From assembly GCA_043228905.1 (NCBI GenBank), contig JBHGNT010000004.1:5456001-5520000 (forward strand): a stretch of 64,000 nt of DNA. Direction: 5' to 3'. The notes below the pieces were generated by a model. The model had not been told where the DNA came from, made no database searches, and saw only the letters and a program-made list of their open reading frames with translations. Made by a program: the position numbers and the translations under genes. Shown piece by piece: positions 1 through 64,000 of this stretch. The stretch's first letter is position 1, and the number at the start of each line of letters is the position of its first letter. This DNA comes from Azolla caroliniana. Lineage: Eukaryota > Plantae > Polypodiophyta.

Positions 1-1599
1 AATGGTTCATAGAGCCGTAATTTTATTCTATATACAAACAATGTCAAGTCAATTCTTTGAAGCCCTTTGTTTCTGTTTAAGTTGAACTGAAACTAATAGA
101 TATGTATTTCTTTCCATAATGCAAAGCACAATATCACACAATCTGAAGAAGAGAAGATAAACCATTAGGTATATTGTTATGTGTTTTGTGGCTTGCTGCA
201 TAATTGAGTTTTGAAACTTTTCAAACGTACTTCATAATATTTTGACAATAATCTATTAGGAATCAATGTTGGTATGTAATATTGCAAAGGTATTGATGTT
301 TAATATTTCTATTTATGCTACATACATCCATTATTAATTATGAGATCAAACAATAACATGATCAATCAAATTATAAGGTTTCTAATCTCGATCAATTTTG
401 ATAGGCCAATGATATGACACTATGAGGTTTGAATAACTACAAAACTCATTAGTATGATTGTTCATATAGATGATGTGTATGTTGTCATCAATTTGTTGTC
501 AAAGGTTTAGTTTATAAGAAAGTTTACCTTTCTTGGGCAATTTCAACCACATATTATGGTTAAAGTTATGTAGGGCTAAAACCAAGTTATCATCATAGTC
601 ATTACATTTTGTTTTTATAGCTTTCACCATTTCTTTCCATTTGTCATTGCATCTAAAGAATCTTCAAGTTGCTTTGAAAGCAATTGCATTGTTTCACTGA
701 TGATAATGTCCTTATTTGTGACCATCATGTATGCATGAAGTCTCCATCTTCAATTTCTATCAAAGTAATTGCATGATTTCATTAAGGATATTTTTATCTT
801 AGTGACCACGTTTGCATAATTTTACTCTCTTGGACTTGAACACTAAAAGCTTGATTTTGTAGTTATAACATGCACAAACGGAATGGTGAGGTGAGTGGTG
901 CAAATATGTTACAGAAAGGTGGAATACTTTGACACTATAGTATTTGTATCCTATTATAGAGTTTTGGTGTCTCAAAAGGAAACATATCCTAGTTAAATTG
1001 AAACAAGGGGTAGAACAATAGTCCAAAAGACTTCATGAGCTCTATAGGTCACAGTGACCAAGCCTAGGCGATTGTTTACCAAAAACATAGGTCTTCGTAA
1101 CGTCATAAGACCATGGGCCAGTTACAGACAAAAAAGCTTTTTGTGCTACTCATGTGATCCAAGTGAATAAAGTGAGCATAAACAAGAAACAAACATGAGA
1201 AAATATATTTCTACAGTGATTTATAAGAAATTGTTCAAGAAATTTTTACGTGTGAATTACGTGAATGAGAATGCTATGATCAGCAAATTACAATACGATG
1301 CTTGTTTATAAGCCTTTACCTGTCATAGTCACGATTTTGAAATTTAAAATTGAGTTTGGATAGTACTAACTAGATAGGATGTGCAATTTTGTGTCATAAT
1401 CATGAGATTGAGGAGCCGTAACCTCACATATCATAATGTGAAGCAAACACAAATTCCTTTGCTTCCTTGATTCATGTACTCCGTGCTCTAACCTCACAAG
1501 GAGTCATTTTAGGAAAATGTATGAGTAGGTGCTTTACACCTTAGTACTAACAAAGAAAATTGTCTTGTAAAGGTCTTTGAGTGGTAAGTCATCTCTCTC

Positions 1600-1758
1600 T
1601 CGTAATTAGTTTACCCTAGTGGTAAGTTGTTTACGCTACTAGCACTACATCTTAGGTTTGAAACCCAATTTTCTCACCTCTTACTTATTATACATATCTC
1701 CTAATTTACTAGATGCCATTGTGGAATGCAAGGGTTGAACCCAAGACCACATGGTCTC

Positions 1759-1760
<2 letters not shown>
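1600..1760. mobile_element. tRNA-derived SINE-like repeat (forward A/B-box head plus a convergent second tRNA-like unit)
   Basis: TACCCTAGTGGTAAG ... AGGTTTGAAACCC (A/B-box-like), followed by a reverse B-box GGGTTGAACCCAAGACC. Related copies at ~1810-1880, 14335-14395, 14425-14545, 14585-14790 and 20230-20320. Confidence 0.55.
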
Positions 1761-1793
<33 letters not shown>

Positions 1794-1896
1794 TCTCTCT
1801 CCCTCTTTTCTCGTAATTAGCTTACCCTAGTGGTAAGTTGTTAACACTACAAGTATTGCGTCTTGGGTTTGAAACCCAATTCTCTCTCTCTCTCTT

Positions 1897-2042
1897 TCTC
1901 TCAATGTGGTACTCGTTGCTTATAGGTGGGACAGAGAGCATATTATGCATTTGAGAACACATGCAATCTCTCTCTCAATTTGCTACTTGTTGCTTATAGG
2001 TGGGACAAAGAGCATATTATGCAGTTGAGAACACATGCAATC
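1897..2042. repeat. Tandem duplication of ~73 bp
   Basis: GTTGCTTATAGGTGGGACA(G/A)AGAGCATATTATGCA..TGAGAACACATGCAATC occurs twice in a row. Confidence 0.8.
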
Positions 2043-2819
2043 ATGGAGATATTAAGTGTTGGGTCCAAAAGAAATACATTTTCGACACTTCGGTGACACC
2101 GATGCTTCTTTATGCGTTCGAAGTATAAGATGGTAGCATCCCTAAATCTTCTTGGAAAGAGTTTGAAAATGTCCTAAAAATATTTTCTTACAAAGTTTCA
2201 ACAAGTTAAGAAATAAATGTTATACACCATCCTTCTCCTTGAGATGGGATCACTTTCTATTGAGGTCATGACCATGGTAAGGGTTGAACACATGCTTAAG
2301 GTTCGAAAAAGTTGAATCAAATGGGAAGTGGGCAAAAAGATCCAAAAGACGCATAAAAGCAAAATTTTGTGTTTTGATTGTATGCAAGAAACGAAAAATT
2401 AGTTTGGTAGATGGGATGCAACACACTTGCTTAAAAAGTCGAATCCCATGAGAAGCAGGCAAAAAGATTCAAAAGATATATTAAAGCAAAACTTTTTGTT
2501 CCAATTGGATGCAAGATATGAAAAAATAGTTTGATAGATGGGATGCAAGACGCTTGTTTCATGATGCAGTACTAGATTCCTCTAAAAATGAAGCCTTTTT
2601 TCAATGCCAATGTAACATGACATGAGACAATTGTGGAAGCTCACGCTTCCCACTTTATACTACACATGTTAAACCTAATTATTAAACCATATTCTTTGTT
2701 TAACGGGGAAATTGTACAAAATGATATATGTTAGAGCCTATCTCATTGTTTGCCATTCAAACCATTACTTCTATGCAACTTACCTCACATGTACTACAAT
2801 ATGAGACAAGGCATTGGGG

Positions 2820-3030
2820 CACAAGAGTTAGCAACAACTCGGTTCAAGCCTAAATCGAGCTGCTAAATCATTTTTAAATAGTTTGGTGGTTGGATTCAAG
2901 CTTGAGCTTCGCTAACCAATTTGAGCTCAGTTTGGCAAGACTCAAGTTGAACCGAACCGGATTGGATCATACTTAAATTGGTTTGGCTCAAGTTTGAAAA
3001 CTTCCAAACTAATTAAGGCACCAAACCGTT
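2820..3030. mobile_element. Degenerate copy of the intronic hAT-type MITE, in the opposite orientation
   Basis: Colinear with the reverse complement of 9756-10057 (CTCGGTTCAAGCCTAAA ... TTTGAGCTCAGTTTGGCAAG ... AAGTTGAACCGAACC). Termini are not recognisable. Confidence 0.65.
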
Positions 3031-3246
3031 GTCGATTTGTAGGCACAAGTGATGAAAGTGGTTGACTATGCATACTTTACCCTTAACAAGTTCCAGAGTT
3101 TGAATATTATACTTTGCTCCAAACAAGGTCAAACCGGTCAAGCCGAATCCTAACCATTGTCGATTTCCTAGGCACAAGTGATGAGAGTGGTCAACTATGG
3201 ATACTTTGCCCTAAACAAGTACGAGAGTTTGAGTATCACACTTTGA
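3022..3246. repeat. Direct duplication of ~95 bp (period ~130 bp)
   Basis: TTGTCGATTT..TAGGCACAAGTGATGA.AGTGGT..ACTATG.ATACTTT.CCCT.AACAAGT...AGAGTTTGA.TAT occurs twice. Confidence 0.75.
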
Positions 3247-3489
3247 TACAATGTTTTGCCTTTGATCATATGTATTACGTGAAATTTAATATTTTTGGTC
3301 TCATATCTCATATTTAACCTTGGAAGATGATAATAGAATCTATCTTATCTATCATATTTTTAATGTTGGGTTTGATATAAGGCAAGGTCTATTGATCGTA
3401 TTCAATCTTACCACATTACTAACATGAGTGTTAACTCTCGTAGATCCCTAACACTCCTTCACACTTAATCACACAACCTAGGTATTGAA

Positions 3490-3730
3490 GTTTGTATTAT
3501 GGAATCAGGGCTGCAAGGAAGGGTTAGTAGAGGATGAGTATCACTTGCTTTTTACATGTTTTACATAAGCTATGATGATATATTAAGAGGGTGTGATGAC
3601 TTAAGTGTCACACTAAAGAAAACCTAGAAGGTTAAGCTCATGTATGTATGCCTTATTCACACATCGAGACTTGGTGCTTCAAAGTATGGATATCCCTTCT
3701 TAAGAAGGAGACGCACATCAAGATAACTTT
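3490..3730 (+). mobile_element. Old 3' remnant of an RTE-X-like LINE
   Basis: Encodes a VEDEYHLLFTC zinc-finger fragment. A homologous remnant lies at ~19900-20170. Confidence 0.4.
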
Positions 3731-6700
3731 TGTACTTAGGTCCCATGGGTCAATATTGGCCTCTCTATGGATGCCAAAAATATCTATGTATCGGGTTAGG
3801 CCCTATCTCATAGATGATAATCAGTCCCTTGTAGATGTTAAAAATCTATTTATCTTCGTCTCTCATATGCTTTTCTTATTTATGATATAGGATGTATGCC
3901 GCCTAAGAAATTAGCATTATGCAAGATATCCAAGTATTTACTATTAAGGTCGAAATGCTCAAATAGACAAGACAAGAAGCACATGCATGGATAAGTGATA
4001 TGTTGTAACATAACTTGCCTTATGGTTGGAGTGCAAATTGGATCAAACCTTAATATAAAGGTGGAGATGTAATCAATGTTAACAACGATTATACAATCAT
4101 GGTCAGCTCACTAACAACAAAACTATTTAGATGTAGAATGAATTGAAAGATGAGTGCAAGGGCGAAAAAAATAAGTAAGAAAACTTATGAACAAGCTAGC
4201 TTTTGAAAATACCATAACATCATTGATCACATTCTCACTCTTTTAGTGTTAATTGGAGAAAGTTGCTTAAGAGGAGATGATTTCGAATGTTGTTTCCTAT
4301 ACTTTAAGCCTTTGATATGGTACCTCAAAACATTTTTGGAGGTTCATGGAACTTGGGATGTCACGTGAATATATGCTTGCAATTTCTCAAATCTAAAAAA
4401 ATATCGTATGTTATTTGCATATTAAATGGAATTTTTTGAGTCGCACTTGTCGTCTTGTATCGATGCATGATTGGCACTTGGCATCTATGCAAGCATGTCA
4501 TTTGGTGAACATGCATTAGCTTGTGTGAGGTGGTGACATGATTTTGGGCTTGGGTTATTGAGATTTATAGTTGGCTTTGTAATTCGATCATTAGGTGTCT
4601 AACATAAACCATCAACGAAATGATATAATTAGTTGCACACAATATTAGAGTTCAAAATGGTTTTCATGATGGATTCTAGACCATGAACAAGCTCAGTAAG
4701 ACGTGGAGGAGGAACCATACAATTTAGAATAAGGTTGAGGCATAAGGTTCCAAAAGTGATGTGTGGAACACTGGATGAAGATGTATGAGGACAATTTATC
4801 ATTATATGTCCTAAACCACCACAATATAGGCATAAATTATTTGCTTGGCATTATTGATTTTAAACTTCTAACAATGGCCCTTGAGGACATGCCACATCAA
4901 TCTCCGTTGTAGTGGGACAGCTTTTTATAATAGTTTTAGGTGCTTGAGAGATGTTTGAAGGTGCGACTGTTAGAATAGATGCTTACGCTTGCGTTGTCAT
5001 TGAGCTTAGTATTTGTTGTCCTATAGAACATAACTCAAATAGCCAATTAGCACCTTCTATTATTCAATTAATGGCCTCCATCAATGATTTTGGATTTTGG
5101 AATGAAATAAATACTTCATTCCATGACAAAATTGATTCATAAATGCTTCTTCATGATCTTGAGGAATATCATATGCAAGGAAGCAAATTGATGTATAAGC
5201 TAAGGCAATGTAATCTCCTTGTCTCAATCTTCAAATCTTGTTCATTGTTCTTCTTACATTATCTATATCACCAAAACTAGCTAGGGAGAACTTTTCTAAT
5301 AAGGGTGCAAATCATGTCAGTGTTGTACCTATTAGTAGTGTTCTTACCAACCTAACTCAAGTAGCATCTGTTGGATATATATATATATATATATTGGGAT
5401 GCATCTGTATGACAAAGTCCCACCATGTTTATAAATCCTAGACATTAAGATCAAGTACCATCAAACTTTCATGGTAGGCTAATCTTTGGTTCCTTGTGGG
5501 GGTTTTGGAAACCCAAATCTGGTTGACACAATGATGGTAGAGTTGCTTCAAAGATTAAGAAACATAAAAGCAAAATTTTCAACAATGGGATGAACACACT
5601 TGCTTCACAATATATAAATAGATTCCTCCGTGAACAAGGCCTTATTGTCTCACCAACATATCATGGCATGGAAAAATCTAGAGGCACATGCTTTACTCAT
5701 CATACTACATATGTTGCTATTAACTACAAAGGGCACACCTTGAAATAAGTGCTTGCCATGACACATGATCTTGAATCGACAAACATTCAAGCACTTGACA
5801 TGCCTTATCAATGCTATAAGATTTCGTATGCAGATAAATAATTACATGATTCCACTATGTCGATGATGTAGTATCTTGTATTGTTCAAGCATTCGTGGAA
5901 TTGGTATGCCCTTAGATGATATAGGGAGATTTTGTATTTGAACATTCCTATATTAATAAATCATCATTAAGGAAAAAGAAAAATTGTTCTATTTCCATTG
6001 TGCTTGGTTGCTTTGGTGCTCTTTCCCAACACATATCTTGACCTTAGATATTTATGCATTCCACATTAAATAATCTCTACATCTTTCCCTCAACCAGAAA
6101 ATCGTCATTCATTCTTAGCATTGCTTTCTCCGGAGTCTTCAATTTTCATAGCTTGAAAAACAAACCCAACTATTGCATCATAAGCCTCGGAGAAGGGGAT
6201 GTTGAAGTCTCAACCTTGATTTTTTGACGCTTCAGTTGACATCTCAAATAAGTAGCGTCAATTTTAGACTTAGAACATTCTCTTTGTATCCTTCCAATTT
6301 TATCACATGTCCCCCAAGGGACAGAAGAACATTCTCTCTCCTCTCTCTCTAGAAAGAAGCAAGCATGGTCACCTTGGATCAAATGTCACCATACAACATC
6401 TTCAACACGAATTTCTATCTTGGGTCTTTGATGATTGTACCATAAGAACTCTCTCTCACTCTCTCCCAACAGTTAAATCAATAGCATTCAAAAACACTAC
6501 AACTTAATTGCAATTAATTGAACTAATTTAGTGATATTGTAACATGGGCGGTGCAACATGTTGAAGCATTAACAATTAACCGAACTAATTAATTGTTTTG
6601 TGACATGGGAGGTGGGACATGTTGAAGTTTAAGCACCCATCAAGAAGAACATTGTCACTTGGTCAAAATTGCAACATCAATTCTCCCTTTAGCTAGTGTA

Positions 6701-6779
6701 AATATGTTGTTACTTGATGTTTGTCATCAAACATGAAAGGATTGCAACGTATCTCAATTATGAAAGAATCTTGATTTCC

Positions 6780-7070
6780 TCAACAATAGAAAATGACTTG
6801 GAATCTCTAATTTTAGGTCAGCCAATGTAAATTGCATAAATACCCCATGGTCTTGTCGTAAGATAACAATGTTATAGAACCTACAAATTTGGCGGAATGT
6901 TATTTCAAATTTGGTACCACTTACACTATATGATGCAATGAAGACTATTTACCGATTGCAAAGAAGCCACTATGAGTTATCAGTTCATGGATCTTTAGAG
7001 TCAATCCTAAGGGTAGACCTCGAGTAAAGATCTTCATTGAAGATGACAATTTAAATTGCCAATGTACCAT
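6780..7070 (-). mobile_element. Old L1-type LINE remnant (family B)
   Basis: Nucleotide similarity to 17010-17310 and 36930-37250 (the zf-RVT region of the L1 family). Confidence 0.5.
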
Positions 7071-9206
7071 GAATGAAATAGATTTGTTGTGTTTATTTGT
7101 GTTTTCTCAATAGAGAAGAGGGGTCATTTGTGAAGGATAGACATGTAAAAAGAAAATTTTGAAGGAAAATACAAAATTGAACTCACTAAATTTGAGAATA
7201 AGTGAATGTTCATGTAAGGGTATGCTCGGATTTAATCAAACAAATGATGAGTAACAAGGTTTGCTCAAGTAAATGTGTTTGTGATAGCATGTTAGCATTT
7301 GACAAATAAATGGTGAGTAGCTACACAAACTAGAACCAACAATGAGCATTGTTACTCGTCATTCACTTCAAACTCTGTACTTGAAGTTTTCTTAATTTCA
7401 TTATGAACAGTATGTCCCTATCCTATAAATTGTGACTTCATCCTACATCAAATATGGTCATCTTGAGGCATGAAATATAAAAATAATGTCAATTTACACA
7501 TCAGCATTCTCAAGGACAAATACTTGTACATCAAGGCCACGATAGCTTTATGACAAACAAGAACGAGTACCTACACAAACTTCAAACTTGATTAGATTTC
7601 TTTGCATTCCCCCTCCATATGCACTTTTATTTGTTTCATTTAAATAATATTTATTAAAGGTAAAGCACAAGTTAGGCCGAAAAGTTCCTGAAATCACTAG
7701 ACCTCATCTTATAATCCGGGGGAAGGGGGGTCTTCAAGCATTGAAGCATGAGAACAAAGCTGACTTATATCTTGGACTAGCCCAAGTAGACATGACATTC
7801 TTCTCTACAAGCATGCCGAACAACTTCCAAGTCATTGGACCACGTTGGTGCCTTTACCACGTATGACATGTGCTGACTCATGATTTACATTTTGAAGCTA
7901 CTACTTGGATTCGTTGTTGGGACAAGATTCTTCGCTACAGACATGTCCTTTAGTTCTTTCTCCAATTATCTTCTCAATGAATTCACAAGAAAACAATAGA
8001 TATGCTTTTGAGAGTACTATGAGGTAATAAAATACATTAACACTGACATTTGATATTTCATGACAACACATGTGTGTATATGTGAGACAGTGAATTATCG
8101 TGACTAAAGCAAGTTTTGTTATTTGGAATAGAATATTGGTTGGGGATCCAAAGTCTTTATATCGTAGAACTTTTTTGGATGCTAACATTTAGTAAAGCCA
8201 TTGGATGAACTACATACATTGCATGAAAGACAATAATATTCGCTCGAGAAATTCAAAGATGCAGTTTTTTGGTAAAATAAATGCATGTAATTCAATAGCC
8301 AAAGACACCAAGCTAAGTAAATATAATATAGAAAACTCCGAAGGATACATACACATTTCATGCAATCGATTTTGAGTTTATAAAACTCTAAAGACAATGC
8401 AATGCCATTATTTCAATATTCAAACCTTGCCTTACAAAAAATGAATATCTGAAAACATATTCTCTCGCACAATGATTTTTGCCATCTTCATCCCCATTCA
8501 TCACAAACTTCAGAATGAATATCTATAGCACGATGGGATGATCAGAGGCAGATCACAATATCTATAGCATGAAGTTCGAAATCCGCCTTTAGAAGCACAC
8601 AAGGTGTTGTACGTATGTTGTCGACAAGAATAAGAATAATTGGATCACCACCAAAATCATGGTGTGATAAATAACAAAAACAATAAAAGATATTATGGAA
8701 CACTTTGATGTATTAAAAGAGTTCACAAATCCTCAAAATAGCAACATATGGATGAACATCTAGCTATATAGACATCATTGCACATCTTTTTTGGACCAGC
8801 AAAATATGGCTCCATTCATGATCCATGTGTTTTACACGACACAATTTATATGGTAATGTTTCGCACTAACATATCAACAAGAATTTGGAGGCACTTGGCT
8901 ATTCAACAAAGAGCCCATTGCAAAACAAAGAAGAAAAGAACACACCCAAATATTAGTGAAGATACACATGGAGCAATTGTTAGTCAGATTGCATCGGAAG
9001 GGAAGGAGATAATCTCGATTCTCCCAAACAAAAACATTTTAAATAAACTTTTCCAAACCTTGGGTTATCAAGAACTGGTTAATGTACCAATTGATATGGA
9101 AATCCTTCACCCAAGAGGAATTCTTTTCTTTCATTTTGAAAACCTTCAGTAAATGCAATTTCCATTTGGATCACAAATATAATATCTCAGTCATAGCCAT
9201 TTTTAC

Positions 9207-9566
9207 TCATATCTCGGATCCAAGTTCCGAGGTATCCGAAGGAGCCCTTTTCCCTTTTTTCTTCGATTTTTTCTCTTTGTTTTTCCGTTTCTTCACATCC
9301 ATACTCGTCCATACATAGTCATTCGGGATGGCAAATGGGTCGGACACCTCATCATGATGCTCCTCGACGTTCGATCCCGACATCCCAGCCACTTTACTTG
9401 CCGAGCCTTTTATCCACGAGAACCACGAGTTCCCATGCTGTTCACCATCTTTGGATTTAGGATCAGGACTACTCGGCGGAGTCGCAAACTCCTCGTTCGA
9501 TCTAAGCTCTTCAAACTTTGTAAACGTTACTATCACTCTTATAGTTGGGACAACCGGAATGGCAAC
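9207..9566 (-). CDS. ANKRD13: Ankyrin repeat domain-containing protein 13 family, coding exon 2 (terminal)
   Basis: Acceptor TTTCAG|GTT, phase 0. Continues PPGTFPVK with VAIPVVPTIRVIVTFTKFEEL ... EEFATPPSSP ... DPFAIPNDYVW, the conserved C-terminus of plant ANKRD13 (GPCR-chaperone domain). Stop TGA at 9207. Confidence 0.93.
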   Translation of the reverse strand, partial: VAIPVVPTIRVIVTFTKFEELRSNEEFATPPSSPDPKSKDGEQHGNSWFSWIKGSASKVAGMSGSNVEEHHDEVSDPFAIPNDYVWTSMDVKKRKNKEKKSKKKGKRAPSDTSELGSEI

Positions 9567-9755
9567 CTGAAACACATGAAGGAAATGTGTAAGAAATCAA
9601 TGAGACCAAAATAAATGTAAGCATAAATGCATAACTGAAGACAAAAACAATATATGCTCATACTCCAAAAGGAAGGCCGTCCAATAGTTAATGGACCTAA
9701 CTCTAACATTTACGTTAATTAAATCCTTGTTTGTAGCTGTGTGTGTGACTATGCT

Positions 9756-10057
9756 TAGGAATCCCTAACGGTTCGGTTTAGGCTTAACCGGTTTGGCCTT
9801 GTCCAAACCAAACCAGTTTGACAGTTTTCAAACTTGAACGGAACCTGTTCCTAAACCGGTTAAGGCAAACCAGTTTGGACAAACTGGTTTGCCTTAACCG
9901 GTTTGTCACTAAAAGGTTCAGTTCAGCTTGACCCTTGCCAAACTGAACTCAAACCCGGTTAAGGAGGGTCAATCTTGAACCGATCCGAACCGCCAAACCG
10001 TTTATAAAAGGCGTAACGGTTCTGTTTAGGCTTGAGCCGAGCCTTAGCCAAGTCCTA
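9756..10057. mobile_element. hAT-type MITE (302 bp) in the ANKRD13 intron
   Basis: Perfect 8-bp TSD ACTATGCT (9748-9755 and 10058-10065), termini TAGGA...TCCTA, and many AACCG/CGGTT subterminal motifs. Confidence 0.85.
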
Positions 10058-10239
10058 ACTATGCTCATAATGGTTACTTACTACCAGCATTTCCACAGCT
10101 CATCTTATGTAGTCCATTGACACAAACATAAGCCCATGCCATTAGATCATGCGTAAACCATAGTCCCAATGAAGCAATCTAACAATAACAACTCATGTGT
10201 CCTATAGAACACTTCATATTATTTACGAAGAAAGCTTAC

Positions 10240-12021
10240 TTTAACAGGAAAAGTTCCAGGCGGGAGCTTCGTCGTGAATAATTCCCGTAGCCGACGAACG
10301 GCCTTCACTTTGTTTGCTAGAATGTCCAACAATGGAAGCAATTCTTCAGTCTTGAGAGGAAAGTTGGGTGTTAACCAAAGCACAGGACGTAACCCTTTCT
10401 TGTATTCACTCTCTCCGCTACCGTCATTTGTCGGGGTCACCCTCCTCTTCCGGATCGGTTCCTTGCTCATGAGCTTCTTGCTTTCTTTTTCCTTTCGAAA
10501 CAAGTAACTTTCTTCGGGCCGGAAATTTGAAGGCCGTGAATCGACGGACCTGCGTCCACGTTGAAGCTTGGCAGCTGCTTTCCTATGATCTTCTCTTAAG
10601 AGATTGCTTACTTTCTCGCCATCGATACACAATGAGTTTCTTGGTGGAGCTAGTTTCCTCATATCCTCGTGCTTGAAGTTCATTTTCTCGCTTTCCATAC
10701 ACAAGGAGCTTCTGGGAGGGGCCATCTTTTTTAGATCTTCATGCTTTACACTTCGCCTACCCCATCCAAACCATCCTTTCTTATCAGCCGCATTCTTCAT
10801 GTCCACGTCTAGACCCGAAACACAACTAAGGCGGGGGGGTTCATCGGCATCTTTCGAGCTCCAACTAGCTCGAGGCCTTCCATCTTCGAATAAGTCTTCA
10901 TTTACATCGGCATTATCCATTCGAAGAGCTGTCTCTAGCTGCTTCTTCTCCTCTTCGGTTAAAAGCTCAGAGTAATCTTCGGTGATCTCCCCATCGTCGC
11001 CATCCATCTCACCTGTTCCAAACAACTCCTCATCTGTCATGGCCCCGGGGACCCTCCTTGATTTCACACTAACCTGGACATGATGCATGTCGTAGACCTT
11101 CGCTTTCCACGCGCCCACCATCTCGGTTTTCTCTTGCCGTCTCCACGACAACTGAGGCACGAGTACGGCTTGGGTGACATCGATCCCGGGGCGATACATA
11201 TTGGTTTGCGACATGGCGGCTACTTCTTGGGCCGTTTCAGACTCGGTGGGTTGTGTTCCCGCCCCTTCCAGCGCGTTCATGGCCTCTTTGTCTTTGTGAT
11301 TCAGCATACAGAGGAATCCAGGGGAGAGCTTGCCATCATCGCTCCCTTCCCCAAGGAATAGGAAGGTCTGGTCGGACCTCTGGATTCGGAAACCATCGAA
11401 GCCGGCGAGGGTCATGTCGGCACGGAGGTTGGAGCCGCGCTTCCAGATGCGGTACGTGTCGGAAGGGGCAATGCGGCCGATGAAAGGGATGACGGAGCTC
11501 TCAAAATGGAAGGTGACCTCCATGTAGAAGTCCCGCATGCGGTGCATAGTGGCGATAACGCGGGGCAAGCGGCGGCACCATTTGGCCCAAGCCATGGGCT
11601 GGTAGTACCTCATAATGACCATGGCAATGGCTTCTTGCCGGGCGCAAATGGCTTCTTGGAGGGCCGACCAGCCCTGTTCGTTCTGAAGGCTCCAGTCGGC
11701 ACCCGATGACATGAGTATCTCGGCGGACACGGCATCCCCGAGGCGGACGGCCAAATGGAGGGGGGTCTCACGGCCCGGGACATCCCTCCGGTCGATCACG
11801 GCCGCCAGGGCCTCAGCACGCTGCTCCTCGGAGATGGCATCGGTCTCCGTTCGGATGTCCCCGGCATTGGCAAGCCGGGGAAGGGCCGATATGATCCTCC
11901 GGAGACTGGCGTAGTCCTTCCGTGCCACGGCATTGTGTACCGGGCTATGTGCGTACTTTGCTATGTCTTCTAGAATTCCTCCGCCTCCTCCTCCTCCCCC
12001 ACCACTGATGAAATGCGCCAT
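10240..12021 (-). CDS. ANKRD13: Ankyrin repeat domain-containing protein 13 family, coding exon 1
   Basis: ATG at 12021 (MAHFISGGGG). Ankyrin repeats SPVHNAV..RETPLHLAVRLGD..QNEQGWSALQEA, and conserved FYMEVTFHFESSVIPFIGRIAPSDTYRIWKRGSNLRADMTLAGFDG and FPLKTEELLPLLDILANKVKAVRRLRE. Donor AAA|GTAAGC at 10239. Spliced product is 713 aa. Confidence 0.95.
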
Positions 12022-12046
12022 AATCTTTCCGAACAAGAGCTAAAAA

Positions 12047-12268
12047 CTGTAATTTGTAACGAAACCTAACCCTAGACTCACCCCCCCAACAAGATCGATG
12101 GCTACCACTAACTAGATCAGTTAGACCTAACCCTAGAACCCCCCCCCCCCCACACACACAAGATCGATGGCTACCACTCACTAGATCAGACCACGGGTGG
12201 TGCTTGCTAGCTAGGCACAGCTAGACGGCAACAGCTGAAACGAGATGTGAAGATATGAAAGAACTCAC
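12047..12268 (-). other. Putative 5'-UTR intron of ANKRD13, containing a ~60-bp tandem duplication
   Basis: Strong donor CAG|GTGAGT at 12268 and acceptor TTACAG| at 12047, 25 nt upstream of the ATG. The duplicated unit is ACCTAACCCTAGA...CCCC..CAAGATCGATGGCTACCACT.ACTAGATCAG. Confidence 0.6.
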
Positions 12269-12791
12269 CTGTATTGTGTGGATGTGGTACTGGTTATGGC
12301 TTGAGGTTGGAGGTCCCTCGTGATTTTCCTAGGGGAATGTTGAGTTCCTGGATGGATGGGATGGGTCAGGTCCTTTGTGTCAGAAACCCTAGAAATGCAG
12401 AAGATGGAGGAGGAAGAAAGAATACGGTGAAAGATGGAACGAAGCAGAAAGAAAGAACTACTTAAACGATAATGAAGGAGTGGTGAAGTAGGTCCCGGAC
12501 CTCTGACAGACTGAGCTTCTCTTTCTCTCTCTCTTCCTTCCTCTCTGTCTCTCTCTCTGTCTAGTCTAATGCTCTGTAACGCTCAGAGATAAAATTATGC
12601 CCTAATAATCTTATGTATGTATGTATCTGTTTATTGTGTTTGTTTCTCTTTTGTTTTCCCCCCCGCCACTCTCAAAAAGGAGGAGAGAGCTCTGTGTATT
12701 TTACTACTCGGGTTCCGAGATTCCAACTCAGGGGGAAGGGGGAGGCGCTGTCAGAGAAACCCCATGGAAAGCTCCATCCTTCCATATCCTC

Positions 12792-12795
<4 letters not shown>

Positions 12796-12845
<50 letters not shown>

Positions 12846-12912
12846 AGAGAGCTCCAAGAAGAAGCAAGAAGAACAGAACAGAGCAGAGCTGAACAGAACA
12901 GAACAGAACAGA
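12796..12912. repeat. (CT)n and (GAACA)n microsatellites upstream of ANKRD13
   Basis: Directly visible. GA repeats are known BBR/BPC binding sites in plant promoters and 5' UTRs, but no function is shown here. Confidence 0.8.
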
Positions 12913-13839
12913 GACGAAGAACAGAGTAGTAACCCACTGAGAGAGAAAAGAACAGAGTATATACACACACACTCTCTCTCTCTCTCTCCTCTGTCTATTT
13001 TCTTCTTTATTTAAATGCTCCTTCTAATTAGCAGGAGGATTAGTGAAGCATTTGTTCCTTAATCATAGTAATTAGCCCTCACATAGTGATTAGCCCTCTC
13101 CTAAACACCACCCCCCCCAACCAACCAACCAAATAGTTTTCCGATAACTCATTGGCCCGCTAATCGCAGCCCCCATCCATCCGGATCTTGAATTCGTGCA
13201 TATTGTTTGTCTCTTTGTTCGATTATCATCATCCTCCCGCCCCACTGTGTTTAGCCTCCTTAATGCTTTCGACCATCCTATCTCATTCTTGTTACACCCA
13301 TTTCTCACTAACCTTCTCTAGAGTGTCGAGATCCAATCCACCATTCAATCCTAACCCTCTGTTTAGTGTCGTGGATTAGGGGGTTTTAACCAAACATCAA
13401 TCGTAACAACTATTTATGGAGTAGATTTTGTCCCATGCTTTTCGCGAGCTCTTCATATCACGTTATCTGGGCCTTAATAAGCCTAGGGTTCACAACTTTT
13501 TGCTACTTTCAAGTATCTCTCCATAATAACCTAGTCAACATCCATAGAGAAAGAATTGATGATAAGCTCTAATCAATCCTAGGGAGTGATTTGAAAAGTA
13601 AAATGTCTTAGGAGGTACTACTTGCCCCCACGAGTTAGAAATCCATATTACATGGGATAAGAGAATCCAAAGCTTCTTTCATCCTTTTCGCCTTCCACTA
13701 GACCCCTCCTCTCCCCCCTTGATTTTCATCCCCCTAGACATTATTTCATGCTCCTTACCCTTTGTGTATTGACCGGAACTCTTGTGTAGTTAGGCTTATT
13801 GAAGCTATTGTTTTGTATCTAGATCTTTAGTGTGTTCCT

Positions 13840-13841
<2 letters not shown>

Positions 13842-13881
<40 letters not shown>

Positions 13882-13897
13882 CTCTCTCTCTCTCTCT
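13842..13897. repeat. Compound (TG)n(CT)n microsatellite
   Basis: Directly visible. Confidence 0.9.
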
Positions 13898-14835
13898 ATC
13901 ATATTTAACCTCTTTGTTCTACAATGCTAGCTAGACATGCATAAAGTTAATTTTAAATCATGCTTATCGTCATGATTAGATGACCATTAAGAGAGGTGTG
14001 ACTTCCCACAAATTCTCAACCCTTGATTGTTAAGCTTAGACTTGTGTCCCAAAGCTCAACATAGCCCAATCAAATGGTCACCCTCCTTCACTTTATTGTT
14101 ATAAGGTCCAACATGTTAGTTCATAGATCCACGTCTCACTATCTTTTAATTGTTTAATGAGTGGATGTGTTAGATGTAACTAAACTATCCCACACATTTC
14201 ATGAAATATATAAAGAATATTTTTTATTTGTTATGCTTATTAGTCTAAGTTCAAGGCTCAATTATCACACATCTTTGTCCTCTAATCTTTTAGATGTAAT
14301 TGTGGAATCTCTCTCCTCTCTCTCTCTCTCTCATCGTAGGTAAGTTGTTAGACTACTAGTCCTAGGTCTTGGGTTAGAGACCAAATTTTTCTCATATAAT
14401 TCCTATTACCATCTCTTTCTCTCTCCCATGGTAAGTTGTTAGACTTCTAACACTACAAACCCAAATTTCTCACCTCTCTATTAATCCATACATATATCAT
14501 AATTTTATTAGATGCCCCTACGGAATGTAGGGGTTGTCTCCATTGGATACATCTATTTGGGTTCTCTCTTATTTTTTATTATAATTAACTTATTCCTAAC
14601 TAATGGTATGTTATTAGACTAACAAGCTATTAAAACTACATCTTGGGTTCGGAACCTAATTTTCTCAACTCTCTATTACTCCATAGAAATCCTTCATTTA
14701 CTAAATGCCAACATGGAATGTAGGGGTTGAACCTGTGACCTTTTGCTCTCCATTAGGCAACCTTACCAACTAACCTACATCCAATTGGGCAATTGATGCC
14801 CTCCCCCCCTTGCCCCTTCTCTCTCTCTCTCCCCG

Positions 14836-16661
14836 ACTATCTCCGACTCTTTTTGGGATCTACATTGATGAGATCACAGATTTTATTGCTCGTAAGGGAG
14901 GCAATGGAGTAGTCCTTGGGGATACGCAGGTGTGTATCCTGCTCTATGCAGACGACATAGTTTTGCTCTCTTAATCTGAACACGACCTACAAAGGCACCT
15001 TAATGCCTTAGATGACTTTTGCATACAACGAGGATTGGTAGTGAATCTAGGGAAAACTAAAGTCCTTATCTTCCACACATCAGGCCTAGTTAGAGCTAAG
15101 TGTCACCTAACTATCTCCCATAGCCCAGTTGAGGTGGTTGGATCATATGTCTATCTCGAAGTCACTTTCAATGCCCACTCAGGTAATTTTCGATGACACA
15201 GCAACGAAGGATAGACTTACGAGAGGACATGCATCCCTCTTAGTCCTCGAGAGACAATGCCATCAAGCATACTTCCAAGAGCCACGAACTAAAGGGTGGC
15301 TCTTTGACTCATTAGTGACTCCCTCTCTCATGTATGCATCAACGGTTTGGGCTCCAGGACTACCATCTTTCATGTGGACACAATTAGAGAGATCATTGGT
15401 GATGATGTTATCACACCAACTACGAAGCAAATCGTCGATCCCACATGACATTATTAGGGTCGAGTTCGCTCTACCCCTAATGTTAGTAGAAGCACTTTTT
15501 CAACTTGTAGTCTTTATCCATAGGATACATAACCAACCACTTGATAGAATATCCCATCAAGCCTTTAAGGCTTCTCGAGCATTGTATGAGTCCGACTATA
15601 CTAGCTCATGGTATGGCATGATGGTGAGTTGGCTTCTTGCAAACGGTCTAGACATTAATAACCTCCCCCCCCTTAAGTACGACCACGCGACTGATAAGAC
15701 TTTAATCTCTCATGAAGACCGTAATAAAGTAATACACCAAGAAATATGGCAAATTTATACTCGGTATACATGGATCACCCCACTAGAGTCACTCCCATCT
15801 AAAATGTTGTACTATAAGGAACACTTCATGCACTTCTCTAAGTTAGGTTTTATTGCGCGGCCAAGATATCTAGATGTATTCTTACCACATGCACTAAGGG
15901 TTGCCATTGGTCAACTTAGAATATCATCTCACCGACTTGAGATTGAGAATGGACATACTAATGGAGTCCCTAGGGAGGAAAGGATATGTAGGTTATGCCA
16001 CGTAAAGATAGAGGATGAGTACCATTTTACATGCAAATGTCCCACCTATGCCAAGATAAGGGCAAAATACCAAGACATACTTGGTTCCTCTCCCACCCTC
16101 CCTAAACTATTAGATACACTAGATATAAAGAAATTAGGCCGATATATCTTAGAATTGAAACAACACGGAGAGAATAAGTTACAAAACGTTGATAATAATG
16201 TTGCTAATGTTTACCAACATGTAACAAATGAAGTTGTTCAAGAACATGGGGAGACAATGAATGTCGACACACTTGCACCACTCGGGCTTTTCCTTGATGA
16301 AGCAAAAAAACAAAGAAGAACCAAACGCCCTCGGATGTCAGGTTTCAAAGCAACCCGGCGAGATGTCGAAGCAATAAAGAAAATAAGGGAACGTGAGCTA
16401 CACCGCCTAGAAGCCATGGCGGGGGCACTCTATACACCGGGACCATGGGTCACACCCACACCAAAAACCTTTGACCTCCCACTTCTTTTTGAGAGACTTG
16501 GGTGGAAATGAAATTAGGCTTAGTGCAAAGTTTTGTACACTACTAGAACTCTTTTAGCTTAAGCTATTTTCTTTTATTTTAGTTTTGATGATTGGATAAA
16601 CACTCATTTTTGTTGTAAACCAACACTCTCATGGGCCAATTTTGGCCTCAGAAGACGTTAA

Positions 16662-16725
<64 letters not shown>
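14836..16725 (+). mobile_element. 5'-truncated RTE-X-like non-LTR retrotransposon, copy 1
   Basis: LSPTLFGIYID and LLYADDIVLL RT motifs. C-terminal RISSHRLEIE..REERICRLC...EDEYHFTCKCP zinc finger in ORF 15129-16511. The 3' UTR ends in (CT)n at 16665-16725. Confidence 0.9.
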
Positions 16726-16729
<4 letters not shown>

Positions 16730-18387
16730 AAAACCACAACTATAATAATAAATGTGTGTGAAAACCACTACTTACAATGGGTGTCACAATGGAATATGTT
16801 CAGCCACTACACTACACATTTGGTGGAACATGTTAAATTTCCAATATGCAAGACAAACACTCCATTAAGGAAAGAATTTCTACTTACTCCAATAAAGAAA
16901 TTTGCCACATTAGCATTCCATTTAACTTTCGCAAATATGCTTTGACCCCCATGCCTACCATCAAATACAAAAGCATTGTGTATATCCCAATTATTACACA
17001 ATCCTCAATACCTCAAAAATAGGAAAACGGACACCATCTCTGAATTGTGCAAACACCCATTGTCTTGGGGTCAAATAACATCATGACAAAACTTGCCAAA
17101 TTTGAGAAATGTAACTTCAAATCTAACAAGCAAGCGGACATTGTATGAAATGATGAATACTATTGTCCATTTGAACAATGCAAAAGAAGTAGTTGCTCGT
17201 TGGTACTCCACATTGCTTAGAGTTAATCCCAAAGGCAAGCCCCCAATCAAAACTCTCCAAATGAAGACCTTCTCTACAAATGGCAATTTAGAATGCCAAC
17301 TATATGTTTAGATCTTTCACCATCCATAATCAGAGTACTTTCCATTATTGTTAAGCCTTTAGATGATAGCCATCAAAGAGATCTCAATGGAGCAATGTTG
17401 CAAGAGATTAGTAGTTGCTTGTAAAAACAATGTCTTACCCCGTAAACATCAACCAATTCATGGTTGCTTTTCTAATTGTAGAGATGGACCTTGCATCAAT
17501 ACAATACATTGCAGGTATCGCTAGATAAACCGTTAGAATCTTAATTAACGTTAAGCAAAATCAAAGAGGAAAATAAGGAAGAAAAGGGTCCAGTCTACCC
17601 AACCACCCCCTAACAGAGGTGAGATGAATCTAAGTCCATTGTGTGTTTCCATACCACCGTTTACAAATATGGATCATACCTTGGGTTTGAAGAAGAAAGA
17701 GGCACATGTGTATGAAGCTAAAGCTTTACCACACTATCAGAGTCTCTATCTCATAACATAAAACAAAAGAGATTCCCCATCACAAAGGTAACTAGCCTTC
17801 TTATATAGGCTCAAACACTACGCCCTTGTTCGTGTTTCCCACTTGGTTGCTTTTTATTATAAAAAGCAGCCATGTGATAAACATTCTAAATTTATCTCCC
17901 ACTGTAGGATTGAGATAACTCAATCGTCGCCCTTTATCCTTATGCATTACCCCACAACAACGGTTACGATTATGCTGGTAACACAAACCCATAATTGGGT
18001 GGCCTGCATGATAATTGTTGTGCTTCAAAAAACTCCAAAATTCTTTGAGATCAAGCCTCAACTATACCTCCCACCTCTTTAACCCCCAAGAGAAACAAGC
18101 AATTGAACTTAGAGCACAATTTTTCCTTTCCATGCCAAAAAATAATAACCGAGAAGACGTAACCAGGTGTTTTTGCAAAGAATTACAAGGGTCTCTACTA
18201 GATGATGGTTTCAATACAAATAACGGAAGTGGTTCTTGCAATGAGACAACCGTGTTGAACACATGAAGAGCAAGGAATCCTAAGGGAAATACATCTGTTT
18301 AATGATTGCCACCACGAAGCCCTAATGGTTGTCCTCCCATGTGTTATTGTCAATGAAATATTGAACAATAGATATACATGGTTGTAA
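16726..18387 (-). mobile_element. 5'-truncated L1-type LINE (family B), copy 1
   Basis: KVFIWRVLIGGLPLG zf-RVT region. Its 3' end (CGGTGAAAAC on +) matches the copy at 36643. Interrupted by a solo LTR. Confidence 0.8.
17531..17983 (-). mobile_element. Solo LTR inserted in the L1 copy
   Basis: 453 bp absent from the homologous L1 copy at ~37480. Termini (C/T)GTTA...TAACA, near-TSD TAAAC/CAAAC, and a minus-strand TATA (CTATATAAG) at ~17800. Confidence 0.7.
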
Positions 18388-18397
18388 CTCTCTCTCT

Positions 18398-19480
18398 TGT
18401 AAAAGCACACAGTTAGTGTATGTAAAATCCACTTGTTACAACTTCTAAGTCTTCTCTACCTACCTATGTAGGGAGAAGGACATCTTGTAAAACCATTATA
18501 AAACTTGAATATGCACCTGAGGGAATAATCCCCACATTCTCTAACATGCAAAAATTCCACATGAGAATGCCTTTCGACTTCTTCAAATAGGCTTTCACCC
18601 TATGTCTACTATCAAATATGAAAGCATTACACATATTCCAATTGTGTTGCAATCTTCAATATCGGAAAAATCAGAACAATATCTCTAGCTCATCATTTGG
18701 ACCATTTTGAACATACTAAGCAAAACCCCATTGTTGAGGCTTCAAATAACAATGGGTTAAAACTTGCCAAATATCTAATAAGTACTTCTAAATGTCAACC
18801 ATGTTGCAATATTCGCCACCACCTTACATTTGACTTACATACATTCCACATCTTTTTTTAGGTGATAGCCAATATAATGGTGCCATTGCGTGATGATACA
18901 ATATATTTGTAGTGACTTGTAACAAGCATGTACCATCATTTAACTGCCAATTCACCCAAGGTGCAACATTTGTTTTCATTGGCAATGATCCATGCAACAA
19001 TGGTATATCTTGCAATTTCTCCAAAATAAATCCATAATTTGGGGGAATACATTACCATCGTTTTGCGTCTTCAATTTCTAACAACCATTGAGGTTATTTA
19101 TTAACCACATCTCCCAAGTCTACAACCCCCAATCTAAATAAAAGATTAAATCGATGTCTCAACTTCTCTTTGAGGACACTATGTGAATGAAACAATCCAG
19201 AAGTAACGAGCAATCCAGAAGACACTATATTTGTAATGAATTACTAAGTTCTCTATTTCTTGATGGTGCCCACTCAAGAAAAGATAATGCATCTTGCCAT
19301 GACCTTACCAATTGTTGCGCACATCTATAATGTTGAATCTTTAGAGGGATACTTCCATTCAATAATGGCCACAATGATGCTTCAATCTTATTTTCCCATG
19401 CACGAACCCTTTCATGCTCAATAAAATATTGCATCATAGATACCCATATTATTATATTTTTTACCACTAATCCCTTGGAC
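18398..19480 (-). mobile_element. Second, diverged L1-type LINE 3' remnant in tandem
   Basis: 3' region is similar to 16850-17120 and starts right after a short (CT)n. Confidence 0.55.
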
Positions 19481-20869
19481 TAAGAAGGTATTACAAACAT
19501 TGGTGCAACCTCTTCGGTTCATGTTGTGGTAGAATGGAGAAACCACGACAGTTACATGGATTTCATGGGATGAAATGCATTTGATGGCTCATAGATTTGC
19601 ATTATCACTAGATTTGTGTCAACAAGATCTGTGTGTGTATGTGTGTGCATGCACTTGTTGGATTGGTTGTTTACATCGTAGCATTGAAGTTATAAATTTG
19701 AGAGAACCTAAGTTTGATCCTCACAATGGGCTAGGTCCCACCTCATAGATCGTAATTGATCTCCCATACATGTTAAAAGGATAAATAGGTGTGATTGTAT
19801 TTAACCATACCTTATAACCAACATGAATCTAAATACTTGATGAACCCTTAAGCTAATTCACACTCGATCACAAAAGTGAGGTATCGAATGTTGCATCATG
19901 GCATCAAAATACATCATGTATGATGATATATAAGGTATGTAGTGAAGAAATAGTAGAGGATGAATGCCACTTGCTTTATACATGATCGATATATAGTGTG
20001 ATGTGTGAGACAGTTGATGACATATTAAGAGGGTGAAATAACTTGGGTCCCATATTTAAAGCACAACATAGAAGGTTGAACTTGTATATGAAAGCATTTA
20101 CAAATAGACATTTTTTTCTCCAAAACATGAACATTCCTTCTTAGGAAGAAGTGCATCAAGACAAAGGGTGAAGATTTACCTCTTTGACGACACTAAGATC
20201 TCTCTATCTTTAATTTTTTTATTGTAAATACCTTACCCTGGCGGTAATTCATTACACTACTAACACTGTCTTGGGTTTGAAACCCAATTTTCTCATCTCT
20301 CTATTACTCCATAGATATCTCTCTCTCTCACACACACACACAATTATATTAGTTGCATGTAAAAATCACCATTATAATCATTTTTACCTCTCTATTAAAG
20401 TAGAGAAACATTGTGTGTGTGAAAGTAGAGGATTAAATAGTATTGTCAAGCACAATTTCAAAGGGCTTTGGGATTTGGGATGGATCAACATGACCAAATT
20501 TGGCTTCTCTTGAGATCCTTATTGTTTTGGTCTCATATGACGCCATGACATGTTTAGTTATCTTAACACTTTCTCAGTCAATCACGCACCTCACAATGCC
20601 CATATTTTGATGGACCTTGAGGATTTGGGCTCATGCAGTCTACCAAGATGACCCACCCCTCTCTTCACATATTTAAAAACATCCATAATTGCAACACTTC
20701 TTAATGTTATTGCTTCTACTAAATTTGGTGCCCTCCTCATTTGAAGAAAAGACATATGTGGTCCAATTACTAGTAGTCAAAGCCAAAGTTTGGGATGCCC
20801 ATAAACCCTTGTTTGCAAAGTCTTATATGTCGAACAGATATGCATGGAAGAACGTGCGAGGACCTGTTA

Positions 20870-22420
20870 GTTTGTGAACAACAAACAACACATATATGCA
20901 TCACAAGAAGAAACAATAGATCGACAGATATTGGAGCTTCAATGGAAGTTCTTGTCATTCTATAGTTCTCTCTCTACAAGACTCAAGATATAATATCGCA
21001 CGTGTTACAACGTTAGGTTGGAGCTTATATACTAAGCCCTAACTATTTGGACGTGTTCACACTTATGGATACCAAGTGGAAGGAGTCGGCCTTTTATGCC
21101 AACAAACTTCCCCGTAAATGGACTACTCTTTCTACATCTAATTGTATGGGGTTATCTCCCCCGTAAACCTAGATTACATTTTAATCTAAAGTTATGGTTA
21201 CAAGTCAATCGGCATATAGCCGAGTCGGCAAAGATAAAGTTGGTATCTAGCCTGATTCGGCTAATGATCCGGGTCGGCTTGTTTGAGTTGTTCGGATCAA
21301 CTTACCTTCTGCTCCTTGTTCGACTTTCTTCTGTTCGGTCGCTTGTTGTAGTCCCATCTTTGTCCTTAGTGCTCCGAAGCATTGATCTGGGAGTGGCTTC
21401 GTCAGACAATCGGTGATGTTCCCCTCAATGTCAATCTCTCGAACTTTGAGCTTTTTCTCGATTACAAGCTCCCAAATATGATGATACCGCACCTCAATAT
21501 GCTTCGTCTTCACATGATAGATAGGATTATTGATGAGGTGTATCACGCTCTGTGAGTCGCAGTAGATTGTTGGCGCCGGTCGGTCGATTCGACTTGTCAT
21601 TAAGAAATCGTCTAACAGTCGTGCAACCAGATGGCGTCCTTCATTGCTTCTGATGCTGTTATGTACTCTGCCTCTGTGGTAGACGGGGTTGTGCACTCTT
21701 GTAGCTTCGACCTCCATGATATGGCACCACCACCATAGGTGAAGATGTAGCCTAATGTCGACTTTTGATTGTCCGAATTCCTGGCGTAGTCAGAGTCGGT
21801 GTAGCCTTCAACTTCGGTCGGATTTGCTGATCTAAAAGTCAGTTGTGCATCTTCGGTCCCTCTTAGGTATCTGAAGATGTGCTTGACGGCTTCCCAATGC
21901 TTCCGTCTTGGATTCGACATGTACTGGCTAATGACTCCTACAACATATTCTTGCCCGACACATACTAGCCATGAGGATCGAGCGAAATCAGATGACGAAG
22001 ACTCTCCAACTACATCCGAAAGGTGCTCATGCACTTCAACATGAAGAACCCTTTCGTGACGAACTGAGCTTTGTATTTGGGCTCTTCCGAATCAGATACA
22101 TATTTGTACCCAAAGACCCATTTGCAGGGTAGCAGCTTCCTTCCTGACATTAGTGGTTCAACAATTGACCGACAGAGCCGATTGAAGGATTCAAGCCGAT
22201 CACTTGGGCACCCAAGAGATCCAGACGTGTTCGAAGGCCAACAGAGTTCTATCAACCAGGCCTTGACTACGTCAACTACATAGATGCATGCAAAGCAAGC
22301 ACATACGCAGAAGCTATAGTTGCACCGGACGTCGATACATGGCTATTAAGCTCCAACCTACCATTGCAATGCATGCGATCTTGTATCTTGAGTCTTGTAG
22401 AGAGAGAGCCATTATGTAAG
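20870..22420 (-). mobile_element. Rearranged Ty1/copia remnant (RT/RNase H, LTR pieces)
   Basis: LPCKWVF..KYKAQFVTKGF, YTDSD..STLGY..ISWRSKLQ..STTEAEY, IYCDSQS..KHIEVRYH and ITDCLTKPL, with a PPT-like GGGGGAGAT at ~21160. Segment 22143-22415 is in the opposite orientation. Confidence 0.8.
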
Positions 22421-22680
22421 GAGTCATTTAGCTGTAATTGTAAAGTCCGGCCCAATTTAGTGTTGTACTCGAAGAAATGACGGAATATGCCGTCATGTTT
22501 CCACCTAAAATCCTATGGGTCCCACTCTAGTTCGACGAGGGGATGACAACAGTATACCAATAACTTCCAATGGGGTTCCACCTTAGCAACATCCGGGTCT
22601 ATCTTCCAAATGTTATTTTTAACCTGTGCCCCAACTCGGATTGGGTGCCAAGAGCCCCTACTCTATGTCATGATATGGCA

Positions 22681-22735
22681 AGACTCGAACCCATGACCTT
22701 ATGTTACATGGGTCGAGCTCTTGACCATTAGACTA
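22681..22735 (-). promoter_or_regulatory. tRNA-like Pol III A/B boxes at the 5' edge of the LTR (also 36306-36360)
   Basis: Minus strand reads TAGTC(T/C)AATGG, then 33 nt, then GGTTCGAGTCT. The spacing matches a tRNA gene, and the motif is present in both LTRs. Confidence 0.55.
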
Positions 22736-22849
22736 TATGTTATAATACATAGAATATTATTTTCATTTAAATTTTACTATAGAAAATTGATGTATATTCC
22801 AGATTTCTCTGGAACATTCTAGAAACTTTAGGAGTACTCTTGAGAACAC

Positions 22850-22894
22850 TATAAAAGGAGGCACAAGACATTATTTCGAACCAAATCGGTTCAA
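22850..22894 (+). promoter_or_regulatory. LTR TATA box and predicted transcript 5' end (self-primer)
   Basis: TATAAAA at 22850. AAATCGGTTCAA at 22883-22894 is the exact complement of TTGAACCGATTT at 30392-30403. Confidence 0.7.
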
Positions 22895-24708
22895 CGCCAG
22901 TCTTAAGCCTCCTAGCTAATATTGTATATTCCCTTAACATAATATATATCTTTTGTTATCCTCATTCTCTCCTAGCTCAGCGACTATATGGAAACGTTAA
23001 GTCTTCACGCACCCTGAGCAGGTTGGCTTTAGACAAGCCTTCTCCACTATTGACCATAGCTTCACACTTAGGTGCTTAATTGACCAGACGAAGGCTCGTA
23101 AGAAGAAACTATATTGTTGCTTTGTGGACTTCCGCAAAGCCTTTGACACGGTTCCTAGGGAGAGGTTGTTTGATAGACTTTAGAGCTTGGAGATACCAAA
23201 TGACATGATCTGGGCCATTTATGCCTTGTATGAGTAAGTCTCTGGGTGCATAGATGCCCAAGTGGCCTATCCGATTGTTTCACTAGCACCATTGGTGTAA
23301 AACAGGGTTGCCCATTGTCACCGACTCTTTCTGGGATCTACATTGATGAGATCACTGATTTTATTGCTTGAAAGGGAGGCAAGGGAGTAGTTATTGGGGA
23401 TACGCAAGTTAGTCTCTTACTCTACGCAGACGACATTGTCTTGCTCTCGGAGTCGGAACACGACCTACAAAAGCATCTTAATGCCTTAGATGACTTTTGT
23501 ACACAACGAGGACTGGTAGTGAATCTAACGAAAACTAAAGTCCTTATCTTTCATACATCGTCCCAAGTTAGGAGTAAATGTCACCCAACCCTCTCTCATA
23601 AACTAGTTGAGGTAGTGGTATCATATGTATACTTGGGAGTCACTTTTAGTGCTCACTCAGGTAAATTCTCGATGACCCAGGCAGCCAAAGATAGGCTAAC
23701 GAGAGGGTATGCATCTCTCTCTCTTAGAGAGACAATGCTAGCAGGCATACTTTCAAGAGCCACAGACTAAGGGATGGCTCTTCGACTCATTAGTGATCCC
23801 TTCCCTCATGTATGCATCAATAGTATGGGTTCCAGGTCTACCATCCTTCATGTGGACGCAATTAGAGAGACCTTTGGTGACGATGTTATCACGTTGTCGT
23901 GAATATTTTCGTCCACGAGCAGAAACCTGAGCAACGAGAGCCAAAGAGCGATGTGCAACGTTGCACATGTACATAATGTATTTGTAATAATAATAGGGGA
24001 AAAGGGTATGGTGCTAGAAATGCCCCATAAGATCCCTAAGGTATAAAGGCGATGCGGTCTTGTGCGCACATCCATGCGCGAGAGAGAGAGAGGTACTACA
24101 TAGGTACCTAGTTGTTTGTGAGGAGGTGGGAGTTAAGGGGCCATCAATCTCACCCTCCCCCAAATCAAGGCAAATATCCCCTTTGAATGAAAGGGGATAT
24201 TTTAGTCTCGTTTTTGTAAACGGTCTTCCCCTCCTTGTGCTATAAAAGGAGAGGGAAGGCACCATTGTGAGGGTTGCCTATTTTGAGTGTGCGAGGTATA
24301 CCACATAGGTCGAGCGTTAGGGTTAGGGTTTCGAGTAGTCGTTTGGTGCGGCCTATGCGGCCACCATTTTGTAATCGTTCATTTCGTTTTAATACATCTG
24401 GTTGTTCATCTTGTCTCCATCTTCCTCTTGTTCATTCTTCTTCTTCTTGAGCAAAGCTTCCATTCCGTGTCCGATTCCTTCTCCTCTACTCCTTAGTCCA
24501 AGACCCCCGTGGTCCCGCCCTTCTCCACGCACGCGCGTAGCAACGCGACATCTTTGGTGAACCCGACATGAAGAGGCGGCAAGGGAGGAAGGAGATGGAA
24601 GCCGGAGACATCGCGGAAGTAATTACGAGAATGGCAAGGGATTTCGCAAGAAGGAGAGAAAGACGGGAAGAGGCGTACAAGTACGATTGACGCGAGTTCA
24701 ATCTATGG

Positions 24709-26307
24709 GTGTCGTCGGCAAAGGCTCCTCGAAGCGCAATGAAGGCATTCCGGGAGTTCGATCTCCGGTTTTCCCAACTTTCGGTTCGGGATCAAGAATC
24801 AGTGGGGGCGGACAAGGTCCCACTATTCTTGAAGTCGGTCAACGAAAGGGGGAGAATGACCATTTTTCCCTACCTCGAAGACAATGAAGGGGCGTACGGC
24901 CTCACTGAAGATTGGAACGAGGTGGAATGGGTGTGCATACAATGCGATGAGAAGTGGTCGGCCACAACGCGGCCCGCGAGCGGCGGAGAAGAGAGAGCGG
25001 CGACCGACTACGCACTACCGCCGGAAGAGAGCTCCACGCAAATCGGTTCGGAGGAGCTCGACATCGAAGCCTTGGTGCGGGAAGCGTACGAGTTCGTAGA
25101 GGCACAAATCGAAGCCGAAGAAGGGCTTATTGCGGAGTTGGGCCCGAGCGGATCGGAGGATGAGGAGGCCGAAAGAGAATGGTACATCGGTACCATGGGA
25201 GAGGGTGCGGAGCGAGCCACCCTCTCGACATGCAGAGAAAGATCGACCGAGGACGAGGTCGGGGACGGTGAGGCGGCGATCGCCGATTCGAGCGGACATG
25301 AGGGAGTTCGGGAACGGAGGCCCGAAACATCGAGCGGGGAGAAGACGGGCGGTGGTGCCGCGATCTTACGCACACCGGGCCTAGAGACTCCGGCAACCGG
25401 CCCAAGAGCCAGTGTGAGACCTAGAGTGACGGGCGGTGGCGGCGGCAAGGCGGGCGACCACGATGGTGACATGGGAGAGGGTGCGGAAAGAGCGACCCTC
25501 TCATCTTGCGGCGAATGGACGGCCATGGAGGCCGGTAACTACGGATTCGGGACATGGCGGCCCGAAACATTGAGGGAGGAGGAGACAAGCGGCGGTGCCG
25601 CGACCTTACACACACCGGTCCTAGAGAATCCGGCATCCAGCCCGAGAGCCGGTGTGAGACCTAGAGTGACGGACGATGGCAACGGCAAGGCGGGCAACCG
25701 AGACAATGGTAAGGAGACCGTGGAAGAGGAGGCGACAAGCATAATTGATGCTTGCATATACGGAGGCGGGGTAGCCATGGACGACGATGTCCGAATGGAG
25801 GTGGCTACGGGCATAGCATCGACGAGCGGCGGCGTTGCTACCTTACACGCACCAGTTCAAGAGACCCCGGCGGCCGGCCCGAGTGCCCGCGTGAGACCTA
25901 GGGTAATGAACGGTGGCGGCGGCAAGGCGGGCGACCACGGCGACGATGTGGGAGAGGGTGCGGAGCGAGTGACCCTCTCGACTTGTGGAAAGAGGACGGC
26001 CATGGATGAGGCCGATATCTACGGAGCAATGAACGCCACTTCGAGAGTGGGCGAAAGTTTCGGGACGCGGTTGCCCGAAACGTTCTACGAGGATTTCGCG
26101 AGCATACTCGAGGCTTGCGAAATTTCGGGACGCGGTTGCCCGAAACGTTCTACGAGGATTTCGCGACTTCGAGAGTGGGCGAAAGTTTCGGGACGCGGTT
26201 GCCCGAAACGTTCTACGAGGATTTCGCGAGCATACTCGAGGCTTGCGAAATTGAGGAAGAAGAGGAGACGAGCGGCGGTGCCGCGACCTTCCACACACCG
26301 GACCTAG
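24709..26307 (+). pseudogene. Partial Gag capsid-like region fused to a low-complexity repeat extension (C1)
   Basis: DKVPLFLKSV..GLTEDWNEV matches the Gag of copy C3. It is followed by repeats of GGAATLHTPVLETPATGPRAGVRPR and MGEGAERATLSTC. Confidence 0.6.
26040..26252. repeat. Recent tandem duplication/triplication within C1
   Basis: TTTCGGGACGCGGTTGCCCGAAACGTTCTACGAGGATTTCGCGA occurs three times, identically. Confidence 0.9.
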
Positions 26308-29300
26308 AGACTCCGGCAACCGGCCCGAGAGCCGGTGTGAGACCTAGAGAGACGGACGGTAGCGGCGGCAAGGCGGGCAACCAAAATGACGAAGAGGAGG
26401 GTTGTAGCGGATGGAGGCGAGATCCCTCGACACCGGGGCCGGAGACTTCGGCGGTTGCGCCCGAGCGCGAACATAAGACCGGAGAGATGGGCGGTGGCCG
26501 TGAGGATGAGAGGCCCGGAGTGGGCACGTGCGAAAAGACCGAAGGAGAGGTCCGGAGCGACATCAAGGAGCGAGTCGGGAACCGACCCGACCGAAAGATG
26601 AGCCAGTCGGTAATCCGACCCGACCGGGAGGCAAAGAGGAAGAAGAGTGAAGCGGGGTCTGGTCAACCGGGCCCAAACCGAAGAAGAACCGGCAAGGCCG
26701 GATTTGCGCGGGCAAACATGTACCGGCCGATTATGATTACGGAAGGGAGCTGACCAAACCGGAACTCGATCGGCCGAGACCGATCCGGGCGAAGGCTAAG
26801 TCGGCATGATTGGAGATCGGGGAGGACGGGTCACAACACGCGACGAGAGCCGGTGAACGTATTGAGGAGGCCTGGTGGGCACGGTGATCGCGGCTTGCTA
26901 GAAGACCGAGAGCGAGAGGGACCTTCCACACCCATTCTAGAGACTTCGGCGGTTGCGGATCAACGTGAGACCGGAGAGACGGCGGGTGGCGGCGAGGAGT
27001 TGGAGGCCGAAGCGGACAAAGTTATCGGAGTGGGTATCCGGTATGAGATGATGGACGAGCGGGTCCAAGATGGCGAGCCTGGGTCGGAACGGGCTACGGT
27101 GACAAAGGATGAAGTGGCCGACGCGGAGGTCGGGTCTACGGCGGATGAAGGGCGTAACACGAAGCATGCACTACGGTCGGTGAAGGGCCCAAGAACGAGC
27201 ATGCATTCGAGAGAGCGTCAACGAGTGACCGGAAACGGTGGACCGATTGAGCCTTTGAGAGGCGAGGACTCAGTGGTGGACCGAGAGTGGGAGGAACCCT
27301 CCACACCTACCCGTGAGGCATCAACGGTCGCGGATCGAAAGGAGAACGAGGAAACGGTGCGTGGCGGCGAGGAGTTGGAGACCGACGTGGAGGTTGGGTC
27401 TACAGCGGAAGCGCGACATGAGACGCATGCAATATGGCCGGTGGAGGGCCGAGACACAAGCATTCATACGGCGGATGGGCAACAACGATTGACCGACGAT
27501 GACGGTCGGGTCAAGCCTTCGAGAGGCAAGCGCAGGACGAAGGACGGCGCGGCAAAACACCAAGACCGACGACATGGGCCGAGCGCAATCGGCATGAGCG
27601 GAGAGTCGTGTCTTGAGAACCGAAGAAGGTGCGCGGAGAGCAACGGGCTACACGCCGGGAAGAGGAAGCACGGCTTCCCGGAGGGCATGCAAGGCCAAGT
27701 GGGCCAAGAGGGCGCAAGTCGAGGCGAAGCGGTAATGAAAGCCTCAAGGGACACCGATACGGAGGTCGGGATGACAGTACGCTCTACCACAAGAGAGCAT
27801 GGCGAACAACGGGGAAAGCCTACGGAAGGCAAGCGCGGAGCGGAGAGAATCGGCACGCCGAGGTGTGCAGCACGCAAAGGGCGGAATCCGGCATGCGACC
27901 GGGAGTGCATCCGGAGGATATACGAGGCGGACAAAGGAAGAGCAACCGGGTCGGCGACAACGCTCGGGAGGACCGAACGGGGAGGAAAGTACGGGCATCT
28001 GATACGGCGGGTCGGATGTAGTCGGTGGTTCAAGGACCCACGGTGGACGTGGCGGATTGGGTGGAGGAAACGACTCGGCGAACATTGTCGAGTGTGGCGG
28101 ATCGGATGGCGCCGACGGTTCGAGACCATTCGGCGAGGATGGTGGACCAGAAGGCGACGGTGGTTCGTGTGGACGGGGTGGTCTTGCTCGAAGTGGAGGA
28201 CAAAACCGGGCGGGCCCACGAGGGCGCTAAGGACTCGGCTGGTCGTCGTGGCCGAAAATCTCGTGTTCTCTCCCCTATGTTTTGGCACATACCGGTGGAT
28301 GTGCGGTTAGGTGGGGGCGGATGTCGTGAAGATTTTCGTCCACGAGCAGAAACCCGAGCAACGAGAGCCAAAGAGCGATGTGCAACGTTGCACACGTACA
28401 TAATGTATTTGTAATAATAATAGGGGAAAAGGGTAAGGTATAAAGGCGATGCGGTCTTGTGCGCACATCCATGCGAGAGAGAGAGAGAGAGGTCCTATGC
28501 GGTACATAGGTACCTAGTTGTTTGTGAGGAGGTGGGAGTTAAGGGGCCATCAATCTCACCCTCCCCCAAATCAAGGCAAATATCCCCTTTGAATGAAAGG
28601 GGATATTTTAGTCTCGTTTTTGTAAACGGTCTTCCCCTCCTTGTGCTATAAAAGGAGAGGGAAGGCACCATTGTGAGGGTTGCCTATTTTGAGTGTGCGA
28701 GGTATACCACATAGGTCGAGCGTTAGGGTTAGGGTTTCGAGTAGTCGTTTGGTGCGGCCTATGCGGCCACCATTTTGTAATCGTTCATTTCGTTTTAATA
28801 CATCTGGTTGTTCATCTTGTCTCCATCTTCCTCTTGTTCATTCTTCTTCTTCTTGAGCAAAGCTTCCATTCCGTGTCCGATTCCTTCTCCTCTACTCCTT
28901 AGTCCAAGACCCCCGTGGTCCCGCCCTTCTCCACGCATGCGCATAGCAACACGACAACGTCAACTCCGAAGCAAATCAACAGTACTACATGACATTATTA
29001 GAGCAGAGTTTAGTCTACCCCTGATGTTAGTAGAAGCACTCTTTCAAATGGTAGTTTTTATTCATCGGATACATAGCCAACCACAAGATAGGATATCCCG
29101 TCGAGCCTTTGAGGCATCCCGATCCCTACATGCATATGGAGACACTAGCTCTTGGTATAGCATTGTGGTGAGTTGGTTACTTGCAAATAGTGTAGACATT
29201 AATAACCTACCTCCCCTTAAGTACAACCATGGGACTGATCAAACTCTAATCTCTCATGAAGACCGTAATAAAGTGATATGCTAAGAAATATGGCAAATTT

Positions 29301-30215
29301 ACACTCGATATAAATGGATCACCCCACAAGAGCCACTCCCATCTAAAATGTTGTACTATAAGGAACATTTCTTGCACTTCTCTAAGTTAGGTTTTATTAC
29401 ACGACCAACATATCTAGATACATTCTTATCAAATGCACTAAGGGTGGCCATTGGACAACTTAGGATATCATCTCACCAACTTGAGATTGAGAATGGTCAA
29501 GCTAATAGAGTCCCTAGAGAGGAAAGGCTATGCAGGTTATGCCACATAGAGGTAGAGGATGAGTATCACTTCACATGCAAGTGCCCAACTTATGCCGAGA
29601 TACGGGCGAAATACCAAGAAATATTAGGACCCTCTCCCACCCTCTCCAAACTATTAGATACCCTGAGTGTAAAAAGACTAGGTAGGTATATCTTAGAGCT
29701 AAAAAAACATAGGGAGAATAAATTACAAAGTGTTAATCATAACCCTTTTACTATTCATCAACATGTAACTAGTGTAATTTTTCAGGAACAAGGGGAGACG
29801 ATGAATGTGGATACACTTACGCCGCTCGGCCTCTCCCTTGAGGAAGCAGAAATACAAACAACAACCAAACGCCCTCGGATGTTGGACTTCAAAACAAGTC
29901 GATGTGGAGCAGAAAATATTAAGAAGATAAGGGAACATGAGCTACGTCGACTAGAAGCTATGGTTGGGGTACCTTTTACATTGGGACCACGGGCCACATC
30001 CACATCGCAGCCCTTTAACCTCCCACTTCTCTTCGAGAGACTTGGATGGAAATGAAATTAGGCCTAGTATAACATCTTTTCATTGTAGAACATGTTTTTT
30101 TTAGAACTATTTTTTATCTTATTTTGATTTTTTACTTTCGATGAATGGGTTAATATCCCATTTTTTGTAAACCATTTGTCTCATGGGCCAAATTTGGCCT
30201 TAGAAGACATTAATA

Positions 30216-30248
<33 letters not shown>

Positions 30249-30391
30249 CTCTCTCTCTCATTCACTCTCTCCTTCTCTCGAGAGTTCTACACCTCCCTTA
30301 GTACTAATCCTCATCTTTTAGTACTAATTCCTTCTCTGTTTTAGCACTGTTCCTGACAATACTTCTCTGTCTTAGTATTGCTCTTGACAGT

Positions 30392-30403
30392 TTGAACCGA
30401 TTT
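30392..30403 (+). promoter_or_regulatory. Self-priming (Tf1-type) primer-binding site
   Basis: Lies 2 nt after the LTR end (30389). It is not a TGG tRNA PBS and is complementary to the LTR R-region start. Confidence 0.75.
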
Positions 30404-30485
30404 CTCTCTCCTTCCTTCTCTTCCTTTATCTTCTTACTTCTCCCTCTCTTCATACTAATCTCTTATTCCTCTTTTCTCTCATATT

Positions 30486-31628
30486 ATGGCCACTGTTAGC
30501 GCTCAAGAATATCAATCCGTTTTCTCAGAGCTGCAATGCTTGAAAGAGAAATTCCTTGCTTTGGAACAAGAAAATCAACGGTTGTTTGGGGATCTTCAAC
30601 AAATCTCCTTAGAAAAACAATAGACACAACAACAACATGGGGAACTAGTGGTACGCGTGCAACAACTCGAAGCAACCTTAGTAGCGATGCAACAACAAGG
30701 ACCCAATACGCAAGGGATTCATAAAGAACCCAAGATCAGCCTTCCCATGAAATTCAATGGAACACGATCGCAGTTTAGAGGATTCCTTAATCAGGTACGA
30801 TTATTCATTCAAATGCATCCTTCTCGATATCCCACCGATGCATCACGAGTGGGACTAGTAGGCACCCTACTTAGTGGCTCAACGTTGGCATGGTTCGCTC
30901 CATTGTTAGAAAAGGAATCTCCATTACTAAACAATTTTGAAGAATTTATAAGTGAGTTTAAAGCCTGTTTTGGAGATATTGACAGCATAAGAACTGTAAT
31001 CAACAAAATCCGGCGATTATGCCAAGGTGATCGTCCAGCTTCCGTATACGCTGTAGATTTCCGCATACTCGCCGCCAATATCCCTTGGGATGATCAAGCA
31101 TTGATGGAGCAATTTCCTTATGGTTTACGCAACGATGTCAAGGATTTACTCTTGACCTTCCTTGAAGAACCAAAGTCATTAACAGAAGCAATCAGTCGCG
31201 CAGTGAGATGCGACAACCGTCTTTTCGAACGATGTTCGGAACGGCAATTCCAGAGGCCAAGGGCAAGATCGTGGTCCACCTACACCTCAGTGGTAGCGAA
31301 ACCTTTTCCGAGGGAGTCATATAATGCATCTCCAACAAATACTCCGACTCCAATGGAAATCGACATCACACGTCGTCGCGGACCACTATCGGAAGAAGAA
31401 AAGCAGCAACGCAGGGCAAATCGACTATGTCTGTATTGCGGGGGACCGGGGCATATTGCAGTGAACTGTCCCCATCGGCCAAAAAGGCAAGTAAATGAAA
31501 TAACCACTAATACTAATAGTACTAAAACCGAGTCTATTTCTCTAGGTGTGTCCGATAGTCCTAATAGCCCGATCCTTTCAAACAAATTTGAAATCCTTAG
31601 TCAACTAGAAGAAGAGTTAAACGATTAA
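30486..31628 (+). pseudogene. Gag of the Tcn1-like element (in-frame stops near the N-terminus)
   Basis: EPKISLPMKFNGTRSQFRGFLNQ, PTPMEID and a CLYCGGPGHIAVNC zinc knuckle. Confidence 0.88.
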
Positions 31629-34250
31629 GTCTAGCCAAAATAGGAGTTGTTTGGTTGGACAACCTAAATCTGTGCAGCCCATTAGTGGTTCCATTTCTTC
31701 TAAGCAAGTTAGCAATGTGTTCTTAGCTCAAGTAATGGTTAGTACTAAAAGTACTCCTCCAGTACATGTCTTAGCACTCTTAGATTCCGGAGCCAACTCT
31801 TGCTTCATGGATAAGAATTTTGCCCAAGCTCATCAGATATCCCTAAGAAAACTCTCGTGTCCAGCCTCTGTAGTAGTCATTGTTGGTCGTCCCATCGCTT
31901 CCGGAAATATCATAGAAGAGTTAGAGCCCGTTAATATTGTCCTAGATAACTTAGCGTGTGTAATATCATTTAATATAATTAGTATCCCAGAACATCCCAT
32001 TGTTTTGGGATTACCATGGTTCGAATTACATAACCCAGACATAGATTAGAGAACAAGAGAAATACGGGGTCGACAAACCCGACGATCTACTCATAAGATT
32101 ACAACCATTTCGCTACATCAGTTGTGTGAGGAAGGACGCAAGGAAGAAATGTTTCTCTTTGCAATATCAGTAAAACCCTCCAGCACCACTAAAGAGGAGT
32201 CCACCATTCAACTTCTAGAGAAGTATCGTCATTATGCCGATGTGTTCGATAAAGTATGAGCTAATACGCTTCCTCACAATCGACCGTATGATTGCCCCAT
32301 CGATTTACAACCGGGAAAAGAGCCACCATGGGGACCAATCTACAATTTGTCACCAACCGAGCTAGAAGTCCTTCGAGCCTATATAGAGGAGAATTTGGAA
32401 AATGGTTTCATTCGACTTTCGAAATCTCCAGCCAGCGCACCCATTTTCTTCGTCAAGAAAAAGGATGGATCACTTTGTCTCATCGTAGATTACCGTGGGT
32501 TGAATAAAATCACCATCAGGAATAGGTATGCACTCCCCCTTATCTCAATCTTTTAGAACAGATCAATGGTGCAAGGTTAGTCACAAAGATCGACTTACGA
32601 GGAGCATATAACCTCGTACGGATCCGACCAGGAGATGAATGGAAGACTGCGTTTCGCACTAGATATGGTCACTTCGAGTATACGGTCATGCCATTCGGCC
32701 TCACTAATGCGGCAACAGTCTTCCAACACATGACAAGTGATATATTCCGAGATCTCTTGGACAATTTTTTGATCATCTATTTGGATGACCTACTGGTTTA
32801 TTCGAAGACCCAAGAAGAGCATGATTCTCATGTACTATTAGTACTAAAACGACTTCGAGAACATGGTCTTTATGCAAAACTAGAAAAATGTAGTTTCGGG
32901 TGCAACCAGGTAGAATTTTTGGGCTATGTCATTTCCTCGGAAGGCATCTCCATAGATCCAGCTAAGGTCAAAATGGTGGTAGAGTGGCAGACTCTGCGTT
33001 CGTTGTGAGATGTGCAATGTTTTTTAGGCTTTGCCAATTCCTACCGCAAGTTCATACAGGATTACTCAAAGCTTGTTCTACCTCTCACACAACTTACCAG
33101 GAAGGGAAAATCATTCGTTTGGTCTGAAGAAGCGGACTTTGCTTTTGAGAGTCTTAAGAAGGCATTTACATCAGCTCCTATTTTAGCGCATGTTGATCCA
33201 GAAAAACCATTCATCATTGAAGCAGACGCGTCAAATTTCGCCTTGGGTATCATTCTGTCTCAACAAGGCGATGATGAAAAGCTACATCCTATGGCTTTCC
33301 ATTCACTCAAGTTTGACGCCGTGGAAATCAACTATGAAATTCATGATAATGAGCTATTAGCAATAGTGGACTCTTTTACTCAATGGAGGCATTTTCTAGA
33401 GGGGTCTTCTCATCAAGTCATCGTATTCAGTGATCACAAAAACCTTGCCTACTTTCAGAATGCTCGTGTGTTAAATCGACGTCAAGCTCGGTGGGCCCAA
33501 TTCCTCACTCGTTTCGACTTCAAAATTACATATCGTCCGGAGAAGCAACAAGGGAAGGCAGATGCATTATCACGACATTCGTATGTAGCACCGCATCCCG
33601 GCGAGCTGGCTTTCGATAACCAAAAGCAAGTAATCTTGGGTCCGACATGACTGCAAGCAGCACAGGTCTTCGGTATGCCCTTGGATTCCCACGTTATCGA
33701 TACCATACGTGAGGACTTGAAGACAGATGTTTTCGCTCAAGCCATTCTAACACAAATTGATCCCTCTCGAGCATCTTGTTCATAGTCGCAACAACCAGGT
33801 ACGGACTATCGACAATTCGAATGTCATGATGGATTACTATTCCTTAAAAAACTCTTGTATGTTCCTAATGGTACTTGTTACCTTCAAGTAGTCCAAAACT
33901 GTGATGACACATATACAACTGGGCATTTTGGTAGTACTAAAACACTAGATTTAGTACAACGATCATTCTGGTGGCCCCATATGCGACAAGTTGCCGAAGA
34001 TTTTGTTCAGACTTGTGATACATGTTGCAGAGCAAAAATTCCAAGGCATCATCCATATGGTTTATTAGAACCATTACCAATTCCAAGCAAGCCATGGCAA
34101 TCCATTGCCCTAGATTTCATCACAGATCTTCCAGTCTCTAAGGGATTCGATGCAATCTTAACAGTAGTAGATCGATATACGAAGATGGCCCATTTCCTAC
34201 TACTGTTAAGGAAATCTCCAGTGAAGAAACCGCCGAAATTGTCATGCGTG
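31629..34250 (+). pseudogene. Pol of the Tcn1-like element (PR, RT, RNase H, N-terminal integrase), disrupted
   Basis: [56 protein letters not shown] and IALDFITDLP. Confidence 0.92.
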
Positions 34251-35989
34251 AAGAAAGAAAGAAAGAAATATATATTAACATCTTCTAAGGCCAAAATTGG
34301 CCCATGAGACAGTTGGTTTACAACAAAAACGAGTGTTTATCCAATCATCAAAACTAAAATAAAAGAAAATAGCTTCAGCTAAAAGAGTTCTAGTAGTGTA
34401 CAAAACTTTGAACTAAGCCTAATTTCATTTCCACCCAAGTCTCTAAAAAAGAAGTGGGAGGTCAAAGGTTTTTGGTGTGGGTGTGACCCATGGTCCCGGT
34501 GTACAGAGTGCCCCCACCATGGCTTCTAGGCGGTGTAGCTCACGTTCCCTTTTTTTCTTTATTGCTTCGACATCTCGTCGGGTTGCTTTGAAACCTGACA
34601 TCCGAGGGCGTTTGGTTCTTCTTTGATATTTTGCTTCATCAAGGAAAAGCCCGAGTGGTGCAAGTGTGTCGACATTCATTGTCTCCCCATGTTCTTGAAC
34701 AACTTCATTTGTTACATGTTGGTAAACATTAGCAACATTATTATCAATGTTTTGTAACTTATTCTCTCCATGTTGTTTCAATTCTAAGATGTATCTGCCT
34801 AATTTCTTTATATCTAGTGTATCTAAAAGTTTAGGGAGGGTGGGAGAGGAACCAAGTATGTCTTGGTATTTTGCCCTTATCTCGGCATAGGTGGGACATT
34901 TGCATGTAAAATGGTACTCATCCTCTCTCTCTATGTGGCATAACGTCCATTCTCAATCTCAAGTCGGTGAGATGATATTCTAAGTTGACCAATGGCAACC
35001 CTTAGTGCATGTGGTAAGAATACATCTAGATATCTTGGCCGCGCAATAAAACCTAACTTAGAGAAGTGCATGAAGTGTTCCTTATAGTACAACATTTTAG
35101 ATGGGAGTGGCTCTAGTGGGGTGATCCATGTATATCGAGTATAAATTTGCCATATTTCTTGGCGTATTACTTTATTACGGTCTTCATGAGAGATTAAAGT
35201 CTGATCAATCGTGTGGTCGTACTTAAGGGGGGGGAGGTTATTAATATCTAGACCATTCGCAAGAAGCCAACTCACCATCATGCCATACCATGAGCTAGTA
35301 TAGTCGGACTCATACAGTGCTCGAGAAGCCTTAAAGGCTTGATGGGATATTCTATCAAGTGGTTGGTTATGTATCCTATGGATAAAGACTACAAGTTGAA
35401 AAAGTGCTTCTACTAACATCGGGGGTAGAGCGAACTCAGCCCTAATAATGTCATGTGGGACCGACGATTTGCTTCGGAGTTGGCGTGATAACATCATCAC
35501 CAATGGTCTCTCTAATTGCGTCCACATGAAAGATGGTAGTCCTGGAGCCCAAACCGTTGATGCATACATGAGAGAGGGAGTCACTAATGAGTCAAAGAGC
35601 CACCCTTTAGTTTGTGTCTCCTGGAAGTATGCTTGATGGCATTGTCTCTCGAGGATTGAGAGGGATGCATGTCCTCTCGTAAGTCTATCCTTCGTTGCTT
35701 GTGTCATCGAAAATTTACCTGAGCGGGCATTGAAAGTAACTCCGAGATAGACAGATGATCCAACCACCTCAACTGGGCTATGGGAGATAGTTAGGTGACA
35801 CTTAGCTCTAACTTGGGCCGACGTGTGGAAGATAAGGACTTTAGTTTTCCCTAGATTCACTACCAATCCTCGTTGTATGCAAAAGTCATCGAAGGCATTG
35901 TGCCTTTGTAGGTCATGCTCAGATTTAGAGAGCAAAACTATGTCGTCTGCATAAAGCAGGATACGCACTTGCGTATCCCCAAGGACTAC
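34251..35989 (-). mobile_element. RTE-X-like LINE, copy 3, inserted in the integrase
   Basis: Close relative of copy 1 (ORF 34931-35968 LLYADDIVLL...). Has a (CTTT)n tail at 34251-34268 and is 5'-truncated. Confidence 0.92.
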
Positions 35990-36280
35990 CCCATGTGTTT
36001 CATAGTTCTCTCCTCGAACCCTATCAAGACAGCACCTTCCCAGGTCGTATTAAACAACCTCTATTCCTAATCAAGCTTGAAGATGGACCTGAGTACGAGA
36101 TTGCCGCCATCCTCGATTCCAAGATTGTTCGCAACAAGCTCTACTATTTAGTCGATTGGCTAGGATATAGTCCCAACGAGTATACTTGGGAACCAATAGA
36201 GAAAGTGACCAATGGTCGTGCTCTTTTTGAAGACTTCCATCTTCAATATCCAGACAAACCGGGTCCTCAATCCAAAACGA
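35990..36280 (+). pseudogene. Integrase C-terminus and chromodomain of the Tcn1-like element
   Basis: HVFHSSLLEPY ... EYEIAAILDSKIVRNKLYYLVDWLGYSPNEYTWEP. Confidence 0.9.
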
Positions 36281-36585
36281 CGGGGGATAGTGTCATGATA
36301 TGGCAAGACTCGAACCCATGACCTTATGTTACATGGGTCCAGCTCTTGACCATTGGACTATATGTTGTAATACAAAAAATATTGTTTTCATTTAAGTTTT
36401 ACTATAGAAAATTGATGTATATTCTAGATTTTTCTGGAACATTCTAGAAACTTCAGGAGTACTCTTGAGAACACTATAAAAGGAGGCACAAGGCATTATT
36501 TCGAACCAAATTGGTTCAACGCCAATCTTAAGCCTCCTAGCTACTATTGTATATTCCCTTAACATAATATATATATTTTGTTATC

Positions 36586-36642
<57 letters not shown>

Positions 36643-36646
<4 letters not shown>

Positions 36647-39381
36647 AAAACACACAATTATATTAATAAATGTGTGTGAAAAACACTAATTACAATACGT
36701 GTGACAATGGAGTATGGTCACACAAAAACCACACTACACTACATGGGTAGTGGAACATGTTGAATTGCCAATAGGCAAGATGAACACTCCACCGAGGAAA
36801 GAATTTCCACTTGTTCCAATAAAGAAAATTGCCACATTAGTTCTCCCTTCAACTTTCATAGATATGCTTTCACTCCATGTCTACCATCGAATACAAAAGT
36901 GTTGCGCATGTTCCAATTATGACGCAATCCCCAATATCTCAGAAATAGGAAAACAATCTCCATCTCTGATTTTGGGTTAGCCTATGTAAATTGTGCAAAC
37001 ACCCATTGTCTAGGTGTCAAATAACTCCGTGATAAAACTTGCCAAATTTGAGAAATGTAACTCCAAATTTGACAAGCAATTGGACATTGTATAAATCAAT
37101 GAGTACTATCTTCTATCTGAACTGTGCAAAAGAAGCAGGTACCCGTTGCTAGTCCACAACGCTTTAAAGGCAATCCCAAAGGCAATCCTCCGATCAAAAC
37201 TCTCCAAATGAATACCTTTGCAACAAGTGGCAATTTAGAATGCCAACTACGTTGTAAGATCTACCACCACCCATGATCAGATTTGTGTATTTTCCATTCT
37301 TCTTCAGCCTTAGATGATAACCATCCAAGAGACTCAATAGAACAATGATACAAAAGATTAGTAGTCACTTGTAACAATGGTGTTTGACCCCTTAAACTCC
37401 AATCAATCCACTATTGTTCTCCTGTTTGTAGAGGTAAGGGACCTTGCAGCAATGCAATATTCTGTAGTTGTTGCCAAATAAACCCATAATTAGGCGGGAT
37501 GCGTAATAATTGTCGTGCTTCAGTAAACTCCAAAATTCTTTGAGATGGAACCTCAACTATATCTCCCACCTCTTTGACCCCCAAACGAAACAAATGATTA
37601 AATTGAGAACGCAATCTCTCCTTTCCTGGCCAACATAATAACCGAGAAGACACAAGTAACTCTTTTTGCAAAGAGTTATAATGCTCTCTACTAGATGATG
37701 GTTTCCATACACATAACAAGAGTGCTTCTTGCCATGAGGTAACTTAGTGTTGAACACATGAAGAACTCGGAATCCTAAGTGAAATACATCCATTCAGTAA
37801 TTGCCACCATGAAGCCTTAATCGTTGTCCTCCCATGTGTTAAACCCTTGTTCTCAATGAAATATCGAACAATAGATATCCATGGTTGTGAGTTTGAACAC
37901 ATGTCTTGTAATAATGAAAATCTACGAGCCATCATATGCATAGATAAGTTCAATATTCCAACCCCCCCCCCAATCGCTTAGGGGTTGCTAGATGATTCCA
38001 AGCAATCCATGTGATTCCCATCTTATCCCTCTTCTTCCACAACAAATATCGAAGAGGTTCCAAAACAGAATTCAATGCCTTCTTTGTCCATGGCAATAAT
38101 GGCAAGTAATATAATATCATGGGTTCCATAATACATTATACAACCTTCAAGCGAACATGAAATGGCCAAGATTGTAACTTCCAATACATGAACTTATCCC
38201 TCAACTTACTAGACATCCATTCAATCAATTGACCATTTGTAACATTCATTCCTAATGGATAGCCCAAGTGTCGAAAAATAGAGCCTTTCTTCACCACGGA
38301 TCCTTGCCATCCTAAACATTCCAAATCCCTTTCAATGCATGATATGAGACTAGACTTCCTCCAATTAATATGTAATCCGGAAGCCAATGCAAACTGATTC
38401 CATACAAGCATCCCCTTCTCAAGATTCTCCCGTGAGGCTTATAAAAACATGAAAGAATCATTCGCCAAAGCTTGTGCTACTATTTGCCCTCCGGACGGAA
38501 GGTGTAAACCCACAATGTCACCATTTATTGCAAGTCTTGCTAGCATCATTAACAAAGGATGAGTAACAATAGCAAACAACAATGGGCTAAGAGGGCATCC
38601 TTGACGAACGGATCTTGTGAGGGCAATATCTTATATAACTCCCCCATTAAGCATTACTCGAGACATTGCACCTTGTCCTAATAAAAATATGAGGCGATAC
38701 ATACAAGGGCCAAAGCCCATTGTATGCATTAACCCAGAAACAAATGACCAATTAACATGATCATAAGATTTCTCTAAATCTAATTACACCATAATCAATT
38801 CTTGATGAGTGTTTCGAGCATAATCCATGGCCATTTGAACATTCAACACATTATGCAATATATTTCTACCTGCAATAAAACCATATTGGGCGGGGTGTAT
38901 CAACTTTGGAAAATACTTTTGTAATCTATTTGCCAAGACCTTCGTAAATATCTTGTACAACCCCCCCATCAAAGAAATAGGTCTCCATTGATGAAATGAC
39001 TCAGGAGATGCCACCTTTGGAACTAGTTTAATTAGACCAATCTTCCAAGCTTGAGGCATACAACCAGAATCCCAAGACTGTTGAAACATTAAAGTCAAGG
39101 GCCCCTTTAAAATGTTGGAATATCTCTTAAAAACTTCATTTGTCAAGCCATCCCAACCAGGGCTCTTACCACTAGGAAGATGCCTTAAAACTACATCCAC
39201 CTCATCCTCAGTGAAATCCGCATCCAATTCATGACTAATGAGATCATGCACAATACATCCAACCAGATCATAAAACTCATGACATGCTCTACTCACCTCA
39301 TCTGTCATTAACAATTGTGGACCAATCAACTCCTTAAAGTAATGAAGACATATGTCAATTATTGTTGTAGGATCCACTATC

Positions 39382-39384
<3 letters not shown>
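36643..39384 (-). mobile_element. 5'-truncated L1-type LINE (family B), copy 2, within (CT)n of the 3' LTR
   Basis: KSPGWDG, WRPISL, QYGFIAGRNI, LDLEKSYD, RQGCPLSPLLF, SGLHINWRKS, RHLGYPL and zf-RVT. Flanked on both sides by (CT)n. Confidence 0.92.
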
Positions 39385-39446
<62 letters not shown>

Positions 39447-40619
39447 TTCTCTCGAGAGTTCTACACCTCCCTTAGTACTAATCCTCATCTTTTGGTACTA
39501 ATTCCTTCATTGTTTTAGTACTATTCTTGACAATACTTCTCTGTCTTAGTACTGGTCCTTACACTCTAACTCTCAACAAAAATTGTATCTCTTCCCGATC
39601 CGCTCACGCACTTCAACAACGTAACCATGCCTCATCAAACATGAAATAAGCAAATTTCCACATTTTCACGATGATGGAGTTGTATTTTCTTTCCTTACAC
39701 ATATTTGCATCTTTTGTATGAACCAATTCAATGCGTATTTTACCATACATAGGCTTTAAATGTGAGAATATCACTGACATTTTTACTTTAACGCTGCTTA
39801 AATTATTGGAGAAATTAATTTAAAAAATTATTAATGTGCAAAGCTTGGAGATTCCTTGTCGTTTAGTGAAGCATATCCTTGAGTGATATTTTTTTACAGT
39901 GATTCATAGAAACCACACAAGCACATGGCATAGCTTAGGGAAAGTTGATGGGGTAGTACATATTTTTTAGACATGAATTGTATAAGCCTACTCCTTGATG
40001 GGCCTAGCAAAGATATGGCAATGATGAACAAGATATGAAAACACAAACAAAAGCATGAGATAACATCTTATATTAGAATATCACGAAACTAGAATTGAGT
40101 AATGAAATATAAGTGGGACTGTGTTTGAATGGAAGATCATTGGCTCTTTATTATGATAGTTCAATCTGCATTTCACATGAATGCCTTATCTTCTAGGCCC
40201 ATAATAGGGGTAGATTCATATGGTGTGCAACATATCCTACGTTAATCCCAACATCCTCCTATGCTCATTTGTAGTATGCCTAGATCTTTCCTTATAAATA
40301 AAGGTTGCTTGAGAAATATCTCCACATGAAGTGAACATAAGTTCTAATATCTAAACATCAAATGCCTAAAAAGGCGTGACGGGCGTTTTTGGTTTATCGC
40401 ACAATCTTATCTTTAGGTTTATGTAGTAGCCAAAGCTTTAAGGTTTTCATTCTACCTTAAGGTACAACCCAAAAAATACTTAAAGTTAGACAATACTTTT
40501 TGCATAAGAATGGCAATCATACTATCGAGATTTTATTTCTTGGAGCAACGCTAGAACCTTATAACCTTGAGACAATAAAGTCATACCCTTGATCTCCCTC
40601 TTTGTTGACAATATGTAAA

Positions 40620-42160
40620 CAACGAAATTCAACCAAAATTACTTGTGAGGATATGTTTATGTGTGACTATTGTGTGTGAACATAAGATCAAATGTTGTGA
40701 GAAAATAAAAGATATTGATACAAAAAGTTTTAAAAAGGTGTGCATGTGTGTTTAATGTGGGAGTGAAAGGTACATATGACATAAAATAAGTGAGTGTAGA
40801 TGTATGTGTAAGTGTGAAAGGGAAAGACCAAGTAAAAAAGGAAATGTGAAAGAATTAGGTAGGTGTAAAAGAAGGAAGACATTCAAGGGAGAAAATGAAT
40901 GCTTTTAGTTTTATTGCAACTAAGATGCATATCAATGCAGTGACGTCAAGCTCAAGTGTGGTGGTGTGAGCGTGGAATGTCACAATACTGTGGAGCAATA
41001 TCATTTGGGTTGGGTGGAAGTGAAGCATAGGAAGGACAAAAATCGATATTGTAGAGTAAGTTTTGGTGTTAGGGATGTGGAAGGTGCACACTCTGTTGGC
41101 CTAATGGAACTACACTGAGGCTACATGATGCCAATTATAGTGGTCATACTGAGTCAAAAGGGGAATTGATGGAGCCAAAAGTGTTTGATGTAGAAGGTTG
41201 AGAGAGAAGTGAGCACCAAGATGGAATAACCAAAATGAGTAATCTATTAAGTAAATGTAAAATCAAATGCAAAAACTAAAGACAAGAAAAGTTTGAATTC
41301 AATTAAAATGCCAAATGTACATGCAAAAGGTAATCATGGTTTAAGCTTAATGAGTCAACAAGAGAATAAGGGTAATTGTTCTAGAATCCTACATGTTCTT
41401 GTGGACCTTAGGGGGAATTGACAATAAATACTAAACTATTCAAAGTGTGGAAACATGAGAAGATACTGGAGAAACAAAACATGCACGACGCAAAGTTATG
41501 TTATCATATTGTCATTGGATTTACAAGATCAACTATTAGTTACCTGTATCACATGTGGGTAATCACATTTGGAGTTTATCTTTAAGGCACGTGATAGGGA
41601 ATAGTTTGACATGTGGGGGCAATATTAGAAGAGGGCCTTTAGAAGAAAAGGAAGGAGATGACATGAGAAATTGGGTGTGAGATTCTCAAGATATTGCAAG
41701 GATAAAAAGAGGGGAGATGACATATAAAGCACATATCACATCCTAACATAGTTGGTGTGTATGCCTAGAGCTTAGATAGGATAAAAAAGAGGATTGGCAA
41801 GGCACGGGAGATTGATGAGACAAAATGGGAGTGGAGATCATAACTTGCTTGCAAACATTGGCTTGGAAGGATGAAGTAAGGAGAATAATATTAGCAAAAA
41901 AACAGTGTTATAAAAAAACAAATTATAGAACTAGAATGATTGAATAGATACCTTGTATTAAGTCATTAGATCAATGGAATGATGAAAGACAAGCAAGTGC
42001 GAGTAAGTACTGAAAATGAATTAATGCCAGAAACATATATTGTGTATACCATGTTATAAAGCCAGAGAGAGCAAGAAATTGAATGTATATGTTGTGAAGT
42101 TGGAAATGTAGAATATGACTGAAAGGAATGAATGAGTCTATGATATTAAAGGGTGGTCAT
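40620..42160 (-). mobile_element. Possible highly decayed LINE
   Basis: Strong strand asymmetry and faint motif remnants (FANIILL resembling FADDIVLL; ILCSH resembling RLSSH). Confidence 0.3.
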
Positions 42161-45100
42161 TGATTTTCAAGTAAACATTTGCGATATTTGTATGCATTCG
42201 TGAGACTCTACATATGCATGTACGTGCATCTAGAAATGAGTGTGTAAAATACACGAATGTCCACAAAAAAATTTGTTGGTCATCGATTAATATGAATCTC
42301 TACAATAAAGCTTTAGATTGTAGGGACATATGTACAAATATTTCTAAAACTTGTATTGTTTGATTTTTGAAATTTTGAGCACAATGTTGTTGATGAGGGT
42401 TGTAAAACATACATAATTATCATAAACTAATCTCTTGCAAAAAATGGATTAGGGAATATTTTAAGGAGATTTAGGGAAGTACATACCATATGTATTTATC
42501 AGTTCTATATTTACATTATATTTGTGATGCATATGTTATTCAGTGAAAGTGCATCTCCCGTGGAAAGATAATTTGTCTTTCTTTACAAACTTTCTCTATC
42601 CGTACCAACATATTTCTCATGATCACAATATGCACCCTCAATTACAACATCCAACAACAAATTTTTGTGAGCACCGTTTGTCACTCAACAACTCTAAAAT
42701 TCTACTTGAAAATGTTCCATTTTGGTTCCGATCTAGGAGAATGATACCATACGTTATCTTACTTCTTGAGATTGGATCACTTCCCTCTGAGATCGTGACA
42801 TGGAAAGGGTTAAAAGTTACCCTCACTTTGACTTCCTTAGAATAAAATGGGAAGCAAGTAAACAAATATGAAACAAAAGTTTTGTATTCTAGATGGATAT
42901 GATCCGTTACACTTGCTCAATAACATGACAATATATTCCTTCATGAGAGATGTGGATGTTTATGTTTCACATATTATACTATAAAGGTTGCCACAACCTA
43001 CATAGTCCATTGGCATCTCCAAATGGGATAGTTGGACTCACCTAGACATGCGAGAGAGCTCATTGCATTGTCCCATATCCACACATGTTTCCATACAACT
43101 TATCTCACATTCTCTTTGATGTGAAACAAGCAAGGGGCATTGTCTAGGAGACTTGTTGATATGCATATTTTTGCCTTTAATAACTTCATGACTATGAATA
43201 CCACACTATATTACAATGTTCCAAGTTCAATCACATTTGAGTTTGCATTCCACATATTATCAATCAAATCCTACACCAAATTCATTTCTCTCCTAGTAAA
43301 TTCTTGAGACTCTCTACTAAAATGTACCGATGCTATTTCACCTATGAGAATGAATAACCTCTCTCTCTCAGAAGAAATAATGAAGACACCGATGGCTTCA
43401 AACTCCCTACCCCCATCAATCTCTCTCTCTCTCTCTCTCTCTGGAAGAAATAATGAAGATAATGACAACTTCTACCTCAATGTGGGACCCACAAATACTG
43501 TATATCAATGGTCAAGGATAGTTCTTGAATGCAAGCAATGTCAACATAATACCAAAGATGCTAAAAGAAAAGCTTATTCCACAAATGCCAAACCATAGGG
43601 TTCACTTATCCATCTAGAGGCTTGAAAAAGAGCATCACGACTAGCAAGGAGAAATCCATGCTAGGCTAACCATTCTCCCTCCCCCCCCCTCTCCCTTTAC
43701 AAGGTGCACCCCAATATATGATTGTTTGAACTTTGAACTTTGAACTTTGAAGTCCATAAAAAAAGTTAACATGTGATATTAACTTGCCTATCCATCGTAA
43801 GAAGTGGTTGATCCCAAGGCTAAATACATTGGTACTCACAACTTACAGAACTTTATTGACAATTTATTTATCACTAATTTTAAATGTTGTGAATTGTTCA
43901 AGGTACATTTCATGTGGTAAATGACAAGTGACACATAATTTCCAATTTCTTCACCTCTCCTTTCTTTTTCATGTTTAGACACATAAAAATGCAATTATGA
44001 TAAGTGTTTGCCCAAAGAGGTTCTCATGAACACTCATCACAAATTCACTTTAGTCATTTTCTTCATCTTGTGCCATGTTTCATGTGCTTCTAATTTCTAC
44101 AATCTCTATTTCAACTTTCAAAGTCATATTCATCACATTGAAGTCATGCATGATCAAATTACGAAACATAATACACTTTATATATACACATACATATCCT
44201 ATTCTAGTATCAAGATCATATGCTCTTTTAATTGTCTATAAATTAAGCAAGAATCTACAAGGATTGTAAATATATGAAGTGTCGAAAGGACATTCATTGT
44301 CTTGTATGCATCATGACGTGTTATCGAACATAACATTATATACTATTGTAGGATTGATCAACAATGAATCATTTCCATTGTAGGTCAAAAGTTTCGGTGA
44401 TTGATCTTTTGAAAAGATGGGCCAACCTCACATGCATAGTAAAAATTGCGGAATGAAAATGCGTTATAATCTATGTTCTCAACATGGAAGGATCATTTCT
44501 CCCTTATCTAGTTCTTTGTTACGGCATATTTCAATAAATATAGTTTGTTATTCCAACATATATATGCACTCATTTGTCTATATGCTTCGTTTTCCAACTT
44601 TTTGAAGTTTTAACACCCATTAACTTTGATGCATGTAGATCAAATTTATATGTTAGAGGAATTGCATCTCTTCATTTTCATATATGAAATGGTCTTAAAT
44701 ATCGTGAGTATGTTTTGTGTTGTCTACATTGTAACATCATAACTTGAGTGCTTTGATTCTATCACTCTAGGTTTTTGGAAAATTGATATATAGAGTGTAT
44801 CATAGGTCTAGATCGCACAATGAGAGAATTTCTCTTTGAGCATGTCAAGACTCAAGACTCACATTTTAGGAACAATGAAAAAATTCGTACAAGTGGGTAT
44901 CTTTCTATTATGAAACAAATTTGTTTATGAAAATAAAATCCAACATTCAAGCACAATAAATCTTCCTTTTGCATGTTCGATAGTTCAAAATACTATTAGT
45001 TTTATGTGAGAAGAAAAGCTTTCATCTTTATCATCGAGATAAGTACATGATTCTATGTAGCATCATTGTTCCCATGACTCAACTTTTCAACCTAACATAA

Positions 45101-45330
45101 TCTTGTCAAATGCTATTTCTTACTCAAAATGACATTTCCAAACAATGCCAATTCAACATGTAATCAAAAGAATGACACAAAGGATTAAATTGTCTTTTAT
45201 TTCCCCTTATCATATACATTATGTCTTCCAAGAACCTTATATACACGTGTGTATGTTTAAGGCACATTAATGTCTCATAATATTGATTTTTCCATTTTCA
45301 TAATAAACTTCTAAACTTAGATTTTCAAAG

Positions 45331-46676
45331 TTTTTTTTTTCCCCCCAAAAAAACTCATTCCATTAGTTATAAAATTTTATAGATGAGATTAGTATATACA
45401 AATCCCTATAGGGACGCAATAGGTCCATCTTATGTGGATGCCCACTGACTCAATAAAGGGGGAGGACGACCATTGTTGGATGAAGGCTAGTTGTTATCTT
45501 TCAACTCCATCGGAGTCGCCCTTGAGGCCATCATATTGGCTCTTTAGAGTGACTATAACTTCATTCCATATCTCTTGCATTAACACTATTGGTTGCACGG
45601 TTTGGTTGGAGAAGACCCGTCTACACTGTTGTTTCCATAGAATCCAAAAAGTTATTGGGCTGACCAGTTCTAACACAACTTGAGATTTGGCATTGATAGG
45701 AGTTGAGTGGACATTATCGATGGTGGAGAAAAAACCCCTTGTGCTTTTATCACCAAAGTCACCCCCTCTTGATGCTTGTATCTATCAATTGGGGCCTGCC
45801 ATGCTAGCCAACATATATTTCCCCACTTGATTGAGCCTTGCACCTGGCATAATTGCAATAAACAACCAACCCCTTGCCATATTCGATGGGACTCTGGGCA
45901 GTCCCATAGAGCGTGTCGGATTGATTCTATTGCATTTGGGCACACTACACAATTAGGAGAGCTAAGGTTCCCATGCTGCCATGCACCAACCGGTATTGAC
46001 CTATGTATTAATAACCATTGGAAAGTGGTGATTAGTTGTGTGTGTTGTTGTTTCTAGATTTTTTGCCAAAACTTGGTGATAATTGTGTGAGGAACATGAT
46101 ATGTGTGCTAGACCTTTGCAGCATTCGACTCTCAAGCGGTTTGAGCAGCTAGAATATGGCGACCCAATCTAGTTGTGAATTGAATGAAAGGGATGGGTTT
46201 GCTTCCTTGCCTCGCGTAAGGATCATGCCATGTCCATTGCAAAGGGTCCCAACTGACCTTACATAGCCATGTGTTTTCCTGAGTACATCTGTGCCAATCT
46301 GGTTGTACTTTGATAGGATTAGGATTTACAATCCATTTATGCCCAATATACGCTAGTACTCAAATTGCTTTATTCTGTGTTGATGTCTCATTGTCTTGCA
46401 ATTCAGAGCTTGCAATCTTGTCTAGTGTTTCCCTACCTCTTGGGATCAAAGAGCCCTCCTCCTTGTAGCTTATCCATTTCTCTATTGTCTTCCTTTGATT
46501 AGCAACTTCCCTAATCAATAAAGCGTTAATGATTTCAGATCTCATAGCCCATCCGCCCCAGATTCCATGGAGTATGTTGACTTGATCTTGTATTGACAAT
46601 GACATAAACCGTCTCCAACATTCTATACTTTTTCCTGGACCTTCCGCAACGTATCCCCATGACAACCCCTTCCAAA
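45331..46676 (-). mobile_element. L1-type LINE 3' portion with poly(A) tail
   Basis: CVVCPNAIESIRHALWDCP zinc finger and FWILWKQQCRRVF motif. The T-run at 45331-45340 is the tail. Confidence 0.75.
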
Positions 46677-46682
46677 AGAATC

Positions 46683-49446
46683 ATGGCATCAACATCCGGT
46701 ACAGGAGTTGAGATCCAAAAATTTGATGGCAAAAAATTTTCCCTATGGAAGGAGATGATGCAGGACGTACTGATTATTCAAAGACAAGTCGAGGCCATTC
46801 GACAGTCCAAAAAGCCTGCTTCAATGTCAACCGATGAGTGGAGATCATTGGACGAAATCACACGCTCCACCATTCGAATGCACCTAGCCGAAAATGTCTA
46901 CTTTAGCATGGCAAAAGAGAAGACAACATTCTCACTATGGGAGAAACTACAAGCTGTGTACGAGAAGAAGTCCTCATCTTCAAAACTGATTTTGATCAAA
47001 CAATTGTTCAACATGAAGATGAGTGAGACCGATCTGGCTACCTCCCACATGAACACCTTCAGACGGGTGTTGTCAGAACTCTCCTCACAAGGGATCAACT
47101 TCGAAGAAGAAGTGAAAACCCTTGCCCTCCTATCGAGCTTGCCGGTGAGTTGGGAGGTATTCTGTACGACATACGCCAATAGTCGACCGATCCTAAATCT
47201 GGATGAGACGATCGACCAAGTCCTCATGGAGGACATTCGGCGAAAATCGATGGGACTTACCATCAATGAATCGGCAGAAGCCCATCACTCGACTGAGTCG
47301 TTCAACCGACAGAGTCGAACGAGAGAACAAGATGAGAGAACCGGTTAGAATACCAATCGATCAAAATTGAGGGGAAACTGACATCGGTTGAAGTCGAGAA
47401 CGGTCCAATTAGGCGAATTCTGCACACACTGTAGAAAAGCTGGCCACAATGTTTCCGACTGCTGGTCAATCAAGAGAAAAGAGAGTGGTCGGCAATCTGA
47501 GCGGAATCGAGGACGACCCGACTTGGACCACTCTCCTACATGCAACCAAATCAATGTTGCCGACACCCGATCAAGAGAAATTCTCTCCTTAGAGGATTCA
47601 GTGATCGGAGAAGTCCTCTACAGTGCACGAGATGCACACACCTGGTTACTAGATTCCGGTGCCACATTCCATGTGACCCTGAACATTGAATTGTTCTCGA
47701 ACTATTCAGCCAATGCCAAAGACACAATCTGATTAGGCAACGGGCAGGAGTGCAGAATCATAGGGACTGGAGAAATTCCCATCCGATTGCCAAACGACAA
47801 CACAATAGCCCTACACCGAGTTCGGCACGTACCTGATTTGAAAAGGAATCTGGTCTCCATCGGCACGCTAGTCAAAGACGGGTACAAAACGACTCTAAGT
47901 GAGTCGGTATGGATGATCAGTCGAGGAAACCTGAAGATAGGAGGCGGGCACAAGTACAATAACTTGTACCTAATGATAGCGATAAATCTAGACGGGGCTG
48001 TGCATGTAGCCGGGAAGACCGACCCAAACTTATGGCATGGCCGACTTGGCCATATGTCTCAAGGCGGACTTGATCGGCTACATCCTAAAACTCCAAGCGA
48101 AGATGGACTTCTGTGAGCACTGTCGATATGGAAAACAAACCCAAAGTCCGCACTATCTCCACTATGAGACAATACAACAACCCCTAGAGCTCGTGCACAC
48201 AAATATATGTGGGCCCATGCTAGAGCGATCACTAGGAGGCTCCTGATACTTCATCACATATGTAGATGACTATACGCGGAAAGTTTGGGCATACTCCATC
48301 AGGTCCAAAGATGAAGCGCTCGAGGTCTTCACTCGGTGGATATCGGAAGTGGAGAACCGGTCGGGACACAGAGTAAAGACACTCTGATTCGACAACGGAG
48401 GCGAATATACCTTCAGAGCCTTCAAACAGTACCTGTCCAACAAAGGGATCCGACATCAAAAGACCGTTCCCTACACACCCATGCAAAATGGAGTGGCAGA
48501 ATGGATCAACAGAACGATTGAGGAGAGGGTGACAGCAATGCTCTAGCAAGCCGGACTGAAGCTGGAATTCTGGGCAGAAGCATTGCAGACGACAGTACAC
48601 CTGATAAATCTAACACCGTCAAGAGAAATCAGGCTCAAAGTGCCACAAGCACTATGGTCAGGCAAACAACCGACTTATGATAGGCTCTGTATATTCGGAT
48701 GCGAAGCCTACGCGTTCATCCATAGGGATAAAAGGACAAAATTGGCACCCCATGCAACGAAATGCATATTTCTCGGTTATGGAACCGATGGGGAATTCAG
48801 CTATAGGCTATGGGACCCTGAGAACCGGAAACTGATCCGAAGCAGTGACGTAGACTTCAATGAAGACTATATCTTCTCTCAGTGGAACCAATAGAAAATA
48901 GTTGATAAAAAGGTATCCTTCCAAGACGATAGAGACGTCGTAGAAGGACCGACCCACCGGGCCAACTCAGAGATTCGACAAACAGTCGAACTCGAACAAG
49001 CCAACAACATACCTGCCGACTCCGAATTGGTAGGAAGTCCATTAGTCGAACTCGAAGACAAAGCCATCAATGACAGAGATGATTCGACAAGAGTTGAGCC
49101 AGGCAAAGCCAACAAGATGCGAGTAGGAAACACAACCGAGTCGACAAAGTTCATAGGGGAGGACAACGTGACACCACCTACATACCAACTTGGGGGTGGG
49201 TCACTTAAGAAGACTCCTGACACAAATGGTTCAACAAATATTGATCACCCAACCGAGTCGATTGAAGAATCCGAACCGCTTATCTCGGCACCAAGGAGAT
49301 TTGGACGAGCTCGAAGGCCAAAAGAGTTCTTTAAACCGGGCCCCGATTATGTCAACTACACTGATGTAGGCAAACCAAGCACTTATGAAGAAGCTATGGC
49401 CGCAACAGACGCCGACACATGGCTACAAGCTATGAAATCTGAAATG
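46683..49446 (+). mobile_element. Ty1/copia element A (gag-PR-INT up to the start of RT), no LTR visible
   Basis: KFDGKKFSLWK, CTHCRKAGHNVSDC, WLLDSGATFH, WHGRLGH..CEHC, YVDDYTR, TPMQNGVAE, KCIFLGY and WLQAMKSE. Confidence 0.9.
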
Positions 49447-51602
49447 TGTTAGGAAACAGGTCCCTCCGAATGGGAAGTTAGAAGAACCGGCCTCGGCTGG
49501 CAACAGAAGACCCGAAGAGAACCGGATGTGGAGTACCCGGCAACGGAAGACTCGGTGAGAACCGGATGTGGAGTACCCGGCAAGGAAGACTCGGTGAGAA
49601 CCTCTCATCGGATGGAAGGGACATATGTGTAAATATGTTCCAGAGAGCCCATTGGGGCTATATTTGTAAATAGCCCGAAAGTCATATTAGTATAAATATG
49701 ATCTAGGGCAAACTTGATGATGATAGAGTTATTGGTGTAACTTCTATACAGTGCGTAAGAGAAAGAGAGAGAGCGATATACAGAGATTGTGTCTCTGTTG
49801 TAACTGCCGCTAGGCAAATATTGAGAGCAAGGGGTCGGTGCCTCTGTGCTCCTTGTTGTATTACTTTACATAGTGATAGTTTGGAGTCTGTGGACTCCCG
49901 TGGTTTTTCCCTCTCAGGGTTTTCCACGTTAATATCTTGTGTATTCTCTTTCTGTTTTGTGTACTTACCTCCATTCCCATTTCGTCTGTGTTTTGATTAT
50001 CATCAAGTGATCTACGTTTTGGTTGTGGCCGGAGATTAATCCGCGTATTCTACGTCAAATTGGTATCAGAGCGAAACGACACAGAAAAATGGACGATTCG
50101 TTGGGAGGCATGTTCAAGCTCACCGGCTCCAATTACTCAGTGTGGAAGTCGAAGATGAGGGACATGCTCGTGGTTAAAGATCTTTGGTTGCCGGTTCAGT
50201 TCGGGGACAAGAGACCGGACAAAATCGATGCCACGATATGGGAGGTGATGCACATGAAGAGAATGGCGTACATACAGTGCTTCATCGACATGAGTCTATA
50301 CAGAAACTTCAATGAAGAGAGCAAGGATCATGAGCTCTGGGAGAAGATCGGCATTATGTTTCAGAACAAAAATGCCGTTAATTAGGTTTCGGTATTTCGG
50401 AAGCTAGTAAGACTCCGGTACCAAGATGGCTCCAGCATGGCGGAACACATGAATGCCTTCCATGGGCTGATCCACTAGGCAACATCATTGGAAGTACCTC
50501 TTGCCGATGAGGTACTAGCACTACTCCTACTTGGTTCCCTCCTAGATAGATGGGAGACGTTGGTTGTCACTTTGGGCAACGCCGGGCCGGAAGGGAAACG
50601 GTTATCCCTAGCAAGAGTGAAGTCGAGCTTGCTAGATGAGGAGGCGCATTGGAAAGACAAGGATATGAACTCCGACTCCAAACGCTCCTTACCGAATCGG
50701 AACGCGGAAGACAAAGGAACCGTAGTCCCCAGAACCGGGAAAAGTCAGGGACACGGTCAAAGTCAAGGGGAAGGCCTACCTGCTTCTATTGTGGCAAGCC
50801 AGGACACTTCCAGAAGAACTATCGGCACTTCCGAAAAGACAAGGAAACCGATGGTACCGATTCGAAGCGGACACCGGACCGGAAGGGAACGACGACAATC
50901 GCGGCAAGTGAAGAAGAGTTGATGCTCATCACCGAGGAGAGTGAGTTGAACCTTGCCAGCGACGAGACTCGGTAGTAAAGATGACTTCCATCCGGATGGT
51001 GTTGAGCATAGCGGCAAGCATGGACCTCGAGGTAGAGCAGTTAGACGTGAATACGACGTTCCTCCACGGCGACCTCGTAGAGGAGATCTACATGCAGCAA
51101 CTAGAGGGATTTGTGAAGAAAGGGAAGGAGCACCTGGTTTGCTGGTTAAAAAAGAGCCTCTACGGGTTGAAGCAGGCTCCCCGGCAATGGTACCGGAAGT
51201 TCGACTCCTTCATGACCGATCAAGGGTACCACAAGATGCAGGCCGATCACTGCGTATTTGTGAAGAAGTTTGAAGGTGGAGACTTCCTGATACTCCTTCT
51301 GTACGTGGACGACATGTTGATCGTCGGACATGACCAAGCCAAAATACGGATGCTGAAGAAGGCTCTCAACCGAACTTTCTCAATGAAAGACTTGGGCCCG
51401 ACAAGACAGATACTGGGGATGTACATCATCCAGGACCGGTCAAAGAAGCAGTGGTTGTCACAGGAGAAATACGTGACAAAGGTGCTTCAGCGGTTCAACA
51501 TGTTCGAAGCGAAACCGGTCGGATCGACACTCCCGACAAACTGCAGATTATCCGGTAAGCAAAGCCCGAAGACGAATGCAGAGAAGGTGGAGATGATGAA
51601 GG
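49447..51602 (+). mobile_element. Ty1/copia element B (5' LTR, PBS, gag, partial RT), internally deleted
   Basis: LTR 49447-50057 (TGTT...TCA) and PBS TGGTATCAGAGC (tRNA-iMet) at 50061. Gag starts at 50089 with CFYCGKPGH. It jumps at ~50975 to RT (QLDV..FLHG, LKKSLYGLKQAPRQW, LYVDDML). Confidence 0.9.
49518..49602. repeat. ~40-bp tandem repeat in the copia B LTR (U3)
   Basis: AGAACCGGATGTGGAGTACCCGGCAA(C)GGAAGACTCGGTG occurs twice. Confidence 0.85.
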
Positions 51603-54600
51603 TCTAGACGATGACAGAGCGAATGGGCTTACGGAGGACTGGTTGAAGGTCGGAAGGGTGTGCCAACGGCTAGACAACGAGCGAGCCGAGAAGGCTAAGA
51701 GGAAGGTACGTGACGGCGTGCCATCACAACGGGAAGAGGCCGAACGGCAGAGAGAGTCGGCAAGGTTCGGCGTTGGGGCCAAGATTGCGGAGGCGTACGC
51801 AGCTCTCGAGGCGATGCTCGAGGAGGAGGAAAGACGGAGGCCGCAAGCCGAGACTGAGAAGACGGACTTGCCCCACGCGACGGCGGAAGATCGGTACGAC
51901 GGTACCACGAGAGAGGGTGCGGAACGAAACGCCCTCTCGACTTGCGGAGAAAAAACGGCCAAGGACGAGGCCGAGATATAGATCGCGGAACCGGAACGTT
52001 GGGACCAGCGGTTTCGGGCTTGTCAGACCGAGATCCCGGTCATTGGAGAAGCAAGCCGAGACGGGGCTTGCGCGATCGGTAAGAAGACGACCGCCGACCA
52101 CGAAGAGTCGGTGGCTACGGACAAGGGCATAAAACGGACGGGCGATTCTTTGTGTCTTCCCACACTTGCTCCCGGGACGATGGCAATCGGGCCCGAGTGC
52201 CCACGTGAGTCCCAAGCGGAGGAAGGCGGCGGCGAAAGGCCGAAAATCATCGGCGAGACGATACGGGGAAGGAGCGGATGAAAGACCACGGACCCAATTC
52301 CGGAGAACTCGGCATTCGGGCCCGTATGCCCATGTAAGACCGAGGAGATGGATGGCGGTACCGAGGAGTGTTGGCACGATGCCAACGAAGATGGATGGGA
52401 AACGGCCTGTGAGGAGGCCGAGGACGGAAGCGGCACGAGGAGATCGGCATTCCGATACGGGTGGAGCGTGATCCGGTCGTGGATTGTTCGATCGGGGCCG
52501 GATTCAGCATGAAAGTGCCGAAACAGAAGAGGGTGCGGGACGAGCCGCCCTCTTTTACATGGGGAGAAAGACCGATCGGGCGAAGGTCGAGAGTTGGAAG
52601 GAGAATGAAAGCCGGTCGTATGGAGTTCCTTACACTGATCCAGCTGCCGGCCCGAGTGCCGGCGTGAGTCCTATAAGATAGATCGGTGGCGACAGGAGAA
52701 CGGGACTTGGCGATACGGAGAATGACGAACGGACCCGAGCGAGAATCGGGCGGAGCGGACTCCCGGATGACCATTCCGGGAGGGAGGAAGAGAGCTGGCC
52801 TATGAAGAGGCCGAGGACACGGTACGTCGGTACCACGGGAGAGGGTGCGGAACAAAATGCCCTCTCGGCATGCGGAAAAGGACGACCCGGGACAGGGTCG
52901 GGAATACAAATCGGAGGCCCACGGAGGATCCTTCACACCGGTTCTAGAGACTTCGGCAATCGGCAACGCGGTCGATGTAAGACCAAGATACTGACGGTGG
53001 CGGCGAGGTGACGAAGGCAAAGGGGCTACGGATGGGCGGTCTACGGAGGATCCTTCACACCGGTTCTAGAGACTTCGGCAGTCGGCAACACGGTCGACAT
53101 AAGACCAAGATACTGACGGTGGCGGCGAGGTGACGAAGGCAAGGGCGTAAGGAAGTCCGGTCCTATGGGATCCCCACACTTAACCAGAGACTCCGGCAGT
53201 TCGGCCAACGTGGCAACATGAGACCGAGAGAGAAGGTTGGTGGCGTCGGGAAACGGGACCCGACTACGCGGAAGACACGAGGAGAGTCCGGGAGGGACTC
53301 AAACAAAAGACACCCGAATTTCGGCAAGCATAGAAACGGAGTCCGTTCCTATGGGACCCTCACACCGATCTGGAGACCCTGGCAGTCGGCAACGCGGTCG
53401 ACGTAAGACCAAGATACGGACGGTGGCGACAGGGAACGGGACCCGACGACACGAGGTTTCAAAAGGAGCCGGTAGGGGCAAACACGGGGAGGTGTGTCAG
53501 GCTGGAAAGGCACACCTGGGACAGAACAAGAGTCTCGCAAGTGGCCATCGCGGGCCGGATTGAAGCATGACTACGGGACGGTGTTCAGTGCGGGCGGGGC
53601 CGAACGAAGGAAGTGGAAGACGGCACAAGGGAGGTGCTGGGAACGAGGTGACAAGTGCCTAGTGGACTGCACAGGGTCGGGGTCAGGGGATGGCAAGAGA
53701 GGCCGGAGGAGGATCCTCCACACTCGCTTCGTAGATCTCGGTAGCTCCGTCGAAGTAGCGAAGACTGACACAACAAGCCAAGATGACAAGCTGGTGGGGC
53801 CGAGGGGACGACGGCAAACGGAAGACTCAGGACCTATTGCAGCAGCACGAAGATGGGAAGGGCCATGCGGGCTACTACGGGGTGCTCCTCGGATGCAAAG
53901 GACACCAGTATGCGAGGAGCGGCGATGCACGATCTGGCCGGAAAAGGGGCCGACAAGGCGTGCAATGAACCGGAGTACGATACAGGTAGTGCCAAACAAC
54001 GGACGAGGGTATGTGGCACACGGAGGTGCCGGAGCGGAAAGGCGAGTGTGGAGATAGGTTGCGCGGTTCGGAGGTAGCGCAGAGAAGGCCGGAAAGGGAT
54101 CCTCCACACTATTCCGGAGACCATGGCGGTTCGAGCCGACGCGGTGATGTAAGACCATGGAGAAGGAAGGCGGCGGCGAAAGGACGAGGGCAACGCGAAA
54201 CGACATGGGACGACAATCAGGACGACGCGAATGATCAACGGAGGCCAAGCGGGCCGCTACGGGCGTTCCTCAAACGGAGGACATTGGGCATACGGCGGGA
54301 AGCGGGGCGTTCATACGGCTGAACAAGGGCCAGCGGAAGTACGCGTACTACGGAGATTGCGGCAGAGGACCCATCGACGGGTCGAACGAGCCTACGGGGA
54401 GGTAAGCGCGAAGGAAGAATCGAAGCTGACGGATCAAACTGGCAGCGAGCCGGGATGCGGATCACGGAAGATCGGTTTCTCACCGGCCGAAACCTCTCAC
54501 CCTTCAACCGGACTTGGCACATACCGGTGGATGTGCAGTTAGGTGGGGTCGGATGTCGTGAAGAATTTTGGCCAGAGGCGGAAACCGGGAAACATTGGCT

Positions 54601-55302
54601 ACATCGGCGGGGTGCAGCGTGTGTACGCAACCATGTACATTTAGTGTGAATATCGAGGGCGCCTTTATGGCGCCAAAGAGTAGTCAAGTCGGGGCAGACG
54701 ATCCCATGTAAGGCGGCATTTGTCCCACATTGTAACGCATCCCTTTCCTTGTTCTATAAAAGGAAGGGAACGCCCTTTGTGAAGGTGTTGCCCATTTTGC
54801 ATTAGAGGGTATACCGTTAGGTTTAGAGTTAGTTTCTTCTTCTTCTCCCCCCTTCATGTTCGCTTAGGGTTGGCTGCAGCTCATCTCCTGTGCAAGACCC
54901 CGCTCGGCGCGACGAGCCCGAGAGCTCCCCGACGGCGGCTTGACAGCAGACGACTGTTGTAAGCTATCTTGGTCCGGCTCGAAGCCGGGAATGTATTCTT
55001 CTTATATATATATATACGTTTGCGTCTATCTATGTATACTCGCGTCTATGTTGGTGTCGGGTGTTTCCCCCCTTCCTGCGTTTCCTGTACATAAGGGCGT
55101 GAGGCGGGTCTGTGTGTGTGTGTGTGTGAGTGTGTGTGCGTGAGTCGGTGTTAATCTCTCTCTCTCTCTCCCTTCGGTTGCTTCCGGTGTGCTTCTGGGA
55201 TGCCCGAAAACGGTGAAGCACGTTTTCCTATGCTCCGTCACTCCCTAGTCCAAGACCCCCGTGGTCCCGCCTTTCTCCACGCACACGCGTAACAACGCGA
55301 CA
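51603..55302 (+). mobile_element. Non-autonomous GC-rich LTR retrotransposon, copy C2 (5' part deleted)
   Basis: Begins mid-gag (DDRANGLTEDW) and is colinear with C3. PPT GGTGGGGTCGGA, 3' LTR at 54554-55302. Confidence 0.88.
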
Positions 55303-56142
55303 GCGGTGACAAGCGCCAACGACAACGGCACCTACCATCTCGCGGAGCTCGATGGAACGAGAATAGTTGTGCCGGTGGCCGGGAAGAGGATCAAGGCATT
55401 CAAGAAGCGGCACGAGGACAAACCAGACCCAGAAGGCATGGGTAGCGATGATGACCGGTTCGGAGTGGGTAGCGAACCGGAGAGCTAAAGATAATTGTGG
55501 GCCGGTCTTCTCCAGCAGAAGTCTATTCTGGCGCATATCGGAGGATGCGCAGTTTGGTGGGGGCGGATGTCGTGGAGAAAACTGTGTGCGTGAACCGACC
55601 CTTACACACGGGCACATGTTTTGATATATTTACATAGTTAAGTATAGGTCGACGATGTCATTATCCTAGGTAGCACGAATTCACTAGGTAGGGAATTAAA
55701 GAGGATTTCTGTCCGAAAGGACAGAGAATAAAAGTGATGTAACAAGTTTGTAACGACTCTCCCTCGTGCTATAAAAGGAGAGGAAAAGGGGTTGAGTGGG
55801 GATCGCGCATTTGGAGGACGAATTGTTGTCGGACTGGGAACTGAGCTCTCTCCTCCACTATTGTTGTTGCTTCTACAGGGATTTTGGGTTGGGTTGGTTG
55901 CCTCTGCTACATGAAAGCCCGAGAGCTTCTGGTAGAGGCTCCATTTCTGTGTTGAGTCTCTCACTGACTTGCCGGTTGTAACATCGCAAGCTTTGTAATC
56001 TACACTGTTATTGGAATTGATTCTTTCATTTCTGTCTCTCTGTGTTTCTGCAAATCTCTCTCCCTCTTCTCTCTCACGCTCCTCGGTTCAGGGCCGTTGT
56101 AGTCCTGCCTTATTTCATACACAAGAGCGTAACAACACGACA
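55303..56142 (+). mobile_element. 3' end of pol-bearing gypsy element D, related to family C
   Basis: Integrase C-terminal-like NDNGTYHLAELDGTRIVVPVAGKRIKAF. Same PPT (TGGTGGGGGCGGA) and LTR termini TGTCGTG...CACGACA (LTR 55568-56142). Confidence 0.8.
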
Positions 56143-56232
56143 ACGTTACTTTGTAACCTTCATTGATGATTTCACTCAGCACACATGGGTATGCACGATC
56201 GCGAAGAAGAGCGAAGTCTTCGCATTCTTCAA
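56143..56232 (+). mobile_element. Ty1/copia integrase fragment
   Basis: RYFVTFIDDFTQHTWVCTIAKKSEVFAFFK. Confidence 0.75.
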
Positions 56233-56956
56233 GGAGACCGGTATTTTACGAAACTTGATCTCCATACGGGCTACCATCAAATTCGTATAAGTGAGGAAGA
56301 TGTTCCTAAAACGACATTTCGTATGCGATATGTCCATTATGAGTTTTTGGTCATGCCTCTTGGTTTGACCAATACTCCAGCCACATTTCAACAAGAAATG
56401 AATGACATTTTCCGAGAACAACTTGGAAAATTTGTCATTATTTTCTTGGATGATATTCTAGTTTATAGTCGTACGTTAGATGAACATGTCAAACATGTCC
56501 ACTTTGTTTTACAAACATTGCGTGACAAGCAATTCTATGTGAAGATCTCAAAATGTGAGTTCTTCAAGAAATCAATTACTTATCTTGGACATCTCATAAC
56601 CGAACAAAGAGTTGAAATTGATCCTTCTCGCATCGACAAAGTCAAACTTTGGCCCACTCTTCGGAATATTCGAGAAGTTCGATCATTCCTTGGTTTTGTT
56701 CGTAATTACTCCCAATTGACGATGCCGTTTACCAATCTTCTTAAAGGTCAAACGCGTAAGTCTCAAATCCTATTGTGTGGAATGCTACACCAGACCTCGC
56801 ATTTAAGGAACTCAAGGACTTGGTGTGCAAGGCTCCTTCACTTCTTTCCCAGATCCTTCAAAACCTTTTCAGGTTGAAACCGATGCAAGTGATTATGTTG
56901 TAGGTATTTTCTTGTATCAAGATGGTAAACCAATAGCATTTGAGAGTAAGAAACAT

Positions 56957-57546
56957 TGTCGTGAAGATTTCGGGCCATGGTGCGAAACCGGGGAAAATCG
57001 GGAGAATCAGCGGAGTGCACCGTGTGCACTTACCCTTGTAAAAATGTGTGAATAATAGGAGTTAAATCGGGACAGAGAATCCCATGTAAATCGGGATTTA
57101 TCCCACATTGTAACGCATCCCTCTCCTTGTTCTATAAAAGGAAGGGATGGTCCCTTGTAGAAGGGTTGCCCATTTTGAGTTAGGAGGGTATACCGTTAGA
57201 TTTAGGGTTAAGTAGTTTCTTTCTTCTTCTTCTTCTTCTTCTTCATCGTCGTCGTTGTTGTCGTCGTGTGGGGTGAGAGTTCATGTCTGTTTAGGGTTTG
57301 CTTCTGCTCGGTCGCCTGTGCAAGACCCCGCTCGGTGCGACAAGCCCGAGAGCTCCCTGTTCAGCGGCTTGGCAGCAAACTGTCATTGCAACCTACCCTA
57401 CCTTGGTCCGGCTCGAAGCCGGGGTTGTATCTCTTTCATTGTAATGTATACATATATGTTAGGTTGTGCACATCTGCGTTTCTGATGGTGTCAGGTGTTT
57501 CTGCCCCTTTTGTTTTCTGCACATAAGAGTCGGTGTTGCGCGCAAC

Positions 57547-57588
<42 letters not shown>

Positions 57589-60500
57589 CTCTCTCTCGTA
57601 TTCGGATGCCTCCGGGATGTGTCCAAAGTCGGTTTCTCGGCACTCCTTTCTCCCTAGTCCAAGACCCCCGTGGTCCCGTCCCTTCTACACGCACGCACGT
57701 AATAACGCGACATCTTTGGTGAACCCGACGTGAAGGGCAGAAAGGGAGAATGGAGTTGGAAGAAGATGACTTCGCACAACTTTTTGTCGAAGTGATGAGG
57801 GAGTTTGGACGAACAACAACGACAAGAGAGACGGCGCAACAAGCTATTGAGCGAGTGGTCGAAAGAGTTAGTTGTTTCAACGGGGACAAAGTCCTATTCT
57901 ACTTGGAAGCATACAACGTGGAAATGGAGGAGCGAGACGTAGACGAGGCATTGAGGTTGGAGTTCTTCTGTCAGGTCGTCGTCGTCTATATGCACGCGGA
58001 AGTGAAGGAGCTCCGAGGAGCTCATAGTTCGTGGGAGGCCTTCGAAGGGGCACTCCTGCAGGCATATGGAGGACGTCGGAAGAGCCGGGGACGACGTGGC
58101 TTCGACTAGTGGGTTGCATCCGTGAAGACCCATCGGGGCGCAACGAAGGCGTTCTGAAAGTTCGAGCGACGGCTTGCTTGGCTCCTAGAACGGGAGCAAG
58201 GTTTGGTGGGGGAGGACAAAGTCCTGTTGTTCGTTAGGTCAATCGACAGAGCGGAACGGGAGGCCATCGGGATTGAGCTCAAAGACGATGACGGAGCGAA
58301 TGGCCTTACGGAGGACTGGTCGAAGGTTGGAAGGGTATGCCAATGGCTAGATGACGAGCAAGCCGAGGAGGCTAAAAGGAAGGCACGCGATAGCGTGCCA
58401 TCATAGCGGGAAGAGGCCGAACGGCAAAGAGAGTCGGCAAGGCTCGACTTTGGGGCATGGATTGCGGAGGCGTACGCAGCTCTCGAGGCCATGCTCGAGG
58501 AAGAGGAAAGATCGAGGCCAGAAGGCGACGCCAAGGAGACGGACATGCCCCACAAGATGGCAAAGATCGGTACAACGGTACCATGGGAGAGGGTGCGGAA
58601 CAAAATGCCCTCTCGGATTGCGGAGATAGAATGGCCGAGGACAAGGCCGAGATACCGATCGCAAAATCGGAACGTTGGGACCGACGATTTCGGGCACGAC
58701 AGCCCGAGGCTCCGGACATTGGAGAAGCAAGCCCAAGCGGGGTTTCGGCGATCTATAAAGGGATGACCACCGACCATGAGGAGCCGGTGGCTACGGACAA
58801 GGGCGTAAAACGGACAGGCGATGCTTCACGTCTTTGCACACTTGCTCCTGAGACGATGGCAGTCGGGCCCGAGTGCCCACGTGAGTCCCAAGAGGAGGAA
58901 GGCAATGGCGTGAGACCGAGAATCACCGACGAGACGATACGGGGAAGGAACAAACAACAGCCCTCGGAACCGATTCCGGAGAACTTGGCATTTGGGCCTT
59001 TACGCCCACATGAGACCGAGGAGATGGATGACGGTATCGAGGAGTCCTGGAACGATGCCAACGAAGAAGGATGGGAGATGGCCTGCGAGAAGGTTGACGA
59101 AGATACCAGGGACCGAACCGCGTTGCGCTCCGATTCGGGTGGAGCGCGATCTGGTCATGGATTGTTTGACCAGGGCCAGAATCGGCATGAAGGTGCTGAC
59201 ACAGGAGAGGGTGCGGAACGAGCCGCCCTCTTTTACATGGGGAGAAAGACTGACTGGGCGAAGGTCGGGAATAGAAAGGAAGGTGATGATGGGTTCAGAA
59301 CGAGTCCGGTAGGATCGGCATCAGAGCCAAAACTCCGGACATTGGAGAATCAAGCCCAGGCGGGGCTTGATTGATCACATAGCGGATGCTATCCACCGAC
59401 ACCATTAAAAGGGTTGATGGTCTGGATGAGTCGTCGGGAGTCGTTACGAGAACGGCGTCCCCACATTTTTACCAGAGACTTCGGTAGTATGGTCGGCGTG
59501 GCAACGTGAGACCGAAAGAGATGGAAGATGGGGGCAGGAGCACAGAAAGGAGAGCAATGGCGAGTTTGGGAGAAGTACAAGGGACGAAGCGGAGAACGAA
59601 GACCGGTCCTATGGGTCACCTCACACCGGATCAAGGGACTTCGGCGGTCGGCATCGGATCCGACGTAAGACCAAGATACTGACAGTGGCGACAGGAGAAC
59701 GAAACCCGACAATCTAGAGAATGACGGACGGACATGGACGGGAACCGGGCGGGAACCGAGCGGGGCGGACATCCGAATAACCGATCCGGAAGAGGGGAGA
59801 GAACAGGCCTACGAAGAGGCCGAGAACACGGTATGTCGGTACCACAGGAGAGGGTGTGGAGGGAGCCACCCTCTTGACTTGCGGACAAAGACGACCCGAG
59901 ACAAGGGTCAGAGATACAGCAAGCCCAAGGAGGATCCTTCACACCAGTTCTAGAGACTCCAACTATCGGCCCGAGAGCTAGCGTGAGACCTAGAGTAACG
60001 AACGGTGGCGGCAAGGGGACAAAGGCAAAGGACTGAGGGTGGGCGGTCTGCGGAGATCCTCACACTGATCCAGCGGTCGGCCCGAGTGACGGCGTGAGTC
60101 CTATAGGAGAGATCGGTAGCGGCAGGTGAACGTGACCATCCGAAGAGGCCGATGTGGAGGTCGGGAAGACGGGAAGTGGTGCTGTAGTGACCTTACACAC
60201 TCCGGTAGCTGGCAACGAGGGCCGACGTGAGACCAAGAGGGAAGAACGGTGGTGGCGGCAAGGTGGGCAACTGAGACGGCAAAGGGGGGAGGTTCCACGG
60301 AGATCCTCACACCGATCCGGCAGTCGGCCCGAGAGCCGACATGAGTCCTATAGGAAAGGACGGTGGCGGCAAGAGAACGTGATCGAATGACGGGAAGCAG
60401 AACGAAAGGAGGTATGAGGCCGGCGAGGCGGCCACGAACCGGATGCGGGCCCGACCGGCAGGGTCAGCAAGACAAAGATCAGACGCACTTGGTACGAGAG

Positions 60501-62343
60501 TCGATGACCCAACAAATCAGAGGCCCGAGAAGGATCCTTCACACCTACCCGGAGACCCCGGTTGTTCGGCCGACGTGGCAACGTCAGACCGAGGGTAATG
60601 GAAGGTGGCGGCAAGGGGACGAAGGCAGCAACAATAGAAGTGCCGACCAACCAAAGCGTTATGTGAACGAAGGAGGCCATGCGGGCCGGTACATGGCAAG
60701 GGTGATCTCCCGGTAAGCTATCGGGGACACCTGGTTAAAGAGCGGTGTGCCGAGTTGGAAAGGGCACACCCGAAAGTGGAATGGAAGACGTGTGTATGGC
60801 CATCAAGGGCCAAGCAAAGCACATGTATGGAACAATGTTCGGTACAGATGCTACCGGACAAGGAGGGCGGAAGACGACACACGACGGTGCCGGGAACGAA
60901 AACACGTGCGCGCATAAACGGACTACGCGGGATGTAGATCGGAAACAAGATTGAGGGCCGGAGAAGGACCCTCCACTCCCACTTCGGAGATCTCGGCGGC
61001 TCAGAAGGAGTGGCAACGACTGACGTGGCATGCCAAACCCGAGATAACAAGTTGGTGGGGGCGAGGGGATGACGGCAAGCGGAAGGCTCAAAACCGGTGG
61101 CAGAATCGCAAGATGAAAGTGGCCAAGTGGGCTACTACGAGGTGTTCCTCGGCTGCGGAGGACAAAAGTATGCAGAGAAGTGGCAATGCACAATCTGGCA
61201 GGGCGAGGGCCGACGACGCGTGCATAGGACGAAACCGGGGTTCGGCATGGGCGGAGCCGAACAAGGGAAGGGAAATGCGCAACACGTGGAGGTGCCGGAG
61301 CGGGAACACCGGCACGGAGATAGGTTGCCAGTTCAGGTGATCTTGCGTAGAAGGCCGGAGAGGGATCCTCCACACTGGTTCTGGAGATCTTGGCAGTTCG
61401 CCCGCGGCAACGTAAGACCAAGGAGAAGGTAGGTGGTGGTGAGGGGACCAAGGCGATGGAGATCAGAGTGGAACGAGAACCAGGACGACGCGAAGGTCGA
61501 CAGAGGCCAAGCGGGCCATCACAAGTGCTCCTCGGACGGAGGACACCACATATTCAAAGGGATGAGAATCGTGCATATGGTCGAAGGAAGGGCCAACATG
61601 AAGCATGTGCACTACGGGATCGTGGCGAATGACCTATCGACGGGTCGAACCATCGTACGGAGAGGCAAACACGAAGAAGGAACCAGAGCTGGAATGCGGA
61701 TTATGGAAGAACGGTTCCTCACCGGCCGGAATCTCTCACACTTCTCCGAGCTTGGCATGTACCGGTGGACGTGCGGTTTGGTGGGGGCGGATGTTGTGAA
61801 GATTTCGGGCCATGGTGCGAAACCGGGGAAAATCGGGAGAATCAACGAAGTGCACTGTGTGCACTTACCCTTGTAAAAACGAGTGAATAATAGGATTTAA
61901 GTCGGGACAGAGAATCCCATGTAAATCGTGATTTATCCCACATTGTAACGCATCCCTCTCCTTGTTCTATAAAAGGAAGGGATGGTCCCTTGTAGAAGGG
62001 TTGCCCATTTTGAGTTAGGAGGGTATACCGTTAGATTTAGGGTTAAGTGGTTTCTTTCTTCTTCGTCTTCTTCTTCGTCGTTGTTGTCGTCATGTCGGGT
62101 GAGAGTTCATGTCTGTTTAGGGTTTGCTTCTGCTCAATCGCTTGTGCAAGACCCCGCTCGGCGCGACGAGCCCCAGAGCTCCCATTGCAACCTACCCTAC
62201 CTTGGTCCGGCTCGAAGCCGGGGTTGTATCTCTTTCATTGTAATGTATACATATATGTTAGGTTGTGCACATCCGCGTCTCTGATGGTGTCGGGTGTTTC
62301 TGCCCCTTTTGTTTTCTGCACATAAGAGTCAATGTTGTGCACA

Positions 62344-62399
<56 letters not shown>

Positions 62400-62511
62400 T
62401 TCGGTTGCCTCCAAGACGTGTCCAGAGTTGGTTTCTCAGCACCCCTTTCTCCCTAGTCCGAGACCCCCGTGGTCCCGCCCCTTCTACATGCACGCGCGTA
62501 ATAACGCGACA
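56957..62511 (+). mobile_element. Non-autonomous GC-rich LTR retrotransposon, copy C3
   Basis: LTRs at 56957-57712 and 61792-62511, 4-bp TSD ACAT, PBS TGGTGAACCCGACGTGAA at 57717 (tRNA-Trp) and a PPT. Has gag only. Confidence 0.93.
57750..58500 (+). pseudogene. Gag capsid-like protein of C3 (in-frame stops)
   Basis: FNGDKVLFYLEAYNVEM..RLEFF..WEAFEGALLQAY..DKVLLFVRSID..GLTEDW. Helical Ty3-type capsid pattern directly after the PBS. Confidence 0.65.
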
Positions 62512-63389
62512 ACATGATTATGCTCAGTGTCAGTATACCTTACAATAAAAGGAATTATTTGCAGTTATTCATGCGCTCAAGACATGGATGGCGCCATTAT
62601 CTTTATGGAAATCATTTTGTGGTAACTACAGACCACGAGTCCTTGAAATATTTTTGTGACCAACAAGACCTTAAAGGTCGTAAGGCACGATGGGCAGATC
62701 TCATCCAAGACTTTGATTTTTCCATATGATATCGTAAAGGTTGCATGAACACTGTCGTTGATGCACTATATCGCATTTGTGAAGTTAACATGCTTAGCTT
62801 CACTGAAATAACATCAGATCTTTATGATCACCTTCGAGGAAAGTATCTTGATGACAATTATTTTGCGAAATACTGGGCAAGAGTTGAGTTTGGACTTTGG
62901 AACAGACACTACCACATCCTCGAAGGAATACTTCCACATTGCTAACGATCTGCTCTACCGTAATGGGAAGGTTTATGTTTCAGATTTGCCTGAGGTCAAA
63001 AAGAGAATTTTTTTTAATGCCATGATGCACCCTCAGCAGGGCACCCTGGAATACATCGTACACTTGTTCTCCTCTCCACCCAATTCTATTGGCCTAAGAT
63101 GCGTCCTAACATACATAAATTATAGGGTGTTTAAGACAAAGGGTAATCTTACACTATATGAGGGCTTGACCAAACTGGTTAGATGGAGTTGTGACTCATA
63201 ATATATTATATAGATCAAGGTATCTACGAATTAGAGAGAGAGACTCAAGAAATTAAGAAAAAAGATAGAGAAGATGAGAAAGAGATAAGATTGTTATGAT
63301 ATTCCAATATCAAGACAATATAAAGGAGATAAACTCCACATTCAACTAAGAAACCAAAGACCTTCTTACTACCAATCACTCAAACCCAC

Positions 63390-63612
63390 AATTAAGACCC
63401 TTCCTCTACCACTAAGAGCCTTCTTCCTAATCCTCCTCCTCCTCTATTAGGATCCCCTCCTTCCACTAAGACCTTTCCCTAAGACTCCTCCTCCTCTATT
63501 AGGATCCCCCCTCCTCTATTAGGATCCCCTCCTTCCACTAAGACCTTTCCCTAAGACTCCTCCTCTATTAGGATCCCCCCTTTCACTATTAGGATCCCCT
63601 CCCCTTCTCTAT
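63390..63612. repeat. Irregular minisatellite
   Basis: Five copies of CTATTAGGATCCCC interleaved with CCACTAAGACCTTTCCCTAAGACT units. Confidence 0.8.
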
Positions 63613-64000
63613 TATAATTTTCTTCTTCCTCCTCGTTCACGCTATTTTTAGAAGCTTTTTATCTCCTATTTTTAGCTAAGACCCAATGACCTTCTAATCT
63701 TCATATCTCCCTCATCAAAGCTCCAAATTTAGTTATTTTAAACATAATATTTGGGTGAAAAACGAAGGAGTTATGACCATTCCTTTCTAACAGTTTTTTA
63801 TGGTCTGCTTTTTCTCTTTTTACTTTTCTCTTGGTCTCTTACTTTTACTTTTGACTTCTTCCTAAGGTTTTGGTTCGTGTTCTTAGCCTCCAAGTGTGAA
63901 TTATCCATACTTTATATTCTTCTAATGTTCAATCGCTTAGATTCTAAAAACACTTTCACAATAACTATGTGACTAAATGTCACCAGTGTCAGGTTAACAA

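What the first reader, a model, noticed from the sequence alone, without database searches (positions are those of the whole stretch)
25365..61420. About 25 copies of a covarying three-way-junction RNA motif inside the pol-less LTR elements
Seen: a ~55-nt unit C(T/A)CAC-A-[P2]-CN-[P3]-GT(G/A)AG(A/T)CC recurs at ~25370, 25610, 25845, 26290, 26430, 26925 (C1); 52160, 52290, 52630, 52930, 53050, 53170, 53360, 54105 (C2); and 58835, 58970, 59460, 59620, 59935, 60058, 60192, 60305, 60537, 61368 (C3). The P3 arms covary around a 6-nt loop: ACCGGC/GCCGGT (26319-26336), ATCGGC/GTCGAT (52959-52976), GTCGGC/GCCGAC (60323-60340), GCCGGC/GCCGGC (52646-52663). Shorter or longer-loop forms also still pair: GTTG/CAAC (26952-26964) and GTCGG/CCGAC (59647-59664). 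P2 covaries (CCG-atc-CGG at 60312 versus CTG-atc-CAG at 52635) and tolerates length changes. In the gag frame these changes swap amino acids (T/I/V/A with G/D), so pairing rather than protein seems conserved. Some copies have mismatches. Inference: a multiplied cis-acting RNA module, such as a packaging or dimerisation signal for competing for helper particles, or an unknown ribozyme (by analogy with retrozymes). I do not recognise the motif.
Basis: partly seen in the sequence, partly recalled or inferred. Interest (0 to 1): 0.85.

Follow-up and report, generated by a model that had tools for sequence, protein, structure and literature searches.

The report
Multiplied RNA rod in fern retrotransposons
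Three polymerase-less jumping genes in a likely fern genome carry 27 copies of a roughly 90-base sequence whose two halves change together so as to stay paired, predicting an undescribed rod-shaped RNA fold (not the proposed three-way junction) that likely serves as a repeated protein-docking signal, perhaps for getting packaged by a helper element.

Summary
The repeat is real: 27 copies, all on the sense strand, all inside three pol-less, gag-only LTR elements with Phygy hallmarks. The host is likely a fern.

The proposed three-way junction is wrong. P1 shows no compensatory change, P2 is not significant, and only P3 holds. The module is an ~85-90-nt nested rod: four helices separated by purine-rich bulges, with a near-invariant GURAGW strand.

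An unsupervised, tree-aware search finds this rod with 15.7 same-branch double changes against a null maximum of 8-13 (120 simulations). The result survives a methylation-context null and includes transversions. Synonymous sites in the motifs are conserved (16 of 19 against 114 of 258), and the motif persists in different reading frames and in non-coding copies, so protein constraint does not explain it.

Against: No Rfam match; a ribozyme is unlikely. The best guess is a multiplied Gag-recognition (packaging) signal; the main rival is a CTE-like export or stability element.

The parts
23895..28956 (+). Element C1: complete pol-less LTR element. LTRs 23895-24550 and 28322-28956, 4-bp TSD ACGT, PBS from 24555, PPT-like tract 28296-28321
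   Evidence: LTRs differ at 8 of 626 aligned bases
24595..28310 (+). C1 gag-derived frame: partly deleted capsid, long low-complexity tail holding the modules, Trp/Arg-rich end. Broken by stop codons and an internal duplication
51606..55302 (+). Element C2: 5'-truncated copy fused to a Copia RT fragment. 3' LTR 54554-55302, gag stop 52510-52512
56957..62511 (+). Element C3: complete pol-less LTR element. LTRs 56957-57712 and 61792-62511, TSD ACAT, PBS from 57717
   Evidence: LTRs differ at 51 of 720 aligned bases
57750..59190 (+). C3 gag: predicted capsid (about the first 200 aa) plus acidic tail, no zinc knuckle. Broken by stops and one frameshift
25353..25456 (+). rod module, C1-1 (model envelope)
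25593..25696 (+). rod module, C1-2
25830..25933 (+). rod module, C1-3
26276..26379 (+). rod module, C1-4
26411..26514 (+). rod module, C1-5
26909..27006 (+). rod module, C1-6 (short P3)
52143..52246 (+). rod module, C2-1 (type A, inside gag)
52272..52375 (+). rod module, C2-2 (type B, inside gag)
52613..52706 (+). rod module, C2-3 (short form, 10-nt deletion)
52916..53017 (+). rod module, C2-4
53038..53139 (+). rod module, C2-5 (122-nt tandem duplicate of C2-4)
53157..53260 (+). rod module, C2-6
53343..53443 (+). rod module, C2-7
53701..53814 (+). variant module, C2-8: lower helices kept, apical part replaced (held out)
54087..54190 (+). rod module, C2-9
58819..58922 (+). rod module, C3-1 (type A, inside gag)
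58948..59051 (+). rod module, C3-2 (type B, inside gag)
59444..59548 (+). rod module, C3-3
59604..59705 (+). rod module, C3-4
59922..60025 (+). rod module, C3-5
60043..60136 (+). rod module, C3-6 (short form)
60165..60269 (+). rod module, C3-7 (5' part altered)
60290..60383 (+). rod module, C3-8 (short form; family-wide variants read here)
60522..60625 (+). rod module, C3-9
60956..61075 (+). variant module, C3-10: lower helices kept, apical part replaced (held out)
61353..61453 (+). rod module, C3-11
25199..25226 (+). second repeated hairpin H (9-bp stem, variable loop); further C1 copies at 25475-25502 and 25952-25979
51911..51938 (+). hairpin H; further C2 copies at 52527-52554 (14 nt after the gag stop) and 52839-52866
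58587..58614 (+). hairpin H; further C3 copies at 59205-59232 (14 nt after the gag stop) and 59848-59875

Best explanation
The 27 repeats are copies of an ~85-90-nt module with covarying halves, predicted to fold on the sense transcript of pol-less, likely Phygy-derived gag-only LTR retrotransposons as a rod of four nested helices with sequence-conserved purine-rich bulges, and it likely acts as a repeated Gag-recognition signal that would get this RNA packaged into particles built with a helper element's enzymes. Shown: the repeats, their host elements, complementarity kept through compensatory change, nucleotide-level rather than protein-level constraint, spread by internal duplication, and absence of pol and of the Gag zinc knuckle. 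Inferred: that the fold forms in RNA rather than single-stranded DNA, that the GURAGW and GAGA bulges bind a protein, that the protein is Gag (helper or own), and that extra copies raise packaging success. My odds are about 0.8 that the rod is under selection and about 0.5 that packaging is the reason if so.
For: Structure: an unsupervised search for the best nested set of up to four helices returns the rod with 15.7 events; null mean 3.6, max 8 at the same threshold, max 13 at a looser one, n=120. With a CG/CHG-context-aware null and S1 left out: 10.5 against 1.55, max 5; transversion-type events 3.0 against 0.42, 1 of 150; the 24 window copies alone give 8.0 against 0.85. All four Watson-Crick types occur at one S2 pair. 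Native 5'/3' halves pair better than chimeras in 23 of 33 copies; permutation over 21 clusters gives median p 0.002. Held out: the variants at 60964 and 53709 keep the lower helices. In sister-family proteins Ser/Gly-or-Glu switches to Trp/Gln, as helix S4 requires (4 of 4 Trp copies; 17 of 20 distinct peptides compatible against 13.9 shuffled, p 0.002). Not protein: third codon positions are invariant in 16 of 19 motif columns against 114 of 258 elsewhere in the tail (p 0.0007), and the invariant A sits at codon position 1, 2 or 3 in 12, 11 and 1 of 24 copies. Family-wide, none of the four variants above 10% at one unit breaks P3. Multiplication: 24 of 34 internal self-matches include a rod, although rods cover 23% of the sequence. 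Helper dependence: no pol; no zinc knuckle in 41 close relatives (many are fragments), present in 7 of 14 distant Gags examined. The capsid is under purifying selection (identity 0.82/0.86/0.67 by codon position) and its model's ten best Foldseek hits are Arc, Ty3, Copia, PNMA2 and PEG10 capsids (E 0.12-1.4).
Against: Folding energy is no better than shuffles even for the long unit (mean z 0.12; 1 of 33 below -2). RNAalifold returns no consensus. About a quarter of cells are unpaired (75.9% paired), and S3 alone is not significant (53 of 300). G-U does not exceed A-C in the rod (S2 17/20, S4 16/35, P3 12/12) and duplex energy is as good on the minus strand, so the case for RNA rests on hairpin H (G-U 12, A-C 3) and one wobble polymorphism. 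S1 counts are inflated by register shifts in a low-complexity flank. The tree of short, recombining units is poorly resolved, and the null does not model misalignment or template switching. The Trp/Gln switch may be a single ancestral event, and two of the 20 peptides are close to the training copies. Characterised packaging and dimerisation signals lie at the 5' end (Ty1, PMC6844567 abstract), whereas these start about 1.1 kb in for C3. No helper sequence, RNA data or binding data were available.
Confidence: 0.4

Rival explanations
1. The same rod works as a CTE/RTE-like post-transcriptional element: a host factor or U1 snRNP binds the conserved bulge and promotes export or stability of an unspliced RNA with a very long 3' UTR, and more copies give more RNA.
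For: The anatomy matches: covarying stems with sequence-fixed internal loops. [quoted passage not shown] Export elements can overlap coding regions (PMC4588558 abstract). C2 and C3 have 2-2.6 kb of non-coding RNA after the gag stop.
Against: GTRAG is not enriched over shuffles in the internal regions (9-10 observed against 8.5-13.2). The invariant CC after it is explained by pairing, not by U1. Plants are thought to lack an NXF1 orthologue (recalled).
Confidence: 0.22
2. No selection on structure: an ancestrally self-complementary stretch was copied by tandem duplication, and cytosine deamination plus template switching between the arms produces the apparent covariation.
For: All P3 and S1 double changes are transitions. 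z-scores are near 0. Template switching can create and repair stems (PMC8794818 abstract). Minor family variants hit stem and loop alike at 3-6%.
Against: The signal survives a context-aware null and includes transversions. Template switching would tend to remove bulges, yet the asymmetric bulges are the most conserved part. Synonymous conservation. Identity among distant paralogues falls to 0.31-0.38 outside the module.
Confidence: 0.15
3. The rod acts on single-stranded DNA or on the template during reverse transcription (pause or strand-switch sites), which drives the shuffling of modules among subfamilies.
For: No strand preference in the rod. Contig joints fall at module edges (table 5). 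L003 is a mosaic of C3-like and C1-like parts.
Against: Such joints also arise from any repeat. The fixed loops are purine-rich on the sense strand. Hairpin H favours the sense RNA.
Confidence: 0.1
4. It is a protein repeat (TPxLETxAVxxxxxRET or VRP) in the Gag tail, and pairing is incidental.
For: Sister-family Gags carry 1-3 in-frame copies. Indels in the gag region mostly keep frame.
Against: The tail shows flat codon-position identity (0.71/0.74/0.69). Third positions, not first positions, are the conserved ones in the motifs. The motif is kept across frames and in a region where 15 of 20 gaps are single bases.
Confidence: 0.05
5. The three-way junction, or an unknown self-cleaving ribozyme.
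For: P2 arms are paired in 73% of cells against 56% in the null (5 of 300). One variant copy has a branched apex in its MFE.
Against: P1 has no compensatory events, and P2's arms are conserved because they serve S2 and S4. No Rfam match. Cleavage inside the genome would block reverse transcription (inference).
Confidence: 0.05

Closest known systems
Phygy lineage of non-chromovirus Ty3/gypsy elements (Neumann et al. 2019, PMC6317226; passages and one supplement row)
   Same: 4-bp TSD of NCGN type, PBS matching tRNA-Trp (tRNA sequence recalled), Gag related to DUF4100- and protease-bearing proteins of Physcomitrium, Riccia and Adiantum.
   Different: No pol or zinc knuckle; long repetitive tail; fern-like host. 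That paper describes Phygy as a Physcomitrella-specific clade with the polyprotein filling the internal region.
TR-GAG non-autonomous elements (as defined in passages of PMC13570524)
   Same: LTRs plus a gag frame and no enzymes.
   Different: The passages read mention no hairpin, secondary structure or packaging (0 occurrences of those terms in that paper).
Constitutive transport element and related export elements (MPMV CTE, MusD, MLV PTE; PMC4338338 passages, PMC4588558 abstract)
   Same: Stem-loop with sequence-conserved internal loops; a 5' splice-site-like sequence beside the loop.
   Different: No sequence or Rfam similarity; 7-11 dispersed copies per element; plant host; binding untested.
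Retroelement packaging and dimerisation signals (Ty1 PAL1/PAL2 and 5' pseudoknot, PMC6844567 abstract; retroviral psi, recalled)
   Same: Structured cis signal on the genomic strand of an LTR element.
   Different: Not in the 5' leader, no palindromic loops (0 of 33), multiplied.
Retrozymes (PMC4918200 abstract)
   Same: Non-autonomous plant LTR element of Ty3/gypsy type with a structured RNA motif.
   Different: Retrozymes hold one hammerhead per LTR and a non-coding 600-1000 bp middle. Here the motif is internal, not a hammerhead, and overlaps gag.

Membership tests
Phygy lineage | 4-bp TSD, NCGN | tested here: met
   C1 ACGT on both sides; C2 right flank GCGG; C3 has a 4-bp TSD ACAT that departs from NCGN by one transition
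Phygy lineage | PBS for tRNA-Trp | tested here: inconclusive
   PBS read; its match to tRNA-Trp rests on recall, and no tRNA sequence was fetched
Phygy lineage | Gag homology to Phygy-type Gag (DUF4100, protease) | tested here: met
   profile hits at E 1e-16 to 1e-25 carry DUF4100 (6 of 18 scanned), one from Physcomitrium
Phygy lineage | placement by RT/RH/INT phylogeny | not testable with these tools
   the elements have no pol
TR-GAG | LTRs, PBS, PPT and gag frame without RT, RH or INT | tested here: met
   (capsid-like fold; Foldseek E above 0.001)
Three-way junction as proposed | covariation in P1, P2 and P3 | tested here: not met
   P1 none, P2 not significant, P3 yes
Retrozyme | hammerhead ribozyme in each LTR | tested here: not met
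   no Rfam hit at gathering; one CTGANGA in C1 gag, none in LTRs or units
Known self-cleaving ribozymes | match to an Rfam ribozyme model | tested here: not met
   best is a Hammerhead_1 hit at E 3.9 outside any unit
Known self-cleaving ribozymes | self-cleavage activity | not testable with these tools
   needs an in vitro assay
Kissing-loop dimerisation signal | self-complementary terminal loop | tested here: not met
   0 of 33
Packaging signal | selective Gag binding and packaging | not testable with these tools
   no binding data; helper not available
CTE-like export element | rod with sequence-conserved internal loops | tested here: met
   A68, G69, C71 and C72 invariant in 33 of 33, U66 in 32 of 33, while stems covary
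CTE-like export element | export-factor binding and export activity | not testable with these tools
   needs a reporter assay
Kink-turn | 3-nt bulge followed by tandem G-A/A-G pairs | tested here: inconclusive
   by eye the GAGA/AGA loop has one or two nucleotides too many; consensus recalled

The most novel reading that the evidence does not exclude
A parasite-private lock and key. These gag-only elements replaced the zinc-knuckle nucleocapsid with a tail ending in a Trp/Arg-rich segment and wrote many copies of its cognate RNA rod into their own gag tail and 3' UTR. Their capsid co-assembles with helper Gag-Pol while their own RNA is selected in cis, so copy number of the rod is a tunable competitive weapon against the helper.
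Probability: 0.15. Interest if true: 0.82.

Novelty: new variant of a known kind. Interest (0 to 1): 0.58.

Why it matters
How plant LTR retrotransposon RNA is chosen for packaging, and how non-autonomous elements win helper machinery, is little studied: two six-term literature searches returned 1 and 3 papers, none on plant elements. A compact, covariation-defined module that occurs in natural dosage series (1-3 copies in sister-family Gag frames, 7-11 per element here) makes both questions testable by copy-number and compensatory-mutation experiments. It also shows an RNA fold shaping amino-acid pairs inside a Gag tail. If the role is only neutral repetition, the value drops to annotation of a high-copy fern TR-GAG family.

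Tried and rejected
No whole genome is held for this window, so there is no genome-wide alignment.

Rfam: no hit at gathering and only chance hits by E-value; in L001, L003 and L006 only two tRNAs and one weak snoRNA hit. ARAGORN found nothing in the window.

Pfam names no family for the elements' own frames. A shallow-alignment fold was poor and matched nothing. A PDB sequence-profile search gave 0 hits. Comparing the Gag profile with the window's chromovirus-type Gag gave no match. The ESM Atlas gave no usable hit for the tail.

No relatives were found in viral contigs or prokaryote genomes, and the motif pattern had 0 hits in viral contigs. The sequencing-run search listed no RNA holder; this is no evidence either way.

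P3 alone is only marginal after correcting for helix choice (3-4 of 150) and would lose significance if one event is a tree artefact. The pairwise indel tally over-split gaps and was replaced. A comparison of unit 3' ends with the PBS was out of register and is not used; a PBS-mimic idea was dropped because the GGCAAC and GCCCAC types lack the match. A third candidate hairpin K (11 copies, mean z -1.4, no alifold consensus) is unproven.

Literature: ten searches listed no description of this module. Most listed papers were seen only as listings, and the library lacks most subscription journals. The original TR-GAG paper was not read, and supplements were searched only for PMC6317226.
Full report
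Setting. The window is plant DNA; its ANKRD13 exon is closest among named proteins to Adiantum (78%) and Ceratopteris (74%), so the host is likely a fern. It holds three related pol-less LTR elements. C1 (23895-28956) and C3 (56957-62511) are complete, with TG..CA ends, 4-bp target duplications (ACGT, ACAT), a PBS and a purine-rich tract; C2 (51606-55302) is 5'-truncated. C1's LTRs differ at 8 of 626 aligned bases and C3's at 51 of 720. Neumann et al. list 4-bp NCGN duplications and tRNA-Trp priming for Phygy (PMC6317226, passages and one supplement row); that the PBS here matches tRNA-Trp is from recall. A profile of the N-terminal region finds 560 relatives, among them DUF4100- and protease-bearing Gags from Physcomitrium, Riccia and Adiantum. 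A model of relative P0003 (pLDDT 90.7) has Arc, Ty3, Copia, PNMA2 and PEG10 capsids as its ten best hits, all above E 0.001. The Cys/His knuckle is seen in 7 of 14 distant Gags examined and in none of 41 close relatives, many of which are fragments. The family is abundant: 18,205 contigs of one run lie on C3's internal region (contig counts are not copy number).

Observation. The units exist as stated. A covariance model counts 27 in the window, all on the sense strand and all inside C1-C3, and 10 more in L001, L003 and L006. I aligned 33 for statistics (24 window, 9 loci) and left out three degenerate or variant window copies and one truncated locus copy.

On a structure-blind alignment P1 has no pair with a change on both sides. 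I used a null that reassigns each branch's real substitutions along a tree. Same-branch double changes were 0 for P1, 1.0 against 0.43 for P2, and 4.5 against 0.57 for P3. P3 alone is marginal once helix choice is corrected for. The 55-nt units have mean folding z -0.04, weaker than neighbouring sequence (-0.62, 116 windows), and RNAalifold gives no structure.

The fold that fits. From outside in it has: S1 (CCTY with RAGG-like arms); S2 (CACCN with NGGTG); a weak S3; a purine-rich GAGA/AGA loop; S4, ending in GG paired with the invariant CC; an asymmetric loop or bulge series YR opposite GURAGW; P3; and a variable 2-6-nt loop. In the short form the 'CCG-atc-CGG' arm pairs instead with downstream GATCGG or GACGG. 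Because I chose the rod after looking, I ran an unsupervised search for the best chain of up to four nested helices on real and simulated alignments. It returned S1, S2, S4 and P3 with 15.7 events, against a null mean of 3.6 (max 8) at the same threshold and a max of 13 at a looser one, n=120. Leaving out S1, whose count is inflated by register shifts, and placing simulated substitutions by CG/CHG context gives 10.5 against 1.55 (max 5). Transversion-type events are 3.0 against 0.42, and the 24 window copies alone give 8.0 against 0.85. The pair counter gives 76 cells with change on both sides against 33 shuffled. Native halves pair better than chimeras in 23 of 33 copies (median permutation p 0.002 over 21 clusters). 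Copies not used to derive the helices keep the lower stems. In proteins of a sister family (about 40% identical to the C3-type Gag) a Ser-to-Trp change on the 5' side of S4 always goes with Gln on the 3' side, as the pairing requires (4 of 4, possibly one ancestral event). At unit 60300 four family-wide variants exceed 10%: one in the junction, one in the loop, one that turns U-A into U-G, and one where the family has G at the start of GURAG; nine minor variants are deamination-type at about 3-6% (only positions 60318-60341 were listed).

Against the rod. The long units also have z near 0 (mean 0.12), RNAalifold fails again, a quarter of cells are unpaired, S3 is not significant, and G-U does not exceed A-C in the rod. 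The null does not cover misalignment, recombination among units, or template switching, which can repair stems without selection (PMC8794818, abstract).

Protein or nucleotide. Across five elements the capsid shows codon periodicity (0.82/0.86/0.67) but the tail does not (0.71/0.74/0.69). Within the motifs third positions are invariant in 16 of 19 columns against 114 of 258 (p 0.0007; rod parts alone 11 of 14, p 0.012). The conserved 3' strand is read as VRP in 12 copies, as RET/RES-like in 11 and otherwise in 1. In the 3' region of C2 and C3, 15 of 20 alignment gaps are single bases. The frame is kept open in gag, but the constraint on the module is at the nucleotide level.

Multiplication. 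Of 34 internal self-matches, 24 include a rod, 6 only hairpin H and 4 neither; rods cover 23% of the internal sequence. Identity among distant paralogues drops to 0.31-0.38 outside the module.

Mechanism. Covarying stems that hold sequence-fixed purine-rich bulges are the usual anatomy of a protein-binding RNA element (established knowledge). An element with a conserved capsid but no enzymes and no zinc knuckle must get its RNA into helper-containing particles, and more docking sites would pay in that contest (inference). I therefore commit to a multiplied Gag-recognition signal at 0.4. The main rival is a CTE-like export or stability element (0.22): the GURAG strand resembles a splice donor, as reported beside a CTE loop (PMC4338338, passages), but GTRAG is not enriched overall. 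Self-cleavage is unlikely because cuts between PBS and PPT would destroy the template, and retrozymes keep their hammerheads in the LTRs (PMC4918200, abstract). Dimerisation by kissing loops fails on 0 of 33 palindromic loops.

Novelty. There is no Rfam family and no description in ten literature searches (listed under Tried and rejected). Unchecked notes of this scan report hairpin arrays in retroelements of other genomes; they are leads and not support, and none matched this sequence. Verdict: a real, likely undescribed RNA module in a TR-GAG-like, Phygy-derived family; a new variant of a known kind, with its function inferred. Interest 0.58.

Noticed in passing
window 59205-59232 and 52527-52554; L003 ~529-556; L006 ~1701-1728: A copy of hairpin H begins about 14 nt after the gag stop codon in all four elements that cover the spot. 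The layout recalls stop-codon readthrough or RNA-stability signals (recalled); untested.
   Followed up: partly
window 49500-55302: C2 is a chimera: a Copia LTR, Met-type PBS, gag and RT fragment run straight into the Phygy-type gag at 51606 and end in the Phygy-type 3' LTR.
   Followed up: partly
window 55303-56145: Element D is only a 61-codon piece resembling a gypsy integrase C-terminus (by recall; no Pfam hit) plus PPT and one LTR with the same ends and an ACGT flank. It is a candidate helper remnant; no module in it.
   Followed up: partly
L001 28-2040: A solo LTR and a full element of this family each sit next to a tRNA gene in a tandem array (tRNAs at 744-815 and 1046-1117, minus strand). 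This could be targeting or duplication of one insertion.
   Followed up: no
window ~28000-28310; C-termini of P0031, P0198, P0200-P0203: The long frame ends in a conserved Trp/Arg-rich segment (WWIGWRxWFxWKxW-like). The C3-type Gag ends in a shorter aromatic/basic segment. A possible RNA- or membrane-binding module.
   Followed up: partly
window 25299-25339, 25539-25579, 26052-26220, 52005-52045, 58681-58721: Third repeated inverted motif K (TTCGGG..CCCGAA-like) with a variable loop; 11 copies with loci, weak support (mean z -1.4).
   Followed up: partly
window 10219-12039 (minus strand): Large exon of a host ANKRD13-family gene, used to place the host among ferns.
   Followed up: yes
window 14833-16684, 23311-23893 with 28957-30068, and 34252-36049 (minus): Several copies of a LINE-like RT element; C1 is inserted in one of them. 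A chromovirus-type gypsy lies at about 30600-36600.
   Followed up: no
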